Source: Candidatus Bathyarchaeota archaeon ex4484_205 (GTDB taxonomy: Archaea > Thermoproteota > EX4484-205). From it: a DNA stretch of 44,128 bases. Numbering within the stretch: the stretch's first letter is position 1; each line of letters begins with the position of its first letter. Shown in pieces: positions 1-44,128 of the stretch. Position numbers and translations under genes: made by a program. Location of the stretch: contig NJEE01000001.1 in assembly GCA_002255045.1 (NCBI GenBank), positions 1-44,128 of the forward strand, given 5' to 3'. The notes below the pieces were generated by a model. The model searched no databases. It worked only from the letters and a program-made list of their open reading frames with translations, and was not told the origin of the DNA.

Positions 1-981
1 GAAATACCATCACCAGGCATAGAGATTCTTCGGAAATATTGTGAAGTAGAGGTACATAAAGGTAAATTGCCACCTTCAAGAGAGGAACTTCTGAGGAAAG
101 TATCGGATAAAGATGGACTTCTATGTCTTTTAACAGATAGAATAGATGGCGAGGTCATGGACACTGGAAAAAATTTGGTAGTAATAAGCACATACAGTGT
201 AGGATATGATCATATTGATATAGAGGAAGCAACAAAGAGGGGTATTTATGTAGCACATACTCCTGGAGTTTTAACGGAGGCTGTTGCTGATTTTACATGG
301 GCATTAATTCTAGCAATAACTAGAAGGGTGGTAGAAGCCGATAAGTTCATAAGAAGCGGGAAATGGAACATGCCATGGCAACCAGAATTACTTGTGGGCA
401 GGGAGGTATATGGCAAAACTCTGGGGATAGTAGGTTTTGGTCGAATTGGTAAAGCTGTTGCAAAAAGAGCGAAGGGATTCGATATGAAGATATTAGTCTA
501 TGATATAGCGGTTGATGAAGAGACTGCGAAATCTTTAGGGGCTGAAGTTGTGGATTTAGATACCTTACTTAGAGAATCGGATATAGTATCATTACATGTT
601 CCCCTTACTGAAGGAACAAGACATATGATAGGTGAGAATGAGCTTAAGAAAATGAAGAGAACAGCATTTCTTATCAATACCGCGAGAGGACCAGTGGTAG
701 ATGAAAAGGCATTAATCCGAGCATTAAGAGAGGGATGGATCGAGGGAGCAGGAATAGATGTATTTGAGAAGGAACCTACGGATATAGATAATGAGCTTCT
801 CAAGTTGGAGAATGTAGTCGTTACACCTCATATCGCCAGCGCATCTTTAGAAGCTAGGAGGAAGATGTCAGAGTTATCAGCGACAGCTATTGTGAAGATC
901 CTTAAGGGGGAGAAACCAGAAAATCTTGTAAATCCAGAGGTAGAGAAGATTCGACCACTAACTGAAGTCAAAAGGATCTAA
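1..981 (+). CDS. D-2-hydroxyacid dehydrogenase family, glyoxylate/hydroxypyruvate reductase-like (5' end cut by window edge)
   Basis: Frame 1 is open from base 1 (EIPSPGIEILRKYCEVEVHKGKLPP precedes the listed M at 67). NAD-binding GFGRIGKAVAKRA. Catalytic block INTARGPVVDE...VVTPHIASAS. Confidence 0.85.
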   Translation, partial: EIPSPGIEILRKYCEVEVHKGKLPPSREELLRKVSDKDGLLCLLTDRIDGEVMDTGKNLVVISTYSVGYDHIDIEEATKRGIYVAHTPGVLTEAVADFTWALILAITRRVVEADKFIRSGKWNMPWQPELLVGREVYGKTLGIVGFGRIGKAVAKRAKGFDMKILVYDIAVDEETAKSLGAEVVDLDTLLRESDIVSLHVPLTEGTRHMIGENELKKMKRTAFLINTARGPVVDEKALIRALREGWIEGAGIDVFEKEPTDIDNELLKLENVVVTPHIASASLEARRKMSELSATAIVKILKGEKPENLVNPEVEKIRPLTEVKRI

Positions 982-1806
982 AGTATATTTCAATATAGAT
1001 TCGCAGTCGAGGATCCATCTATGTGTTTTATCGAAGTCGAGGGGAGGCATCCTTTTTATGGGTCCAGCGAGGACCCATAAATAGTATAAAGAATATCCAG
1101 GTCCAGCAACTACAGGATGATAACCAGCGGGAATTACTATAAGATCAGAGTCTCTGACGACATACACTTCATCTAGGGAGATGGGGGAAGTATCATCTGT
1201 ATATATCCACTGTATCCCGAAGCCTTGTTTAGGAAAGACTTTAAAGAAGTATATTTCTTCTAGGGCAATTTTTTCTGGCGGATCCATTGTGTCATGTTTG
1301 TGTGGGGGTACACTCGACCAGAAGCCTGGAGGATTAATTGTTTCACCTATAATTAGATGGGAGAGAGATGAATCTTCTGGAAGCAAATTCCGTATTTTAC
1401 GACGCCAGTTAAAAGTTCCTCTCCAAAAGGATTTTATTTCATATTTAGAGATGAGTGAAGGCGTGAAATCACCTTTTCCCGGAGAGGAAACTATCGCGAT
1501 CTGAGATTTCGCTTTCATGTTATTGATTTTCAAATTAGAGTTTGGAGGAATTACAATTACGTCAGGAGGTTCGACAAAAGGGCTACTTCTACCAACTTTC
1601 CCGAAAGATTCAGAATCAACTTGAATTTCAAAGAAACCTTCGAGAGGAATTAAAACGGATTCTTTTCCCTCTGATTCAAGAATAACTTTATCATTTTTCT
1701 CTAGGTTAATGAGAGAGAAATGAATATATTTCAAATTATGCATTGGAGGAGAGACGTAAAGGTGTATGCCCTTGCTCACTTTTGAGGATATTTTGAGTGA
1801 GGTCAT
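958..1806 (-). CDS. KduI/IolB-family sugar isomerase-like (5-deoxy-glucuronate isomerase-like cupin)
   Basis: 282 aa. WSSVPPHKHD...LEEIYFFK resembles the IolB metal-binding block as I remember it. Confidence 0.5.
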   Translation of the reverse strand: MTSLKISSKVSKGIHLYVSPPMHNLKYIHFSLINLEKNDKVILESEGKESVLIPLEGFFEIQVDSESFGKVGRSSPFVEPPDVIVIPPNSNLKINNMKAKSQIAIVSSPGKGDFTPSLISKYEIKSFWRGTFNWRRKIRNLLPEDSSLSHLIIGETINPPGFWSSVPPHKHDTMDPPEKIALEEIYFFKVFPKQGFGIQWIYTDDTSPISLDEVYVVRDSDLIVIPAGYHPVVAGPGYSLYYLWVLAGPIKRMPPLDFDKTHRWILDCESILKYTLDPFDFS

Positions 1807-1854
1807 TATCGAACCACAATTATTTACAAAAAGAATTATTAATTAACCATTCTT

Positions 1855-2100
1855 TTGAAGAAGTGTAAGGGAATGAGGGCAGTGATTCTTCTGAGATGTA
1901 GCCCAGGAAAATATAGAAAGGTAGCTAGAGAAATAAAGAATTTATCAGAAGATATTCTTGTATTTCCGATATTAGGAAGGTGGGATGTATTTGTAAAGAC
2001 GAAAATAGATAATTTAAATGAATTGAGAGAGATTCTTGGAAAAATCATGAAAATTGGAAGTATAGAAGAAAGTGAAACATTAATCGAGATGGAGGTGTGA
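1855..2100 (+). CDS. stand-alone Lrp/AsnC ligand-binding (RAM) domain protein
   Basis: 81 aa. Pattern ILVFPILGRWDVFVKTKIDNLNEL...IEESETLI is typical of the small RAM-domain fold. Confidence 0.6.
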   Translation: MKKCKGMRAVILLRCSPGKYRKVAREIKNLSEDILVFPILGRWDVFVKTKIDNLNELREILGKIMKIGSIEESETLIEMEV

Positions 2101-2327
2101 GAATGGCTTATGGAGTACTACTTTTAAAGGTGGAATGGAAGAATTTAAGAGAGGTGATAAAGAAAGTAGCAGAACTGGAGAAGGTTGTAGATGTTTTCCC
2201 CGTATATGGAGAATATGATGTGGTGGTAATAATTGAGGGAGAGGACTATGCAGAGATAGCAACTATCACATCGGAAGTAAATGGATATAGAGGTGTGAAG
2301 AGAAGTGAAACCTTAGTGGCGGGTTGA
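2097..2327 (+). CDS. stand-alone Lrp/AsnC ligand-binding (RAM) domain protein
   Basis: 76 aa. VFPVYGEYDVVVIIEGEDYAEI...VKRSETLV. Its start overlaps the previous stop by 4 nt. Confidence 0.6.
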   Translation: MRMAYGVLLLKVEWKNLREVIKKVAELEKVVDVFPVYGEYDVVVIIEGEDYAEIATITSEVNGYRGVKRSETLVAG

Positions 2328-2340
2328 TGTTCTCAATATT

Positions 2341-2997
2341 TTAAGACAATCCTAACAATTTTTTAGATACTTGAACAGCTTCTACTGCATCCTTGGGAGC
2401 AGCATCCGCTCCAATTTTCTTTGCAAACTCTGGAGTGACAGCGGCACCACCTATTATGACCTTAACTTTTTCTCTGAGACTTCTTTTCTTAAGCAAGTCT
2501 ATTACATCCTTCATAGCCGGCATAGTCACCGTCAATAGAGCAGACATACCTACTATTTGTGGGTTATATTTCTCTACTGCCTCAATAAATTTCTCAGGTG
2601 CGACATCAACTCCTAGATCGATCACATTAAATCCAGCAGCAGAGAGAAGAGTAGCAACAATATTCTTACCAATATCGTGAAGATCGCCTTTTACGGTTCC
2701 TATCACCACAGTTCCTAAATTGGGTTTCTCAGCATCTTTGAGCAATGGTTCCACAATCTTCATACCCTCTTTCATGACCTCTCCGGCCATGATAAGCTCT
2801 GAAAGGAAGTACTCATTAGCTTCATATTTTTGTCCTACAATTTCCATTCCTTTGGCCATACCCTCTAGGACAACTTTAAGAGGAGGGACACCAGCATCCA
2901 AGGCTTCTTTCACTATTTTGGTAATGTTTTGGTAATCTAACTCCACTATTGCTTGTGAAATTTTCTGAAGATGATCCTCAGACATTTTGCTTACCAA
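2341..2997 (-). CDS. methyltransferase-cognate corrinoid (B12-binding) protein, MtaC/MtbC/MttC-like
   Basis: 218 aa. N-terminal helical cap followed by a Rossmann B12 domain with the DxHxxG signature (GDLHDIGKNIV) and MSALLT. Confidence 0.85.
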   Translation of the reverse strand: MVSKMSEDHLQKISQAIVELDYQNITKIVKEALDAGVPPLKVVLEGMAKGMEIVGQKYEANEYFLSELIMAGEVMKEGMKIVEPLLKDAEKPNLGTVVIGTVKGDLHDIGKNIVATLLSAAGFNVIDLGVDVAPEKFIEAVEKYNPQIVGMSALLTVTMPAMKDVIDLLKKRSLREKVKVIIGGAAVTPEFAKKIGADAAPKDAVEAVQVSKKLLGLS

Positions 2998-3305
2998 TAG
3001 ATGGTGTCTGTTTTTAAATTTTTCAGTAGTGCATCAGTTTCCTCTACATCTAAAGTTTTCTTAACACCTTTCTTATAGTGCCAATCATGCGTACACCACC
3101 TGACTAACTTTACTTTTTTACCTTTCAAACCTTCTGGCACTTCTCGATGAGGAGTTCTCTTTGAGAAGTTCGTAATCTCTATAGTAAAAATGCATTTCTC
3201 CCATATTCTTCCTTTTTTATCCTTTTTTATTTCTCCAGTTCTCTCGATGTCTAACACTACCCCCTGAAGGCGTGGTTTCATCATAAGGTGCCTTTTCAGG
3301 CTCAC
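2991..3305 (-). CDS. hypothetical protein (104 aa), translationally coupled upstream of the corrinoid protein
   Basis: Its ORF end overlaps the corrinoid gene start by 7 nt. Basic, with no recognisable motif. Confidence 0.4.
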   Translation of the reverse strand: MSLKRHLMMKPRLQGVVLDIERTGEIKKDKKGRIWEKCIFTIEITNFSKRTPHREVPEGLKGKKVKLVRWCTHDWHYKKGVKKTLDVEETDALLKNLKTDTIYW

Positions 3306-3385
3306 TATTAAAACTTATTCTCCAACATCTGGCGCCTTAATGAAGATTACCTATAAAAGAAACTGTAGAAATTAGATTTGGAAAG

Positions 3386-5254
3386 TTGGACAAGGAATTT
3401 AAGATAAGGATTGAGCCGCTCCATGTGGAATTTAAGACAGGGAAGGAGAGGAATTTATTGGATGCATTTCTAACTCATGGTATAGAGATAGAATCTATAT
3501 GTGGAGGAAACGGTATTTGTGGGAAATGTATAATTAGAGTGGAGAGAGGACAGACGAGTCTACCTACAGAAATAGAAAGGAAGATACTTGGAAAAAGATT
3601 AGAGAAGAAGTATAGATTAGCATGCCAAACTTATCCTCTAAGTGATCTTGTGATTACCATACCACTTTCTTCAATGAGAAAAAGAGGGAAAATCTTAGAA
3701 TGGGGAATTATGAGTGAGGTCGATATTAACCCTGAGGTGAAATGTAGATATGTAGAGTTACAGAGGCCAACATTAGAGGATCAGAGACCTGATGAAGATA
3801 GGATCTTAGATGGGCTTTCGCTCAAAACTATAGATTATCAGTTTCTCACCCAGCTTTCTAAAAGGATAAGGAGTATGAGTTGGAAAGGTTTTTTCATATA
3901 TAGAGATGAAGAGCTTCTGGGTGTAGAGGAGGAAAAAAGAATTTATGGCGTTGCTGTAGATATTGGCACCACTACCATTGTTGCATATCTCGTGGATCTT
4001 ATTACCGGCAACATAGTGAAGGTGAAGTCTGACTACAATCCTCAAATATCCTTTGGAGAGGACGTAATTTCCCGTATAGAATTCTCTCTGAAAGAAAAAG
4101 GCCTACTTAAGCTTCACGAAACCCTAATAGATGGAATTAATCAGCTCATTCAAAAACTTTGTAAGGAAGAAGGAATAACTCCAGATAGGATTTACCAGAT
4201 AAATTGTGCAGGTAACACAGTAATGTTATCTACACTGTTGAGAACACCAATAGAGTTCATTGGGAAAACTCCATTTATACCACCATTTACAAAAAGTAAA
4301 GAGGTAAAAAGTAGGGAATTAAAAGTCTCAATAAATAGGGCAGGATATGTATATACTCTTCCTTCCGTAAGTGGATATATAGGTGGTGATGTGATTGGAG
4401 ATATATTAACTGCAAACGTAATAAATGAAAGGGAATACTTTTTCCTAATAGATATAGGAACTAATGGAGAACTCGTACTAGGAAACAGTGAGAGAATATT
4501 ATCAGTTTCCTGTGCAGCGGGGCCTGCTTTGGAAGGAATGGGAATCAAATATGGTATGCGAGGAACTGTGGGGGCAATAGAGAGAGTGTATGTAGATCCT
4601 TATAGTTGGAAACCTTATTACCGAGTTATAGGGGGGGTGAAGGCGAGAGGTATATGCGGCTCCGGTTTAATTGATGCAGTTGCAGGAATGTACGTGGCAG
4701 GAATAATAAATGGAGGAGGGAGACTTATTGAGAAAGGGTACAATATCAAAGAAGTCGAGGGAGAACGAATGTACGTAATAGCGCATAAAGAAGAGACAGA
4801 TATGGGAGAGGAAATAGGAATCATACAGAGGGACGTTAGAAATGTACAACTTGCAAAGGCAGCGTTCTATGCGGGTTATAAGATACTCATTGAAAGTATG
4901 GGTGTTAAGCCTGAGGATATAAAGAAAATATACATAGCAGGAGCCTTCGGCAACTATATTTCAGCGAGTTCAGCAGTATTGATAGGGCTTTTGCCAGACT
5001 TACCTAATGCAAAGGTTATATCTATAGGTAATGGAGCAGGGATGGGAGCATGTAGAACTCTAATTTCCATTAAGGAGAAAGAATTGGCTGAAGAGATAGC
5101 TGATAAAATAGAGTACATTGAATTGAGCTCGGAGAAGAAGTTCTATAAAGAATTCGTGAAAGCAACACAGTTTCCACATGAAAACTTGGAGGAGTTTCCG
5201 AGAGTAAAAAAAGTCTTAGAAACGAAGAACATCTCTATATTGGAAAAATATTAA
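3386..5254 (+). CDS. RACo-type reductive activator of corrinoid proteins (2Fe-2S ferredoxin domain + ASKHA ATPase, DUF4445-like)
   Basis: 622 aa. The N-terminal plant-type ferredoxin cysteines are CGGNGICGKCII...LACQ. ASKHA phosphate motifs are VDIGTTTIV and LIDIGTNGE. Start codon is TTG per the ORF track. Confidence 0.75.
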   Translation: MDKEFKIRIEPLHVEFKTGKERNLLDAFLTHGIEIESICGGNGICGKCIIRVERGQTSLPTEIERKILGKRLEKKYRLACQTYPLSDLVITIPLSSMRKRGKILEWGIMSEVDINPEVKCRYVELQRPTLEDQRPDEDRILDGLSLKTIDYQFLTQLSKRIRSMSWKGFFIYRDEELLGVEEEKRIYGVAVDIGTTTIVAYLVDLITGNIVKVKSDYNPQISFGEDVISRIEFSLKEKGLLKLHETLIDGINQLIQKLCKEEGITPDRIYQINCAGNTVMLSTLLRTPIEFIGKTPFIPPFTKSKEVKSRELKVSINRAGYVYTLPSVSGYIGGDVIGDILTANVINEREYFFLIDIGTNGELVLGNSERILSVSCAAGPALEGMGIKYGMRGTVGAIERVYVDPYSWKPYYRVIGGVKARGICGSGLIDAVAGMYVAGIINGGGRLIEKGYNIKEVEGERMYVIAHKEETDMGEEIGIIQRDVRNVQLAKAAFYAGYKILIESMGVKPEDIKKIYIAGAFGNYISASSAVLIGLLPDLPNAKVISIGNGAGMGACRTLISIKEKELAEEIADKIEYIELSSEKKFYKEFVKATQFPHENLEEFPRVKKVLETKNISILEKY

Positions 5255-6234
5255 GTAAAGTGTTGCCAACCTCGGAAGGGTAACTTTCTTACTTTTTCTT
5301 GGTATTTAAACCATACACCCGGAGTATCAACTACATAGCCTATTTTTAGAACACGGATCTTGTGAGACTCACAATATCTACGAAACTCTTCCCAGTAGTC
5401 TTTTGCTACCACAAAGATCAATTCATATTCCTCTCCACCATAACACACAGCATCTATAGGAGATATGTTCAATTCCCTACATGCTACTTCTACCAGCTCG
5501 GGGAGTGGAAGAGTTTCTAAGATTACACCCTTTCCACTTTTTTGACTCATGTTATAAAGGCTGGCCACTAACCCATCACTGGAGTCAGTCATGCCTTTCA
5601 AAAGATTTGAAGATGCCAATAAGAGGCCTTCCTTGAGGCGAGCCTTTGGAAGCAATACTGCATCTACAAATGGGGTTGCATCGACACTAGTTAGTTTTAT
5701 TTTATTTAAGAGTAGTTTGAGCCCAATGTAAGTATATCCGAAGGGGCCTGTCACACATACAAAATCACCTACATCCCCTAGGTCTCGAGGTAGAGGAGGA
5801 CTTGAAGAAAAACCAAGTCCTGCTACATCGATTATGAGCTCAGCTGTTCGATTGACGTCTCCCCCCGCAATATATCCCCCATACTCTTGGAGGGCATCTT
5901 CAACACCTGCAATTATTTCTTTTACTATCCCTCTTTCCGGACGATCTAAGCCGATTGAGAGGAGAAAGGCGTGGGGAGAGGCACCCTTTGAAGCTAAGTC
6001 GCTCACAGTCATCACAATTGCCTTTCTGCTAGCTTGTCTTAAACTCATAGAGGGAGGGACATCTGTAGAGGATACAAGCATGTCTATAGAGAGGATCATA
6101 TACTTCTTGCTTTCATCAATATAAAAGCTCCATGCATCATCCCCAGATGGGAGAGAAGAGCTGGGAGGGTAGGGCAGTTTTTGAAAGAGTTTTATTATTT
6201 CATACTCTGAGAGACCCCCTCTTTTCAAATCCAA
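5251..6234 (-). CDS. thiL: thiamine-monophosphate kinase (AIR synthase-related fold)
   Basis: 327 aa. GDDAW...DMLVSSTDVP...KAIVMTVSDLASKGASP...GGDV blocks are typical of ThiL. Confidence 0.75.
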   Translation of the reverse strand: MDLKRGGLSEYEIIKLFQKLPYPPSSSLPSGDDAWSFYIDESKKYMILSIDMLVSSTDVPPSMSLRQASRKAIVMTVSDLASKGASPHAFLLSIGLDRPERGIVKEIIAGVEDALQEYGGYIAGGDVNRTAELIIDVAGLGFSSSPPLPRDLGDVGDFVCVTGPFGYTYIGLKLLLNKIKLTSVDATPFVDAVLLPKARLKEGLLLASSNLLKGMTDSSDGLVASLYNMSQKSGKGVILETLPLPELVEVACRELNISPIDAVCYGGEEYELIFVVAKDYWEEFRRYCESHKIRVLKIGYVVDTPGVWFKYQEKVRKLPFRGWQHFT

Positions 6235-6272
6235 ACAACGTTAAAATAGGATAAGAGAGTATAAATCTTTGA

Positions 6273-6357
6273 GCCCCGGTGGCCTAGCCCGGTAAGGCAG
6301 CAGCCTCGTATGTATAGAGACAGCTGCGGAACGCGGGTTCAAATCCCGCCCGGGGCT
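6273..6357 (+). tRNA. tRNA-Thr(CGU) with one 11-nt intron at the canonical 37/38 site
   Basis: GCCCCGG TG GCCT AGCCCGGTA AGGC A GCAGC CTCGTA[TGTATAGAGAC]A GCTGC GGAAC GCGGG TTCAAAT CCCGC CCGGGGC T. No encoded CCA. Confidence 0.85.
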
Positions 6358-6438
6358 TAAAGGCCCAATATCCTATTGAAAATAGCTAGAAAGGGAGACA
6401 ATTTATATTGGAAACTTTACATTCCAAGATGTGAGAGA

Positions 6439-6822
6439 ATGAGGAAGAAGTTTGTGATAAGAACGGAAAGTATAGGGGAAGTAGAAGTTGAGCTTATTGA
6501 AGAAATAAGCCCTGAAACAGCTCAAAGGATATGGAATGCAATGCCGTTCACCGGAAGGGCAAATCTTTGGGGAGATGAGATTTACTTTAGGATCCCTGTG
6601 GAGATGGACGAGGAGAACGGTAGAGAAGTTGTAGAGTTAGGAGATGTAGCCTATTGGCCACCTGGTAACGCAATGTGCATCTTTTTTGGTAAGACCCCAG
6701 TAAGTGTAGGAAATGAAATAAGGCCAGCCAGCGCAGTGAATATATTTGGAAAGATTTTGGGAGATATCTCATTATTCAAAAAGGTTAGAGAAGGAGAAAT
6801 TATAGAAGTCAGAAGGATGTAG
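6439..6822 (+). CDS. cyclophilin-like TM1367-family protein (DUF369-type)
   Basis: WGDEIYFRIPV...VVELGDVAYWPPGNAMCIFFGKTP...IRPASAVNIFGKI closely matches the TM1367 family as I recall it. I chose the internal M (MRKKF) as the start, because the listed start at 6376 would leave only about 18 nt after the tRNA. Confidence 0.7.
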   Translation: MRKKFVIRTESIGEVEVELIEEISPETAQRIWNAMPFTGRANLWGDEIYFRIPVEMDEENGREVVELGDVAYWPPGNAMCIFFGKTPVSVGNEIRPASAVNIFGKILGDISLFKKVREGEIIEVRRM

Positions 6823-6838
6823 AAGAGGGCGGCTTAAC

Positions 6839-6975
6839 TGGTGCCTCTCGTCCCTAATGAGGGATGGCGAGCCGGAGTTTCAGGCAGAGCCTTTTGAACC
6901 GGCGAACCCCTACGGGAGGAGGTTTCTAAGTAGATCTTGAGCCTCCCGCCTTTGACCTGGCTCGGCCATCGCCGC
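6839..6975 (-). tRNA. tRNA-Leu(CAA), class II, with three inferred introns (37/38, T-loop 59/60, acceptor 70/71); CCA encoded
   Basis: Minus strand: GCGGCGA TG GCC GAGCCAGGTCAAA GGC G GGAGG CTCAAG[ATCTACTTAGAA]A CCTCC TCCCGTAGGGGTTC GCCGG TTCAAA[AGGCTCTGCCTGAAAC]T CCGGC TCGCC[ATCCCTCATTAGGGACGAGAG]GC A CCA. Confidence 0.8.
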
Positions 6976-7044
6976 CCAAATATTTCTTATTTCAAAAATT
7001 GGATTTAAGGATTTATATCAAGGAAGGAGAAAAGATAATGAGGT

Positions 7045-7320
7045 ATGCTTACAGAAATATTTGCAAGTCGTAAACATACAGAACTTCTTGAGTTTCTACT
7101 AGAAAATAGAGATAAGATTTTCACACAGTCGAAACTATCTGAATACTTGAGATGCTCACCTTCAACTATATCTCGGGTGGTGGACAACCTAAAAAGAGAA
7201 GGAATAATTCTGGAGGAGAGATTAGGTACTCAATTGAAAATTATTGCTCTTAATTTGGAGAGGGAAAAAGTGAAAATATTGATAGATTTCTATGAGAGGA
7301 TGAAAAAATGCGAGAAGTAA
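7045..7320 (+). CDS. small winged-HTH transcriptional regulator
   Basis: 91 aa. HTELLEFLLEN...QSKLSEYLRCSPSTISRVVDNLKREGIILEE. Confidence 0.6.
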   Translation: MLTEIFASRKHTELLEFLLENRDKIFTQSKLSEYLRCSPSTISRVVDNLKREGIILEERLGTQLKIIALNLEREKVKILIDFYERMKKCEK

Positions 7321-7967
7321 TGTATGTAATGGAGGATTTTACAGAACCACCAGAAGGGAAAATAGTAATTTTCGGTTTCCCAAGTTGGGGGAATGTAGGA
7401 CCCACGGTATGTGAGCAACTAGTTAAGTTTTCTGCGGCGAGGTATTTAGGTAGCATATATGCATCCCTATTCTCTGATTCGATTTTCACACAGGAAAGTG
7501 GATTCAGCGAGTTACCCTCAATAAAATTTTATCGCACGGAAAGAAGGATAGAAAAAGTGATAGTCGGAATAGGTAATTTTAAGATACTGAGGGAGAACCC
7601 AGAAGCTCATACCCTATGTGAATATCTCATCAAACTTGCAGAAAGATTCAGATGGAAAATGATAATAGGTGTAGAAAGTATAATGTCAGGAGATGGGGAG
7701 CATAGCGTAATTTTAACGAATAAAGAACTAATTAAGATGCTTCCAAAACATGTCACCGTTATGCAGGAAAAAAGTATGAAGAGTCTATTGGGAACCCTTT
7801 TAGGATTGTGTAGAATTAACAGAATAGATGGAATTGGAATATTTGCATCTTCTGAGAAATTACTTGCAAAGGAAAATACCATCATTAGTACTTTTAGGAC
7901 ATTACTTTACATACTTCACTCAGTCCTATCTATGGAGGAAAGTGAAACCAGTCAAAGGAGGGGTTAA
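7308..7967 (+). CDS. PAC2-family protein (proteasome assembly chaperone-like)
   Basis: 219 aa. The N-terminal IVIFGFPSWGNVGPTVCEQLVK resembles the GFPGxGxVG block of archaeal PAC2 proteins. Assignment is tentative. Confidence 0.4.
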   Translation: MREVMYVMEDFTEPPEGKIVIFGFPSWGNVGPTVCEQLVKFSAARYLGSIYASLFSDSIFTQESGFSELPSIKFYRTERRIEKVIVGIGNFKILRENPEAHTLCEYLIKLAERFRWKMIIGVESIMSGDGEHSVILTNKELIKMLPKHVTVMQEKSMKSLLGTLLGLCRINRIDGIGIFASSEKLLAKENTIISTFRTLLYILHSVLSMEESETSQRRG

Positions 7968-9273
7968 AGCCTCTCCATTTCTTTGAGTCGAAGACATATC
8001 TTTTCATAGGTTTAGACAGATGTCTATGAGCACGAGGAGGAGGAAGATATATACCTGGCTCTAAATCTCTTTTAACAGTTACTACGTCAGGAGCATATGA
8101 TATCGCACCACATTTCTTACAGATATAACCTTGATGAAGTCCTCTGGAGGTCATTCTTATACCACAGTTTACACATAAGGGTGGTCTACGAACATACTTT
8201 CTTGTAAGATAGTTAACTTCTAGTTTTTCAAGATTTAGTATATAGGAATTAGAATATCTATCTTGCTGAACCCCTCCATAACAAGAGACTACATCCTCCT
8301 CCTTTAACTTTAAAACCACTTCTCGAAAGCTTCCGGTTGGCTCATATGCAGCACATTTTATTTCCCCACTATGATCCGACAATTCAAAGAATACATGGCC
8401 ACCCTTATATATCTGAGGTTTCTGAGTAATTTTCCCTCTTATAAAAACAGATTGATATAACTGAAGGGAGGAGATCGGGACAGGATGCGTGGGAAGATGT
8501 ACCCCAGTCCCTTGATTGCTTCTGAAAATAACCCAAGAATCGATTGGCTCTTCTACCTTAATAAAATGGAGAGACTTCAAAACTGCGGAGGGAGACTCCC
8601 CTCTAACACCAAATAACACAGGATCTGGGCCGTGTGGAGCTATGAGAACACGTTTAGTTTCAGGATCTACGTTATTAAAGGTTTGAGAGCTGCAAGCCTT
8701 ATCCATCTCAAGTACGGAGAGCGTGTTAATTTTCCGTGGTTTACCCCAATTTTCTCTTTTACGATACGCTATGAGCTCATATGTATGATCTTCAAGTAGA
8801 AGAGAGCCAATTGCCGACACACCACCAACAATGCCACGGATGGAACGATAATAGTGGATGAAAGAACAATACTGTGAAACTTGGCTATAAATATAGCGGG
8901 GATTTAGAGGATATCTTAACGCGGCCATATATATCTCTGCAAATACTTGAGGGATCTCACCTTCAAGCGCTATTAGTATGGGATCCGAATGAGGCAAACC
9001 TTCTTTCACGATAGAGTCGAAAAATTTTGTAATTCTTTTATAAAAAGTTTTCAAATTTTGTATTTTTAGTTCAAATCTCAGGCAAACTGCAGCATTTCCA
9101 CGCGTTTTCCATGGAATATTTGGATTAAGACGAATAAGCAGAGGATAATCTTGAAAAACTACATTATAATTATCTATAAGATACTTGAGAAGTCGCCCTG
9201 CAACATAGGTAGTACAACCTCCTTTATGGGAATCTGTGTCATCTAGGGCAAGATGAAGAAGAATCATTCTCAC
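7930..9273 (-). CDS. tiaS: tRNA(Ile2) 2-agmatinylcytidine synthetase
   Basis: 447 aa. N-terminal LHLALDDTDSHKGGCTTYV, a central OB-like region and a C-terminal zinc ribbon CVNCGIRMTSRG...YICKKCG. Confidence 0.8.
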   Translation of the reverse strand: MRMILLHLALDDTDSHKGGCTTYVAGRLLKYLIDNYNVVFQDYPLLIRLNPNIPWKTRGNAAVCLRFELKIQNLKTFYKRITKFFDSIVKEGLPHSDPILIALEGEIPQVFAEIYMAALRYPLNPRYIYSQVSQYCSFIHYYRSIRGIVGGVSAIGSLLLEDHTYELIAYRKRENWGKPRKINTLSVLEMDKACSSQTFNNVDPETKRVLIAPHGPDPVLFGVRGESPSAVLKSLHFIKVEEPIDSWVIFRSNQGTGVHLPTHPVPISSLQLYQSVFIRGKITQKPQIYKGGHVFFELSDHSGEIKCAAYEPTGSFREVVLKLKEEDVVSCYGGVQQDRYSNSYILNLEKLEVNYLTRKYVRRPPLCVNCGIRMTSRGLHQGYICKKCGAISYAPDVVTVKRDLEPGIYLPPPRAHRHLSKPMKRYVFDSKKWRGFNPSFDWFHFPP

Positions 9274-9285
9274 TCACCTCTTTTT

Positions 9286-9426
9286 TGGTAGCGGGGGGTG
9301 GAATTTCAGGCAAAGCCTTTTGAACCACCGCTTGAGGGATTGAACCTATCTCAGGGTCTCTCCTTCATTATGAGCCCTGCGGGTTATCCGAATTATAGTC
9401 TTTAGACCTGGCTACCCCACCCCGCT
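9286..9426 (-). tRNA. initiator tRNA-Met(CAU) with four inferred insertions (D-loop, 37/38, variable loop, T-loop 59/60); CCA encoded
   Basis: Minus strand: AGCGGGG TG GGGT [29-nt D-loop region] ACCC G CAGGG CTCATA[ATGAAGGAGAG]A CCCTG [22-nt variable region] GGTGG TTCAAA[AGGCTTTGCCTGAAAT]T CCACC CCCCGCT A CCA. The A1:U72 pair and three G:C pairs closing the anticodon stem are archaeal initiator hallmarks. Confidence 0.8.
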
Positions 9427-9502
9427 ACAATTATTTGTAGTATGTAAGTTGGGATATAAACTTTAACATTAGATGTCAGGGCTTCGATTTCTGAGGGAAA
9501 GT

Positions 9503-9510
9503 TTTATATT
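9503..9510 (+). promoter_or_regulatory. TATA-box-like element upstream of the wHTH/NurA/HerA operon
   Basis: TTTTATAT lies about 30 nt upstream of the TTG start at 9539, which is compatible with a near-leaderless transcript. Confidence 0.4.
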
Positions 9511-9532
9511 TACGTTTACGTTTACGTTTACG
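9509..9532 (+). repeat. perfect tandem hexamer (TTTACG)x4 ending in the palindrome TTTACGTAAA
   Basis: Read directly from the sequence. It lies between the TATA-like box and the first start codon of the operon. Confidence 0.9.
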
Positions 9533-9538
9533 TAAAAG

Positions 9539-10006
9539 TTGGGAAGTATTAGGATCACGCTAAGAAGGAGGTATGGAGATGTGGAGATAGAGGGGGATAA
9601 TGTAGAAGAAGTGATAGAGTTATTGGAAGGATTTAAAAGAATAGATGAGGAGATCTCAGAAATTTTGAGAGAGCCTCTTAAAGGAGAGCTTGTCGGAATC
9701 GTGGATTATGACAGAAATCAAAAACCGATAATAAAGGTCAGAAAGGAATTTGTAACTGTAAAAGATGCGATTCTACTTCTTCTTTATGCATCAAAGGAGA
9801 GTGGGCTTAGCAACACAGAGATAAACGAACAACTCATCAAGAGTGGAATAAGGACAACAAGTCATGCTGCAAGGTTATCTGAATTGGCAAGGGAAGGGTA
9901 TGTTATGAGGAACGAGAAGGGAAAATATCTAGTTACAGAACAGGGAAAATATCAGGTACAGGAGATAATAAAGAGAATAAGAGGAGGTGAGAATGCTGAA
10001 ACTTGA
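9539..10006 (+). CDS. hypothetical protein with C-terminal winged-HTH (paralog A)
   Basis: 155 aa with a TTG start. C-terminal LSELAREGYVMRNEKGKYLVTEQG. The N-terminal IRITL...GDVEIEGDNVEEVIELL parallels the next ORF. Confidence 0.55.
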   Translation: MGSIRITLRRRYGDVEIEGDNVEEVIELLEGFKRIDEEISEILREPLKGELVGIVDYDRNQKPIIKVRKEFVTVKDAILLLLYASKESGLSNTEINEQLIKSGIRTTSHAARLSELAREGYVMRNEKGKYLVTEQGKYQVQEIIKRIRGGENAET

Positions 10007-10487
10007 GCTAAAGATAGACGGAAAAACCCTAAAGTTAGAGGGAGAAAGAGAGGAGATAGTGGAGGAGGCTCTGAAATTTCTCTATAACATATATCCTAAG
10101 TTATCTCTCATCAATAAGATTGTAGTCAGGCCAGATATAGAAAAATTGATTGAAAGAATATCTGCGTTTGTTAAGATACTTGAGGATGGAACTCTAATAA
10201 TTAAAGGAACTTTCCCAGCTGAAAAGGGCATATTGCTAGCACTAGCTGCGGCAAAGATTGGTGGAGATTGGGGAATCAGAGAGAAATACTTGGGAATCAG
10301 AGAACTGCAAGAATTATTGAATATAAAGAATAAAACTGTGAGAAATAATTGTAGTAAATTATCCAAGGATGGATATATAAGAAGGGATGAGAGAGGAAAA
10401 TATATTATCACAAATAAGGGGATATATTTTCTTCTCGAATCATTGTTCGGGGAGGAGGATGTAGCGGAGGTGAGTGGAGGAGGATAA
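9987..10487 (+). CDS. hypothetical protein with C-terminal winged-HTH (paralog B)
   Basis: 166 aa. LKLELKIDGKTLKLEGEREEIVEEAL and CSKLSKDGYIRRDERGKYIITNKG mirror ORF A. Overlaps ORF A by 20 nt. Confidence 0.55.
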   Translation: MRMLKLELKIDGKTLKLEGEREEIVEEALKFLYNIYPKLSLINKIVVRPDIEKLIERISAFVKILEDGTLIIKGTFPAEKGILLALAAAKIGGDWGIREKYLGIRELQELLNIKNKTVRNNCSKLSKDGYIRRDERGKYIITNKGIYFLLESLFGEEDVAEVSGGG

Positions 10488-10492
10488 GAAGT

Positions 10493-11314
10493 ATGAAAGC
10501 CCGCTACACCCTCATAGATAAATATTTTGAGGAAGTTATAAATTTAACCAGCGAATCTATTGGAAAATCAATATCACCATTCATAGAACCTGAGAGAGAA
10601 GAATTAACATTCGAGTTACAAGAAACTGTAGAAAACAGAATTCTAAAAGGCACAGATGTCAGCATAAAGATAGTAAGCCATGATTCAGAGAGGTTCTTCA
10701 TACTCACAAGGATAGCCACAGTAGAGAAAAATGGAGGATATAAAGTACACCGAAGTAAGCCAAAGTTGTTTATTGTAGATAGGAATGAAATGAGGCCCCT
10801 TAGTTTTGTTGAGTATTTGGCGAGAAAACGGAGTGTTGAAGACACTTACAATGGAATTATCCTATGGGATGGAGGTCTTCTAGATGTATCTAAGAGGGCT
10901 GTTAAGGGTATTTTGTTAGAATCAGAAAGGAGAAAAAACATTATTTTCGCGATCCCTAAGCGTCGTGTATTCTCAGAAATCCTTAGAAACAGATTGGAGA
11001 GCAATAGTGTGAAAGTACTAAGAAATGGGGGATTTTTTGAATTCTATATGAGAACCCATGAGAGAGCTCCTATACTGTATGGGCAGGGATATTCCCCCAA
11101 AGAAGTAGAAGGAGAGGTTAATGATATTTTCTCTGTCTTGAGAAGGGACTGTTTATATCGTGGCTATCCCGAAACGTTGAGACTAGCACATATATACTCT
11201 AAATTTACGAAACTTGAAATCCTGAGTTATCAAATAATTCTAAAAAAGAATTTCTCGGCCAAACCTTGGAAAGACAACTTTAGAAGACAAATATTAGGGG
11301 GCTTGTGGAGCTAA
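10493..11314 (+). CDS. possible NurA-like nuclease (short form)
   Basis: 273 aa. ILWDGGLLD is a candidate for the first acidic motif, and the C-terminal RGYPETLRLAHIYS resembles the GYPxxLxxAH end of NurA domains as I remember them. It sits immediately upstream of, and overlaps, a HerA-like ATPase gene. Confidence 0.4.
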   Translation: MKARYTLIDKYFEEVINLTSESIGKSISPFIEPEREELTFELQETVENRILKGTDVSIKIVSHDSERFFILTRIATVEKNGGYKVHRSKPKLFIVDRNEMRPLSFVEYLARKRSVEDTYNGIILWDGGLLDVSKRAVKGILLESERRKNIIFAIPKRRVFSEILRNRLESNSVKVLRNGGFFEFYMRTHERAPILYGQGYSPKEVEGEVNDIFSVLRRDCLYRGYPETLRLAHIYSKFTKLEILSYQIILKKNFSAKPWKDNFRRQILGGLWS

Positions 11315-12681
11315 TGCAGATATATAGAAAGAATGATCTAATTTTGGAGGTCATTGAATTTTCGCCTGAGATGCGGGAGAGGGGAGATTTTTTGATAATA
11401 GAGGATGTAAGAGGAGATCTCCTTGTTCAGGTAATCGATATGGAATATTTGGAATTACCTGGATTGTTAGAAGAAACCATTACTGACCTACCCTATATAG
11501 AGATAGCGGAAAATGGGGAAGAGAGCATTCTTTTAAAAATAAGAGATGCAACAGTCCTTAAGTGCAAGATAAGGGGGATACTTACCGATAAAGGAATTTT
11601 GACATCGACTTGGATTCCTTCTAGGGTTCACTCCAGCATATCACATATCACAGATGGAGAGGTATTGAGGTATGTAATAGGAGATAGGATAAAGAGGCCA
11701 ATTACTATAGGGAAGACGAGATTTGAAGAGGAAGTCGTCATTGATGCAAAATCTTTAGATGGTAAATTGACTGTAATTACAGGGAAAAAGGGGACAGGAA
11801 AGTCTCATCTTTCAAAGATTATTTTGAAGGGACTTTTAAGCTATGGGGCACCGTGTCTAGTTTTTGATATAAATGGAGAGTATGTAGGAGAGGATACGGT
11901 ATCCCTCACCCCAGGTGATACACTCAAATTCACTTTAAGGTATGTTGGATCGGATTCCTTTCTTAAGATCCTTGACGAAATATATGGATTACCTTCTAGT
12001 TCCTTGTGGGAAGTGCGTAGAGTATGGGAAAGCCTGGGAGAGAAGATCACATTAGAGAAACTAAAACATTCGATCAGAGCCAAGAGCATGAATGAGCATG
12101 TGAGGGATGCTATTTTGAGAAGGTTGGAGATGATAGAGGCTTCAAGAATATTTACGGATGAACCTAGCGAGGGGATTAGAATAGAGGAGAAAATACACAG
12201 CGACAGAGGAGTGATAGTAAATCTAAAGGGATTGCCTGGCGTCTTCAGGAGAATGATCGTTGACCTTATTCTTACGAAGATTATTTATTTACTTGAAAAG
12301 GAAAGAATTCCTCCTATATTTTTATTTGCTGAGGAGGCACATACTTACCATGATGAGAAGTTTTGGGAGGACCTTGTCACACGAATGAGACATATTGGAA
12401 TCTCCTTGATTTTTATCACAAATCAGCCGGATAGACTTTCTGAGACGATTTATAGACAGGCAGATAACGTTTTTCTTTTTAATTTCACGAATGAAAATGA
12501 CTTGAGTTTTGTGTCCAAAGCTTCTCGAGTAGACTCGGAAACCGTCCGTTCCTTAGTTTCAACTCTTCCACCGAGGTATTGTCTCATATTAGGAGAAGTT
12601 GTCGGAGACATACCTATAGTTCTTAGCGTTGTTGGAGATACCTATTTTAAATCTGGAAGAACAAAATGTTATTTCGACTAG
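11305..12681 (+). CDS. HerA/FtsK-superfamily ATPase (DUF87, HerA-like)
   Basis: 458 aa. N-terminal HAS-barrel-like GDFLIIEDVRGDLLVQVIDME, Walker A ITGKKGTGKSHL and Walker B IFLFAEEAH. Confidence 0.7.
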   Translation: MELMQIYRKNDLILEVIEFSPEMRERGDFLIIEDVRGDLLVQVIDMEYLELPGLLEETITDLPYIEIAENGEESILLKIRDATVLKCKIRGILTDKGILTSTWIPSRVHSSISHITDGEVLRYVIGDRIKRPITIGKTRFEEEVVIDAKSLDGKLTVITGKKGTGKSHLSKIILKGLLSYGAPCLVFDINGEYVGEDTVSLTPGDTLKFTLRYVGSDSFLKILDEIYGLPSSSLWEVRRVWESLGEKITLEKLKHSIRAKSMNEHVRDAILRRLEMIEASRIFTDEPSEGIRIEEKIHSDRGVIVNLKGLPGVFRRMIVDLILTKIIYLLEKERIPPIFLFAEEAHTYHDEKFWEDLVTRMRHIGISLIFITNQPDRLSETIYRQADNVFLFNFTNENDLSFVSKASRVDSETVRSLVSTLPPRYCLILGEVVGDIPIVLSVVGDTYFKSGRTKCYFD

Positions 12682-13979
12682 TCTCTATGGAACACAGTTA
12701 TCCCTTTAAAGGTACATTTATCTCCTAGTTTCTCCTCAATACGGAGAAGGCGATTATATTTTGCAGTTCTTTCCCCTCTTGCTGGTGCACCAGTCTTTAT
12801 CTCACCTACACAGAGAGCGACAGCGATATCAGCGATGTATGTATCTTCAGTTTCACCTGAACGATGGCTGACGATAACATTATAGTTGTTAGAAAGAGCA
12901 AGATTTGCTGCATCAAGAGCCTCAGACAGACTTCCTATCTGGTTTACTTTGAGTAAAAGAGCATTTGCAGCACCTATTTGGATTCCTCTTTTTAATCTTT
13001 CAATGTTTGTCACAAAAAGATCGTCACCTACAATTTGAACTTTAGAACCTAATTTCTTAGTGATAGTTGCGAAGGAGGTAAAATCATTTTCTTCAAAGGG
13101 ATCTTCAATAGAGATTATAGGATATTTCTCCGTGAGAGAGATGAATAGATCAAGTAGCTCATTCGGCCCATAACGACTACCATCAACTAAGTATTTGCTA
13201 CTCTTCTCCTCATAGATTTCTGAGGCGGCACAATCAAGTGCTAGAAAGACCTCCTTTCCAGCTTGATATCCTGAAGACTCTATTGAGTCAATTAGAAGCT
13301 GTAGGGCTTCCTCAGTCTCAGAGATATTGGGAGCAAAACCTCCTTCATCGCCAACATTTATGGCATTTTTTCCATATTTGGATAATAATAATTTTTTAAG
13401 GGACTGATAGATAGTAACACCAGCCTCCAAAGCGTTGGAAAAGGTCTTAAATCCGGCTGGAACTATCATAAATTCCTGAAAAGAGAGTAGATTTCCAGCA
13501 TGTTTTCCACCATTGATTATGTTCATGAGAGGGACTGGAAGTACATATACTTCCTTGTCGGGCGCAAGATATTCAAATAATTCCTTACCGGAGGCTTTTG
13601 ATGCAGTCTTCGCAGCTGCTAGAGAGACTGATAGAATGGTATTACCGCCTAACTTAGATTTTTGTGGAGTGCCATCTAAAGTTATCATTATTCGATCTAT
13701 TTCCCTTTGGTTACGAACATCTAATCCCTTTAGTTTAGGAGATATGATATCTTCAATTATTCTTACTGCTTTCAGCACCCCTCTCCCATGCATTCTTTGT
13801 GGATCTTCGTCTCTCAATTCAAGTACCTCAAATCGTCCAGTAGAGGCACCGGAGGGCACTGAAGCATAGGCGGAGAGATCTCCTAGGGTATATATCTCAG
13901 CTTCTACTGTGGGATTTCCTCTGGAGTCTATAATTTCCCGCCCCTTTATCTCTTCAATAATAAACTTATTGGAGGACAT
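12678..13979 (-). CDS. eno: enolase (phosphopyruvate hydratase)
   Basis: 433 aa. SHRSGETEDTYIADIAVA signature, LLLKVNQIGSLSEA and GDEGGFAP. Confidence 0.95.
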   Translation of the reverse strand: MSSNKFIIEEIKGREIIDSRGNPTVEAEIYTLGDLSAYASVPSGASTGRFEVLELRDEDPQRMHGRGVLKAVRIIEDIISPKLKGLDVRNQREIDRIMITLDGTPQKSKLGGNTILSVSLAAAKTASKASGKELFEYLAPDKEVYVLPVPLMNIINGGKHAGNLLSFQEFMIVPAGFKTFSNALEAGVTIYQSLKKLLLSKYGKNAINVGDEGGFAPNISETEEALQLLIDSIESSGYQAGKEVFLALDCAASEIYEEKSSKYLVDGSRYGPNELLDLFISLTEKYPIISIEDPFEENDFTSFATITKKLGSKVQIVGDDLFVTNIERLKRGIQIGAANALLLKVNQIGSLSEALDAANLALSNNYNVIVSHRSGETEDTYIADIAVALCVGEIKTGAPARGERTAKYNRLLRIEEKLGDKCTFKGITVFHRD

Positions 13980-14018
13980 GACACAATAGATGCCAAGAAT
14001 TGATATTTTTATTTTCTT

Positions 14019-14348
14019 CTATAGTCCTAGAAGAGATGGCATAACTTCCAGAAATACAGATAATAGAATGGCACTTATGACAAGTCGTCTGCCAGTATAT
14101 TTCTCAAATCCGGAAAGCCATAGAACTAGACCTATAGAGAACAGACCTACACAGAGGTAGGGAACTATCCGTCTTATAAATTGAATAACAGCAGACACAA
14201 AATTGACAACCATAACTTCAATACTTTCCAATAAAGCATCGAAGAAAGTTTCTACCATAGAGGAGGTGGAATTGGTAGGGAAACAGAGGGCTATAGCTAT
14301 CTCTTTAGAGAGAAGGAGAGAAATAAGGAGAAGGAGAACTTTTTTCAT
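14019..14348 (-). CDS. small membrane/secreted protein
   Basis: 109 aa. N-terminal signal-like MKKVLLLLISLLL plus two further hydrophobic segments. Confidence 0.4.
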   Translation of the reverse strand: MKKVLLLLISLLLSKEIAIALCFPTNSTSSMVETFFDALLESIEVMVVNFVSAVIQFIRRIVPYLCVGLFSIGLVLWLSGFEKYTGRRLVISAILLSVFLEVMPSLLGL

Positions 14349-14381
14349 GAGCCATTAATACTTATTTTCTAACATACTTAA

Positions 14382-15086
14382 TCACCTATGAATTCTCAGC
14401 GCTTTGCTTAATGGTGGAAGTTCCTTTAAAAGTTGGTTAAAGAACTTCTCTACACACACATCCAAAGGAACTTTTTTATTTAGAAATACACCAGTTCGCC
14501 CTCTCTCATTCCGTTGCATAAGGACTCTTTCTCTTTCCCAGATAATATCCATACTGACACCCAGGATTCTCCTCGCGAATACTTCATTCCCTATAAGAGA
14601 GAGCTCCTCATGACCATAATCCTTTGGAAGTATAAGTAATAATTTTTTATTAACTCCAGCCACTCTCTTATTAGATGCAAGTTCAGAAGAGGAGATTATT
14701 CCACCGAATTTATAGAACTCTTCTTCTCGTTTCTTTAACTTAAGTAGAGGAATAGAAATGTTAACATTACCAGGAAGCTTATAGACGGCTTTAGGAACAG
14801 TAGAGGGAGTTGCCATCATGATATATTTCTCATATTCTGCTATTGAATCAAGTACTATCTCAATTTTATAGGAGGGGATAGGACTCAGGAAAATTATATC
14901 GATATCGCTATGCTTCTTTATGTCTCCACGTGCCACACTACCATGGATGAAAGGAGTGAGACCATATTTTTGGAATTCCTGCATAAAGCGGGATGCTGTT
15001 TTTCTCAGAGCTTGTAGTAAGATCCAATCGTCCTCCTTATAAACTATAAATCGATGCACACCAGGACCTCTTGGTTTCTCCCTCAA
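14382..15086 (-). CDS. Pol-beta-superfamily nucleotidyltransferase domain protein
   Basis: 234 aa. HGSVARGDIKKHSDIDIIF is the GS...DxD minimal NTase motif. Confidence 0.6.
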   Translation of the reverse strand: MREKPRGPGVHRFIVYKEDDWILLQALRKTASRFMQEFQKYGLTPFIHGSVARGDIKKHSDIDIIFLSPIPSYKIEIVLDSIAEYEKYIMMATPSTVPKAVYKLPGNVNISIPLLKLKKREEEFYKFGGIISSSELASNKRVAGVNKKLLLILPKDYGHEELSLIGNEVFARRILGVSMDIIWERERVLMQRNERGRTGVFLNKKVPLDVCVEKFFNQLLKELPPLSKALRIHR

Positions 15087-15150
15087 TATATTCCCTCTCA
15101 GACTAAAAGAAGGTTAGGTTTAAATTAAATTCTATAGAAAGAAACCAATT

Positions 15151-16188
15151 ATGTATTTAGCTCTCTTGATAATTTTGTTACCTCTAATTCTTTTCACACT
15201 TGTTAAAATACTGAAGATAAAGGTGGAGGGAGTTGAAAGTACACCTATATATTTCTCCATAAGGACAAAACACATAGTATCAATATTAGAAAAAATAGCC
15301 GTAAGGAGCAGTAATGTTATAAATGACTTTGGAAGAATAGCGGTTTATACAACAATATTTATGATTATTTTTTATTTTTATTTCTTTTTCTTTAATTTCC
15401 TTAAATTTCTCTTCAAATTTGGGGAAACTTCAAAGATCATAATACTTTATCCGGGTTTGACAATTAACATAGAGGAAAGTATATACTTCTTTATCTCTGT
15501 AGGTTTTTCCTTAATTATACATGAAGCAGCACATGCTCTACAGGCATTATCGCACGATATAGAAGTGAGGTGGTTTGGCGTAGGAATTTTCTTGGGACTG
15601 ATATATGGTTTTGTTGAAATAGATGATAAGGCTCTAATGAAAGCCGGTAAAGAAGTTAGAAGAAAAATATACTCCTCCGGTCCCTTCACAAACCTCATAA
15701 TAGCTCTCACAACTTTTCTTTTAATAAGTGCAGTATATCAGCTAGGCATAAGTGGGATATTGGTGGTGGATACTAAGAGAGAAGAATGCGCGCCTTTAAA
15801 AGGGAAAATCATAACAAGAATAAATGACATACGTATAACCAACGTGGAGGATTTCCTGAATTTTATGGAGAGTAGAAAAGTTGGAGAAGTTGTAAAAATT
15901 GAAACAGTAAGTGGAGAGACATATTTTATTCGACTTGGAGAAAGATTTGGGAAGAGTTTCTTAGGGGTGGCATGTGTGAATTATAATACTCTATACTACA
16001 ATCCCTTCTTTAAGCTACTCATCTGGCTGGGAATAATTAATATTAATTTGGCAATTTTAAATGCAGCACCATTCTTCCTAACGGATGGGGGGAAGTTTGT
16101 AAGGGAATTTAAAATAAAAGGAGAGATCATTAACTATTTGGGAGTTGCTATATTACTCTTAAATATGGTGGCAAGTGGCTTAGGATAA
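15151..16188 (+). CDS. site-2 protease, M50-family intramembrane metalloprotease with PDZ-like insert
   Basis: 345 aa and multi-TM. HEAAHAL (HExxH) and NAAPFFLTDGG (NxxPxxxxDG). Confidence 0.8.
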   Translation: MYLALLIILLPLILFTLVKILKIKVEGVESTPIYFSIRTKHIVSILEKIAVRSSNVINDFGRIAVYTTIFMIIFYFYFFFFNFLKFLFKFGETSKIIILYPGLTINIEESIYFFISVGFSLIIHEAAHALQALSHDIEVRWFGVGIFLGLIYGFVEIDDKALMKAGKEVRRKIYSSGPFTNLIIALTTFLLISAVYQLGISGILVVDTKREECAPLKGKIITRINDIRITNVEDFLNFMESRKVGEVVKIETVSGETYFIRLGERFGKSFLGVACVNYNTLYYNPFFKLLIWLGIININLAILNAAPFFLTDGGKFVREFKIKGEIINYLGVAILLLNMVASGLG

Positions 16189-16191
16189 GGC

Positions 16192-16863
16192 TTGTTATGT
16201 GACATATGTGGGGAGAGAGGAATTATAAAACAGCATTTCTCAGGAAGAGTCCTTTGTAAGAAATGTCTTTATAGGGATCTAATGAGAAGAACAAAGAGGA
16301 TAGTAGGAGAGTATAGAATGCTTGAACCACGAGACAGAATTTTGGTAGTGATAGGAAAATATCTTGAAGATTTTATAGCTGCCAAGATTCTCTGGGATAT
16401 AGAGAGGAAGTACCCAACTACAATCTTCTTACTTTTATCACAACACATGGATGAAGAGAAAATAGTTTCGAGATATATCGGAGAATTATATAAGGAGAGA
16501 ATCGTGAAAAATTACAAAGAGCCTTGGGAGGTTGCCAGAAAGCTGAAATGTACAAAAATTGTCGTGGGAATTACATTGGAGGAATATCTCGCATCATTTC
16601 TCTTTCCGAAGTTTTTATACGGAGTTATCCTTCCAAAAGAAAGAATTTCGGAAAAATTAACAATAATAAGACCTACAATAAAAATAATGCTTAAAGAAAT
16701 GAAATTAATAACAGAAGAAGAAATAATTAAGAAATTACATACAAAAGAGAATGAAATAACAAGATTTCTTGAGAATCTTGAAAGCAAACATGAGGGAATA
16801 CTTTTCTCGTTCTATAAGGGAACGGAGAAACTTATGAAAGAAATAAAAAACTTTAAGCCTTAG
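16192..16863 (+). CDS. TtuA/NcsA-like protein with N-terminal zinc ribbon and degenerate PP-loop
   Basis: 223 aa with a TTG start. CDICGERGIIKQHFSGRVLCKKC...YRMLEPRDRILVVIGKYLEDF parallels TtuA architecture, but the SGGKDS position reads IGKYLED. Confidence 0.35.
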   Translation: MLCDICGERGIIKQHFSGRVLCKKCLYRDLMRRTKRIVGEYRMLEPRDRILVVIGKYLEDFIAAKILWDIERKYPTTIFLLLSQHMDEEKIVSRYIGELYKERIVKNYKEPWEVARKLKCTKIVVGITLEEYLASFLFPKFLYGVILPKERISEKLTIIRPTIKIMLKEMKLITEEEIIKKLHTKENEITRFLENLESKHEGILFSFYKGTEKLMKEIKNFKP

Positions 16864-16882
16864 GGGTAACTATTCTAATATT

Positions 16883-17199
16883 GCGGCGGCAACATGGCCG
16901 GGGGGCTTGCCGTCCCCTGTAACTTGAAACCGGCAACATGCAAGGGCCTGTAACCCGAGGGGCGTGGTTGACACTCTACGTAGGCCTGTCTCCTTAGGAA
17001 TGAGGGCCAGCCCATCGGGTGGGCGTAGGCCCATACTACCTTCCGTAGGGAAGGTAAGAGGGTTTAATCATCGAATCCGCCAGGCCCGGGAGGGAGCAAC
17101 GGTAAGGTGAGCAACCCACGCTGATGGTATACTGGCCGAACTGATGGGGACAGAGACCGCGTAGGGTTGTCGGCTGCCACCCAAGGGGGTTGCCGCCGC
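16883..17199 (+). ncRNA. signal recognition particle RNA (archaeal 7S RNA)
   Basis: GC-rich, about 317 nt. The ends GCGGCGGCAAC and GTTGCCGCCGC pair over 11 bp. Conserved helix-8 block GCCAGGCCCGGGAGGGAGCAACGGTAAGG. Confidence 0.85.
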
Positions 17200-17304
17200 A
17201 CTAGTCTTTAATTATGAATTATTAAGAAGAGAAGAGTAGTATTAAAGTTCCAGATTGATAGTGTGGAGCATTTTATAAGCTAAGGTTTTACATTCAGAAG
17301 ATAG

Positions 17305-17399
17305 TGGGCCGGGCCGGACTTGAACCGGCGACCTCCCGGTTATCAGCCGGGTGCTCTAACCTTCAGCGTGACAATCTCACTATGCTAAGCTACCGGCCC
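17305..17399 (-). tRNA. tRNA-Ile(GAU) with one ~20-nt D-loop insertion
   Basis: Minus strand: GGGCCGG TA GCTT AGC[ATAGTGAGATTGTCACGCTGAA]GGTTA GAGC A CCCGG CTGATAA CCGGG AGGTC GCCGG TTCAAGT CCGGC CCGGCCC A. Confidence 0.8.
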
Positions 17400-17443
17400 T
17401 TAAATTAAGTTATGACATCTATATTTTAAATTTTGGCATATTT

Positions 17444-18736
17444 TTAGGCATGTCGCAGAATTGCCACTATGCCTCCAAACCCCTGATAAAGTATTTTTCC
17501 CTCCTCACTTTCATAACCTATGATCTCTATTTTTGAGCCAGTCTCCCTTGCCAGACGTTCATACTTATCGATATACCCTTCTACAGCCTCTATGAGGAGG
17601 GAGGAACCACATTTTGGACATTCCCTGTTGCTTACCTCGATACGTAAAGTATCTAAATCTTCTCGACTTATATTCCTAGTTTCATTATATTCACAGCTAC
17701 TACACTTAATTTTCACAACTAAAATGTCAAGTTTTTCAGATATTAGAAGGGTATCGACTTTGCCCATTCTCAGATTTCTTTCAACCTCTTCTTGACCATA
17801 TACAGCTAGGCCACTTTCTTTTCCGAGTTCCTCCAAAAAACGTTGTATAAGCTTCTTTTCCTCTATTATTCGCATATCCTTAATTTTATCTTCTGCTTTT
17901 CTTAGAGCCTCCTTAACACCTTGCGTTCCAGTATAAGAAGTGTCCACAATTGCTATGATCTTAGGTTTTAATTGATAATGCAAGTATTCACCCTCATAGA
18001 ACTCTTCCTTTGTAGGACCAGGACCTGCGAGTATTATACCTCCCAATTCTGGCTGATTAAGAAAGATTTCAGAAGCATGCGTACCTACCCGTTTATAATA
18101 TTGATTTAACTCGCTTTCTCTTAGGCGCTCATAACGCCTTGCGGACTGACCACCTTTTCTTGTTTTCCCCCCTACACCTGATGTAATTTCGTTTTTTATC
18201 TCTACAGTTCGTCCTGTAATTAGGGCAATAGTTGCTTCACTATTATCGATCACTATCACACCATATGACTTCTTCTCACGAAGCATTTCTAGAAGAGGCT
18301 CTACATAGAATTTATCATCACAGCTGTAGTAGGAGAGATTTATGGGCTTCGGAGGGATAATAACATACGTTTCTATTACTTCGGAACCCGGAGGCCCACG
18401 AGGTATGGCACCGCAAAAGATTACTAAGCCATTCTTGGGTGTTTTTCCTATTATTTTCAAACGTTGCTGAACTTTTACGATGGCATCTTGAACATTTTTT
18501 CTGGTGGTTCGAGATTTGATATTAGATGCTTTACCATACTCTTCACGAAGCGTGGACATTACCTCACTTAATTGTCGACCAGCAGGAATATAGAGAGATA
18601 TAAGCTCGGTACCTCTACCTCGTTTTTCAGCAATCCTCCTGAGTAAGTGCCTCATTCGATATAGTTGAAGAGACTTACTGACAGAGTAGGAGCTATCACT
18701 ATTCAAGGGTGATATATTTAGAGTATAGAACCTCAA
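17444..18736 (-). CDS. prf1: peptide chain release factor aRF1
   Basis: NIKS (ASNIKSR), GGQ (KGGQSARRYERLR) and RGRGTELISLYIP. The listed start is TTG, so the exact start is uncertain. Confidence 0.9.
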   Translation of the reverse strand: MRFYTLNISPLNSDSSYSVSKSLQLYRMRHLLRRIAEKRGRGTELISLYIPAGRQLSEVMSTLREEYGKASNIKSRTTRKNVQDAIVKVQQRLKIIGKTPKNGLVIFCGAIPRGPPGSEVIETYVIIPPKPINLSYYSCDDKFYVEPLLEMLREKKSYGVIVIDNSEATIALITGRTVEIKNEITSGVGGKTRKGGQSARRYERLRESELNQYYKRVGTHASEIFLNQPELGGIILAGPGPTKEEFYEGEYLHYQLKPKIIAIVDTSYTGTQGVKEALRKAEDKIKDMRIIEEKKLIQRFLEELGKESGLAVYGQEEVERNLRMGKVDTLLISEKLDILVVKIKCSSCEYNETRNISREDLDTLRIEVSNRECPKCGSSLLIEAVEGYIDKYERLARETGSKIEIIGYESEEGKILYQGFGGIVAILRHA

Positions 18737-18773
18737 ATTAAGTTTTTAAAGATGGAAAAGTAAAAATGAGATA

Positions 18774-19454
18774 ATGCTCGTTGTCTTACGGCTAGGACAT
18801 ATACTCTTTACTAGAGAGCTAGATATGGAGCTATGGAGAAGTTACAGAGAAGTTCTAATGAGGTTCCTAGAAAAAGGAAATAAGGGAGTCGTTGTAACAG
18901 GTGGAGGAGAAATAGCCAGAGGACAGATCAAAAAAGCTAGATTGCTGAATCTTGATTGGTCCCTATGCGATGAAATAGGAATCATGTGTTCCAGAATACA
19001 CGCACTTCTACTATACGGCTATATGAAGGAGAGGGCAATAGTAGAATTTACAGGAGACTTACAGAGAATAGTGAATAAGGTATGTGAGAACCGATTGGTA
19101 ATTACTGGAGGAATGTTTCCAGGTCAGTCTACTGATGCTGTTGCTGCATTAATCGCGGAGAGAGCTGAGGCAGATCTTGTTATAAAAGCTTTGGATGTGG
19201 AGGGAGTATATGACAAAGACCCTAAGAAATATGCAGAAGCAAAACTCCTCAAAAAGATCTCTGCAAAGAAATTATGGGAAATGATATCAACTGAGGAGTT
19301 ACTAGCGGGAGAATACAAACTACTCGATCCTATCGCGTTGAAAATACTAGAGAGATCCCAAATACCAATTATTTTCATTGATGGTAGAGATGTGAAGAAT
19401 TTGGAGAAGACATTTCAAGGAGAGGATGTTGGGACGAGAGTTATTTACACATAG
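18774..19454 (+). CDS. pyrH: archaeal-type UMP kinase (amino-acid kinase fold)
   Basis: 226 aa. VVVTGGGEIAR, ITGGMFPGQSTDAVAALIAE and VEGVYDKDPKK. Confidence 0.8.
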   Translation: MLVVLRLGHILFTRELDMELWRSYREVLMRFLEKGNKGVVVTGGGEIARGQIKKARLLNLDWSLCDEIGIMCSRIHALLLYGYMKERAIVEFTGDLQRIVNKVCENRLVITGGMFPGQSTDAVAALIAERAEADLVIKALDVEGVYDKDPKKYAEAKLLKKISAKKLWEMISTEELLAGEYKLLDPIALKILERSQIPIIFIDGRDVKNLEKTFQGEDVGTRVIYT

Positions 19455-19530
19455 GTCTTATGAGATTGATTAATGACTACAAAATTCTCCTAAAAAAATA
19501 AATATTCCTATGTTATAACCCAGATTCGGT

Positions 19531-19711
19531 GGGGCCGTCGTCTAAACGAAAGGGATAGCCAGGTAGGACGGCGGGCTCCAGCCACTATTGAAGGGTTCGC
19601 TGACTAAGTGGATGAAGAATGGTTGGAGCTCGGGAGGAACCCGTAGGTGTAAAAGCCGGGGAAATGTGAGCGTTCAAAGGGCTTTGCCTGGAAGTCGCTC
19701 CGGCCCCACCA
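19531..19711 (+). tRNA. tRNA-Trp(CCA) with four inferred insertions, including a 57-nt 37/38 intron; CCA encoded
   Basis: GGGGCCG TC GTCT [22-nt D-loop region] GGAC G GCGGG CTCCAG[57 nt, 19582-19638]A CCCGT [23-nt variable region] GAGCG TTCAAA[GGGCTTTGCCTGGAAG]T CGCTC CGGCCCC A CCA. Confidence 0.8.
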
Positions 19712-19760
19712 TGAAAACCTTTAATTTCTTTACAGAAAATAAAATAATAGGTGACCCTTA

Positions 19761-20006
19761 TTGACTAAACATGCGTTTGTATTAATAAATGTAGATATAG
19801 GAACAGAGAAGGAAATACTGAGTGAATTAAAGAAAATACCATATATCAAGGAGGCCTGGATGGTGTATGGTGTTTACGACATGGTTGTTAAAATAGAGGC
19901 AGATTCATTGGAGCAGGTGAAGGAAGCTATAAGCAGTAACATTAGGAAGCTGGAAGGGGTGAGAAACACGTTGACCTTGATTCCCATTGAGGGATTTACC
20001 TCTTAG
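19761..20006 (+). CDS. stand-alone Lrp/AsnC ligand-binding (RAM) domain protein
   Basis: 81 aa. AFVLINVDIGTEKEIL...AWMVYGVYDMVVKIEADSLEQV...VRNTLTLI. Confidence 0.6.
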   Translation: MTKHAFVLINVDIGTEKEILSELKKIPYIKEAWMVYGVYDMVVKIEADSLEQVKEAISSNIRKLEGVRNTLTLIPIEGFTS

Positions 20007-20065
20007 ATTTTTTCTGATAATATTAAAATTCAAATATTCTCACGTAGATGAAGATTCGTTAAAGG

Positions 20066-20434
20066 ATGCCAAGTATTTCCCCCAGGAAGATGCGACGACT
20101 ACAAGATAGAATGCTTAAGAAGATGGGATTGGCAATGGAAGAACTCTCTGATGTAGATAAAGTTATCATTCTCACTTCTTCCAAACGTATTGAAATACTG
20201 AATCCTACAGTAACGAAGTTTGTACTTCAACAGGGTCAGGACATTTACCAGGTGATTGGAACTACAAAGATAGAGGAAATAGAAGAAGTTGAAGAAATAG
20301 AAATACCAGAGGAAGATATAATGTTAGTCTCACAGCAGGTAGGATGTGACTATGAAACAGCGAAGAAAGCTCTAGAGAGCACGGGAGGAGATATTGCACA
20401 GGCGATTCTATTACTTAAAAGAAGACCGGTCTAA
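20066..20434 (+). CDS. nac: nascent polypeptide-associated complex protein (archaeal NAC alpha homolog with UBA domain)
   Basis: 122 aa. NAC beta-barrel region followed by the C-terminal UBA-like IMLVSQQVGCDYETAKKALESTGGDIAQAILLL. Confidence 0.8.
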   Translation: MPSISPRKMRRLQDRMLKKMGLAMEELSDVDKVIILTSSKRIEILNPTVTKFVLQQGQDIYQVIGTTKIEEIEEVEEIEIPEEDIMLVSQQVGCDYETAKKALESTGGDIAQAILLLKRRPV

Positions 20435-20908
20435 ACCTTTACGGACCTTTACGGCAACACCTCTCTTGAAAAATCTTGCTTCCCGAGGTGATAAGAGAAG
20501 CTTGCCTACAGCGAGTAGAGAATCATTTTCATCCACTACTATGACCTCATCTCCGGAACGTAGAAGCATATCTACTTCGAGCACATACTTTGCAAAGACA
20601 TTCCTCCCTTTTCGTATATACTTACTTACAGAAGAAGGAACAATAACTCTATGACGGGGTTTACTAAATGTTTGTCTCAAGAGTTCACCACCCGCTATAC
20701 TAAGAGAGAAAAGACCTGTAGAGGGCACTAGGGTAGCTATCAATCTTTCGGTCTCAGTATAGAGCCGACGTATCTTACCATTCTTCCCTCTTTCCACACT
20801 TCCTAGAGATTTCAAAACCTTGGAGCCGAACCCGAAACCAAATTGATAATCCAGGAGGTCCTTAATATAGAGTTTTTCTAATATAGTGATACTTGAACAA
20901 TTAGCCAA
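20411..20908 (-). CDS. PUA-domain RNA-binding protein
   Basis: 165 aa. The C-terminal VFAKYVLEVDMLLRSGDEVIVVDENDSLLAVGKLLLS...GVAVKVRKG is a typical PUA fold pattern. Confidence 0.6.
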   Translation of the reverse strand: MANCSSITILEKLYIKDLLDYQFGFGFGSKVLKSLGSVERGKNGKIRRLYTETERLIATLVPSTGLFSLSIAGGELLRQTFSKPRHRVIVPSSVSKYIRKGRNVFAKYVLEVDMLLRSGDEVIVVDENDSLLAVGKLLLSPREARFFKRGVAVKVRKGLDRSSFK

Positions 20909-20949
20909 ACCTATTTATTCAATATGTGAGGAAGTAAATATTTAGATTT

Positions 20950-21432
20950 ATGAACTGTGAAATATGTGGATCACCAATATATGGAAAAGCTAAAAAAGTG
21001 TTGATAGATGGCGTACCAATGCTGGTATGTCAGGCATGTGCAAATCTTTCTTCAACGGAGATAGTTGAGAAGAAAACTACAGAAGGGAGAAGAGTATACC
21101 AAAGAAGAAGACTCATTAAAAAGGTAGGGGAGAAGAAGACTTTCTGGAACGATGATCTGACGTTAATAGATAACTATGGAGAAAGAATAAGGATGGCGAG
21201 AGAAGAAATGGGAATGACCTTAGAAGAGTTAAGCCGTAAATCAGGGTTAAAAGTGAGCTATCTTAGAAATATAGAAAACCAGAGGATGAAACCCACCTTG
21301 GGAGAGAGCCGAATTTTGGAGCATATACTTGATATCGCAATACTCACAAAAACGCCGGAGTATGGAGATAAACAAAGAACGAAAGTTCGAAGAGATGGAT
21401 TAACATTAAGTGATATATTGAGAATGAAGTGA
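20950..21432 (+). CDS. archaeal MBF1-type transcription factor (zinc ribbon + Cro/C1 HTH)
   Basis: 160 aa. CEICGSPIYG...LVCQAC is followed by IRMAREEMGMTLEELSRKSGLKVSYLRNIE. Confidence 0.8.
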   Translation: MNCEICGSPIYGKAKKVLIDGVPMLVCQACANLSSTEIVEKKTTEGRRVYQRRRLIKKVGEKKTFWNDDLTLIDNYGERIRMAREEMGMTLEELSRKSGLKVSYLRNIENQRMKPTLGESRILEHILDIAILTKTPEYGDKQRTKVRRDGLTLSDILRMK

Positions 21433-22025
21433 AGAAAATAATAGATCAGATGACTGAGATATACGTACTTCGAATGGGGCATAGGTACATACGTGATCTG
21501 AGAATCTCCACACATTGTGGATTGGTTGCCTGGGCACTAGGAGCTAAGGGAATACTCTTCACGGGTATGTATGATAAAGAAATGATGAAGAAATTGAGAG
21601 AAACTGTAGAGAGGTGGGGTGGAGAATTTGAGATAGGATATGTTGAGAATTGGAGGGAATATATTCTTGAAGAAAGAAGAAGAGGAACATATATTATCCA
21701 TCTAACCATGTATGGAATAAATATACCAACCGTAGAGAAGGCTCTCCAGAAAATTCTGAGATGGAAGAGAATATTAGTAATTATAGGGGCTGAGAAGATG
21801 CCTCGGGAAGTATATTTACTGGCACACCTCAATGTAGCTATAAAGAATGTGCCACACTCAGAGGTTGCAGCATTATCCATCTTTATGGATAGAATTACAA
21901 ATGGGAAGGCGCTTCTAGAATATCCAGAACATATGAAGATAAAAATAATCCCACAAATCAGGGGAAAAGTTATAGAGAGAGGAGAACCCAAATATATAGA
22001 GGGAGACATCAATAGGGAAGTTTGA
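21429..22025 (+). CDS. tRNA (cytidine56-2'-O)-methyltransferase
   Basis: 198 aa. YVLRMGHRYIRDLRISTHCGLVAWALGAKG matches the aTrm56 N-terminal block. SPOUT-type C-terminal region. Confidence 0.7.
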   Translation: MKKIIDQMTEIYVLRMGHRYIRDLRISTHCGLVAWALGAKGILFTGMYDKEMMKKLRETVERWGGEFEIGYVENWREYILEERRRGTYIIHLTMYGINIPTVEKALQKILRWKRILVIIGAEKMPREVYLLAHLNVAIKNVPHSEVAALSIFMDRITNGKALLEYPEHMKIKIIPQIRGKVIERGEPKYIEGDINREV

Positions 22026-22029
22026 TAGA

Positions 22030-22575
22030 ATGAAAGTATCTGAAGAGCTTTATTTGAAGGTTGCAGCACTCGTAGGAGGGGATGATGCTATTGGTGTTGT
22101 TTCTGCTTTACTAGATTTGAAAAAAGCCTCAGATGAGGAGATTGCAAACAGAACAGGTCTCAGACTCCCTAATGTTAGAAAAGTGCTTTACAAATTGTTG
22201 GACTCTTCTTTAGTTGCATTTGAGGAAAGAAGAGAGAGAATGGAACAGACAGTTTTCTATTGGTATCCTCTACCAGAGCAAGTATACGGATTTATTCAAA
22301 CAGAAGAGAGAAACCTAATTAAGAGACTTAAAGCTAAATTCAATTACCTTAGATCACATGAATTTTATCATTGTGGAACCCCCACTTGTAGGAGGCTGAC
22401 TTTCGAGGAAGCCGTAGAGACATTATTTAAGTGTCCAACTTGTGGAAAACCTCTCAACAGAGTTGATGTTACAGATATTATAGAAGCGATAGAAGGGAGA
22501 ATTGAAACCATACAGAGAGAATTGAAAGAGTCCTTCGGAGTACCCATCAAAACATTAAAATCTCGGAGAAAATAA
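22030..22575 (+). CDS. tfe: transcription factor E (TFIIE-alpha homolog)
   Basis: 181 aa. A winged helix (EEIANRTGLRLPNVRKVLYKLLDSSLV) plus a zinc ribbon (HCGTPTC...CPTCGKPL). Confidence 0.8.
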   Translation: MKVSEELYLKVAALVGGDDAIGVVSALLDLKKASDEEIANRTGLRLPNVRKVLYKLLDSSLVAFEERRERMEQTVFYWYPLPEQVYGFIQTEERNLIKRLKAKFNYLRSHEFYHCGTPTCRRLTFEEAVETLFKCPTCGKPLNRVDVTDIIEAIEGRIETIQRELKESFGVPIKTLKSRRK

Positions 22576-22588
22576 AAACTATAAATGG

Positions 22589-22689
22589 GCCGAGGTACCC
22601 TAGCCATACAACACTAGAAAGGTAGGGGGCAAGCCTGCTAAGCTTGTGCCCGTAAGGGCTCGCGGGTTCAAATCCCGCCCTCGGCGCCA
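22589..22689 (+). tRNA. tRNA-Ser(GCU), class II, with one ~13-nt D-loop insertion; CCA encoded
   Basis: GCCGAGG TA CCC TAGCC[ATACAACACTAGA]AAGGTA GGG.. CAAGC CTGCTAA GCTTG TGCCCGTAAGGGCTC GCGGG TTCAAAT CCCGC CCTCGGC G CCA. Confidence 0.8.
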
Positions 22690-22690
22690 T

Positions 22691-22765
22691 GGGCGCGTCG
22701 TCCAGCCCGGTTAGGACGCCGCTCTTACGAAGCGGTGGTCGCCGGTTCGAATCCGGCCGCGCCCA
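22691..22765 (+). tRNA. tRNA-Val(UAC), intron-free
   Basis: GGGCGCG TC GTCC AGCCCGGTTA GGAC G CCGCT CTTACGA AGCGG TGGTC GCCGG TTCGAAT CCGGC CGCGCCC A. Starts 1 nt after the CCA of tRNA-Ser. Confidence 0.9.
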
Positions 22766-22774
22766 TCAAGTAAA

Positions 22775-22780
22775 TTTTTT
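22775..22780 (+). terminator. oligo-T tract after the Ser-Val tRNA pair
   Basis: TTTTTT lies 10 nt downstream of tRNA-Val. Archaeal terminators are commonly T-tracts. Confidence 0.35.
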
Positions 22781-22808
22781 AGGAGAGAGAGTGAGGATGA
22801 ATTATATA

Positions 22809-22899
22809 GGGCCGGTAGAACAGATGGTAGGTTCGCTGGCTTCGCAATCTTTTTCGAGAAAGCCAGAGGTCGGGGGTTCAAGTCCCCCCCGGTCCACCA
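22809..22899 (+). tRNA. tRNA-Ala(CGC) with a 14-nt anticodon-loop intron; CCA encoded
   Basis: GGGCCGG TA GAAC AGATGGTAG GTTC G CTGGC TTCGCA[14 nt]A GCCAG AGGTC GGGGG TTCAAGT CCCCC CCGGTCC A CCA. The G3:U70 alanine identity pair is present. Confidence 0.85.
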
Positions 22900-23963
22900 A
22901 TATTAAAACGTAATATAGCAGCTATTCCACCAAATCCTTTCAATATTTTTCCAGGTTCTTCTTTGGAGTTGATTATAATAATTTCTCCTCCATTTTCCTC
23001 CACCATTTGAAAAATATTTTCGACCTCTCTGCGTTCTTCATCGCCTATATTTGCCAGAAAATCATCTGTGATCAATAATTTTTGAACCGCTCTCATCTCT
23101 ATCGCGTACTTTACATTGTCATATCCATAAGTAGCCAGATGATTCTTTGCGATCTTTATAAGAAAATCTTGTATAATGACATTTTCTTCAATGATTCTTA
23201 ATTTCTTCTGTACATTTCTCAACACTCCACTTCGTAACGTCTCCTTAATGCCAGATATTGTGCCAGAGGTAGCAAAGCCCAGATAGATTACTCTCTTCCA
23301 AAGATCTGGATATTTAGATTGAAGATATGTAGCTAATTTATTTTTAATAAATCCAGGACCTACTATTACAATGTAATATTCTCGAGTGGGCTCAATTTGC
23401 TTCATAGCCTTTACGATTGAGGAGAGAAAGAATAGCAGTTGCTCACTATTTTCAGAGGCATATCTCTTTGAGGATATCTCTGAATGAATTCTTTGAATGT
23501 GGGAAAAACCGGATGTCTCAATTAAAGCTAATGTGGCCTCTTCGCGGTCCATGGCAATTACAATTAGAGGTACAGAGGGATGTCTTGAGGCATATAGTTG
23601 TTTCAGTTGGTAGTTGAGCCACTGTCTTTTCCTAATTAAATATTTGTTTCCTGGTTGTATTACGAGAGAATGTCTATGACCCTTTGTTCCCTCAAGATCC
23701 TCAGGGCATTCCATAACTATTCCATCTAACTTTAACATGTTGCTTTCCAAGTCAAGGAATTTTGAGAGTACCTTGAGAGTGAGCCAGACTTTAACCTTTG
23801 TTTTCCCCACCCGATTTCCTCCAACCGTTTTAATAACTCTGTGAGAAAACCCTGAGACAAGGTCGTCTTTCTCTATAACTTGATAAAGAGTCCAGAGGTC
23901 TTCCTTAAATCGAGGTACTAACTTAATAATTCCTCTTTTCTCATCATAGCTAAGAATTTTCAA
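22878..23963 (-). CDS. pelA: Pelota (Dom34 homolog, ribosome rescue / no-go decay factor)
   Basis: 361 aa. MKILSYDEKRGIIKLVPRFKEDLWTLYQVI at the N-terminus, and an eRF1-like C-terminal domain ending KGFGGIAAILRF. The last ~22 nt overlap tRNA-Ala on the opposite strand. Confidence 0.85.
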   Translation of the reverse strand: MKILSYDEKRGIIKLVPRFKEDLWTLYQVIEKDDLVSGFSHRVIKTVGGNRVGKTKVKVWLTLKVLSKFLDLESNMLKLDGIVMECPEDLEGTKGHRHSLVIQPGNKYLIRKRQWLNYQLKQLYASRHPSVPLIVIAMDREEATLALIETSGFSHIQRIHSEISSKRYASENSEQLLFFLSSIVKAMKQIEPTREYYIVIVGPGFIKNKLATYLQSKYPDLWKRVIYLGFATSGTISGIKETLRSGVLRNVQKKLRIIEENVIIQDFLIKIAKNHLATYGYDNVKYAIEMRAVQKLLITDDFLANIGDEERREVENIFQMVEENGGEIIIINSKEEPGKILKGFGGIAAILRFNIGGPGGT

Positions 23964-24044
23964 GTTCAGAAATTTAATTACTAGATGGAATTTAATATTA
24001 TTGACGAAAAGGTTATTTTATGGTGAGTCGATAATTCGAATGCA

Positions 24045-24172
24045 GGGGGCGTGGGCTAGAGAAATCGGCCAATCTGGTCTATGCTTCGTGGCTTGGGCCC
24101 TCCTATTAGGTGAGAACCCACGAGGTCCCAGGTTCAAAAGGCGATAGCCTGAGAATCCTGGCGCCCCCACCA
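24045..24172 (+). tRNA. tRNA-Pro(UGG) with three inferred introns (D-loop, 37/38, T-loop 59/60); CCA encoded
   Basis: GGGGGCG TG GGCT AG[AGAAATCGGCCAAT]CTGGTCTA TGCT T CGTGG CTTGGG[CCCTCCTATTAGGTGAGAA]C CCACG AGGTC CCAGG TTCAAA[AGGCGATAGCCTGAGAA]T CCTGG CGCCCCC A CCA. Confidence 0.8.
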
Positions 24173-24210
24173 AAAAATTAATAATTTTGAAAAGAGGTTT
24201 CCCTTCTTGA

Positions 24211-24314
24211 GCCTCGGTAGCTCAGCTCGGTAGAGCGGCAGCCTTGTAAATTAATGCAGAAGCTGTTGGTCGTGGGTTCAAACATCAAAGGAACAAATCC
24301 CACCCGAGGCTCCA
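24211..24314 (+). tRNA. tRNA-Thr(UGU) with two inferred introns (37/38 and T-loop 59/60); CCA encoded
   Basis: GCCTCGG TA GCTC AGCTCGGTA GAGC G GCAGC CTTGTA[12 nt]A GCTGT TGGTC GTGGG TTCAAA[CATCAAAGGAACAAA]T CCCAC CCGAGGC T CCA. Confidence 0.8.
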
Positions 24315-24342
24315 CAAATTTATGGGGAATATAGATATGGAG

Positions 24343-24499
24343 TGCCGGAGGCGGGATTTGAACCCGCGACTTCTGGACAGGTAGTTTTCCAGATTTCTCA
24401 TGCCCCCGATTATGAGTGACGCTACAACTTGTTCTGGCGCTCTAGTCTAAGGGGGCTATCTAACCAGGTTGCTCTCTGGTTGATCTGAGCTACTCCGGC
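24343..24499 (-). tRNA. elongator-type tRNA(CAU) (Met, or Ile2 before agmatidine formation) with five inferred 16-18-nt insertions
   Basis: Minus strand: GCCGGAG TA GCTC AG[ATCAACCAGAGAGCAA]CCTGGTTA[GATAGCCCCCTTAGACTA]GAGC G CCAGA[ACAAGTTGTAGCGTCA]CTCATAA[TCGGGGGCATGAGAAA]TCTGG[AAAACTACCTGTCCAG]AAGTC GCGGG TTCAAAT CCCGC CTCCGGC A. Confidence 0.75.
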
Positions 24500-24541
24500 A
24501 CTATTTGAAGGAGAGAATAATGAGGGATAAAAATTTTCTCT

Positions 24542-25156
24542 TTATCGACTCTCTAAACCTTTTAACTCTTCAGGTAGTTCAGGAAGCATTTCCTTCGTTT
24601 TCTGGGCAGCAAGTTCAGCAGCTTCCTTCAAGATCTTTTCCGCCTCCCTAGAAGAAGTGGACGTATCTACGGACACAGGAGAAACCGCACCAGCCTCAAT
24701 TACAAGCTGGTCTAACATATCATTAACTTTCTGGAGATCATAAGCCACTTCGGGTAGAACGCCCTTAAGGGAACCCTCAAGTGATCTTATAATATTAACT
24801 GTAGGACCGAGAACATTTACGACATCTCTAAATTCCTGTGCTATTTCCAGTCTCAGAATAGTCCTCTTCAGAGCTAGTTGACTTTGGAGAATGACTTGTG
24901 ATACTCTTTTGAGTTGAACAACCTCATTCGCATACACGGTAGCTCTTGGTTTATCGCCATCTTTTAAAGCCTCTACACAAGCTTGAAAAAGGTCTTTGCT
25001 ACGTTGGATAAGTTGTCGATATTTATTTTCTAGCTTAGATTCTTGAAGTTTCAGAAGTGTAAGAGCTTCTAAAACTCTTTCTCTTGAGGAGGAAGGGTAT
25101 TCATTCTTTACTACAATTTCCTTTTCTTTCTTCTTTCTGAAGAAGGGTAGTCTCAC
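24542..25156 (-). CDS. cdvB: ESCRT-III (Snf7/CdvB-family) protein
   Basis: 204 aa, predicted helical hairpin core. The proline-containing acidic tail MLPELPEELKGLE is MIM2-like. Divergent from Vps4. Confidence 0.65.
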   Translation of the reverse strand: MRLPFFRKKKEKEIVVKNEYPSSSRERVLEALTLLKLQESKLENKYRQLIQRSKDLFQACVEALKDGDKPRATVYANEVVQLKRVSQVILQSQLALKRTILRLEIAQEFRDVVNVLGPTVNIIRSLEGSLKGVLPEVAYDLQKVNDMLDQLVIEAGAVSPVSVDTSTSSREAEKILKEAAELAAQKTKEMLPELPEELKGLESR

Positions 25157-25245
25157 CTACTTACACCTATTCTACGTGGTATGCCACACTACATAAAATT
25201 TTCCTCAAGTGAAATTAGGGAAATAAACATTAAAAATAATGGAGA

Positions 25246-26340
25246 TTGATAGGGATATGGACAGAGGAGTTGGAATTGATAGAACAGCTTGAAAAGGCAG
25301 CGAAAGATGCAGCTCAAGAGGCAGTATCAAAAGACAGAAATGGAGACAGGGAGGGAGCGATAGAGAAATATCGAGAGGCGATAAAATATCTAAGAAAGCT
25401 ATATTTCTATAGTGAAGATGAGTATAGGAGAAGAGTTTACTTAGAGAAAATTACGGAATATACCTCAAGAATAAAAACATTGAAGGAAGGATTAAAACCA
25501 GTCACTATAGAAAGAAAACCCTCTATCACATGGAATGATATAATAGGATTAGAAGATGTGAAGAGAGTAATTAGAGAAAGTATAGTATATCCTTATAGAA
25601 GACCGGATTTATATCCACTTGGCTGGCCTCGAGGAATATTACTTTTCGGGCCACCAGGATGTGGAAAAACCTTAGTTGCAACCGCAGTGGCTAATGAAAT
25701 AGATGCAGAATTCTATTCAGTGGATGCTGCCACACTACTTTCTAAATGGTTAGGAGAATCAGAGAAGAATATTAAAGAATTATTTACACGGGCACGTGAA
25801 ACAAGTCTGAAAGGGAAACCAGTCATAATCTTCATAGATGAGGTAGATGCACTAACCTCCAAGAGAGAAATGGAGGTGGGTGGTGAGGTTCGTGCGAGAA
25901 CACAACTCCTCAAAGAAATGGATGGATTAGAAAACAAGGGCAGAAAATTCTATCTGTATGTCCTTGCAGCAACCAACAAACCTTGGGAGCTTGATGAACC
26001 TTTCATAAGGAGGTTCCAAAAAAGAATATACGTGAAGCTACCGGGACTGCAGGAACGAATAAAACTATTTAAGTATTACTGTAGAAGATTGAAAGTATCA
26101 CCAGAGGTAGATTTTGAGAAACTTGCGATGGAAACAGAATATTATTCTGCAGAGGACATATATTTACTATGCGTAGATGTACAGAATAAGTTAGCAAAGG
26201 AAGTGCTGGAATTAAATTTACCTCAGCGAGAGGCAACTTTTCAGGACTTCTTAGAGGCATTGAATAACAGAAAAACTAGTATAATATTAGAGAATCTGAG
26301 ACGCTACGAAGAATGGGCAAATAGGTATAAAGCAATTTAA
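25246..26340 (+). CDS. cdvC: Vps4/CdvC AAA+ ATPase with N-terminal MIT domain
   Basis: 364 aa with a TTG start. MIT-like GAIEKYREAIKYLRKLY, Walker A GPPGCGKT, Walker B VIIFIDEVD and ATNKPWELDEPFIRRF. Confidence 0.85.
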   Translation: MIGIWTEELELIEQLEKAAKDAAQEAVSKDRNGDREGAIEKYREAIKYLRKLYFYSEDEYRRRVYLEKITEYTSRIKTLKEGLKPVTIERKPSITWNDIIGLEDVKRVIRESIVYPYRRPDLYPLGWPRGILLFGPPGCGKTLVATAVANEIDAEFYSVDAATLLSKWLGESEKNIKELFTRARETSLKGKPVIIFIDEVDALTSKREMEVGGEVRARTQLLKEMDGLENKGRKFYLYVLAATNKPWELDEPFIRRFQKRIYVKLPGLQERIKLFKYYCRRLKVSPEVDFEKLAMETEYYSAEDIYLLCVDVQNKLAKEVLELNLPQREATFQDFLEALNNRKTSIILENLRRYEEWANRYKAI

Positions 26341-27053
26341 ATAGCAGATCCTTCTGATCCTCTTTCTGAAACTATTTTCACTTTGCCTTCTTTCTCCAAT
26401 AGCTTTAGGATATCCATTAACTTTTCTTGTGGAATGTTCAAATCCTTTGAACACTGCTCAAGGGAGAAGGAGGACTTCTTCTCTTTAATATACCGGTATA
26501 CCTCCATTTCTATAGAGGGAGGGACCTCAGGAAAATCTTCTTTTATCTTTTCGGAGGCCAGGCGAGAGGCACTTTCAAGAATCCTTTTCGCCTCATTGCT
26601 CGCCTCAATGGAGGATGAAGGAACAGGGATAGATTCAGAGGGTATTAAGACTGAGAGATCTTCTAACATCTTATTAACTTCCAGATTTATGTAAGTCAAA
26701 TTTGTTGGAAAATTCTCTCTCACATCTTGTATAATATCTTTTAGAGGTACCAATATGGGGGGGATTGAACCCACAATCTCTATGGTTTCAAGCCTTACTC
26801 TCAGCGCTTCAAGCAGAATTAGGCTTTTTTGAATTAATTCTGCCAATCTCCGTACTTGAACAATTTCTTCAGCATACATTATACTCTCTTCCCTATTACC
26901 TCTTAATTCAGCATCCACACACATAGAAAAGAGCTGTTCTCTTTTATTTTTCAAGTTACGATACACACGATTCAATTTCTCAATTTGTATAGAAATATTT
27001 ATGAGAGCTCTACTAATCAGGCGACGTTCATCATGTTCGTCAATCAACACCAT
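26337..27053 (-). CDS. cdvB: ESCRT-III (CdvB-family) protein with C-terminal winged-helix domain
   Basis: 238 aa. Snf7-like helical core followed by VYRYIKEKKSSFSLEQCSKDLNIPQEKLMDILKLLEKEGKVKIV. Confidence 0.65.
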   Translation of the reverse strand: MVLIDEHDERRLISRALINISIQIEKLNRVYRNLKNKREQLFSMCVDAELRGNREESIMYAEEIVQVRRLAELIQKSLILLEALRVRLETIEIVGSIPPILVPLKDIIQDVRENFPTNLTYINLEVNKMLEDLSVLIPSESIPVPSSSIEASNEAKRILESASRLASEKIKEDFPEVPPSIEMEVYRYIKEKKSSFSLEQCSKDLNIPQEKLMDILKLLEKEGKVKIVSERGSEGSAI

Positions 27054-27108
27054 CCACTAAGGCCTCCAACAGATTTCTTTTCCCGATGATATATCTCTTA
27101 CTATACAT

Positions 27109-27828
27109 TCATATATTTTTGGTAGATTTTTCCAGAACAAGCACTTTCCTGTCGGTACCTACATATACCTTATCAGCTAGGTTAATGAAAAGACCGGTTT
27201 CCACCACACCAGGAATCAACTTTATTTGGATATCTACATCTTTTGGGGAAGATATCTTATTTAGTTTTACATCAAGCAAATAATTGCCATTGTCAGTAAT
27301 CACAGGGCCTAATCTTTTTTTTGACATGCGTAGGGAAGGAGATACTTTGTACATCTTCTTTATGGTCAGAACTACTGAGGAATATGCAAAAGGTAGGATT
27401 TCTATAGGGAGACTATGATGTTCACCGAGATATTGAACAAGCTTTTTGGAGTCAATTATTATATATTTTCTGCTAGAGGCGTATGCGAGGATTTTCTCTC
27501 GAGCTAATGCCCCTCCACCACCCTTTAACATGTTAAGATTCCTGTCTACTTCATCTGCACTATCTATATAGATATCTGGAGAGGGGAACTCGTCTAGTGT
27601 TGCCAAGGAGAAACCATACTTTATAACTGAGTAGTAAGTATGCGAAGAGGAAGGAATTACTCTCAATCTTTCGAACATATTCCTTCTTTTCATATATTTT
27701 GCGAACAGAGGGATAAATTGAGTAATTGTACTTCCCGAGCCTAATGCTACTGTTGATATATCTTCCAGATCATTTAGTAGTACTTCAGCAGCTTTCTGTC
27801 TAGCTTTCTGAATATTCATCCCTATCAC
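27109..27828 (-). CDS. rpiA: ribose-5-phosphate isomerase A
   Basis: 239 aa. ALGSGSTI, IDSADEVD and KGGGGALAREKI. Confidence 0.85.
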   Translation of the reverse strand: MIGMNIQKARQKAAEVLLNDLEDISTVALGSGSTITQFIPLFAKYMKRRNMFERLRVIPSSSHTYYSVIKYGFSLATLDEFPSPDIYIDSADEVDRNLNMLKGGGGALAREKILAYASSRKYIIIDSKKLVQYLGEHHSLPIEILPFAYSSVVLTIKKMYKVSPSLRMSKKRLGPVITDNGNYLLDVKLNKISSPKDVDIQIKLIPGVVETGLFINLADKVYVGTDRKVLVLEKSTKNI

Positions 27829-28297
27829 GTTCCATCAGAAGGTCTTCCAGCTCTCGTCTAATAGCCTCAAGCTCCTCAAAATCTGTATTTTCCATATTAT
27901 CCAAATTTTTCAATAAATCAGGAGGCAAGCTATGAGAGGAGAACTCCACATTGATTCCCAGCTCCTGCGAAAGTTTACGAATAGAAGTGTCAATCAATCC
28001 TATTATGTTGAGAAGAGAGTTAAAAAGAGTACTCCGCAGTTCTACGATTCTATGAAGCTTCAAGATTTTCTCCTTCTCATTCAATATATTTTCTAAATTT
28101 TTGGATTCTTCCAAATAGGATGAAATTATATTTTCAAATTCTTTGCGGGAGATCTCTCCATTTTTTAACTTTGTCTCATATTTATTAACAATATCTTTTA
28201 TAACTGAGATACGTAACTTCATAATCCGTATGTCTTCCTTCAATGCCTCTAAATCTATCGAACTTAAATATTTTGAATTGTCAACCAATTTTGACAA
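27800..28297 (-). CDS. coiled-coil protein with acidic MIM1-like C-terminus (possible ESCRT-associated factor)
   Basis: 165 aa, all-helical heptad-like sequence. The tail is DFEELEAIRRELEDLLMERD. Its end overlaps the rpiA start by 29 nt, and it is co-oriented with the wH-CdvB gene. Confidence 0.4.
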   Translation of the reverse strand: MSKLVDNSKYLSSIDLEALKEDIRIMKLRISVIKDIVNKYETKLKNGEISRKEFENIISSYLEESKNLENILNEKEKILKLHRIVELRSTLFNSLLNIIGLIDTSIRKLSQELGINVEFSSHSLPPDLLKNLDNMENTDFEELEAIRRELEDLLMERDRDEYSES

Positions 28298-28349
28298 CTA
28301 TTACAATATAACATTTCTGCCTCAATTTTAAGGTTTCACTAATTGAGCA

Positions 28350-28449
28350 AGCCCCGGGCGGGGTTTGAACCCGCGACCTCCGCCTCTTCAGAGAATACCA
28401 AGGCGTTGCTCCACCAGGTTCCTCGCATTATGCTCTGAGCTACCGGGGC
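28350..28449 (-). tRNA. tRNA-Thr(GGU) with two inferred introns (D-loop 16 nt, anticodon loop 10 nt)
   Basis: Minus strand: GCCCCGG TA GCTC AG[AGCATAATGCGAGGAA]CCTGGTG GAGC A ACGCC TTGGTA[TTCTCTGAAG]A GGCGG AGGTC GCGGG TTCAAAC CCCGC CCGGGGC T. The 27:43 pair is an A/G mismatch. Confidence 0.75.
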
Positions 28450-28516
28450 TAAAGAATTGTGGGAAGGGTATGAGATATAAAAATTATTATGGAAGAATTA
28501 TAGTTGATAAATTATC

Positions 28517-28807
28517 TTGATGGAATATCAAATAAGAAAGGACTTAGAAAAATGTATTTCATTAGCCAGAATTGAGGTGAGTGAGGAAGAGAGAGAAAGG
28601 CTCCTTAAGGATATCCTAAGAATTGTTGAATATTTCAAGGTAATAGGAGAGCTGGATACCGAAAATGTAAAGCCTCTTTACCATGTACTAGAATTAAGAA
28701 ACAGATTAAGAAGGGATGAACCTAGGGAATGCCTTACTCAGGAGAAGGCTCTCCGGAACACTACAAGGAATAGGAAGGGATACTTCATTACTCCTAAGGC
28801 ATTTTGA
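28517..28807 (+). CDS. gatC: Asp/Glu-tRNA amidotransferase subunit C
   Basis: 96 aa. LARIEVSEEERERL...YFKVIGELDTENVKP. Lies directly upstream of gatA. Confidence 0.8.
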   Translation: MMEYQIRKDLEKCISLARIEVSEEERERLLKDILRIVEYFKVIGELDTENVKPLYHVLELRNRLRRDEPRECLTQEKALRNTTRNRKGYFITPKAF

Positions 28808-28819
28808 GAGGAAGAGAAT

Positions 28820-30262
28820 ATGAATACATTAGAGATAGTAAATGACATCATAAATGGTGTTGAGGATTGCCGGGAGATAGTCGCAAAGATTTATGAGAAA
28901 ATTGAAAAAGTTGAGAAGGATGTAAGGGCATATATTACACTCCTAGACAGAGATAAAGTTGAGAAAAAGGCAGAGGAGATAGCAAAAAGAATAGAAAGAG
29001 GAGAAAAAGTAGGGAAGCTGGCTGGGATTCCTATAGCAGTTAAGGATAATATATCAACAGCAGGTATGAGAACAACCTGCGCCTCTCGAATGCTAAAAAA
29101 TTATACACCCATATATGATGCGACAGTTATAACCAGAATAAAGAAGGAGGATGGAATAATCATTGGAAAAACAAATATGGATGAATTTGCAATGGGATCC
29201 TCTACCGAAACTAGTTATTTTGGACCTACACATAACCCATGGAATTTATCTAGAGTGCCAGGGGGGTCAAGTGGCGGTTCTGCCGCAGCATTGGCTGCAG
29301 GAGAAACTATATTGGCTTTGGGATCAGATACCGGGGGGTCTATTCGCTGCCCTGCTGCTTTCACATCAACTGTTGGGCTTAAACCAACTTATGGTAGAGT
29401 ATCGAGATATGGGTTAGTTTCGTATGCAGATTCTCTCGAACAGATCGGACCTATGTCACTTGATGTGGGAGGAGTTGCGCTACTCTATGATGTGATCTCA
29501 GGTTTCGATGAGAATGATGCAAACACTTTAGAAGGTAAGTTTAATATGGAGAGTATAAGTAAAAGGAGGGAAGAGAAGTATAAGGCAGTGGTTTTTGAGG
29601 GATTTTTGGCTGACGGGATAAATAGTGATGTTAAAAAACTTTTTGGACATGCGTTATCCACTCTCTCGAAATTGGATGTCGAGATATGCTTCATGAAATT
29701 CCCCTATACTAAATTCCTTATACCCACATACTACATAATTGCTATGTCAGAGGCTTCTTCGAATTTGGCGAGATATGACGGAGTCAGATATGGCTTCAGG
29801 GTGGATAGAGATGTAGATGATTGGAATGAGTTTTACTCCATTAATAGAGGGTTAGGATTTGGAACTGAAGTTAAGAGGAGAATAGTAATGGGGACCTTCG
29901 CACTTTCTACGGGGTACTATGATGAGTATTATATGAAGGCTGCTAAAATAAGGAGACTTATAACGACTGAAGTGATGAGAATACTAAATGAATTTGATTT
30001 TATAATTTCGCCGACAATGCCTTGCGTACCATGGAAGATAGGGGAGATAGCAGATCCGTTAACGATGTATTTGATGGATCTATATACAGTATTAGCCAAT
30101 TTAACAGGATTGCCGGCATTGAGTTTACCGATGGGATTTTCAAATGGACTTCCTTGTGGGATACAGATTATTGGGAGACCATTAGAGGAGGGGAGGATAT
30201 TTAATTTAGCATTTCGATATGAGAGGAAAACAAGATATTTCGAAAAAACTCCTATAAAATAG
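28820..30262 (+). CDS. gatA: Asp/Glu-tRNA amidotransferase subunit A (amidase signature family)
   Basis: 480 aa. GIPIAVKDNI, GGSSGGSAAALAAGE and GSDTGGSIRCPAAF. Confidence 0.9.
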   Translation: MNTLEIVNDIINGVEDCREIVAKIYEKIEKVEKDVRAYITLLDRDKVEKKAEEIAKRIERGEKVGKLAGIPIAVKDNISTAGMRTTCASRMLKNYTPIYDATVITRIKKEDGIIIGKTNMDEFAMGSSTETSYFGPTHNPWNLSRVPGGSSGGSAAALAAGETILALGSDTGGSIRCPAAFTSTVGLKPTYGRVSRYGLVSYADSLEQIGPMSLDVGGVALLYDVISGFDENDANTLEGKFNMESISKRREEKYKAVVFEGFLADGINSDVKKLFGHALSTLSKLDVEICFMKFPYTKFLIPTYYIIAMSEASSNLARYDGVRYGFRVDRDVDDWNEFYSINRGLGFGTEVKRRIVMGTFALSTGYYDEYYMKAAKIRRLITTEVMRILNEFDFIISPTMPCVPWKIGEIADPLTMYLMDLYTVLANLTGLPALSLPMGFSNGLPCGIQIIGRPLEEGRIFNLAFRYERKTRYFEKTPIK

Positions 30263-30283
30263 TATAAAGATATTTCTGAGGAT

Positions 30284-31459
30284 ATGGAGAAAATTTATCT
30301 TACACCTGGACCTGTGAGGCTTCCTCCTGTAGTGATTAAAAGTTTGGGAAGAGATATAGTGAGTCATAGAAGCGAAGAATTTCATAAAATTTATGCCTCA
30401 ATAAAAGAAAGATTAAGGAAAGTTTTCAAAACATCTGGAGAAGTTGTTGTAATCAATGCAAGTGGAACTGGAGGGGTGGAGGCAGCTCTTCTTACTCTCA
30501 TAAATAGTAAGGATAGAGTGTTAGTGCCGATTTATGGAGAATTCTGTAGAAGAGGGGCGGACATACTGGAGAGAGCCGGAAAGAACGTTAAAAGATCGAG
30601 AATTGAGATCGGTCGAGTGCCTAGTGTAGAGGATATAAAAAAGGAATTGGAAGATGGGAAATATAACTATATTTTTCTGATACATAATGAGACGTCTACG
30701 GGAGTGGTATTACGTAATCTTTCTGAGATATCACACATATGTAAAGAGAAAGGAGTTAGGGTGATTGTAGATAGTGTATCAGGACTTTGTGGAGAGTACT
30801 TAGATATGGAGAAATGGAATGTGGACGTTTGTATTTCGGCTAGCCAAAAATGTGTGGCAGGGCCTCCTGGACTCTCATTTATTGCACTCAGCCAGGAAAT
30901 TGAAGAGATAATAGAGAGGAGAAAAAATATCTCACCATCGACCTATTTAGATCTCTATAAGATTTTACAATACTCGAAGAAGAATGAAACACCATTCACA
31001 TCAGCCATTCATCTTTTCTATGGGCTGAAGGCTGCATTAGAAATCTTAGAAGAGGAAAGATTAGATAGAAGGATAAGAAGACATAAAATAAACGCAGATA
31101 CTTTAAGAGCTCTATTTCATATGATAGAAATTGAAGGATACTCCAAGGATGTCGTATTTTCATCTAATACTGTTATAGTGGGAAAGCTTGGAGATAAGTA
31201 TGCAGATCTGAGGAGGAGATTAATGAATGAATATGGAATCGTTGTAGCGGGAAAAATAGGAATGATAAAGGATAATATAGTGAGAGTGGGAAATATGGGC
31301 ATAGTAGGCCCATATGAAATAGAAAAGTTCTCAAGAGCAATAGGCTCTATTTCTGAAAAGGAAGAAAGCAGTAGGAGAATATATGAAGAATATCTTAAGG
31401 AATTTCAGAAATTATATGAAGGTTTCGATCTCCTTTCTGAGCTCTTCGGTGAAGTTTGA
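30284..31459 (+). CDS. class V pyridoxal-phosphate aminotransferase (serine-glyoxylate/alanine-glyoxylate type)
   Basis: 391 aa. HNETSTGV, VDSVSG and SASQKCVAGPPGLS (PLP lysine). Confidence 0.75.
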   Translation: MEKIYLTPGPVRLPPVVIKSLGRDIVSHRSEEFHKIYASIKERLRKVFKTSGEVVVINASGTGGVEAALLTLINSKDRVLVPIYGEFCRRGADILERAGKNVKRSRIEIGRVPSVEDIKKELEDGKYNYIFLIHNETSTGVVLRNLSEISHICKEKGVRVIVDSVSGLCGEYLDMEKWNVDVCISASQKCVAGPPGLSFIALSQEIEEIIERRKNISPSTYLDLYKILQYSKKNETPFTSAIHLFYGLKAALEILEEERLDRRIRRHKINADTLRALFHMIEIEGYSKDVVFSSNTVIVGKLGDKYADLRRRLMNEYGIVVAGKIGMIKDNIVRVGNMGIVGPYEIEKFSRAIGSISEKEESSRRIYEEYLKEFQKLYEGFDLLSELFGEV

Positions 31460-32509
31460 GCCACTTCTCAACTTTTGTTTCATCGTAGTTATGGTTGGAA
31501 TGGAAGTGGGATCCATATTTCTTAGGTAAGCAACATAGAGAGAGACAGAATCACATAAAAGAAGAAGGTGAAGTAGATTGGAGATTATAGATTCACCTTT
31601 TGGGAATATTTCGATGGTTTCATCCACAAAATTTTGTATCAGACCCATAGAGACCTCAAGTTTTTCCTTCAGATATCTTGGTTCATTTCTTAATCTCAAA
31701 AGAACAAGAGCTTTTCTAATTCTGAGAGTATTTACAGACTCAATCTCATTATGTGTAAGTTCTGGAAATTCCTGGAAAACAGCATACTTCTTAGCGTTCT
31801 CGTTTAATTGCTGCTTGAACCTTAATCCTATAGGGGAGAGAGGGGGGTAAGTGTAAATCAGAGGTAAAACATCATGTATCTTTAAGGCTAATTTCTTAGC
31901 ATCGTTTTTCTCTGTTTCCACATCTATAGAAAGAGATCTCGCAAATGATTTCAGAGAAATTGAAGATTTCTGTAATGTATCAACTATATAGGAAGGAATC
32001 AAATTTAGTTTTTCCAAAAGGACGATAAGAGGAGGGAAAAGATATCCTAAAGCCATTCTTGGTTGTAAACCCTTAGGAATTTTCACATGTACACTATTTA
32101 TAAGCTGTGAGAAGGCCTCTAGAGACCCTCCGCTACTTACCGTGAGTACCTTTGCGTTCCTTTTTACAGCTTCTTTAAAACAGTAAAGAACTTCTTCGGT
32201 CTCACCTGAGTAGCTACATAAAAAAACTAAATCCCTTTCATTAACAAAAGTAGGAAGATTGTAGCTTCTTACAATCAACAGAGGAATACGTAGTTCCTTC
32301 TCAACAATCGACTTTGCTATGTTCAATCCTATTCCTGAGCCACCCATACCGCAGGCTATAATAGATCTGGGAGTACCTTCTATAGAAATTGAGGATAATG
32401 TCCTACGTGAAAGATAAATGCTTTCAATGATTTGTTGAGGTAAGCTTTCTATATAGTTGTAGGCCTTAGAGGGATCTATTTCCCTTATTAAGGCTATATT
32501 ATCAAGCAT
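31412..32509 (-). CDS. bifunctional phosphoglucose/phosphomannose isomerase (SIS domain)
   Basis: 365 aa. CGMGGSGIG and CSYSGETEE, with the C-terminal helical domain typical of archaeal PGI/PMI. Confidence 0.75.
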   Translation of the reverse strand: MLDNIALIREIDPSKAYNYIESLPQQIIESIYLSRRTLSSISIEGTPRSIIACGMGGSGIGLNIAKSIVEKELRIPLLIVRSYNLPTFVNERDLVFLCSYSGETEEVLYCFKEAVKRNAKVLTVSSGGSLEAFSQLINSVHVKIPKGLQPRMALGYLFPPLIVLLEKLNLIPSYIVDTLQKSSISLKSFARSLSIDVETEKNDAKKLALKIHDVLPLIYTYPPLSPIGLRFKQQLNENAKKYAVFQEFPELTHNEIESVNTLRIRKALVLLRLRNEPRYLKEKLEVSMGLIQNFVDETIEIFPKGESIISNLLHLLLLCDSVSLYVAYLRNMDPTSIPTITTMKQKLRSGSNFTEELRKEIETFI

Positions 32510-32573
32510 GAATAAATGAGACTCTATCTCTATAATATAATGCTTCCTGCATCTAATATGTGGGAGACTTTGC

Positions 32574-33308
32574 TTATATGGCTACTTGAGCCCTTGTCTC
32601 TATTCTGTCGATTTTTCCGTCTCTAATCCAAAAGATACGATCAGACACATCGATCATTTTAAGATCATGCGTAGCGGTGATAATTGTCACGCCTCGCTCA
32701 GTATTAAGGCTTCTAAGCAGATTTATAATATCTAGGCCAGTATGCAAATCGAGATTACCTGTAGGCTCATCTGCTAAAATAATTACAGGATTGTTGGCTA
32801 AAGCTCTAGCAATTGCTACTCTCTGTTGTTGTCCTCCTGAGAGTTCTGCAGGTTTGTGATCAAGACGATCACCCAGTCCCACTCTGGTCAGAATCTCTAC
32901 TGCTCTTCTCTTACGCTCATCTTGATCCACACCAGCGAAGATCATGGGTAATTCCACATTCTCGAAGGCTGTAAGGACTGGGATCAGATTAAACGTTTGA
33001 AAGATGTAACCGATTTTTCTACATCGAAGCCAAGCCAACTCATATGCATCTAAATTTGCGATATTTACTTCATCGATGTATACTGTTCCTCTAGTTGGCC
33101 GGTCAAGACCTCCTATCATATTAAAAAGAGTTGTTTTTCCTGAACCACTTGGACCCATTACCGATAAATACTCTCCGCGAATTATCTTTATGCTTATTCC
33201 GTCAAGTGCTTTAACAATTACACTTCCCATCTTGTAGTATTTTGCTAGATCTTCTGTCTCAACAGTATACTCGTATACCCCACTTTTTTTCAATTTTTTA
33301 CACCTCAT
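32574..33308 (-). CDS. ABC transporter ATP-binding protein (MacB/LolD-like)
   Basis: Walker [10 protein letters not shown], signature [15 protein letters not shown] and Walker [10 protein letters not shown]. Confidence 0.9.
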
Positions 33309-33900
33309 ATCTCAGAGCTTCTGCAGGTTTTAACTTTGCGGCGAAATATGCAGGTGCAACCGCTGAAATTACAGAGAGAATGATACTTATCACCATAGCT
33401 TCCCCAAGGATCCTTATTGAAGAAAGCCACAAAGTAGGAAGCCGATTCTGATATATGGCCATACCTACTCCAATAGACCAACCTAATACTGAACCTAGAA
33501 ATCCTCCTATAATTCCCAAAAAAAGCGCTTCTATTATGAAAAGCATCATAACGTGCTTATCCATTGCACCAAGACATTTCAAAGTTCCTATTTCTTTATA
33601 TCTTTCAGCTATAGACATTAACATTGTATTTATTATACCAATTCCACAGACTAAAAGGGAAATAGCAGCCATCCATAGCTGATATCCTTTAATTCCGGTA
33701 GTGGGAAGACCTTGCTCCATCTCATAATATATATTCAGAATAGCGGTGGTGTTGATAGCAGCATAGAAGGCAATACCAAAAATTATGGAGATCAATGTGA
33801 TGAGTACTCGGCCGAATCTTCTCTTCACACTCTCTAGACTGAATCTAATCGCTTCAGATACTGGAAATATGACCTTACGTTTCTCATTCAACCTCGGCAC
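33298..33900 (-). CDS. FtsX-family ABC permease, minimal form without a large extracytoplasmic domain
   Basis: 200 aa. TM1, a ~25-aa loop, then three TMs with ERYKEIGTLKCLGA and C-terminal [13 protein letters not shown]. Overlaps the ATPase gene by 11 nt. Confidence 0.7.
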   Translation of the reverse strand: MPRLNEKRKVIFPVSEAIRFSLESVKRRFGRVLITLISIIFGIAFYAAINTTAILNIYYEMEQGLPTTGIKGYQLWMAAISLLVCGIGIINTMLMSIAERYKEIGTLKCLGAMDKHVMMLFIIEALFLGIIGGFLGSVLGWSIGVGMAIYQNRLPTLWLSSIRILGEAMVISIILSVISAVAPAYFAAKLKPAEALRYEV

Positions 33901-34002
33901 ATCTATTTAACAGCTTTAATGTTTCTTATTAAATTATTCATCAAGCCATCCGTAGGATGGATGAAAAATATTTTAATTAGTGAATATTAACTCTAAACTG
34001 CC

Positions 34003-34134
34003 ATGGTAGCTGTAAATATCTTTGGGATACCGATAAACTTTTTTGACTTATTAGGCATGATAATAGGAGTTCTAGCAGGTATAGTGATCTTAGCGTATCT
34101 TTATTTAGAGCTTATAGAAAAAGAGGAAAGCTAA
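34003..34134 (+). CDS. candidate 43-aa single-pass membrane peptide (not in the ORF track)
   Basis: ATG-initiated MVAVNIFGIPINFFDLLGMIIGVLAGIVILAYLYLELIEKEES. One clear hydrophobic helix with an acidic tail. Confidence 0.3.
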   Translation: MVAVNIFGIPINFFDLLGMIIGVLAGIVILAYLYLELIEKEES

Positions 34135-34170
34135 ATAGAGAAGGAAGGTTAATAGAAAGTAGGAATAAAG

Positions 34171-35661
34171 GTGGAAGGAAATAGTATAATTGATAGGTAT
34201 ATACAAGAAATAGTGAATCAGACAGGACTCTCAAGAGAAGAAGTTGAAAGAGAAATTGAAAAGATAGAACATGAGAAAATACCCCATGTAAGTAAGAGGG
34301 TTAGGAGATTGGCTGCAGTAATACATCTTGCAAATTCATTAAATGTGAAAATTTTTGAGAGAGTAGAGGAGAGAACTTTAAAAATTTCAGAATTAAGACC
34401 AGGTATAACAAATATACGGATAATTGGGAGAGTAATTGCCGTGTTTGAAATACAAACAGTGGACACGGAATGGGAGGTTCTGAAGATCAGGAGAATACTT
34501 ATAGGGGACGATACAGGTGAGGCATTTCTTATTCTATGGAGAGAGAATACAGACCTGATAGAGAGGAAGGGAATAAAACAGGGAGACATCATAGAGGCAA
34601 ACAGAGTATATTGTAAAGAAGGAAGGGGAAATATCATCGAGTTACACTTGGCCACTCAGGGGAACATAAAAAAAATAGAGGATGTGGAGTTACCAGAGAG
34701 AGAATATTTCTTTAGAGAGGTGGATGAAATAGAGGAAGAGAAACCAAGAGTAAATATAAGAGGGATTATTGAGGCTGTGGCGCCTGTCTCAACTTTTGAG
34801 AGGAGTGATGGAAGTGTGGGAAGACTACGCAGGATAGTTATAAAGGGGGAGAGAAAAAGATTGAGAGGAGTATTATGGGATACTCAAACGGATAAAGTTC
34901 GAGAAGGGGATATAGGAAGGGAGTGCTATTTTGTCGGAGTGAGTGTCAGGAGAGGAATAACAGGGGAACTTGAGTTTTCAGTAAATAGAAATAGTTACAT
35001 AGAATTGGGAGAAAAAAAGGAGGAAGTAGAGAGCCCTATTGATATAAAGGAGATTTATAGCAAAAGAGATGGAGAATATGTTAACTTAATTGCGACAGTG
35101 GTAAAAGTATTTAGAAAAAGAGAAGTCCAAATCGGAGGGCTACAGAGAACTGTACAGGAAATTCTGCTAACAGATGGGACAGACTTTATAACTTTAAATA
35201 TTTGGGAGGGAGACATAGAAGTAAAAGAGGGAGATATAATTAGGATAGACGGAGGAAGAGTACGAATAGATAAATATGGTGGAAGAAGAATAGATGCAGG
35301 CAGAGAGAGCAGTATAAAAACTTTAGGAGAGAAAAAAGAGGAAATAGTGAAACCTTTTTACATGATTGGAAAATTATACAGTGGATTGAAAAATATATGT
35401 CTTGAAGGGCTTGTGATGGAAGAGCCGTTCCTCGACGAAGTGACTACAATAAAAGGTGAGAAGGTGGATAGAGGCGTTACGAGAATAGCGGATGACAGTG
35501 GAGAGATAGAAGTTTTAGGATGGAGAGAAGAGGCTAAAAAGATTTCAATACTTAGAAAGAATCAGATCATCAGATTAAAATGGGTTAATATAATTGAGAA
35601 TCCTCAGGGGAGACTTGTTGCACTATTAACTAGTAATAGCGAAATTGAGACATTGTGTTAA
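34171..35661 (+). CDS. RPA-like single-stranded DNA-binding protein with multiple OB folds
   Basis: 496 aa with a GTG start. Repeated OB-like units (ISELRPG..NIRIIGRV, VNIRGIIEAV, YVNLIATVVKV, NICLEGLVME) and the repeated linker LGEKKEE(V/I). Confidence 0.65.
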   Translation: MEGNSIIDRYIQEIVNQTGLSREEVEREIEKIEHEKIPHVSKRVRRLAAVIHLANSLNVKIFERVEERTLKISELRPGITNIRIIGRVIAVFEIQTVDTEWEVLKIRRILIGDDTGEAFLILWRENTDLIERKGIKQGDIIEANRVYCKEGRGNIIELHLATQGNIKKIEDVELPEREYFFREVDEIEEEKPRVNIRGIIEAVAPVSTFERSDGSVGRLRRIVIKGERKRLRGVLWDTQTDKVREGDIGRECYFVGVSVRRGITGELEFSVNRNSYIELGEKKEEVESPIDIKEIYSKRDGEYVNLIATVVKVFRKREVQIGGLQRTVQEILLTDGTDFITLNIWEGDIEVKEGDIIRIDGGRVRIDKYGGRRIDAGRESSIKTLGEKKEEIVKPFYMIGKLYSGLKNICLEGLVMEEPFLDEVTTIKGEKVDRGVTRIADDSGEIEVLGWREEAKKISILRKNQIIRLKWVNIIENPQGRLVALLTSNSEIETLC

Positions 35662-35704
35662 ATAAAGTTAATATCCCTCCAAGCTAATAAAATTAAACTA
35701 AAAG

Positions 35705-35974
35705 ATGGAAAATAACAAAATAGTAACAATACCAGTAGGTAGAAAACAATTGTGGGTATATGTTACCGCATGTATTACCTCCTTCAACTCTGGATACCAG
35801 AAAGTGATGGTTAGAGGAAGAGGGAGAGAGATCTCAAAGGCAGTAGATGTAGTAAATGCTCTTAAAAATTCATTTTTGAGTGATTTAAGGATAGATGAAA
35901 TAAGGATAACATCGGATAAAATAGAAGATAAAAATCTATCCAAGCCAGTTATTGAAATAATAATATCAAAATAA
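35705..35974 (+). CDS. albA: Alba chromatin/RNA-binding protein
   Basis: 89 aa. VMVRGRGREISKAVDVVNALKN...IRI. Confidence 0.8.
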   Translation: MENNKIVTIPVGRKQLWVYVTACITSFNSGYQKVMVRGRGREISKAVDVVNALKNSFLSDLRIDEIRITSDKIEDKNLSKPVIEIIISK

Positions 35975-35996
35975 CCAAAATTTTAATTAAAAGAAT

Positions 35997-36164
35997 TTAA
36001 AACAATAAAGGAAGAGCGACACTTGCAACTATAAATAGAATTCCAAATAATACAACCGCAGTAGGGGAGATTTTAGGACCACCGCTTTCTTCTTCAAAGA
36101 ATCGAAGCAAACCTGCACTCGCAGCTGGCATAGGGGCCTCTCGACGTCTCCTTCGTGCAGACAT
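35997..36164 (-). CDS. preprotein translocase subunit Sec61beta (not in the ORF track)
   Basis: 55 aa. MSARRRRREAPMPAASAGLLRFFEEESGGPKISPTAVVLFGILFIVASVALPLLF. The AGLLRFFEEE..KISP block plus a C-terminal TM is the Sec61beta pattern. Confidence 0.7.
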   Translation of the reverse strand: MSARRRRREAPMPAASAGLLRFFEEESGGPKISPTAVVLFGILFIVASVALPLLF

Positions 36165-36215
36165 TTCTTAGCAAAGTAGAAATATTCAAGTTGATAAAGT
36201 TTTCCATGTAAATCA

Positions 36216-37688
36216 ATGGAGAGAGGAAAAGGAGGGGAGGACTTCATACAGAATATTACGAGAAGGTATCCGGTAATTTTTACGTATGGTGCCATCAAAC
36301 TTATCGAAGAAAAAGGTCTTGAGGAAGCAACAATAGAAAATATTGTTTCAAATTGTATAGAAAATGGTATAAAAATAATTTCAGAGAAAGATATAGAAAG
36401 AAGAATCCACACTAAAAGAATATTTCAAAGTATAAAGACATTTACTCCGAAGGCAAAAGAGTTAGCAGAGAATCTGCAAATAGAACTAAGTCTCGACGAT
36501 AAGAACATTACAAAACCATCGGATAGTATCGAGAACAACATAAAAGCACTTCGAGACCGATATAGAAAGATTTATTCCATTTTAAGGAAGAGAATTCCGA
36601 GAGGATTATATGAGATTTCAGATTTGAAGAAGATTGAAGATGGAAAAACTGGATATATTGTTGGTATGGTGCTCACCATAGTTAAAGGTAAGAGAATATT
36701 GGTAGAAGATCCTACAGACAATTGTGATATCATAATTTCCGAAAGAATTTTGAATAGAGGTAATAGAGAGAAGTTAAAATTTGTTACTAAGGATGCTGTT
36801 CTCGGTTTTCAGATACTAAAGAAATGGGGTAAGGTTTTCTATAAAGATGTAATATTTCCAGAGTTTGAAGAACCACCTAATGAGGGGAAAGATGAGGAAG
36901 TTGCAGTACTGTTGACATCTGATCTACATGTAGGTAGCAAGTATTTCAATAGAAAAAAGTTCGAGATCTTGATCGAATGGCTGAAGGGGAGGAGAGGAAG
37001 AGAAGAGTTAGCTGGGAAAGTAAAATATATCATAATTGCAGGAGATCTGGTAGATGGCATAGGTATTTACCCCTCACAACGATTTGAATTATCAATTACA
37101 GATCTTCATAGGCAGTACCAGAATGTGGCCGAGATCCTCTCGGCCATACCTGACTATATATCTATAATTATAATTCCTGGAAATCATGATGCAACGTATA
37201 GAGAGATTCCACAACCTCCAATCTTCAAGGAGTTCAGGGAAGTTTTCGATGGACTTCCAATAAAATTTCTGAGCAACCCTGCTATTGTAAGAATTTTTGG
37301 CAAACGTTTTCTTATAGAACATGGAGAAGTGTTAGAGAGTGTAAGTAATAATCTAGAGAATGTGAGCCATAATGAACCAGCAAGATTGATGCTTCATTTC
37401 CTAAGGCTGAGAAACTTTGCTCCAATCTCAGAAGGAAGAATCATGGTGAACATACAACCTAATGACCTATTCACTATATTAGCCGTTCCTAATGTTTTCC
37501 ATATGGGCCATATCCATGTTTATGGATATGAAAAATACCGAAATGTACATATTATTAATAGTGGAACTTGGCAGGAAATGACTCCTTACCAAGAAAGGTT
37601 AGGACTACAACCCACTCCAGGGATTTTTGGAGTATTTGATTTTACTAAAGGACGGATACACAATCTTTCTATTGGTGAGGTATCTTAA
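36216..37688 (+). CDS. DNA polymerase D small subunit (DP1, Mre11-like phosphoesterase)
   Basis: 490 aa. LTSDLHVGSKYF, IIAGDLVDGIGIYP, IIPGNHDA and GHIHV. Confidence 0.9.
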   Translation: MERGKGGEDFIQNITRRYPVIFTYGAIKLIEEKGLEEATIENIVSNCIENGIKIISEKDIERRIHTKRIFQSIKTFTPKAKELAENLQIELSLDDKNITKPSDSIENNIKALRDRYRKIYSILRKRIPRGLYEISDLKKIEDGKTGYIVGMVLTIVKGKRILVEDPTDNCDIIISERILNRGNREKLKFVTKDAVLGFQILKKWGKVFYKDVIFPEFEEPPNEGKDEEVAVLLTSDLHVGSKYFNRKKFEILIEWLKGRRGREELAGKVKYIIIAGDLVDGIGIYPSQRFELSITDLHRQYQNVAEILSAIPDYISIIIIPGNHDATYREIPQPPIFKEFREVFDGLPIKFLSNPAIVRIFGKRFLIEHGEVLESVSNNLENVSHNEPARLMLHFLRLRNFAPISEGRIMVNIQPNDLFTILAVPNVFHMGHIHVYGYEKYRNVHIINSGTWQEMTPYQERLGLQPTPGIFGVFDFTKGRIHNLSIGEVS

Positions 37689-37690
37689 GG

Positions 37691-40600
37691 TTAGAAATAC
37701 TGCGTCAATCGTTTCTGTTTTCCCTCAGAATGATAGAGAAGTAGAGCAGATTCCTTTTTCAAGAGATCTATATACTGTTTATAGTAATTCGATAAATTAA
37801 AATTGTTAACTAAAAACTCTGCAATCTTAAGATATTTTATAACAGACTTGCTGTACACACGTCTTACTAATTCACCGCCACAATTGGGACATCGACCAGA
37901 GAGAGTGGGACGAGAGAGGTTTAAACCACAGTATTTACACCTCACAGAATTACTATAGAAAGCCCTGAGGTTTCCTGCAATGTCACGCAGGATATGGGAA
38001 TCAAGAATTCTTTCTACAATTTTATCAATAGGGAAATTGTTCAATGTTTTCATTATAGAGAGCTGTAACTCAAGTTTTTTCTGAATGGAGAATTCCCTAT
38101 ATGAGCTTCTTAAAACACCTTTTTGTATAGAGGAAGTGGAATGTGTGGCAAATATCTTAAAGAAATAGGAATCAGAAAGTAGCGAACGTCCCACGGTATT
38201 TATTCGAGCCAAGGGGGCAGAATCCTCTTTCATAGTAGAATTGTAGAAATCACAACTTAGGGTAGCTTCATTTTCCATATTATATACTTGATCATCGATT
38301 TCATGAGGATTAAGAATTGGAAATAGAAGAATGGGAGAATCCATCATCCCACCTGGTCTTTCAGGCAAGAAGTGTCTAGAGAAATTGAGAAAGACATCCA
38401 TAAGAAGAATGATTGAATCAGCGTCACCATCACAATCCCTTCTTTTAGCTTGATGCCAGAATGGATGGGCAAATATAACTTCACAATCAGTAAATCCAAT
38501 TATCCTTCCTATAATGCCCCCATATGTATGAGGAGAGATGCCTATAACCAGATGGCCAATTAGGTCCTTGGGTTCATTTAGATTATAAAATGAGTCAACG
38601 TGGTAAACATATTTCAAAAGTGAGTCCAGGAATTTTGATACCTTAACTAAATACTCTGCAGCACTTTTAGGGATAATTATGTCCTGTGGATAAAGGAATA
38701 TTTCCTGTCCTTCAGACTCTATGGGATTACCATATATATCTCTACGGTAACCAAGCTCTAGAGCAGTTCTAATGTCTATACCTATTTCTGAAGGTTTAAA
38801 AGAGGTTAGGGGGGCATTAGATGCCTCGAACCGGGTAGTACCATCACGAAAGACGAATAGATCAAATAAAGCTCTCAAAATCCCTTTAACAGGATGTTCA
38901 GGTAGACGTTCAGGATTCATTAAAGACTTAACGCCCTTAATAACCTTAGGAGGCGATAATATGTTGACCATTTTGGCAGAGCGTTCTAGGAGGGATTTAA
39001 GATCTATGTTTCTGGGCATATAGGGAAGAAGCTTTGCACCACACACATTACATACACCACCTTGAATGTTTCTTTTATGGCAGTTAGGACAATAATACAA
39101 AGGAATTGTTTCACTTTTACATGTTTCACAATATCGAAAGAAGGTAGTTGACTTGCAATTTTTGCAATATCTATAAGCCAGATCTACAATTAGAATTCTT
39201 TCTTTGAAGGCTTTCATCAAATCTCTTGAAGGACCACCTTTTAAACCAACTGGAAACAAAGTATGAACAGGAGGATTAAGTTTTCTAGGTTTAGCTGCCT
39301 CTGGACGGCCCATTCGTGCACCTACATATACCCCGATAGTGTCTCTAAGTAAGATACCTGAAGATTTAGAGAGAATCTCAAGAACATCATCATAACCAGT
39401 ATCTAATGGATTTCTAAATAAATAGACAAGAACGAGAGAATATGGATAATCAATTACAATTTCTTTGTTTTTTGACAATTTGTGGGGGATGCATAACTTT
39501 TCTAAAATTTTTTTGATTCGATGATCAATGAGTATAATGTGATTGTCTTCTTTCCGGGAATTCTTAATAGCTTTTGACAGGATGATAAGTTCATTTTTGG
39601 ATATATTTCTCCAAAAGAAGGTATAATAAGGATGTAGAGGAATATGATAAGTCCTTGAGAGATGTATTGCTTCTTCAGGAGATGGACGGCTATAAAAAGG
39701 GTCTTTAATATACCTCATTATATCCTCATCAAAGGATTTATGAGTTTTTTTAAGTGCAGATTTAAGATCTTCTACCCACCACTCTTCCACATAAGGGGAT
39801 GGAGGAACACGCATATTATTCTCGATGAAATCGCCTAGGGAAATCAAGATATCTCCCAAGAAAAGTATTTTTTCTATGTTCTTCTCAATGGCCTCCGCCA
39901 TCGAGATATCTTCAACACGAAGAACGGAGCCATCTTTCAACAACACTACAGGAGGATGAATAGTATCAACGGACATAACTATGGCAGATTTAGATGGTTT
40001 ACTCAACCGCAACTGAGTTCCAATTGCGAGAAAGGATTTTGTGAGAAACATGGTACAGGGATGAATACCTACAGAGGCAAGACCTGTATTTCTACATCTT
40101 CCCAGACGGATTCTGAAACCTCCAAAATTTTCCACAGAGAAAACAGGCCGGCCTATTACGACTTGATCCAAGTAACTTTCCTTGACCTTTGATTCTACAC
40201 GTATGGAATTCAACCATTCCCATCCATCAAATTTGAGTAAAGAAACATAATTCATCACCTTTCTTGCTCTCCCGATAATTCCATCATTCACAACTCTGAG
40301 GGCTCCACCCCTCACCTGATTGGTCTCGATACGAGGCAGATCACGGTAAAGCGATACCTCAATGGGATCAGTTTCATGACCAGTAACCTCGATAGGTATA
40401 TTCTGCAATGTAAATCTCAGTTCTTCATCTCTAATTTTATATTGGAAACGTCCTACATCACGTTCATAAAGGCGAAGCTCCTCTATAAACCGATATATTT
40501 CATCTCGAGTGGGGATATAACGATTCAATCCAAGCTTTCTTCGAATATAATCAGCTAGGAGAACTGCAACAGCTTGCTCAGTTCCTCCAGCAGACCTCAT

Positions 40601-41044
40601 GGGTCCTGCAAAATATACTGCAAGATATTCTGAACCATCCAGATTCCTTTTTATCCTAACTTCTACAATACCCTCTATAGGAGCAGAGGTTGTGCCAGGT
40701 GGAGTTAATACTGCGAGGCCCGCCCTAATCGCCAAAAGTGCAGCTTTCTCCCTTGACATAGCTCCAAGACTGTCTTCAATGATTTTCTCTGCCAATTTGA
40801 AGGCCAACAGTGGATTTGAGTATTCTTCTGATAGTTTTTGAATAGTTTTAGAGAGGGAGGGGAGGCCTATAAGTTTCTCTATAGCCTCAGCGTGAGAATA
40901 TACAACAAGACTTTCTATTTCCTCTTCAGGATCTATTCGAGCTTTTTTCGCTTGGCTTGCGACTCTCAGACATTCCTCGAATTTATTTAATAGAATATCG
41001 TGATATGATTTGAGTAATTCATCATGTGACATGGAACTCACCAT
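37691..41044 (-). CDS. DNA polymerase D large subunit (DP2), no obvious intein
   Basis: 1117 aa. N-terminal AKKARIDPEEEIE, zinc clusters CKNCKS...CETC / CPNC...CNVCG / CKYCG...CPNCGG, and KRRDCDGDADS. Confidence 0.9.
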   Translation of the reverse strand: MVSSMSHDELLKSYHDILLNKFEECLRVASQAKKARIDPEEEIESLVVYSHAEAIEKLIGLPSLSKTIQKLSEEYSNPLLAFKLAEKIIEDSLGAMSREKAALLAIRAGLAVLTPPGTTSAPIEGIVEVRIKRNLDGSEYLAVYFAGPMRSAGGTEQAVAVLLADYIRRKLGLNRYIPTRDEIYRFIEELRLYERDVGRFQYKIRDEELRFTLQNIPIEVTGHETDPIEVSLYRDLPRIETNQVRGGALRVVNDGIIGRARKVMNYVSLLKFDGWEWLNSIRVESKVKESYLDQVVIGRPVFSVENFGGFRIRLGRCRNTGLASVGIHPCTMFLTKSFLAIGTQLRLSKPSKSAIVMSVDTIHPPVVLLKDGSVLRVEDISMAEAIEKNIEKILFLGDILISLGDFIENNMRVPPSPYVEEWWVEDLKSALKKTHKSFDEDIMRYIKDPFYSRPSPEEAIHLSRTYHIPLHPYYTFFWRNISKNELIILSKAIKNSRKEDNHIILIDHRIKKILEKLCIPHKLSKNKEIVIDYPYSLVLVYLFRNPLDTGYDDVLEILSKSSGILLRDTIGVYVGARMGRPEAAKPRKLNPPVHTLFPVGLKGGPSRDLMKAFKERILIVDLAYRYCKNCKSTTFFRYCETCKSETIPLYYCPNCHKRNIQGGVCNVCGAKLLPYMPRNIDLKSLLERSAKMVNILSPPKVIKGVKSLMNPERLPEHPVKGILRALFDLFVFRDGTTRFEASNAPLTSFKPSEIGIDIRTALELGYRRDIYGNPIESEGQEIFLYPQDIIIPKSAAEYLVKVSKFLDSLLKYVYHVDSFYNLNEPKDLIGHLVIGISPHTYGGIIGRIIGFTDCEVIFAHPFWHQAKRRDCDGDADSIILLMDVFLNFSRHFLPERPGGMMDSPILLFPILNPHEIDDQVYNMENEATLSCDFYNSTMKEDSAPLARINTVGRSLLSDSYFFKIFATHSTSSIQKGVLRSSYREFSIQKKLELQLSIMKTLNNFPIDKIVERILDSHILRDIAGNLRAFYSNSVRCKYCGLNLSRPTLSGRCPNCGGELVRRVYSKSVIKYLKIAEFLVNNFNLSNYYKQYIDLLKKESALLLYHSEGKQKRLTQYF

Positions 41045-41351
41045 TTGTCACAGTTCTGCTTAAAAGAATCACGTTCCAAGGCCGTTTCTTCACACCAATT
41101 TTGTGGGTATAAACATCAAAAGCATAAGAAACTCGCTTTTTTACACAATCCCTACAAATGTGATGACGTACATCACTTGGCCCATCACAGTTCCCACAAT
41201 TTAGTATCAGAACATTTCCCACTCCTTTCACAGTGGCGATGGTAAACTCGTCAAACTCGTAACGTGGAACAAAATCCGGCCAAATATCGTAGGATCCTTC
41301 AAGTTTCAGTATCTTTTTAATAGCAAGAAAAAGATTCTCAAAGCATGTCAT
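41022..41351 (-). CDS. Cys/His-rich hypothetical protein coupled to the PolD large subunit
   Basis: 109 aa from the internal ATG, which forms an ATGA overlap with the upstream GGGPS stop. NCGNCDGPSDVRHHICRDC is a probable zinc site. Its 3' end overlaps the DP2 start by up to 23 nt. Confidence 0.45.
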   Translation of the reverse strand: MTCFENLFLAIKKILKLEGSYDIWPDFVPRYEFDEFTIATVKGVGNVLILNCGNCDGPSDVRHHICRDCVKKRVSYAFDVYTHKIGVKKRPWNVILLSRTVTNGEFHVT

Positions 41352-42118
41352 TTTATTTTTCTCTCTTTCACTCCTTCTTTTACAGCGTTCGCAAATTCCA
41401 ATATCTTCTTTCGGCAATTAGGATCATTTTCCATGACATTTCCAGTAACGATTATATCAGCACCAGCTTTCACAGCATTTTTGATATTCTCCGAATTAAT
41501 AAGTCCACCACCAACTATAATTGGTAAATTTACAATTTTTTTAACAAATGAAATAAAATATGGTGGTATAGGTTCTTTAACTCCCGAGCCTGCCTCCAAA
41601 TAAATTAATTTAAATCCAATCAGCTCAGCAGAAAGTGCGTACATTGCAGCTAATTCTGGATGATCAAAAGGAATTGGATCAGCCTCCCCGATATATCCTG
41701 CAGCACCACCATCGCCTACAATTATATAGGCAAGAGATATGGGTTCTAACCCTAATTTCTTGATGGTAGGAGCTGCAACTGCCTGAACTCTAGAGATATA
41801 ATAAGGATTTCTAGAATTTAATAGAGACATGAAAAAGATCGCGTCTGCGCCTTTCGCCACGCTGGATACATTGCTTGGAAAAATGATGACAGGAATCTTT
41901 GTGATCTTTTTTATGTATTGTATCACATTATGTATAGAATATTGTGATATCACAGTAGATCCACCAACAAGAAAAGCTGCAACATCGGCCTCTTCAGCAA
42001 TATCGCAAAGTTTGTCTAAATGATCTGGTTTATCAGGATCAACCAGTATGAAATAGAGGGCACCCTTTTGCTTTAGTTTTTCGATCAAGTAATTGAAGGT
42101 AGAATTTTTGACGTTCAT
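41348..42118 (-). CDS. geranylgeranylglyceryl phosphate synthase (PcrB/GGGPS family)
   Basis: 256 aa. FLVGGS, YLEAGSG and IIVGGGLINSEN, in a TIM-barrel pattern. Confidence 0.8.
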   Translation of the reverse strand: MNVKNSTFNYLIEKLKQKGALYFILVDPDKPDHLDKLCDIAEEADVAAFLVGGSTVISQYSIHNVIQYIKKITKIPVIIFPSNVSSVAKGADAIFFMSLLNSRNPYYISRVQAVAAPTIKKLGLEPISLAYIIVGDGGAAGYIGEADPIPFDHPELAAMYALSAELIGFKLIYLEAGSGVKEPIPPYFISFVKKIVNLPIIVGGGLINSENIKNAVKAGADIIVTGNVMENDPNCRKKILEFANAVKEGVKERKIK

Positions 42119-42375
42119 CCTATTTCACCACTATTAAATCTATCAACAAATTTACAGTATGCATCTACCTTTTCATAACGCTTGGGCACTTCAAAAGTAT
42201 CTGAAAGACCACATTCCTCAAAACCACATTTAACAATTGCAACCTTTAAATCTCCAGAATTAGAAGAATTTTCAAAATTTACACTAATACTTTGATGCCC
42301 ACACTGAGGGCAGACAAAAATGGAAGGAAGTTTTCTCTTGTAGACCTTGATCTTACGTCTTTTTCTTCTCGCCAA
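42115..42375 (-). CDS. Elf1-type transcription elongation factor homolog (zinc ribbon)
   Basis: 86 aa. A basic N-terminus, then FVCPQCGH...VKCGFEECG...KVDAYCKFVDRF, paralleling eukaryotic Elf1 (F.C.FC......C..CG....VDVYS.W.D). Confidence 0.65.
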   Translation of the reverse strand: MARRKRRKIKVYKRKLPSIFVCPQCGHQSISVNFENSSNSGDLKVAIVKCGFEECGLSDTFEVPKRYEKVDAYCKFVDRFNSGEIG

Positions 42376-42459
42376 TGCTAAAATAACAAACTCCCATAAC
42401 TAAAAGATAAACCTATCCACATTATTCAAATAAATAAGTAATACAAAATTGTATAGAAA

Positions 42460-42855
42460 ATGAGGAAAGAAGAAGAGGAAAAACGAAAGATAAAAAGAAG
42501 AGGAAATAAACTAAAAATAGACAAAAATATAATAAAACTCACTAATTTAACCAGAAAACAACTAGAAGCTCTATTAAAATATATATCTAACGAAAAAAGA
42601 GACTATATTTTGGATAAAAAGAGAATATCAAAAGGAGCATATCACAGAATCCTCTCACAAGCAAGACAGAACATCGCAAAGACACTAGTCACAATAGCAG
42701 TTCTTGCAATGTTAAATATAATAAATGAAGAGGACATTCTAAGCTTGATAGAAATAGGTCAGGAACTTCAAAGAGTAGAAATAGAAGAGCAATATAGAAT
42801 ACTAAAAGCTATATCCCAAAAAATTGAAGACTCAATGAAGAGAAGGTATAAATAA
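42460..42855 (+). CDS. small Tfx/sigma-region-4-like HTH protein
   Basis: 131 aa. Lys-rich N-terminus, then LTRKQLEALLKYI...ISKGAYHRILSQARQNIAK. Confidence 0.35.
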   Translation: MRKEEEEKRKIKRRGNKLKIDKNIIKLTNLTRKQLEALLKYISNEKRDYILDKKRISKGAYHRILSQARQNIAKTLVTIAVLAMLNIINEEDILSLIEIGQELQRVEIEEQYRILKAISQKIEDSMKRRYK

Positions 42856-42872
42856 AATGATGATATAAATAC

Positions 42873-42894
42873 TGTGATGTCACAAAACATCACA
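42873..42894. promoter_or_regulatory. 8-bp inverted repeat TGTGATGT-N6-ACATCACA spanning the start codon of the next gene
   Basis: Read directly: 42873-42880 and 42887-42894 are perfect reverse complements. Confidence 0.5.
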
Positions 42895-43269
42895 TCACTT
42901 AATAAAAGAATATTAGAAGAGATAGAAAAAGTATTAGAAGAAAATCAAATACTGAAAATAAAAATAGAGTTGTTAGAGGGCGAATTAGAGAGCATTAAAG
43001 AATCATTGAGAACTTGTCTGGAGGCCCAATTACAACTGACACAGAAAATAAAAAAGAGAAAAGAAAAAGGAGTAAGAAGAGAAGATGTAGAAGAAAAAAT
43101 TATGGAAATTTTACGAGAAAAAGGAGAGGCCACTGCAAGTGAAATACAGAAAATAATAAACAGAACGAGAGAACATACGAGCAGATTACTAAAGAAAATG
43201 AGCGAAGAAGGCCTAATAGAAAGAAGGAAAATAGGAAAGAAATACTTGTATAGCTTGAGATCACACTAG
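42874..43269 (+). CDS. coiled-coil + winged-HTH protein
   Basis: 131 aa with a GTG start. EKIMEILREKGEATASEIQKIINRTREHTSRLLKKMSEEGLIERRKIGKKYLYSL. Confidence 0.5.
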   Translation: MMSQNITSLNKRILEEIEKVLEENQILKIKIELLEGELESIKESLRTCLEAQLQLTQKIKKRKEKGVRREDVEEKIMEILREKGEATASEIQKIINRTREHTSRLLKKMSEEGLIERRKIGKKYLYSLRSH

Positions 43270-43652
43270 ACAAGAAGAGAACGATTTAAAATTTTATAGT
43301 TGTAAAACCTTCCAGTCTTTCTTCTATATAACACACCTTGCTCAGTAAGCCTCTGAAGATAGGTGGAAACCGTAGATAACTTTATACTGACACCATATCG
43401 TGCCTCATAAAGAGATTGAACATCTTCAGAAGTAAACCATTCACTACTCGAAGAAAGTTCAGAGAGTATTCGCAGCATGTTCTTAAATATTGAGGAATGT
43501 GTCTCGAAATCTTCGGTAGAAGGAGGAGAAGAAAAAAGAGAAGCATAACGAAGAATAAGGTCAGGAGTTATTCTACCTTGAATAGATAGAACGATCTTAT
43601 TACCATCTTCATCGTAAAACTCAAAGCGTAATTTAGCCTTCCTGACCATCAC
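43266..43652 (-). CDS. small protein with C-terminal winged-HTH
   Basis: 128 aa. FTSEDVQSLYEARYGVSIKLSTVSTYLQRLTEQGVLYRRKTGRFYNYKI. Confidence 0.5.
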   Translation of the reverse strand: MMVRKAKLRFEFYDEDGNKIVLSIQGRITPDLILRYASLFSSPPSTEDFETHSSIFKNMLRILSELSSSSEWFTSEDVQSLYEARYGVSIKLSTVSTYLQRLTEQGVLYRRKTGRFYNYKILNRSLLV

Positions 43653-44090
43653 AAAAAAGAAAAGAGGGAAGTAAATAAATATTGTTCACAAAAAGAAATA
43701 ACCTTAATTTCCTGTGGAAAAAATAAAAAAAGAAATAAAGAGAAAGACGGAAAAATAAGAAAAATTCCAAATATCACATATTAACAAAATATGTATAAAT
43801 GTGTGAAGAAGTAAAAAATGAAAAATAAAGAAGAAAACGAATTCCATAGGAAATAGAGGGGTCATAAAAGAAGGAAAAATGTGAATAAATGAATAAACAA
43901 TAACCCCATAATTTCTTATGGAATTTTTCTTGAGAGTGATCATAAAAGTTTAAGAAAATTAGATAGTATTATAATATTAAGAATAATTTAATAAAATAGC
44001 TTATTTTTACTGACATTACTTTATTTAATAACTTCTTTTTTGATGAGAAAAATAGTATGGATAATATTTCTTCAGTAGAAATAAAGGGGT

Positions 44091-44118
44091 CCAAGTTATG
44101 TTCCCCAAGTTATGTTCC
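44091..44118 (+). repeat. perfect tandem 14-mer CCAAGTTATGTTCC x2 at the window edge
   Basis: Read directly. Preceded by GGGGT and embedded in a ~470-nt AT-rich non-coding stretch. Confidence 0.85.
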
Positions 44119-44128
44119 TTCTTTCCAT

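Follow-up and report, generated by a model that had tools for sequence, protein, structure and literature searches.

The window, a stretch of 44,128 nt from an uncultured, heat-loving and unclassified archaeon of the TACK/Thermoproteota, very probably carries 13 functional tRNA genes, 12 of which would be interrupted by a total of 27 protein-spliced archaeal introns; we put the probability of this reading at about 0.9. The DNA itself shows the gene models and the motifs at the junctions, and comparison with relatives shows that they are conserved. Both strands of the entire window were threaded with a purpose-written, not benchmarked, intron-aware cloverleaf program that includes bulge-helix-bulge (BHB) scoring, and type II variable arms were permitted for Leu and Ser when introns were counted. 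Thirteen tRNA loci were recovered with scores of 62-97; coordinates and intron counts are itemised for 12 of them (Table 1), and these sum to 27 introns with up to five in a single gene, that for Met-CAU. Background tiles from the remainder of the window (n = ~860) reached at most 45 with a median of 22, and 45 was also the maximum for dinucleotide shuffles of the gene regions, against which the real genes have z = 7.6-13.3. A type I run of the program misreads the long variable arms of Leu and Ser as additional "introns".

The per-gene counts from automated threading are exactly those folded by hand in a preliminary description of this DNA, which had proposed about 27 introns, with tRNA-Val as the only uninterrupted gene, and had allowed that automated, BHB-scored prediction might yield far fewer; all 27 were recovered and the total did not change. 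Three details of the hand folds had to be amended. The 3' end of tRNA-Leu reads ...UCGCC-(21-nt intron)-GC-A-CCA and its 3' intron thus lies within the acceptor stem, the anticodon of tRNA-Pro is UGG, and for the D-loop intron of tRNA-Trp a 13-nt reading is preferred over a near-equal threader alternative at 19546-19560. The recurrent insertion sites that had been pointed out hold as well. Eight introns reside in the D-arm of seven genes, eight genes are interrupted at 37/38 (plus Thr-UGU in register 38/39), five in the T-loop at 58/59 or 59/60 and three in the variable region (iMet 47/48, Trp 43/44 and Met-CAU 45/46), while Met-CAU 30/31 and Leu 70/71 make up the remaining sites. With the exception of a 57-nt intron in tRNA-Trp, all introns (26 of 27) are 10-21 nt long.

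Table 1. tRNA genes, their proposed introns and PolD genes in the window. Central, paired positions of the central helix; outer and inner, base pairs of the flanking helices; threader, threading score.
Feature	Coordinates	Strand	Length (nt)	Characteristics
tRNA-Thr(CGU), 1 intron	6273..6357	+		Rfam 56.6 bits; threader 89; spliced: Thr(cgt) by ARAGORN
intron 37/38	6311..6321	+	11	central 3/4, outer 5, inner absent (bulge-helix-loop form)
tRNA-Leu(CAA), 3 introns	6842..6975	-		threader (type II) 77; spliced: Leu(caa); raw gene missed by ARAGORN and Rfam
intron 37/38	6924..6935	-	12	central 3/4, outer 6
intron 59/60, AGGCUCUGCCUGAAAC	6877..6892	-	16	strict hBHBh': central 4/4, outer 5 (T-stem), inner 3
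intron 70/71 (acceptor stem)	6845..6865	-	21	central 4/4, inner 5 (UCCCU/AGGGA); spliced end UCGCCGC-A73-CCA
encoded CCA of tRNA-Leu	6839-6841	-		directly after gene
initiator tRNA-Met(CAU), 4 introns	9289..9426	-		CCA encoded; A1:U72; GGG/CCC anticodon stem; threader 71; spliced: Met(cat)
intron 22/23 (D-loop/D-stem border)	9384..9401	-	18	central 4/4, inner 2; slides up to 3 nt 5'
intron 37/38	9358..9368	-	11	central 3/4, outer 5
intron 47/48 (variable loop)	9331..9347	-	17	central 4/4, outer 2, inner 2
intron 59/60, AGGCUUUGCCUGAAAU	9303..9318	-	16	strict hBHBh': central 4/4, outer 5, inner 3
tRNA-Ile(GAU), 1 intron	17305..17399	-		threader 90; spliced: Ile(gat); raw: miscalled Phe by ARAGORN
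intron 17a/18 (D-loop)	17362..17381	-	20	central 4/4, inner 4
tRNA-Trp(CCA), 4 introns	19531..19708	+		CCA encoded; threader 68; spliced: Trp(cca)
intron 15/16 (D-loop)	19546..19558	+	13	central 4/4, A-rich bulge; D-loop AACCAGGUA as in L002
intron 37/38	19582..19638	+	57	central 4/4, outer 5; sole long intron
intron 43/44	19645..19663	+	19	central 3/4, inner 3
intron 59/60, GGGCUUUGCCUGGAAG	19679..19694	+	16	central 4/4, outer 5, inner 3
tRNA-Ser(GCU), 1 intron	22589..22686	+		CCA encoded; abuts tRNA-Val; threader (type II) 89; spliced: Ser(gct)
intron 17/17a (D-loop)	22606..22619	+	14	central 4/4, outer 4
tRNA-Val(UAC), no intron	22691..22765	+		found by ARAGORN; Rfam 66 bits; threader 97
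tRNA-Ala(CGC), 1 intron	22809..22896	+		CCA encoded; G3:U70; Rfam 52.7 bits; threader 84; ARAGORN Ala(cgc)
intron 37/38	22847..22860	+	14	central 4/4, outer 5, inner absent
tRNA-Pro(UGG), 3 introns	24045..24169	+		CCA encoded; threader 74; ARAGORN Pro(tgg)
intron 15/16	24060..24072	+	13	central 4/4
intron 37/38	24098..24116	+	19	central 4/4, outer 6, inner 3
intron 59/60	24139..24155	+	17	central 4/4, outer 5, inner 3
tRNA-Thr(UGU), 2 introns	24211..24311	+		CCA encoded; Rfam 49.2 bits; threader 76; ARAGORN Thr(tgt)
intron 38/39	24250..24261	+	12	central 4/4 including two G-U pairs, no in-register flanking helices; same mature RNA as 37/38
intron 58/59 (T-loop)	24282..24296	+	15	central 4/4, outer 2; slides to 59/60
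elongator-type tRNA-Met(CAU), 5 introns	24343..24499	-		threader 62; shuffle z = 10.1; spliced: 75 nt, perfect cloverleaf, Met(cat)
intron 15/16	24469..24484	-	16	central 4/4, inner 2
intron 22/23	24442..24459	-	18	central 4/4, inner 3
intron 30/31	24418..24433	-	16	central 3/4, outer 3, inner 3
intron 37/38	24395..24410	-	16	central 4/4, outer 1 (5 after excision of 30/31 intron)
intron 45/46	24371..24386	-	16	central 4/4, inner 2
tRNA-Thr(GGU), 2 introns	28350..28449	-		Rfam 44.4 bits; threader 71; ARAGORN Thr(ggt)
intron 15/16	28419..28434	-	16	central 3/4, inner 3
intron 37/38	28386..28395	-	10	central 4/4, outer 4
PolD DP1 (small subunit)	36216-37688	+		Pfam DNA_pol_E_B and Metallophos
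PolD DP2 (large subunit)	37691-41044	-		PF03833; nearest non-self homologues 48% identical

That the insertions are introns is indicated by the spliced products, by BHB motifs far above chance and by the same sites in relatives. All 12 sequences spliced in silico were typed by ARAGORN with the expected anticodon and form perfect cloverleafs that keep U8, A14, G18G19, U33 and GUUCRA, and the identity elements G3:U70 of Ala, A1:U72 of iMet and A73 of Leu are intact. On raw DNA, ARAGORN found two of the 13 loci and mistyped one of them (tRNA-Ile as Phe), and a search with the Rfam tRNA model, cut at the gathering score, found six, one of them partially. Both tools also missed three multi-intron tRNAs in a 21-kb locus of a relative, in line with the earlier expectation that standard finders under-call such a genome.

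The BHB geometry applied agrees with the published description (PMC4090602). A complete 4-bp central helix is present at 20 of the 27 junctions and at least three of the four pairs at 26, while complete helices occur at 2% of random sites and in 17% of introns picked by the program in background DNA. BHB scores of at least 12 were obtained for 37% of the real junctions, compared with 2% of background introns chosen by the same program. Strict hBHBh' motifs account for about one quarter of the junctions, in particular for those in the T-loop, where the T-stem provides the outer helix; the others miss the outer or inner helix and have hBH, HBh' or bulge-helix-loop forms. The bulges are rich in A, which is the first intron base in 22 of 27 cases (p ~1e-7) and the penultimate one in 24 (p ~6e-10), an independent signature as it is absent from the scoring scheme. 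At many boundaries a shift of 1-3 nt leaves the mature RNA unchanged. Several junctions are weak, among them the Trp D-loop and Thr-UGU 38/39, the weakest of the set (BHB score 6 of 14).

For Ser(GCU), Pro(UGG) and Trp(CCA), counterparts beside the same neighbour genes (pelota next to Ser and Pro; aRF1 and an amino-acid kinase gene next to Trp) were compared in the distant relatives L002, L005, L006 and L007. Exons are conserved with compensatory changes in stems, and introns occupy the same sites with other lengths and sequences. At 17/17a in the Ser D-loop, the intron lengths are 14 nt here, 17 in L002 and 27 in L005. In L006 and L007, tRNA-Pro is interrupted at the same three sites and by a fourth intron, and the L006 introns have 16, 27 and 28 nt at 15/16, 37/38 and 59/60, compared with 13, 19 and 17 nt here. 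The Trp gene of L002 also has four introns, with AGGCCUUGCCUGAGAU at the 59/60 site occupied here by GGGCUUUGCCUGGAAG. Introns are present in some genomes and absent from others at 59/60 in Ser, at 40/41 in Pro and at 28/29 versus 43/44 in Trp, the L002 gene carrying the former instead of the latter.

Given that five free deletions endow a model with many degrees of freedom, that type I mode misreads variable arms of Leu and Ser and that motif scores are low for the junctions of Thr-UGU 38/39 and of the Trp D-loop, it is conceivable that only a subset of the insertions are introns, the rest being retained expansions or artefacts of an over-flexible fit, and that the true count is well below 27. 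Suspects would above all be the anticodon-loop insertions with the weakest motifs, as well as iMet 47/48, Trp 43/44 and Met-CAU 45/46. We consider this improbable, because shuffled and antisense controls all stay at or below 45 while the real genes score 62-97, because the central helix pairs at 4/4, 3/4 and 4/4 positions in the three variable-region inserts, which also have A-rich bulges, and because the Trp 43/44 insert is absent in relatives with conserved exons. In archaea, long variable arms are not known outside Leu and Ser.

Seven contigs from independent assemblies of the same species are 99.3-99.9% identical to the window and show no exon change; the iMet gene is identical in JGI contig L148. 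The sole SNP lies at position 6879 in the Leu 59/60 intron, where the central-helix pair with U54 is kept. The unchanged exons, together with a layout that relatives at ~37% pelota identity retain with compensatory changes, point to purifying selection. MAG-derived sequence can be chimeric and the gene census covers the window alone, so one may ask whether the interrupted genes could be pseudogenes in decay, or products of chimeric assembly, while intact copies elsewhere do the work; the seven contigs, the relatives and the perfect cloverleafs with their conserved bases and identity elements make this very unlikely.

As the sequence shows, four 3'-proximal bases of each intron pair in the precursor with the four exon bases that precede the 5' splice site by two positions, namely with the 5' strand of the D-stem for 15/16, with positions 32-35 for 37/38 and with U54-R57 for 59/60. 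This pairing creates the 4-bp central helix, and the two A-rich 3-nt bulges flanking it hold the splice sites. EndA would cut the precursor in the two bulges, after which the exons would be joined by a ligase of the RtcB type. In at least one case, Met-CAU 37/38, the outer helix forms only after the neighbouring intron has been excised, such that the introns are probably removed in order. Many junctions are devoid of the outer or inner helix, and such forms, according to published work, require an endonuclease of broad specificity, either (alpha-beta)2 or epsilon2, so that it is reasonable to assume an EndA of this type in the host; relaxed hBH and HBh' forms are described as substrates of these enzymes (PMC5829648, PMC4090602). 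Neither an EndA nor an RtcB gene is present in the 44,128 nt of the window. The unusually A-rich bulges, the missing full BHB at many junctions and the lack of an EndA to inspect in the window could also speak for a lineage-specific nuclease that reads A-rich bulges or intron sequence outside the classical EndA/RtcB route, but we regard this as highly doubtful, since a 4-bp helix with 3-nt bulges in exactly the published register is the EndA signature (PMC4090602), relaxed forms are known substrates and archaeal EndA has been reported to be essential (PMC3488258).

Introns of this kind are already known, yet the load in the window is among the heaviest seen so far for tRNA genes. Thermoproteales such as Pyrobaculum calidifontis and P. 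islandicum (tRNA-Pro) likewise have short BHB or relaxed-BHB introns, several per gene (PMC4090602, PMC8450103). Their positions are canonical as well as non-canonical (D-arm, anticodon stem, variable region, T-loop, acceptor stem), different tRNAs contain similar introns, and standard finders miss them. Published genes of this group reach at most three introns, at an average of 1.5 per gene (71 introns, 46 genes; PMC8450103). The window averages 2.1 introns per gene (27 introns, 13 genes) and has genes with four and five; the 13 genes are a sample out of ~46 and the figures hold for the window. In Asgard Atabeyarchaeia and Freyarchaeia, 92-95% of tRNA genes are interrupted, more than half of the genes have multiple, mostly non-canonical introns, 228 introns with up to four per gene occur across three genomes, and many of these were missed by tRNAscan-SE (Valentin-Alvarado et al., 2024, PMC11291895). 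Intron-rich tRNA sets are therefore not new, and the window is a rather extreme case. The Asgard organisms belong to another phylum and live in mesophilic soil, many of their genes span more DNA than window genes of similar intron count, as read from tabulated begin and end coordinates, and their tables list no gene with five introns as found here for Met-CAU (PMC11291895). Candidatus Caldiarchaeum subterraneum (Aigarchaeota) and Thaumarchaeota resemble our host in being TACK archaea with PolD and D-, V- and T-arm introns, and (alpha-beta)2 EndA has been reported for them (PMC3293823, PMC4090602); the load in Caldiarchaeum is much lighter, with 13 of 45 genes interrupted and three containing multiple introns (PMC3293823).

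The Trp 37/38 intron recalls the euryarchaeal tRNA-Trp intron that harbours a nested box C/D guide RNA, as it is by far the longest of the set (57 nt; published median 65 nt, PMC4090602) and contains CUGA and GAUGA boxes. These boxes are conserved in a distant relative, a CUGA-N6-GGAUGA core being common to the copy here and the 55-nt copy of L002. Unlike in the euryarchaeal guide, the recognisable boxes amount to an internal D'/C'-like pair alone, neither terminal C and D boxes nor the spacing of a guide can be matched, and the intron has no Rfam match.

MAG GCA_003661625.1 represents the same species as the host. The nearest homologues of the host's proteins stem from MAGs of Thermoproteota, Brockarchaeota, Bathyarchaeia and Nitrososphaerota and are only 37-49% identical. 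Because PolD is encoded, the host is not a member of the Thermoproteales, as had been concluded previously; both DP1 and DP2 are present in the window, and no named lineage comes closer than the 37-49% above.

The insertion pattern of the tRNA genes in the window is confirmed as it had been given in the preliminary description. Per-gene counts that had been obtained by folding by hand, with a total of 27 introns, were reproduced exactly by automated, BHB-scored threading (type II mode for Leu and Ser), and tRNA-Val, which had been singled out as the uninterrupted gene, carries no intron in the threaded model either. Local density thus amounts to 2.1 introns per gene. [quoted passage not shown] This register, with 3-nt bulges and a 4-bp helix whose exon strand consists of the four bases that end 2 positions before the 5' site, was compared with the published description (PMC4090602). 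The junction-dependent penalty was introduced because threading without BHB information returned the right genes but left intron positions ambiguous in weakly constrained loops, the iMet anticodon for instance being excised. Type I mode produced spurious additional variable-arm 'introns' in Leu and Ser, which were threaded instead in type II mode with a long variable arm permitted; this arm, a stem-loop between positions 45 and 48, is not known in archaea outside tRNA-Leu and tRNA-Ser.

Features of the window and multi-intron tRNA genes on contigs of distant relatives, with intron numbers from threading
Feature	Position	Introns
tRNA-Thr-CGU		1
tRNA-Leu-CAA (type II)		3
tRNA-iMet		4
tRNA-Ile-GAU		1
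tRNA-Trp		4
tRNA-Ser-GCU (type II)		1
tRNA-Val		0
tRNA-Ala-CGC		1
tRNA-Pro-UGG		3
tRNA-Thr-UGU		2
tRNA-Met-CAU		5
tRNA-Thr-GGU		2
Trp 37/38 intron	19582-19638	
Corrinoid protein and RACo-type activator	2341-5254	
TiaS	7930-9273	
Operon with HerA/DUF87 ATPase	9539-12681	
SRP RNA	16884-17198	
aRF1	17444-18736	
PUA/TGT_C2 protein	20411-20908	
aTrm56	21429-22025	
Pelota	22878-23963	
ESCRT-type cell-division locus	24542-27053	
GatC/GatA	28517-30262	
PolD DP1 and DP2	36216-41044	
Multi-intron tRNA gene, L002	1706-1810(-)	
Multi-intron tRNA gene, L002	6684-6857(+)	
Multi-intron tRNA gene, L002	11211-11321(+)	
Multi-intron tRNA gene, L005	11364-11503	
Multi-intron tRNA gene, L006	5570-5755(-)	
Multi-intron tRNA gene, L007	2007-2173(-)	

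When the entire window was threaded on both strands in 230-nt tiles, 13 loci stood out with scores of 62-97, and all other tiles stayed at a maximum of 45 and a median of 22. Dinucleotide-shuffled gene regions score 45 or less, the real genes lying at z = 7.6 to 13.3, and the antisense strands of the same genes reach 35-43. The 12 interrupted genes score 62-90 versus 45 or less in controls, and ARAGORN called the expected anticodon in 12 of 12 in-silico spliced products.

Judged by sequence and predicted fold, the reading of the inserts as probable archaeal introns of the protein-spliced BHB type is supported. A complete central helix forms at 20 of the 27 junctions and at least three of its four pairs at 26; 4-bp helices occur at a rate of 2% at random sites of the same lengths and of 17% in background introns picked by the threader itself. 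Six or seven junctions have the strict hBHBh' form and the remainder are relaxed. Textbook hBHBh' motifs are provided by the T-loop introns of Leu, iMet, Trp and Pro, in which intron UGAA pairs with U54-R57, the T-stem acts as outer helix and a GGC/GCC hairpin as inner helix. The mini-introns at 37/38 (10-14 nt; sites are named by the mature positions flanking the junction) combine the anticodon stem with the central helix and have merely a loop inside, and those of the D-arm and variable region mostly possess central and inner helices without an outer one. At the 37/38 junction of the elongator gene Met-CAU, an outer helix of 5 bp forms only once the 30/31 intron has been removed, which points to a probable order of splicing. 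Independent support comes from the intron ends, since base identity there is not used by the threader for scoring: A is the first intron base in 22 of 27 cases (p about 1e-7) and the penultimate base in 24 (p about 6e-10), and many introns terminate in AA or AG. The A-rich splice-site bulges may reflect a sequence preference of the host endonuclease. Support is poorest at Thr-UGU 38/39 and at the D-loop junction of Trp; the gene of a relative speaks for reading the latter intron as 13 nt, and the product spliced accordingly is still accepted by ARAGORN.

The third intron of Leu (21 nt, acceptor stem, 70/71) has an inner helix of 5 bp, and its excision yields UCGCCGC-A73-CCA. An alternative model with a 7-bp GGGCGGC/GCCGCCC acceptor stem was rejected, as it leaves four bases between this stem and the D-arm and forfeits both A73-CCA and a perfect BHB. 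The variable-region inserts of iMet, Trp and Met-CAU are not retained type II arms, as these tRNAs are not of type II and BHB motifs are present; the genuine long arms of Leu and Ser were identified as such by the threader. The Leu leader and trailer (6826-6841 and 6976-6985, minus strand) form a 7-bp duplex (dG -16.4 kcal/mol), one strand of which, GGGCGGC, comprises the last 2 bases of the leader and the first 5 of the tRNA, and the other, GCCGCCC, starts 6 nt past CCA. Such a strong duplex is unique to Leu among the tRNA genes of the window, the others reaching -6 at best. Its role may lie in processing, or it may be left over from the insertion of the intron.

Conserved exons combined with variable, movable inserts are expected of introns and not of pseudogenes or fitting artefacts, and exactly this pattern was found upon comparison. 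The same species is represented by the NCBI MAG GCA_003661625.1 and six JGI metagenome contigs with 99.3-99.9% identity. Exons do not differ at all among them, and the tRNA genes of the seven contigs show one SNP only: at window position 6879, base 14 of the T-loop intron of Leu is changed from A to G, which converts the central-helix pair U54-A into U-G and retains pairing. The next-closest pelota proteins share merely 34-38% identity; on their contigs the order of the local genes is kept and the same tRNAs recur. Relatives' genes for tRNA-Glu, Trp, Ser and Pro (pelota about 37% identical) contain 2-4 introns each. In Ser(GCU), the D-loop intron occupies the same site and measures 14 nt in the window, 17 nt in L002 and 27 nt in L005; a 59/60 intron is present in both relatives and missing from the window, and a further one at 29/30 is found in L005 only. 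In L006 and L007, Pro(UGG) is interrupted at the window's three sites by longer introns of unrelated sequence and at 40/41 by a fourth one, and its anticodon and T stems show compensatory changes. Four introns also interrupt Trp(CCA) of L002, three at the window's sites and the fourth at 28/29 rather than 43/44. The multi-intron trait is common to a wider clade that includes hot-spring relatives, and the gene pairs shared with the window record intron gain, loss and sliding. No tRNA lies within 3 kb of pelota in Bathyarchaeia, Odinarchaeia and Hecatellales, and these loci hence offer no contrast. A first scan of representative genome contigs with the pelota protein gave no match; the species is apparently absent from that set. 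The annotated start codon of pelota differs from that of the ORF used here.

A scan of metagenomes for the T-loop intron pattern returned 31 good tRNAs among the 120 matches listed (L087-L206), the pattern being too permissive, and no new tRNA genes of the host species were among them. At least 24 distinct archaeal tRNAs, unrelated in other respects and with 1-4 introns each, carry the 59/60 intron UUCAAA/RGGC-N3-4-GCCUGRRA (the slash marks the splice site), which therefore constitutes either a widespread family or a recurrent solution.

It had been expected that standard finders would under-call such genes, and this is borne out: 2-6 of the 13 genes were found in the window and none of three in the relative L002. 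In the raw window, ARAGORN reported two tRNAs, namely tRNA-Val and a gene at 17304-17399 mistyped as Phe, and the Rfam tRNA model gave six matches at its gathering score, of which one is partial; a relaxed Rfam threshold added no further tRNAs. On the unspliced genes, ARAGORN with anticodon-loop introns permitted made five calls, two of them wrong. The G+C content of the window is 39%, with G+C-rich islands in intergenic gaps, and by eye the remaining islands read as tRNA fragments with short inserts between them. ARAGORN detected no tRNA in L002, L003 and L004, nor did an Rfam gathering-score search in L002, where three genes were overlooked. Annotating such MAGs with ordinary finders will lead to serious errors in the number of tRNAs, in estimates of completeness and in inferences on codon usage.

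The window is archaeal, as seen from its SRP RNA. Thermoproteales possess the crenarchaeal replication set without PolD. The presence of PolD DP1 and DP2 therefore upholds the earlier statement that the host is not a member of this order, in line with best non-self matches from other lineages at 37-49% identity. These protein matches stem from Thermoproteota sp., Brockarchaeota, Bathyarchaeia and Nitrososphaerota MAGs; nearest to DP2 are 'Thermoproteota archaeon' (48%), Brockarchaeota (46%) and Bathyarchaeia (45%), and among the GTDB species representatives the top-ranking pelota locus, from 'uncultured Nitrososphaerota archaeon', carries the four-intron Pro gene. Given the low identities and these lineage labels, we place the host only as a deep TACK/Thermoproteota lineage. 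An ESCRT-type cell-division locus fits a host from the TACK or Asgard archaea; it encodes Vps4 (MIT plus AAA), a protein with weak similarity to Snf7 and a second coiled-coil protein without Pfam match. A thermophilic host is suggested by the high G+C content of the tRNAs, set against an A+T-rich genome, and by the hot-spring origin of the relatives, as deduced from JGI and NCBI sample identifiers.

By analogy with all studied archaea, EndA would cut the junctions and RtcB would join the exons; Pfam scans revealed neither gene in the window. According to published work, non-canonical relaxed motifs are cut only by (alpha-beta)2 and epsilon2 enzymes (PMC5829648, PMC4090602), and the earlier prediction of a host EndA with relaxed specificity is therefore reasonable. 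The 27 natural junctions, ranging from strict to minimal BHB and furnished with A-rich bulges, are material for testing what a broad-specificity EndA requires.

The tRNAscan-SE 2.0 paper puts the maximum per archaeal tRNA gene at three introns and cites Pyrobaculum calidifontis, with 71 introns in 46 genes, as the record (PMC8450103). For complete Asgard genomes, a 2024 study reports 92-95% of tRNA genes as interrupted, with 228 introns in three genomes, and its supplementary table has up to four introns in one gene (PMC11291895). Heavy loads outside the Thermoproteales and four-intron genes have thus already been documented, and the tRNA set of the window is a rather extreme example of a known intron type. 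It adds a new, unrelated lineage, its high local intron density and a gene in which a 75-nt RNA is interrupted by five introns, the highest per-gene number found; the literature searched mentions neither tRNA genes with five introns nor this organism. Extreme fragmentation of tRNA genes by mini-introns consequently extends beyond Thermoproteales and some Asgard archaea into a deep TACK lineage and its hot-spring relatives. A bolder proposal, to which we would give odds of roughly three in ten, is that this lineage and its hot-spring relatives carry the densest tRNA intron load of any organism, exceeding two per gene genome-wide and including the first five-intron gene, that the load arose via spread of a few mini-intron families (e.g. 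the 59/60 'RGGC-loop-GCCUGRAA'), and that the endonuclease of this lineage has come to prefer, as a trait specific to it, bulges rich in A and minimal substrates of the bulge-helix-loop form.

The sole long intron in the window is that of Trp at 37/38 (57 nt). It shares the core GGGUU-N2-CUGAC-N-UAAG-N-GGAUGA with its 55-nt counterpart in L002 (gene at 6684-6857). A box C/D guide RNA is nested in the Trp intron of Euryarchaeota; RNAs of this kind have boxes C, D', C' and D, together with guide spacers of about 12 nt that match the tRNA by complementarity. The stretch CUGA-N6-GGAUGA within the core resembles a K-loop of boxes D' and C'; neither a terminal C box nor a terminal D box could be recognised in the intron, and Rfam gave no match.

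The 13 tRNA genes are crowded into 22 kb (6273-28449), where they are mixed with tRNA- and translation-related genes. The gap between the Ser and Val genes comprises 4 nt, 3 of which are the encoded CCA of Ser, and this suggests co-transcription. A corrinoid (B12-binding) protein adjoining a RACo-type reductive activator may point to methyl transfer that depends on corrinoids; the window shows neither a methyltransferase nor an Mcr gene. Finally, an operon that could serve in either repair or defence encodes a weak NurA-like nuclease, a HerA/DUF87 ATPase and two small proteins; of these last, one shows weak winged-helix matches below threshold and the other has no Pfam match.

Follow-up and report, generated by a model that had tools for sequence, protein, structure and literature searches.

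A common hairpin in the minimal T-loop introns of four tRNA genes from a Brockarchaeota-related archaeon

Introduction

Position 59/60 is among the known positions of non-canonical archaeal tRNA introns with a bulge-helix-bulge (BHB) structure (PMC4090602; Marck & Grosjean 2003; Sugahara 2008), and the known hosts of 59/60 introns are Crenarchaeota, Thaumarchaeota and Nanoarchaeota. For the Thermoproteales, intron transposition was proposed in 2010: according to PMC4033280 and PMC4090602, similar introns occupy canonical and non-canonical positions, a cross-position similarity that is the hallmark of the claim, and the gains were dated to after speciation. In the Asgard Atabeyarchaeia and Freyarchaeia, most tRNA genes are interrupted, many of them multiply, with up to four introns per gene (Supplementary Data 4; Valentin-Alvarado et al. 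2024, PMC11291895); shared intron sequences were not analysed in that paper (PMC11291895). According to the description of tRNAscan-SE 2.0, non-canonical introns have a clade-specific consensus, which is captured in models for Crenarchaeota/Euryarchaeota and for Thaumarchaeota (PMC8450103).

Here, we analyse a 44,128-nt stretch of DNA (the window) from an uncultured hydrothermal archaeon, in which an earlier note had reported near-identical T-loop inserts in different tRNAs. These inserts share with known 59/60 BHB introns their position, size class and BHB architecture, their presumed recognition by the endonuclease independently of the tRNA body, and the presence, alongside them within a gene, of introns at 37/38 and in the D-loop. 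Whereas 59/60 introns are thus already known, the window differs in that one hairpin sequence is common to four of the five T-loop introns of a 22-kb stretch, each in a different tRNA, and in its host. The organism has a PolD gene, and the relatives nearest to it by aRF1 (61-66% identity) include a Brockarchaeota MAG; the organism is related to Brockarchaeota and is not a member of the Thermoproteales, so that comparison with the latter serves as analogy only.

Results

In-silico splicing of the tRNA genes in the window gave canonical tRNAs with the expected anticodons in all 12 cases (ARAGORN). The inserts of the Leu, iMet, Trp and Pro genes (16-17 nt) have the common form N-GGC-(3-4 nt)-GCC-TGRR-AN (Table 1). 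As the earlier note had stated, TTCAAAT is regained when an insert is removed, and deletion of each block leaves GTTCAAAT-type T-loops. All four related inserts have a strict hBHBh' motif at 59/60 (H=4, h=5, h'=3), which in the Leu intron consists of a TTCA/TGAA central helix, the 5-bp T-stem as outer helix and a 3-bp GGC/GCC inner helix; the central helices of the Trp and Pro introns each include one G.U pair. In this geometry, intron nucleotide 1 belongs to the 5' bulge, and A57 is paired with T11. The AGGC/GCCT hairpin proposed earlier holds as a 4-bp thermodynamic MFE alternative, whereas the inner helix of the BHB geometry is the 3-bp GGC/GCC. For the Leu intron, the BHB conformer has an energy of -11.7 kcal/mol as compared with an MFE of -14.0, and across the four introns the BHB conformers lie 1.2-3.9 kcal/mol above the MFE and are still negative at 70 C.

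Table 1. Positions of the host tRNA genes and their T-loop introns in the window
Feature	Position	Strand	Details
tRNA-Leu(CAA) gene, CCA encoded	6839..6975	-	Three introns: 37/38, 12 nt; 59/60, 16 nt; acceptor 70/71, 21 nt. ARAGORN on spliced product: tRNA-Leu(caa)
Leu 59/60 T-loop intron	6877-6892	-	AGGCTCTGCCTGAAAC; strict hBHBh'
Initiator tRNA-Met(CAU) gene	9286..9426	-	Four introns: D-loop, 20 nt; 37/38, 11 nt; 47/48, 17 nt; 59/60, 16 nt. ARAGORN: tRNA-Met(cat); initiator acceptor AGCGGGG...CCCCGCTA
iMet 59/60 T-loop intron	9303-9318	-	AGGCTTTGCCTGAAAT; strict hBHBh'
tRNA-Trp(CCA) gene	19531..19711	+	Four introns: D-loop, 13 nt; 37/38, 57 nt; 47/48, 18 nt; 59/60, 16 nt. ARAGORN: tRNA-Trp(cca); alignment with L192 and L198 orthologues
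Trp 59/60 T-loop intron	19679-19694	+	GGGCTTTGCCTGGAAG; strict hBHBh'
tRNA-Pro(UGG) gene	24045..24172	+	Three introns: D-loop, 13 nt; 37/38, 19 nt; 59/60, 17 nt. ARAGORN on spliced product: tRNA-Pro(tgg)
Pro 59/60 T-loop intron	24139-24155	+	AGGCGATAGCCTGAGAA; strict hBHBh', hairpin loop 4 nt
tRNA-Thr(UGU) gene	24211..24314	+	Two introns: 37/38, 12 nt; T-loop, 15 nt. ARAGORN on spliced product: tRNA-Thr(tgt)
Thr(UGU) T-loop intron	24282-24296	+	ACATCAAAGGAACAA; unrelated; best register 58/59; relaxed BHB without inner hairpin

Based on the strict motifs and the ARAGORN-valid tRNAs obtained on removal, we conclude that all four blocks are bona fide archaeal tRNA introns of minimal size at 59/60, and we infer that they are spliced. 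In the precursor, the T-stem (49-53/61-65) would form the outer helix and intron TGRR would pair with T-loop residues T54-A57 in a 4-bp central helix, which would be flanked by two 3-nt bulges (one made of A58-A59 and the first intron nucleotide, the other of the final two intron nucleotides and T60) and capped by the GGC-loop-GCC inner hairpin. The geometry would exactly match that of a canonical 37/38 intron, except that the T-arm substitutes for the anticodon arm. The splicing endonuclease for tRNAs is predicted to cut both bulges and an RNA ligase to join A59 to T60, which would give back TTCAAAT.

The T-loop insert of tRNA-Thr(UGU) is unrelated in sequence, as described previously, and does not fold stably by itself. 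In the register first assigned, the insert reads CATCAAAGGAACAAA (24283-24297, + strand), which is sequence-equivalent to the placement in Table 1, and because AAA occurs on both flanks, any register between 56/57 and 59/60 is compatible with the sequence. The only acceptable BHB (H=4, GTTC/GAAC; h=2; h'=1; shift -1) corresponds to 58/59, which fits better than the 59/60 position originally given.

We also evaluated how alike the four related copies are. The identities counted earlier for Leu and iMet (14/16) and for iMet and Trp (13/16) were reproduced, and Leu and Trp are identical at 12/16 positions. With at most one mismatch allowed, GGCNNNGCCTGRAA occurs three times in the window, always within a T-loop, as compared with 0.74 occurrences expected, and no copies were found in the window outside T-loops. 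Among the 27 window introns, the 59/60 group forms the only strong similarity cluster (z 3.7-6.8), and none of the introns at other tRNA positions resembles it. The introns are more alike than the T-stems of the four genes, in which only 1-3 of 5 positions agree. The exon forces 4-5 of the 16 nucleotides, and the earlier note had considered that pairing with TTCAAAT could account for the whole similarity; however, that pairing does not prescribe the GGC/GCC hairpin of the four copies, as this stem occurs in only 6/85 (7%) of unbiased environmental minimal 59/60 introns. Given the stem, the truly unpaired positions (1, 5-7 and 16) are alike at 8/15, with no significant excess over unrelated organisms (P = 0.16-0.19), whereas for the hairpin loops alone (TCT/TTT/TTT) the similarity exceeds that among other GGC-type introns (P=0.03). 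At position 1, position 16 or both, where there is no constraint, the four copies all differ.

The same design is found in other archaea. Acceptor-verified tRNA genes with N-GGC-N3-4-GCC-TGRR-NN at 59/60 number at least 22 and belong to Aenigmatarchaeota, Woesearchaeota, Nanoarchaeota, Micrarchaeota, Hadarchaeota, Thermoplasmatales, Nitrososphaerota and Brockarchaeota. The design spans at least nine isoacceptor families across many phyla; its hosts elsewhere are Pro, Gly, Ala, His, Phe, Ile, Ser and Thr, with tRNA-Pro the commonest in other phyla (10/22). GGC-type introns from unrelated organisms have a mean pairwise identity of 12.2/16, and the window copies match such introns at up to 14-16/16 positions; one of them (L086), in an unrelated tRNA, matches the iMet intron at 16/16. 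PMC8450103 does not appear to describe N-GGC-N3-4-GCC-TGRR-AN at 59/60 across DPANN, Hadarchaeota, Thermoplasmatales and Brockarchaeota, although its models and the window family have in common lineage-typical consensus features of non-canonical introns beyond the BHB.

In the unbiased sample, GGC/GCC is the modal stem among GC-only 3-bp stems (6/9). The inner helix covaries: in 46 unbiased environmental 16-nt 59/60 introns, inner-helix pairs were formed in 45/46 and 43/46 cases with five pair types each, and the covariation score of 0.395 (versus 0.083) was reached in 0/500 shuffles. The orthologous tRNA-Trp of the L144/L169/L182 lineage has a CCT/AGG stem at 59/60, which indicates that the stem sequence is evolutionarily free. 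We compared co-resident 59/60 introns in about 8-11 other genomes, where sets comprise two to four minimal or short introns and G+C-rich genomes such as L144 are included. None of the 21 co-resident pairs shares a stem; their hairpin similarity averages 0.13 (maximum 0.62), as compared with 0.76 (minimum 0.60) for the six window pairs.

Relatives provide information on age. In L192 and L198, the Trp intron has orthologues (AGGCCTTGCCTGAGAT and GGGCCTTGCCTGAAAT, respectively) in syntenic tRNA-Trp genes, which also have the D-loop and 37/38 introns of the window gene. Because the aRF1 of these relatives is only 59% identical to that of the window, the Trp copy is old rather than a recent insertion, and the intron family is old in the clade. 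Between lineages, the host stems have undergone compensatory changes whereas the Trp hairpin has stayed the same, which points to a constraint at the sequence level that could drive convergence too. The same iMet intron sequence is present in five near-clonal metagenome contigs, as is the same Pro intron sequence in the sister strain L190, and no polymorphism in presence or sequence was detected among those contigs and the NCBI sister strain. The tRNA-Ser genes of L192 and L194 have hairpin-less T-loop introns; with Thr(UGU), this indicates that the enzyme of the clade can do without the hairpin. Mature tRNA G+C is 66.5% as compared with 38% for the genome, and from these values the organism looks thermophilic.

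Discussion

We infer that a single intron family, with the hairpin GGC-YTT/GATA-GCC, comprises all four copies. For its origin, we favour old copying between tRNA genes over pure convergence and give copying about an even chance of being correct. In this reading, the intron of one tRNA gene would have been copied, within this lineage, into the invariant T-loop of others, either in an event resembling intron transposition or through gene conversion of a short patch between the GTTCAAA...TC flanks that the genes share; selection would then have kept a compact, thermostable, strict BHB while the unconstrained positions 1 and 16 drifted. Non-independence is supported by the rarity of GGC/GCC, by the dissimilarity of co-resident pairs elsewhere, and by loops that are alike on T-stems that are not. 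Of the two options raised in the earlier note, spread between genes is thus the somewhat better reading, in an old form and not as recent transposition.

The other option, convergence, is one we consider possible but lean against. Each tRNA would have gained or kept its own 59/60 intron under constraints that leave few workable minimal solutions: TTCA forces TGRR, A is preferred in bulges, a 3-bp hairpin in a thermophile would be G+C-only, and GGC/GCC is favoured beside the bulge. Recurrence of the design in unrelated archaea, with matches to the window copies as close as those within it, weighs for this reading and against copying, as do the prevalence of GGC/GCC among GC-only stems in a host with thermophile-like tRNA G+C, the non-significant identity at free positions, the divergence at positions 1 and 16, the frozen Trp hairpin and the absence of cross-position likeness. 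However, the same constraints yielded no common stem in co-resident pairs elsewhere, even in G+C-rich L144; T-loop introns that have no hairpin are tolerated both in the window and in sister lineages; the L144/L169/L182 tRNA-Trp uses another stem at 59/60; environmental introns show free covariation of the inner helix; and the loop similarity (P=0.03) speaks against convergence.

Near-identity alone is no proof of transposition. The window resembles the Thermoproteales, as PMC4033280 and PMC4090602 describe them, in having very similar introns across isoacceptors of one unusually intron-rich genome; unlike there, the likeness is confined to one position and partly exon-forced, the taxon is different, and, with Trp the orthologue compared across lineages, one copy is demonstrably old and a gain event is undocumented. 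A mini-intron that is still spreading as young copies would explain the high identities in unrelated tRNAs and the single strong cluster among the window introns, yet we regard it as quite unlikely given the ancient Trp copy, the differences among all four copies at positions 1 and/or 16, the lack of polymorphism among near-clonal contigs and the sister strain, the confinement of window copies to T-loops, and free-position identity no higher than between GGC-type introns of unrelated organisms. The family is neither recent nor a demonstrably active mobile element. That the blocks are never excised, as T-loop expansions of pseudogenes or unusual functional tRNAs, would suit genes that standard tRNA finders overlook and whose splicing is deduced, but is extremely improbable given the exact recovery of the universal T-loop, the strict BHB in every block, hosts among which are initiator Met and Trp (a single tRNA species decodes each), the same covarying architecture in over 100 tRNA genes from the environment, and retention of the inserts in orthologues.

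The window holds 27 introns in 12 tRNA genes, including five in its elongator Met gene; like Atabeyarchaeia and Freyarchaeia, it lies outside the Thermoproteales and has most tRNA genes interrupted, many by several introns, whereas its phylum is different, its local density is higher and one gene reaches five introns. Separately, the 57-nt intron at 37/38 of tRNA-Trp contains C/D-box-like motifs.

Bulge-helix-bulge anatomy of the T-loop inserts

T-loop inserts interrupt five tRNA genes at the places that the earlier note had reported, and its counts of identity between them were correct. Using a strict scan for the hBHBh' form of the bulge-helix-bulge (BHB) motif, in which h, H and h' denote the outer, central and inner helices, we found that the 59/60 inserts of tRNA-Leu, iMet, Trp and Pro (the GGC-type inserts) have H = 4, h = 5 bp and h' = 3 bp. 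Each displays a 3-nt bulge AA|N on one strand and a 3-nt bulge AN|T on the other, with a 4-bp helix between them, and both h and h' reach the 2 bp or more of the strict form. The outer helix is the T-stem (49-53/61-65), the central helix pairs T54-A57 (TTCA) with intron TGAA, TGGA or TGAG, the 5' bulge comprises A58, A59 and intron nucleotide 1, the inner hairpin is GGC-loop-GCC, and the 3' bulge consists of the final two intron nucleotides and T60. The canonical 37/38 intron has the same geometry, which is here moved onto the T-arm. Nearest-neighbour folding favours the T-stem together with the 4-bp AGGC/GCCU hairpin described from the sequence, but the inner helix of the BHB is the 3-bp GGC/GCC. 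The minimum free-energy (MFE) fold, which gives the 4-bp hairpin instead, was therefore rejected as a display of the BHB; evaluated explicitly, the BHB conformer lies merely 1.2-3.9 kcal/mol above the MFE and is still negative at 70 °C.

Excision of 27 inserts in silico restored TTCAAAT, and ARAGORN called all 12 products canonical tRNAs with the expected anticodons. Six of the 27 window introns have the strict hBHBh' form, namely the four GGC-type introns, iMet 47/48 and Pro 37/38. No ribozyme core or mobility protein of a group I/II intron or autonomous mobile element accompanies these inserts of 16-17 nt, and Rfam matches in the window are confined to tRNA and SRP RNA. Judged by predicted structure, the GGC-type inserts are very likely BHB introns spliced by endonuclease. 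The Thr(UGU) insert is indeed unrelated to them and has no hairpin, but it suits 58/59 better than 59/60, as a BHB fits at 58/59 alone, one nucleotide upstream, where it is relaxed (H = GTTC/GAAC, h = 2, h' = 1). This insert belongs to a different intron class.

Positions of the features discussed (window positions unless a comparison locus is named)
Feature	Locus	Position	Strand	Remark
tRNA genes, manual parsing	window	6273-28449		12 genes in 22 kb
tRNA-Leu 70/71 intron	window	6845-6865	-	ATCCCTCATTAGGGACGAGAG
tRNA-Leu 59/60 intron	window	6877-6892	-	16 nt
TiaS	window	7930-9273	-	agmatidine synthase gene; adjoins iMet
iMet 59/60 intron	window	9303-9318	-	16 nt
Archaeal SRP RNA	window	16884-17198		Rfam match
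tRNA-Ile(GAU)	window	17305-17399	-	D-loop intron
tRNA-Trp 37/38 intron	window	19582-19638	+	57 nt
tRNA-Trp 59/60 intron	window	19679-19694	+	16 nt
PUA/TGT_C2 protein	window	20411-20908	-
Trm56	window	~21429-22025		Cm56 methyltransferase
tRNA-Pro 37/38 intron	window	24098-24116	+	CCCTCCTATTAGGTGAGAA
tRNA-Pro 59/60 intron	window	24139-24155	+	17 nt
tRNA-Thr(UGU) 58/59 intron	window	24282-24296	+	relaxed BHB
Elongator tRNA-Met(CAU)	window	24343-24499	-	five introns
Gly(UCC)-like tRNA	L086	13749-13869	+	multi-intron
tRNA-Ser(GCU) beside Pelota	L192	11211-11325	+	T-loop intron GACATGAAAG, 10 nt
tRNA-Ser(GCU) beside Pelota	L194	~11365-11510	+	T-loop intron AAAGCACATGAAAA, 14 nt

Constraint from the exon and diversity of the inner hairpin

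Four to five of the 16 intron positions are forced, in that TGRR has to match TTCA in the central helix and the A after it is near-invariant across homologues; by these rules the hairpin is not forced by the exon. An unbiased metagenome scan with one restricted pattern, in which the inner 10-11 nt were left free, gave at least 102 matches with perfect T-stems (loci L070-L189), and minimal 59/60 introns of 16-17 nt were abundant in environmental archaea. The matches listed include 85 unique minimal 59/60 introns with diverse inner stems (TCT/xGA, GGT/RCC, CCT/TGG, GGA/TCC, GCN and AT-rich forms); among them GGC/GCC accounts for 6 of 85 (7%), and the 17 TCT/xGA stems all occur in tRNA-Glu(UUC), a single orthologous lineage. 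The bulge-adjacent hairpin pairs of the 46 introns of the 16-nt class among the matches listed are paired in 45/46 and 43/46, with five pair types each, and covary with a score of 0.395 vs 0.083 in shuffles, a score that 0 of 500 shuffles reached (n = 46), which suggests that the inner helix is selected as a structure and its sequence is free.

Recurrence of the GGC design and identity between copies

Scanning a genome collection for N-GGC-N3-4-GCC-TGRR-NN in a T-loop context gave 55 matches, about 30 of which lay in bacteria, had unpaired flanks and are put down to chance, and 22 of which were acceptor-verified T-loop introns of archaeal tRNA genes. The hosts of the latter are Pro (10), Gly (3), Ala, His, Phe, Ile, Ser and Thr (1 each) and three unidentified tRNAs, from Aenigmatarchaeota, Woesearchaeota, Nanoarchaeota, Micrarchaeota, Hadarchaeota, Thermoplasmatales, Nitrososphaerota and Brockarchaeota. 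No locus in the species-representative genome collection held two matches to the GGC-type pattern. The commonest host across DPANN and Thermoplasmatales is tRNA-Pro, a prevalence that may reflect a 59/60 intron of long standing in Pro.

Near-identity by itself is weak evidence at a site whose exon sets part of the intron sequence. The Leu, iMet, Trp and Pro 59/60 introns share 12-14 of 16 positions and form the sole strong similarity cluster among the 27 window introns, and no window intron from elsewhere in a tRNA is like them. GGC-type 16-nt introns of unrelated organisms agree pairwise at a mean of 12.2/16, window pairs at 14, 13 and 12 of 16, and window introns vs unrelated copies at up to 14-16/16. 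The 16/16 match is between the iMet intron and the 59/60 intron of the Gly(UCC)-like tRNA of L086, a 387-kb JGI contig of an AT-rich organism. At the positions outside both the forced set and the stem (1, 5-7 and 16), the window trio of Leu, iMet and Trp scores 8/15 vs a background-trio average of 4.9, which is not significant (P = 0.16; P = 0.185 with a column-composition null). For the loop by itself the score is 7/9 (P = 0.03). The excess identity at unpaired positions, on which the earlier note had let its proposal of intron spread depend, is thus marginal at best. In the comparison with the host T-arms that it proposed, the introns are more alike than the T-stems, which have only 1-3 of 5 positions in common. 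The Leu 70/71 intron, in the acceptor stem, and the Pro 37/38 intron both contain CCCTC..ATTAGG..GAGA; this pair, the best in the window between different positions (z = 3.9), was rejected as a genuine cross-position pair because it is not significant after approximately 300 comparisons.

As a co-resident control, we compared all fetched loci with at least two acceptor-verified 59/60 introns, which comprise 21 pairs from approximately 8-11 independent genomes and include two loci with four T-loop introns each. Hairpin similarity between these pairs averaged 0.13 (maximum 0.62) and a stem was shared in 0/21, and the six window pairs averaged 0.76 (minimum 0.60) and shared the stem in every case. 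Four of four copies with one hairpin in a single genome is unusual by this measure. In L096 and L144, four T-loop-interrupted tRNA genes lie side by side. A CCT/AGG stem occupies the same 59/60 site in the tRNA-Trp orthologue of another lineage (L144, L169 and L182), where the T-stem and acceptor are unchanged.

Age of the Trp copy and orthologues in relatives

The synteny of aRF1, AA-kinase and tRNA-Trp is kept in the relatives L192/L193 (JGI, 46% G+C) and L198 (Logan), whose aRF1 is 59% identical to that of the window. The tRNA-Trp genes of L192 and L198 have three introns in common with the window, a D-loop intron, a long 37/38 intron and a 16-nt 59/60 intron (AGGCCTTGCCTGAGAT and GGGCCTTGCCTGAAAT, respectively), and each lineage has one private intron. 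Together, the synteny and the three common introns show that the Trp 59/60 copy is old and vertically inherited. Between the lineages the GGC-YTT-GCC hairpin is constant and thus better conserved than the host T-stem (GAGCG vs GGGAG) and acceptor stem, which are altered by compensatory substitutions; the hairpin appears to be constrained at the sequence level or to evolve very slowly. The tRNA-Trp 37/38 intron carries C/D-box-like motifs (GGATGA and CTGA), which are conserved in L192 and L198, and in the window it has a terminal D box that looks degenerate; we take it to resemble the box C/D guide RNA of other archaeal tRNA-Trp introns.

By aRF1 (65-66%), the nearest loci are L195, from a MAG labelled Brockarchaeota, and L197. 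In both, the Trp-like T-loop holds an insert of 47-48 nt, and the hairpin of the tRNA-Ala 59/60 intron in one is unlike that in the other. The tRNA-Ser(GCU) genes beside Pelota in L192 and L194 contain hairpin-less T-loop introns and share a D-loop intron with the syntenic window gene, which has no T-loop intron; on present sequences this difference is a lineage-specific gain or loss at 59/60. These introns and that of Thr(UGU) suggest that the enzyme of the clade does not need the GGC hairpin. Near-clonal contigs and the sister strain revealed no polymorphism in the four GGC-type introns. On the nearest contigs neither iMet nor Leu lies near TiaS (48% identical), no tRNA-Pro lies upstream of Pelota in relatives, and the extra 7.6 kb upstream of the window on an 83-kb ENA scaffold holds no additional tRNAs.

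Origin of the shared intron

Transposition, the sole mechanism proposed for gain of archaeal tRNA introns, rests on sequence similarity within one order. As related in PMC4033280 and PMC4090602, the latter of which lists 59/60 among non-canonical intron sites, "large-scale intron transposition" in Thermoproteales was based on similar introns in different tRNAs (Fujishima 2010). A transposed cluster in that sense, as far as those accounts convey it, contains similar introns in different isoacceptors of one genome, which the window also has, and related introns at different tRNA positions, which the window lacks.

With roughly even confidence, we favour an old copying of the GGC-type intron between tRNA genes. 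Pure convergence of independently acquired 59/60 introns is possible but the more doubtful account. In its favour, the GGC design recurs across phyla, GGC/GCC is modal among GC-only stems, the free-position identity is not significant, and the Trp hairpin is frozen between lineages. Copying is favoured over convergence by the absence of a common stem from all co-resident pairs elsewhere against its presence in every window copy, by the low background frequency of GGC/GCC among the matches listed, by the hairpin-less introns tolerated in the clade, and by the loop similarity among the window copies.

An unlikely extension of the copying account is that GGC-YTT-GCC is a sequence-specific, copy-competent mini-intron that spread among T-loops via the splicing machinery. 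Such an intron might, for example, be inserted through reverse splicing or through ligation and then recombine via the invariant GTTCAAA/TC flanks, and the constancy of its hairpin would stem from recognition by a factor or from a role of its own. If so, the recurrence across phyla would represent an ancient, repeatedly propagated intron family and not convergence. Recent or active transposition of the mini-intron, the recent form of the Thermoproteales-like spread raised in the earlier note, is improbable, since the copies differ at positions 1 and 16, the Trp copy is ancient, strains show no polymorphism and off-site copies are absent from the window. Given the BHB geometry, the idea that the inserts are not introns is scarcely credible.

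The locus carries the shared-intron pattern into a Brockarchaeota-related lineage, and the similarity argument is here supplied with controls: an unbiased environmental 59/60 background, a co-resident comparison and an orthologue that dates one copy. What is added to the known picture, besides a new host lineage, is a quantified caution, in that the 59/60 "archetype" recurs across archaea.

Intron load and detection of tRNA genes

The 12 tRNA genes contain 27 introns (2.25/gene), with four each in iMet and Trp, three each in Leu and Pro, and Val(UAC) as the sole uninterrupted gene. Introns outside 59/60 are mostly relaxed BHBs of 10-22 nt, most of which the strict scan misses for that reason. 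The Ile D-loop, Ser D-loop and Trp 47/48 introns scored poorly as BHBs at their first boundaries; their exact boundaries are uncertain, but the intron count is unaffected. By eye, the Ile intron fits 20 nt, shifted by 2 nt. The anticodon-loop intron of Thr(GGU) must be 10 nt, not 11, for a canonical product.

Five separate excisions from elongator tRNA-Met, two in the D-loop/D-arm (16 and 18 nt) and one each at 31/32, 37/38 and 43/44 (16 nt each), are needed to leave a canonical 75-nt tRNA that ARAGORN accepts. Its second D-arm intron contains GCCCCC and its 37/38 intron the complementary GGGGGC, which hints at a possible long-range pairing or obligatory splicing order. We found no published report of a five-intron tRNA gene, the maxima found being three (PMC8450103) and four (PMC11291895 supplement). 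The idea that four-intron genes are unprecedented was rejected, because Supplementary Data 4 of the 2024 Asgard study (PMC11291895) lists a maximum of four per gene, which the window iMet and Trp equal.

Very intron-rich tRNA sets outside Thermoproteales are known from the Asgard Atabeyarchaeia and Freyarchaeia (PMC11291895). The window load, from a small sample of 12 genes, exceeds the whole-genome figures found, which are 71 introns in 46 genes of Pyrobaculum calidifontis (~1.5/gene; PMC8450103) and 228 in three Asgard genomes (~1.8/gene by our own estimate; PMC11291895). Standard finders detected 2/12 (ARAGORN) and 7/12 (Rfam tRNA model) of the window genes, and ARAGORN miscalls tRNA-Ile(GAU) as tRNA-Phe, so genomes of such lineages would look tRNA-deficient in routine annotation without BHB-aware tools. 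The 3' CCA is encoded in seven genes (Leu, iMet, Trp, Ser, Ala, Pro and Thr-UGU) and not in five (Thr-CGU, Ile, Val, eMet and Thr-GGU).

Host lineage

The window is archaeal, has approximately 38% G+C, and encodes both DNA polymerase D (PolD) subunits, RACo, TiaS, aRF1 and Pelota; to our knowledge, PolD is absent from classical Thermoproteales and other Crenarchaeota. Contigs near-identical to it come from the NCBI MAG GCA_003661625.1 and from several metagenome assemblies of ENA and Logan. The "DOMB18" labels and QMWM accession series of these contigs presumably point to the Dombrowski 2018 study of Guaymas Basin hydrothermal sediment. The low identity of the next-best relatives of TiaS (48%), Pelota (38%) and aRF1 (61-66%, one a Candidatus Brockarchaeota MAG; 55-59% to Bathyarchaeia and other Thermoproteota) indicates that the lineage is isolated. 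Mature window tRNAs have 66.5% G+C, a level typical of thermophiles. No EndA gene was identified within the window. In the relative L198 there is a gene for an EndA catalytic unit, whose best PDB matches are 1A79 and 5X89. Subunit typing of the clade enzyme from L198 was rejected, since a single gene does not settle the architecture; the best matches are the alpha4 enzyme of M. jannaschii and the enzyme of M. kandleri.

Genes for tRNA modification are interspersed with the window tRNA genes, namely TiaS, Trm56 and one for a PUA/TGT_C2 protein. Trm56 and the PUA/TGT_C2 gene were placed by matching called genes of the comparison locus L056 to window ORFs. The T-loop residue targeted by Trm56 falls within the central helix of the 59/60 intron.

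Follow-up and report, generated by a model that had tools for sequence, protein, structure and literature searches.

A predicted initiator tRNA gene with four introns in a Bathyarchaeia-like archaeon rich in tRNA introns

The archaeal splicing endonuclease recognizes a helix of 4 bp with a 3-nt bulge on either side (the BHB motif), and for introns at position 37/38 the register is such that the first two anticodon bases lie within the central helix and the cut falls after position 37 (PMC4090602). Known archaeal tRNA introns measure 11-129 nt (PMC4090602), and three introns are given as the maximum per archaeal tRNA gene (PMC4033280; tRNAscan-SE 2.0 paper, PMC8450103). Multi-intron tRNA genes have been described in the Thermoproteales (Sugahara et al. 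2008, as summarized in PMC4033280 and PMC8450103), where short introns at canonical and non-canonical positions carry BHB or relaxed BHB motifs, are spliced by an endonuclease of broad specificity and resemble one another between genes, a similarity attributed to intron transposition (PMC4033280). More recently, 92-95% of the tRNA genes of the Asgard lineages Atabeyarchaeia and Freyarchaeia were reported to contain introns, over half of them several (Valentin-Alvarado et al. 2024, PMC11291895); Supplementary Data 4 of that study lists four-intron Freyarchaeia genes for Arg-TCT and Ile2-CAT as well as an initiator with three introns. Outside the archaea, nuclear tRNA genes of the red alga Cyanidioschyzon merolae contain as many as three BHB introns, located at 37/38 and in the D arm and T-loop; their removal is sequential, in an order tied to motif stability (PMC3728597). 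Finally, the initiator tRNA of Thermofilum pendens (Chan et al. 2011, as cited in PMC4090602) is an essential, single-purpose initiator that relies on BHB processing of a circularly permuted gene.

The window analysed here, i.e., the whole stretch of 44,128 nt, carries a 141-nt gene which, with a probability of roughly 0.88, we read from its sequence as a functional archaeal initiator tRNA-Met gene split by short introns at positions 22/23, 37/38, 47/48 and 59/60. Its mechanism is the known one, its intron count lies at the top of the known range, and its structure is shared in variant form with undescribed MAG genes. Like the genes of the Thermoproteales, as far as these are summarized in the articles cited above, it combines short introns at canonical and non-canonical positions with BHB or relaxed BHB motifs, the enzyme being predicted here from the motifs, and it shares similar introns with another tRNA gene, namely the T-loop introns of iMet and Trp (13/16). 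It differs in holding four introns where those summaries give a maximum of three, and in its host, which encodes PolD and is not a member of the Thermoprotei. The Asgard case concerns another phylum and an initiator with three introns rather than four, while its four-intron genes appear only in a supplementary table. In terms of intron density, 2.2 introns per tRNA gene in these 44 kb compare with 1.5 in Pyrobaculum calidifontis and with approximately 1.8 in the Asgard genomes, the latter being an estimate from 228 reported introns that assumes roughly 124 genes. C. merolae has similar intron positions, but is a eukaryote with some permuted genes and none with four introns, and in contrast to the permuted T. 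pendens initiator, the gene described here is collinear with four cis-introns. Full-text searches returned no paper on four-intron initiator tRNAs or on Bathyarchaeota tRNA introns.

Removal of the four inserts (Table 1) leaves a product of 79 nt (76+3), which ARAGORN recognizes as a perfect cloverleaf tRNA-Met(cat). The acceptor strands AGCGGGG/CCCCGCU give A1:U72 with discriminator A, the anticodon arm becomes CAGGG-CUCAUAA-CCCUG once the 11-nt insert is taken out, and the spliced molecule further shows G11:C24, G29-G31:C39-C41, a 5-nt variable loop AGAUC and the T-loop UUCAAAU. Archaeal initiators are marked by A1:U72, G11:C24 and an anticodon stem closed by three consecutive G:C pairs, and all of these, together with CAU, are present in the spliced sequence. 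Hence, the hallmarks named in the preliminary description of this DNA (A1:U72, the GGG/CCC closure, CAU and an encoded CCA) can be read directly from the spliced sequence. The insert sizes given there were likewise borne out: removal of an 11-nt insertion after position 37 rebuilds the anticodon arm, the 22 nt between anticodon and T stems shrink to the 5-nt AGAUC, and the 16-nt T-loop insertion at 59/60 is exact at 9303-9318. Its D-loop region of 29 nt is also correct, while the mature D-loop measures 11 nt instead of the proposed approximately 10. The exons have a GC content of 62%, compared with 40% for the introns and 38% for the whole window.

Table 1 Features of the initiator tRNA locus and of the other tRNA genes in the window (numbering of the window; a single number is the gene position as listed)
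Feature	Position	Strand	Description	Sequence
Initiator tRNA-Met(CAU) gene (iMet)	9286..9426	-	141 nt with encoded CCA; five exons, four predicted introns	
Exon 1	9402..9426	-	tRNA positions 1-22: acceptor 5' strand, D-stem 5' strand, D-loop AGCCAGGUCUA, A22	AGCGGGGUGGGGUAGCCAGGUCUAA
Intron 1	9384..9401	-	18 nt, position 22/23 (D arm), gene positions 26-43	AGACUAUAAUUCGGAUAA
Exon 2	9369..9383	-	tRNA positions 23-37: D-stem 3' strand, G26, anticodon-stem 5' strand CAGGG, loop CUCAUA with CAU anticodon	CCCGCAGGGCUCAUA
Intron 2	9358..9368	-	11 nt, canonical position 37/38, gene positions 59-69	AUGAAGGAGAG
Exon 3	9348..9357	-	tRNA positions 38-47: A38, anticodon-stem 3' strand CCCUG, variable-loop AGAU	ACCCUGAGAU
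Intron 3	9331..9347	-	17 nt, position 47/48 (variable loop), gene positions 80-96	AGGUUCAAUCCCUCAAG
Exon 4	9319..9330	-	tRNA positions 48-59: C48, T-stem 5' strand GGUGG, T-loop UUCAAA	CGGUGGUUCAAA
Intron 4	9303..9318	-	16 nt, position 59/60 (T-loop), gene positions 109-124	AGGCUUUGCCUGAAAU
Exon 5	9286..9302	-	tRNA positions 60-76: U60, T-stem 3' strand CCACC, acceptor 3' strand CCCCGCU, discriminator A, CCA	UCCACCCCCCGCUACCA
TATA-like box	9454..9460	-	TTTATAT, preceded by AAAG	
tiaS	7930-9267	-	Pfam TiaS domains; start behind GAGGUGA	
DP1 and DP2	36216-41044		DNA polymerase D subunits	
tRNA-Thr-CGU	6273		1 intron	
tRNA-Ile-GAU	17305-17399	-	1 intron (20-nt, D-loop)	
tRNA-Trp(CCA)	19531-19708	+	178 nt; 4 introns: D arm 13 nt, 37/38 57 nt, variable region 17 nt, T-loop 16 nt	
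tRNA-Ser-GCU	22589-22686	+	1 intron (14-nt, D-loop)	
tRNA-Val	22691		0 introns	
tRNA-Ala-CGC	22809		1 intron	
tRNA-Pro-UGG	24045-24169	+	3 introns: D arm, 37/38, T-loop	
tRNA-Thr-UGU	24211		2 introns	
CAU tRNA (elongator Met or Ile2)	24343-24499	-	157 nt; probably 5 introns, gene positions 16-31, 41-58, 67-82, 90-105, 114-129 (two D arm, one 30/31, one 37/38, one 45/46)	
tRNA-Thr-GGU	28350-28449	-	2 introns	

As the anticodon is CAU and the adjoining gene encodes TiaS, a modifier of tRNA-Ile2, the gene might alternatively be taken for an elongator tRNA-Met or a tRNA-Ile2(CAU). Against this speaks the archaeal initiator signature with A1:U72, G11:C24 and the three anticodon-stem G:C pairs. Moreover, its 5' 20 nt are common to the initiator-type genes of at least about 120 archaeal genomes, and a separate CAU tRNA gene is present in the window, which has G1:C72 and an anticodon stem CCAGA/UCUGG without the GGG/CCC pairs. 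An elongator or Ile2 identity therefore has very little probability left, and the claim that the 141-nt gene is the sole initiator-type tRNA of the window stands. Beyond the window, no second initiator-type tRNA was found in the further DNA fetched from the same organism.

For an assessment of the splice motifs, all cut pairs in the initiator gene were scanned with a register rule derived from PMC4090602, in which a stretch of four exon bases pairs with a stretch of four intron bases, each stopping 2 nt short of its cut, the 5' cut for the exon and the 3' cut for the intron, and strict hBHBh' motifs were separated from relaxed classes as defined in PMC7714728. The four junctions, whose BHB scoring had been proposed along with the initial description, each carry a BHB-type motif in the right register. 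The best motif of the gene belongs to the T-loop intron, a strict hBHBh' with the 5-bp T stem as outer helix, a central helix UUCA/UGAA, an inner helix GGC/GCC and the bulges AA|A and AU|U. The variable-loop intron is likewise strict, with central UGAG/CUCA, inner GG/CC, outer C40C41/G49G50 and the bulges AU|A and AG|C. In the D arm, the motif is relaxed and HBh'-like, as the central helix GUCU/GGAU includes two G-U pairs, with 2 bp in the inner and 1 bp in the outer helix, next to the bulges AA|A and AA|C. The 37/38 intron displays a relaxed, hBH/BHL-like motif composed of the 5-bp anticodon stem, a central CUC/GAG with an A35-G mismatch and the bulge AG|A, while an inner helix is missing. 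Expressed as central/outer/inner base pairs, this amounts to 4/5/3 for the T-loop, 4/2/2 for the variable loop, 4/1/2 for the D arm and 3/5/0 for the anticodon loop. When the introns were shuffled (20,000 shuffles each), a motif at least as good appeared with a frequency of about 0.001 for the T-loop, 0.003 for the variable-loop, 0.005 for the D-arm and 0.25 for the 37/38 intron. Taken alone, the 37/38 motif is thus no better than chance (p ~0.25); for this putative intron, support comes from its canonical position and from look-alikes in other genes of the window and in relatives.

The boundaries of the D intron, as well as those of the last two introns in the second CAU tRNA gene, were set by hand with the BHB register after automatic spliced alignment. 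Three alternative placements of the D intron, with cuts 1-3 nt further 5', yield an identical product, and the register places it between A22 and C23. Other D-arm cuts with good helices (17|35, 19|33 and 15|40) were rejected, as they leave D-loops that lack G18G19 or are overlong compared with those of relatives. A group I or group II intron was discarded as well, since the inserts of 11-18 nt contrast with a ribozyme core of hundreds of nucleotides, and no Rfam intron model matched in the region.

It could further be argued that fewer than four introns are present and that some of the additional nucleotides are kept in the mature tRNA, as a larger D-loop or a long variable arm. Indeed, the MFE fold of the precursor pairs the 5' side of the D-stem with the variable insert, and the 22-nt variable region, which contains the T-loop-like GGUUCAAUCC, is able to fold into a small hairpin. 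In relatives whose exons are the same, however, the variable loop is the 5-nt AGAUC and the D-loop measures 11 nt, the strict hBHBh' of the variable insert sits exactly at 47/48, and the T-loop-like motif is missing from the homologous intron of the relatives. Initiator tRNAs are class I tRNAs, which counts against a long variable arm, and to our knowledge a D-loop of 29 nt is without precedent. Overall, a mature tRNA retaining such inserts is very improbable, slightly less so than an elongator or Ile2 identity.

With four introns in place, the 141-nt precursor would be transcribed from a TATA-box promoter, and at each exon-intron boundary a BHB motif, a 4-bp helix between two 3-nt bulges, would fold. 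The archaeal tRNA splicing endonuclease would then cut past the second nucleotide of each bulge, an RtcB-type ligase would join the exons, and RNase P would trim the 5' end, the CCA being already encoded. Since the motifs in D arm and anticodon loop are relaxed, the enzyme should be of broad specificity, that is of the (alpha-beta)2 or epsilon2 type, which, according to PMC5829648, are the only endonucleases that cut non-canonical introns. Among the genes of the window and of loci L001 and L176, no endonuclease domain was found. Calculations with ViennaRNA on the primary transcript and every splicing intermediate revealed that forcing the central and inner helices costs 2.3-5.8 kcal/mol over the MFE, ranging from 2.3 kcal/mol for the T-loop motif to 5.8 kcal/mol for the D-arm motif. 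If the outer helix of the variable-loop motif is forced in addition, the cost amounts to 10-14 kcal/mol, as this motif rivals the anticodon and T stems. It borrows bases of both stems, so that the precursor must refold between cuts, while a fixed splicing order is not supported by the predicted energies.

Upstream of the gene, 27 nt separate the end of the TATA-like box from the mature 5' end, and the box would serve as promoter of the initiator gene; A/T-rich TATA-like boxes are likewise present about 25-35 nt upstream of several further tRNA genes in the window, Met-CAU and Thr-GGU being the clearest cases. The divergent intergenic region also holds four tandem TTACGT repeats at 9510-9533, which on the minus strand places them about 85-105 nt ahead of the iMet 5' end. 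Downstream, the tiaS gene starts 19 nt after the initiator gene, and no T-tract follows the initiator CCA. Its product is TiaS, the tRNA-Ile2 agmatidine synthetase. Owing to the 19-nt gap without a T-tract, initiator and tiaS may be co-transcribed. A tiaS gene lies within approximately 1-2 kb of an initiator gene in eight other archaeal loci (L030, L036, L057, L070, L076, L082, L088, L130), where order and orientation vary. The nearest homologues of the window's TiaS are 44-48% identical and labelled Bathyarchaeia or Thermoproteota, and the window additionally encodes both subunits of DNA polymerase D and the archaeal SRP RNA. Based on PolD and the TiaS affinity, the host is assigned to a deep Bathyarchaeia-like lineage and not to the Thermoproteales.

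As the window stems from uncultured material, an assembly or chimera artefact of the metagenome has to be considered. Five assemblies from different samples, however, carry the tRNA-TiaS locus with 100% identity, and the initiator locus is also identical in a sixth assembly (L154), a strain whose flanking positions differ by 0.6%; the other tRNA genes of the window are identical in L176, L178 and L179. Because the locus recurs identically in six independent metagenome assemblies, obtained from different samples and pipelines, misassembly is excluded, which makes an artefact the least credible of the alternatives. The source samples, from hot-spring or sediment communities, include those behind ERZ23491052, ERZ2433807, SRR6301444 and JGI 3300005099. 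When GTDB genomes were scanned with the 5'-exon pattern, at least 120 loci were obtained, and most initiator-type genes among the matches listed measure 74-76 nt. The corresponding metagenome scan gave 47 matches, 44 of which were irrelevant, as CCCGCWG also fits the 3' anticodon stem of intronless genes; its gains were L154, as another copy of the locus, and L162 (Ga0180301_10008490), an unrelated initiator gene of 110 nt from a different organism with a 34-nt D-loop intron of different sequence. Several further hits deserve a brief mention. L074 (Micrarchaeota, CAZOKY010000085.1) is a 178-nt initiator gene which, by eye, apparently has three introns (anticodon stem, variable region and T-loop). 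The IMG/VR contigs L006-L008, classed as viral, all contain an archaeal initiator-tRNA 5' sequence; in L007, a search over 600 nt revealed no 3' acceptor strand that would match it. The contig L076 (DASPWZ010000026.1), labelled 'Candidatus Dormiibacterota bacterium', encodes both a TiaS homologue and an initiator tRNA of archaeal type with two introns and is probably a mis-binned Bathyarchaeota contig.

Compared with its Bathyarchaeota MAG relatives, the mature initiator is identical at 74 of 76 positions with both differences in loops, a match that chance cannot explain. Among the matches listed, six Bathyarchaeota genes (L022, L025, L120, L057, L036, L076) have introns at 47/48 and 59/60. 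Two of these (L036 and L076) contain no more than this pair, whereas L057 has three introns and the remaining three genes have four, with an intron at 29/30 added; the 37/38 intron, 12-18 nt in length, occurs in four of the six (L057, L022, L025, L120). Hence, the uniqueness implied in the preliminary description was overstated, as initiator genes with four introns are present in three public MAGs of Bathyarchaeota at least: L022 (CAWHWX010000017.1), L025 (MEMY01000017.1, archaeon RBG_16_50_20) and L120 (CAZRDM010000036.1), for which full-text searches retrieved no describing paper. With the window gene, these three share 74/76 mature positions, the sites 37/38, 47/48 and 59/60, and the intron ends CUCA-RR|C and YGRR-NN|U. 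They differ in intron sequence and in the fourth intron, which interrupts the anticodon stem at 29/30 instead of the D arm at 22/23; for the latter intron, no counterpart was found in relatives among the matches listed. Across these genes, central helices are kept throughout, and the inner helices (GG/CC, GAGC/GCUC, CUCGA/UCGAG or GGUCGA/UCGAUC) differ in sequence while pairing is retained in all. Furthermore, an exon change from G57 to A57, the base found in the window, is offset by a C to U change in the intron, turning G57-C into A57-U, an exon-intron covariation as expected of functional BHB motifs.

Such conservation also bears on the assumption that the gene is a decaying or silent copy, its inserts being unspliced debris and a normal initiator gene being located elsewhere in the genome. 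While the weak 37/38 motif would be in line with decay, the exons are intact and match those of relatives at 74/76 positions with both differences in loops, removal of each insert restores the cloverleaf, and each insert lies in BHB register. In addition, the architecture is conserved in other species, the TATA-like box is present, and ten other tRNA genes of the window are built alike and would all have to be pseudogenes. A decaying copy is thus unlikely, even though it is the most probable of the alternatives considered. For the functional four-intron gene, we infer that it is transcribed, spliced and the sole initiator, in which case translation initiation would depend on four splicing events.

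Standard tools overlook this gene. ARAGORN misses it in unspliced form whether or not intron mode is used, and when the threshold was lowered in addition to setting intron options, the program reported nothing, or a spurious tRNA-Leu, at the initiator locus; the Rfam tRNA model has no match in the region, neither at gathering thresholds nor at E<=10. The variable-loop intron (9331-9347) contains, in GGUUCAAUCC, a near-consensus T-arm sequence that its homologue in the relatives does not have and that may confuse tRNA finders; it could be a relic or a coincidence. In the whole window, ARAGORN finds 2 tRNAs only. A search of the window for acceptor stems and T arm uncovered four further tRNA genes missed by standard tools, so that at least four genes besides the initiator, three of them multi-intron, escape ARAGORN and the Rfam tRNA CM. 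Trp belongs to these missed genes, tRNA-Pro(UGG) and tRNA-Ser(GCU) are detected by neither ARAGORN nor the Rfam tRNA model, and the second CAU gene is missed by both in unspliced form, while its spliced 75-mer is scored as a perfect tRNA-Met by ARAGORN. The gene at 17305-17399, called tRNA-Phe(GAA) by ARAGORN, is actually tRNA-Ile(GAU) with a D-loop intron, and Rfam matches only model positions 10-63 of it. At 19622-22689, ARAGORN in intron mode also proposes a tRNA-Ala with an intron of 2977 nt, which is spurious. As a consequence, MAGs of this lineage would seem to be without initiator tRNA, tRNA-Trp, tRNA-Pro, tRNA-Ser and tRNA-Met, which distorts completeness and codon-usage inferences.

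In total, the window holds 11 tRNA genes with 24 BHB introns, nearly all with 4/4 central pairs; 20 of these introns reside in the ten other tRNA genes, in the register of the initiator gene. Introns of 10-14 nt at 37/38 without an inner helix recur in Thr-CGU, Ala and Thr-GGU, and D-arm introns with a weak outer helix in six other genes of the window. Hence, the two relaxed motifs of the initiator are the norm for this genome. The CAU tRNA gene at 24343-24499 appears to contain even five BHB introns, with 4, 4, 3, 4 and 4 of 4 central pairs, and is identical in three other assemblies; full-text literature searches yielded no published five-intron tRNA gene. The initiator gene might reflect a cis-encoded tRNA set richer in introns than any described to date, a proposition to which we give slightly less than even odds. 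If this is true genome-wide and the four-intron gene is the sole initiator, each round of initiation would need four endonuclease-ligase cycles, and the organism's endonuclease would rank among the most permissive known. With four introns in an initiator gene, and probably five in a neighbouring one, the published limit of three per archaeal tRNA gene is raised, and the intron-rich lineages now include a Bathyarchaeia-like group. Combining four different BHB grades in one 141-nt RNA, the locus is a compact natural substrate that would lend itself to studies of endonuclease specificity, of the order of splicing and of intron gain by transposition.

With regard to the latter, the T-loop introns at 59/60 are alike in iMet (AGGCUUUGCCUGAAAU), Trp (GGGCUUUGCCUGGAAG, 19679-19694) and Pro (AGGCGAUAGCCUGAGAA, 24139-24155), 13 of 16 positions being identical between iMet (9303-9318) and Trp, which suggests that one T-loop intron has spread among the three genes. 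The 57-nt intron of Trp contains GUGGAUGAAGA and CUGA, resembling C'/D' boxes; a C/D-box sRNA was considered for this intron and dismissed, as the Rfam C/D match is insignificant (E=2.6). The 37/38 intron of Thr(GGU), at gene positions 55-64, measures only 10 nt and thus falls below the range of 11-129 nt given in PMC4090602.

Follow-up and report, generated by a model that had tools for sequence, protein, structure and literature searches.

A tRNA gene of 157 nt lies on the minus strand at 24499..24343 of the window, by which we mean the whole 44,128-nt stretch of DNA analysed here, and it reads GCCGGAG...CTCCGGCA. Re-reading of the sequence reproduced two features reported in the original prediction, namely acceptor strands GCCGGAG and CTCCGGC spaced 157 nt apart and a perfect T-arm adjoining the 3′ acceptor strand. 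Five blocks of 16, 18, 16, 16 and 16 nt (82 nt in sum) had been marked in the gene, and their removal was said to yield a textbook 75-nt elongator tRNA. Once the five blocks are excised, 75 nt remain, GCCGGAGTAGCTCAGCCTGGTTAGAGCGCCAGACTCATAATCTGGAAGTCGCGGGTTCAAATCCCGCCTCCGGCA, and ARAGORN assigns them to tRNA-Met(CAU) in a perfect fold with all stem pairs formed (7/7, 4/4, 5/5 and 5/5), in line with that claim. The cloverleaf recovered in this way is canonical and has the universally conserved bases; the features present include U8, A14, G18G19, U33, A37, the UUCAAAU T-loop, the G15:C48 pair and A73. Using a cloverleaf-constrained dynamic-programming parse, we found that five is the minimum number of introns at zero stem mismatches. 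The features of the locus are listed below; the coordinates of exons and introns are those consistent with bulge-helix-bulge (BHB) motifs and were verified by re-joining the exons.

24526..24539, minus strand: putative archaeal promoter, TATA-like TTTTTATC at -34..-27 with purine-rich AGAAAA before it
24485..24499, minus strand: exon 1, tRNA nt 1-15, GCCGGAGTAGCTCAG, with the acceptor 5′ strand, U8, the D-stem 5′ strand, A14 and G15
24469..24484, minus strand: intron 1, 16 nt, position 15/16 in the D-loop, ATCAACCAGAGAGCAA, in its sole possible register
24460..24468, minus strand: exon 2, C16-G22, 9 nt, CCTGGTTAG
24442..24459, minus strand: intron 2, 18 nt, position 22/23 in the D-stem 3′ strand, ATAGCCCCCTTAGACTAG
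24434..24441, minus strand: exon 3, A23-G30, 8 nt, AGCGCCAG
24418..24433, minus strand: intron 3, 16 nt, position 30/31, AACAAGTTGTAGCGTC
24411..24417, minus strand: exon 4, A31-A37, 7 nt, ACTCATA, with the CAU anticodon
24395..24410, minus strand: intron 4, 16 nt, canonical position 37/38, ATCGGGGGCATGAGAA
24387..24394, minus strand: exon 5, A38-A45, 8 nt, ATCTGGAA
24371..24386, minus strand: intron 5, 16 nt, position 45/46 in the variable loop, AACTACCTGTCCAGAA
24343..24370, minus strand: exon 6, G46-A73, 28 nt, with the remainder of the variable loop, T-arm, 3′ acceptor strand and discriminator A73; CCA is not encoded

The unspliced gene escaped the annotation programs. ARAGORN missed it with or without intron search, and Rfam missed it at the gathering threshold as well as at E ≤ 10, the only Rfam match within the gene being its T-arm.

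Splice motifs and identity of the product

The archaeal splice core that we searched for consists of a 4-bp central helix between two 3-nt bulges, with the cuts inside the bulges. With X as the last exon base before an intron, the helix joins X-5..X-2 to intron positions -6..-3, and the bulges are X-1, X / i1 and i-2, i-1 / Y, the slash marking the cut. This register rule agrees with the published description of the archaeal endonuclease substrate, in which a helix of 4 bp, covering anticodon bases 34-35 at the canonical site, lies between two 3-nt bulges (PMC4090602). A check by hand showed that it also fits the introns of the Rfam-detected tRNA genes in the window. As junction bases are repeated, the sequence alone leaves four of the five boundaries ambiguous. 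For each insert we enumerated all registers giving the identical mature sequence, and exactly one per insert (5/5) satisfied the BHB rule, at 15/16, 22/23, 30/31, 37/38 and 45/46.

The block at 24469-24484 kept its original boundaries, whereas the other four were shifted by -1 to +2 nt. The two introns first placed at the flanks of the anticodon loop, at 31/32 and 38/39, fall at 30/31 and at the canonical 37/38. Similarly, of the two blocks assigned to the D-loop, intron 1 is located there but intron 2 falls in the 3′ strand of the D-stem, while the block ascribed to the variable loop is indeed intron 5.

A BHB-like motif had been expected at each junction, and the central helix was found at all five, with 4/4, 4/4 (two G.U), 3/4, 4/4 and 4/4 pairs for introns 1-5. 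The probability of finding it in shuffled inserts is 0.007, 0.089, 0.13, 0.043 and 0.016, respectively, and the joint probability for shuffled inserts to match all five is ~5e-8. Intron 1 has the central helix GCUC/GAGC, a mimic of the D-stem, together with an inner helix of 2 bp and no outer helix. The weakest motif is that of intron 2, with the central helix GGUU/GACU and a 3-bp inner helix UAG/UUA with a CCCCC loop. Intron 3 combines an outer helix GAG/CUC, a central helix CGC(C)/(A)GCG with a C.A mismatch and an inner helix ACA/UGU. Intron 4 shows the central helix CUCA/UGAG and a single inner pair; the role of outer helix falls to the anticodon stem, whose formation requires prior removal of introns 3 and 5. 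The central helix of intron 5, CUGG/CCAG, mimics the anticodon stem and is accompanied by an inner helix of 2 bp and no outer one. The strict hBHBh′ form, with outer and inner helices of at least 2 bp, is not seen at every junction, intron 3 being the only one with both. As introns 1, 2 and 5 have no proper outer helix, their removal would depend on relaxed (HBh′-type) recognition; relaxed motifs of the HBh′/hBH type have been described for Crenarchaeota.

Several alternative pairings were considered. Two of those pointed out originally, TCTGGA/TCCAGA and CTCAT/ATGAG, include BHB central helices, but the third, ATCAACCAG/CTGGTTAGAT, belongs to no BHB and competes with the motifs of introns 1 and 2. 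The helix between intron 1 and exon 2 (longest ungapped run 6 bp, p = 0.03) fits no BHB register and was discarded as a splicing motif in favour of a role as competitor. Two composite introns, one made of intron 1, exon 2 and intron 2 and the other running from intron 2 through intron 4, were rejected by hand, as their central helices do not form.

Regarding the product, the 75-nt tRNA has a CAU anticodon and A73. The marks of an initiator are A1:U72 and three G:C pairs at 29-31:39-41; this tRNA has G1:C72 and the anticodon stem CCAGA/UCUGG, which excludes an initiator. The true initiator is encoded by a separate gene at 9289-9426, with A1:U72 and GGG:CCC. The distinction from tRNA-Ile2(CAU), in which TiaS turns C34 into agmatidine so that the tRNA reads AUA, was more difficult. 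The same architecture could produce this tRNA, as the CAU anticodon alone cannot separate Met from Ile2. Moreover, a TiaS gene is located in the window (7930-9273), which means that the organism must carry a tRNA-Ile2(CAU) somewhere. However, archaeal Ile2 tRNAs normally resemble Ile1 in the acceptor and 29:41 elements, and here the acceptor stem GCCGGAG (G4:C69) and the A:U pair at 29:41 differ from the same organism's tRNA-Ile(GAU), which has GGGCCGG (C4:G69) and C29:G41. This difference favours Met, archaeal elongator Met tRNAs typically begin with GCC, and we consider an Ile2 identity unlikely. The product is most plausibly elongator tRNA-Met.

Genomic context, recurrence and homologous genes

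The promoter assignment is based on resemblance, in position and sequence, to the boxes in front of the window's other tRNA genes and its SRP RNA gene. An A/T-rich box at approximately -34..-26, preceded by purines, is present at all unit-starting tRNA genes and at the SRP RNA gene of the window, and the putative promoter of the five-intron gene is nearly identical to that of tRNA-Thr(GGU). In total, the window contains 21 introns in 10 tRNA genes, i.e. 2.1 per gene. Two of these genes, found via GC-rich intergenic islands and CAU loops, need four introns each, and ARAGORN accepted their spliced products:

9289-9426, minus strand: initiator tRNA-Met gene, four introns
19531-19708, plus strand: tRNA-Trp gene, four introns

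A hidden tRNA-Ser(GCU) was also uncovered in the window, and tRNA-Ile(GAU), named Phe by ARAGORN, was re-parsed. ARAGORN and Rfam together called half of the window tRNA genes correctly (5/10); a sixth was partial in Rfam and misnamed by ARAGORN, and the two methionine tRNAs, tRNA-Trp and tRNA-Ser escaped both programs completely.

The short introns of the window share a local signature, with a length of 10-20 nt (mode 16), an initial A in 15/20 and a terminal AA or AG in 16/20, and the five introns of the tRNA-Met gene match it. A sequence-family comparison revealed no paralogues of the five among the 20 short introns; the sole likeness in this set is that between the T-loop introns of the initiator tRNA and tRNA-Trp, which are nearly identical. 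The protein genes of the window encode TiaS, aRF1, Pelota, Trm56, PolD, two ESCRT-III-like proteins and Vps4. No tRNA_int_endo (EndA) or RtcB domain was found in the 40 window ORFs and no EndA or RtcB gene in the gene tables of ~17 kb of flanking sequence, where we found no further tRNA genes either.

At least 15 independent assemblies (NCBI, ENA, JGI and Logan) contain the five-intron gene, with 99-100 % identity across 232 nt. Among them are two NCBI MAGs labelled 'Candidatus Bathyarchaeota archaeon' (GCA_003661625.1 and GCA_011042415.1); given this recurrence, the gene is not an assembly artefact. The accessions of the two MAGs gave no match in the searchable literature. The sole polymorphism of the gene is C/U at pre-tRNA nt 98, in the loop of intron 4. 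This within-species variation, 1 SNP in 157 nt versus up to 1.3 % divergence in the flanks, is so low that it is uninformative as a test of selection.

The host is an uncultured TACK archaeon with the NCBI label 'Candidatus Bathyarchaeota archaeon', and the source is an uncultured archaeon of hydrothermal sediment. The best matches of Vps4 outside its own lineage are 50-56 % identical and belong to Nitrososphaerota, Aigarchaeota and Brockarchaeota. The organism does not belong to Thermoproteales, considering the presence of both PolD subunits (DP1 and DP2), the Bathyarchaeota label and the Vps4 identities to other lineages of at most 56 %. The protein collection contains no close relative for a synteny comparison, the adjacent ESCRT-III-like protein matching only itself and the next-best Vps4 being 56 % identical.

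The homologues were sought by a metagenome scan anchored on the 5′ exons, with optional D-arm inserts allowed. It returned 28 other tRNA-Met(CAU) genes with the same 5′ exon sequence, which parse to 0-3 introns. Two contigs with 57 % GC (L145 and L164) carry a two-intron gene, with an intron at 37/38 and a 56-nt T-loop intron, whose spliced product is identical to ours at 75/75 positions, although the host is an unrelated archaeon. The 30/31 intron occurs in nine other metagenomic tRNA-Met genes, each time with the same outer helix GAG/CUC, and its sequence is closely similar in 7 of the nine. The fourth central pair at this site covaries, being U28:A in six sequences, C28:G in two and C.A in the five-intron gene. 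The mismatch in intron 3 most likely arose when the anticodon-stem pair 28:42 switched from U:A to C:G in the five-intron lineage. The canonical position 37/38 is occupied in nearly all homologues, several have a variable-loop intron at 43/44 as opposed to 45/46 here, and none of the homologous tRNA-Met genes in the scan has a D-arm intron. Judged by its sequence, the 30/31 intron is homologous to those of the distant tRNA-Met genes. In turn, introns 1 and 2 look like lineage-specific gains, since D-arm introns are present in none of the homologues.

The homologues also bear on a parse with four introns, in which those at 15/16, 22/23 and 30/31 are followed by a single 32-nt intron CATGAGAAATCTGGAAAACTACCTGTCCAGAA. 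This parse is returned when one stem mismatch is allowed, and the 32-nt intron has a 3/4 central helix; the 3′ strand of the anticodon stem becomes UCGGG, taken from intron 4, and the variable loop becomes GGGUC. The predicted mature segments thus differ, being CUCAUAAUCUGGAAGUCGCGGG with five introns and CUCAUAAUCGGGGGGUCGCGGG with four. However, the four-intron parse introduces an A29.G41 mismatch into the anticodon stem and trades two 4/4 central helices for one 3/4. Its product agrees with the five-intron product at 72/75 positions, whereas the latter is identical to that of L145/L164, and the closest homologues (L145/L164 and L167) retain UCUGG in the stem. Moreover, it loses the canonical 37/38 intron. 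On account of the stem mismatch, the product identity, the central helices and the 37/38 position, we rejected this parse as hardly credible and retained the five-intron one.

Folding and predicted order of splicing

The minimum-energy fold of the precursor has -57.6 kcal/mol, far from the BHB-competent folds at approximately -28 to -34 kcal/mol. It contains competing helices of intron 1 with exon 2 and of intron 2 with intron 4, and the latter pairing, GCCCCC/GGGGGC, dominates the fold and is preserved by the SNP as G.U. We rejected it as a designed interaction, as the p value of a 6-bp match is 0.04 for these two introns and 0.17 over all intron pairs. It may be due to chance while still acting as a kinetic lock. 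The costs of forcing each motif, calculated at 37 °C for the primary transcript and for the motif alone, were as follows:

Intron 3: 2.1 kcal/mol in the primary transcript, 2.9 alone
Intron 5: 3.0 kcal/mol in the primary transcript, 3.8 alone
Intron 1: 4.6 kcal/mol in the primary transcript, 4.0 alone
Intron 4: 10.5 kcal/mol in the primary transcript, 2.7 alone
Intron 2: 14.9 kcal/mol in the primary transcript, 7.4 alone (5.1 at 75 °C)

The accepted introns of the same organism, those of the Rfam-detected tRNA genes in the window, cost 0.8-5.0 kcal/mol. According to this model, introns 4 and 2 would need earlier splicing events to become accessible, and an order exists in which every step costs at most 4.6 kcal/mol at 37 °C, with the exception of the last one (intron 2). 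The motifs also exclude each other. Bases C32-C34 are claimed by both the outer helix of intron 3 and the central helix of intron 4, and the central helix of intron 5 sequesters C40-G43, which are needed for the outer (anticodon) stem of intron 4. As the five BHB motifs are unable to coexist, we infer that splicing is stepwise.

In the proposed pathway, a precursor of ~157 nt would be transcribed from the gene's own TATA/BRE-type promoter, and its acceptor stem and T-arm could form at once. At each intron, the last exon bases X-5..X-2 would pair with intron bases -6..-3 into the 4-bp central helix with two 3-nt bulges, a broad-specificity splicing endonuclease (EndA) would cleave in the bulges and an RtcB-type ligase would seal the exons. 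The easiest path in the thermodynamic model would remove introns 3, 5 and 1 in any sequence, then intron 4 and finally intron 2. With such an order, simultaneous cleavage at both ends of the 7-8-nt anticodon exons would, as a side effect, not be expected.

The energetics leave some room for a decaying or silent pseudogene, with a working elongator tRNA-Met elsewhere and the inserts as tolerated junk. The splice-competent fold is not the minimum-energy one, two motifs are costly in the primary transcript, and the stretch of genome examined is ~60 kb, which makes a second copy elsewhere conceivable. Yet the 75 exon bases are all preserved and agree with the mature tRNA of a homologue at every position, a register-correct central helix is retained in all five inserts, the undamaged promoter matches those of the tRNA genes nearby, and the gene is fixed in every assembly recovered. 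In addition, the elongator tRNA-Met gene is usually single in archaeal genomes. Normally, the initiator tRNA and tRNA-Trp are essential and encoded by one gene each, and with four introns in each of their genes in the same window, heavy fragmentation appears compatible with function and the organism seems to rely routinely on multi-intron splicing. We regard a pseudogene as very unlikely. Taken from its sequence, the 157-nt locus is in our opinion a genuine, very probably functional five-intron elongator tRNA-Met gene, and we hold this with considerable confidence.

Comparison with known multi-intron tRNA genes

The maximum number of introns per archaeal tRNA gene has been stated as three (PMC4033280), also in the tRNAscan-SE 2.0 paper (PMC8450103), and the original prediction had adopted the same limit. 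It is out of date, as Supplementary Data 4 of the study on Asgard archaea lists four-intron genes, including Ile2(CAT), Arg(TCT), Leu(GAG) and Trp (PMC11291895). The accompanying claim that five introns would be exceptional holds, since the number is above that of any published archaeal tRNA gene that we found (maximum four), and we found none with five or six introns in the searchable literature. Five introns is, within that literature, a new maximum, and it occurs in a TACK lineage; the mechanism is the known one.

A close resemblance is that to the multi-intron tRNA genes of Thermoproteales (Pyrobaculum, Caldivirga and Thermofilum), as summarised in PMC4033280 and PMC8450103 from Sugahara et al. 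2007/2008. They contain short BHB or relaxed-BHB introns at canonical and non-canonical sites (D-arm, anticodon stem, variable loop and T-loop), as seen here, and similar introns are found across different tRNA genes, comparable to the nearly identical T-loop introns of our initiator tRNA and tRNA-Trp. In contrast, their maximum is three introns per gene, versus five with internal exons of 7-9 nt in our case, and our host is placed outside that order. Regarding intron density, Pyrobaculum calidifontis has 71 introns in 46 tRNA genes (PMC8450103), versus the 2.1 per gene in the 10 genes of the window.

In the Asgard Atabeyarchaeia and Freyarchaeia, 92-95 % of tRNA genes are interrupted, and some introns escaped tRNAscan-SE and came to light only on inspection guided by structure (Valentin-Alvarado et al. 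2024, PMC11291895). These archaea share with our organism intron-rich tRNA genes and introns missed by standard tools, but they belong to a different phylum, their introns are mostly longer (20-90 nt by coordinates, versus 16-18 nt here) and their table stops at four introns, without a column for a fifth.

In the red alga Cyanidioschyzon merolae, nuclear tRNA genes contain as many as three BHB introns, located in the D-arm, anticodon loop and T-arm, and the ordered removal of these introns, correlated with motif stability, was shown experimentally (PMC3728597). The ectopic multiple BHB introns are a common trait, and ordered removal is the behaviour that the thermodynamic model predicts here; unlike our case, these genes are found in a eukaryotic nucleus, have three introns at most and are in some instances also permuted. 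The split and tri-split tRNAs of Nanoarchaeum equitans and Caldivirga maquilingensis, as presented in PMC4033280, also consist of small pieces with BHB-like junctions processed by EndA and ligation, but the pieces come from separate loci and are joined in trans, whereas our six exons are collinear in one 157-nt gene.

The gene raises the limit on how far a collinear tRNA gene can be split, to five introns, ten cleavages and five ligations in an RNA of 75 nt with exons of 7-9 nt, and it constrains models of substrate recognition and exon retention by archaeal EndA and RtcB. The shared 30/31 intron and 37/38 position, set against the apparently lineage-specific D-arm introns, would provide a dated example of stepwise intron gain. 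As standard tools miss such genes, genomes of such lineages appear to be without essential tRNAs, and this apparent absence biases completeness estimates and genetic-code inferences. We consider the relevance moderate to high for specialists in tRNA and archaeal RNA processing, and practical for annotation.

Finally, we tentatively propose, as something possible rather than probable, that this isolated TACK lineage has the most fragmented tRNA gene set known, and that the splicing order is self-encoded. The tRNA genes of the window have ~2 introns on average, with 4-5 each in the elongator Met, initiator Met and Trp genes and internal exons down to 7 nt. Mutually exclusive BHB motifs, possibly with intron-intron or intron-exon pairings, may spare the micro-exons a two-sided release. 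If so, the gene would be a natural model for a splicing endonuclease acting on densely packed, overlapping substrates.

Other interrupted tRNA genes in the window

Apart from the five-intron elongator tRNA-Met(CAU) gene, we identified further tRNA genes with introns, listed here together with the introns assigned to them.

Intron-containing tRNA genes and their introns
9289-9426 (-): hidden initiator tRNA-Met(CAU) gene, 138 nt, at least four introns required
Initiator tRNA-Met, D-loop: intron of about 19-20 nt, register ambiguous
Initiator tRNA-Met, 37/38: intron of 11 nt
Initiator tRNA-Met, 47/48: intron of 17 nt, all four pairs of the central helix formed
Initiator tRNA-Met, T-loop 59/60: intron of 16 nt with the full hBHBh' motif
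17305-17399 (-): tRNA-Ile(GAU) gene, 20-nt D-loop intron at 17a/18
19531-19708 (+): hidden tRNA-Trp(CCA) gene, 178 nt, at least four introns required
tRNA-Trp, 15/16: intron of 13 nt
tRNA-Trp, 37/38: intron of 57 nt containing C/D-box-like CUGA and GAUGA motifs
tRNA-Trp, variable loop: intron of about 18 nt
tRNA-Trp, T-loop 59/60: intron of 16 nt
22589-22686 (+): tRNA-Ser(GCU) gene, 14-nt D-loop intron

The initiator tRNA-Met gene, located directly upstream of the gene for TiaS (7930-9273), which makes agmatidine at C34 of tRNA-Ile2(CAU), was undetected by ARAGORN and Rfam. Its spliced product displays A1:U72 and the pairs G29-31:C39-41. In the tRNA-Trp gene, the 3' CCA is encoded (19709-19711). 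The T-loop introns of these two genes are near-identical (GGGCTTTGCCTGGAAG in tRNA-Trp, AGGCTTTGCCTGAAAT in the initiator), which suggests from sequence that this intron may have been duplicated or transposed between them.

The tRNA-Ser(GCU) gene, which lies 4 nt upstream of an adjoining tRNA-Val, was likewise missed by both ARAGORN and Rfam. The tRNA-Ile(GAU) gene was wrongly named tRNA-Phe by ARAGORN, and its Rfam alignment was limited to positions 10-63; the central helix of its 17a/18 intron (UAGC/GCUG) has all four pairs.

Precursor fold and neighbouring features

The minimum-energy fold of the five-intron precursor (24343-24499) is dominated by two helices. One, of 9 bp with one bulge, pairs intron 1 with exon 2 (nt 16-24/33-42) and the other pairs GCCCCC of intron 2 with GGGGGC of intron 4 (nt 44-49/93-98). 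Neither fits the BHB motif, and each is no more than marginally unlikely by chance (p ~0.03-0.04, or 0.17 when corrected for the number of intron pairs); a role in setting the order of splicing would be conceivable.

Further features of the window
6827-6977 (+): GC-rich, strongly structured element of about 150 nt
24542-27053: cell-division cluster adjoining the five-intron tRNA-Met gene

The cluster consists of a divergent Snf7/ESCRT-III-like gene, a Vps4 gene and a gene for a second coiled-coil protein, CdvB-like, which carries a winged helix at its C-terminus. The Snf7/ESCRT-III-like gene has no more than a weak match to Pfam Snf7 and no homologue beyond its own species at E <= 1e-10.

The structured element is flanked on one side by a gene for a cyclophilin-like protein and on the other by a small gene of the MarR/HTH family, which is annotated in the gene table of locus L173; a PAC2 gene follows further downstream. 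Its terminal helix is GGGCGGC/GCCGCCC, with an A directly after it, and there is also a 13-bp helix (MFE of the element -70 kcal/mol, z = -2.9). Rfam matched nothing in the element at a cutoff as loose as E <= 1, and the element may represent a further RNA gene that is atypical or heavily interrupted.

tRNA-Met homologues from other archaea

Homologous tRNA-Met genes on metagenome contigs of other uncultured archaea (L141, L144, L148-L151, L153, L155-L157, L159 and L161) have canonical introns of 46-53 nt. UGAUGA- and CUGA-like motifs within these introns suggest that they may carry a C/D-box guide RNA, an arrangement known from tRNA-Trp. Among the tRNA-Met homologue loci tested, Rfam returned no C/D match and detected none of the multi-intron genes.

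At two further loci, L145 and L164, from an archaeon with 57% GC, the mature tRNA-Met is identical to the product of the gene at 24343-24499, and the introns are different: a canonical one of 25 nt and a T-loop one of 56 nt. Lineages thus differ in how this same tRNA-Met has been fragmented.
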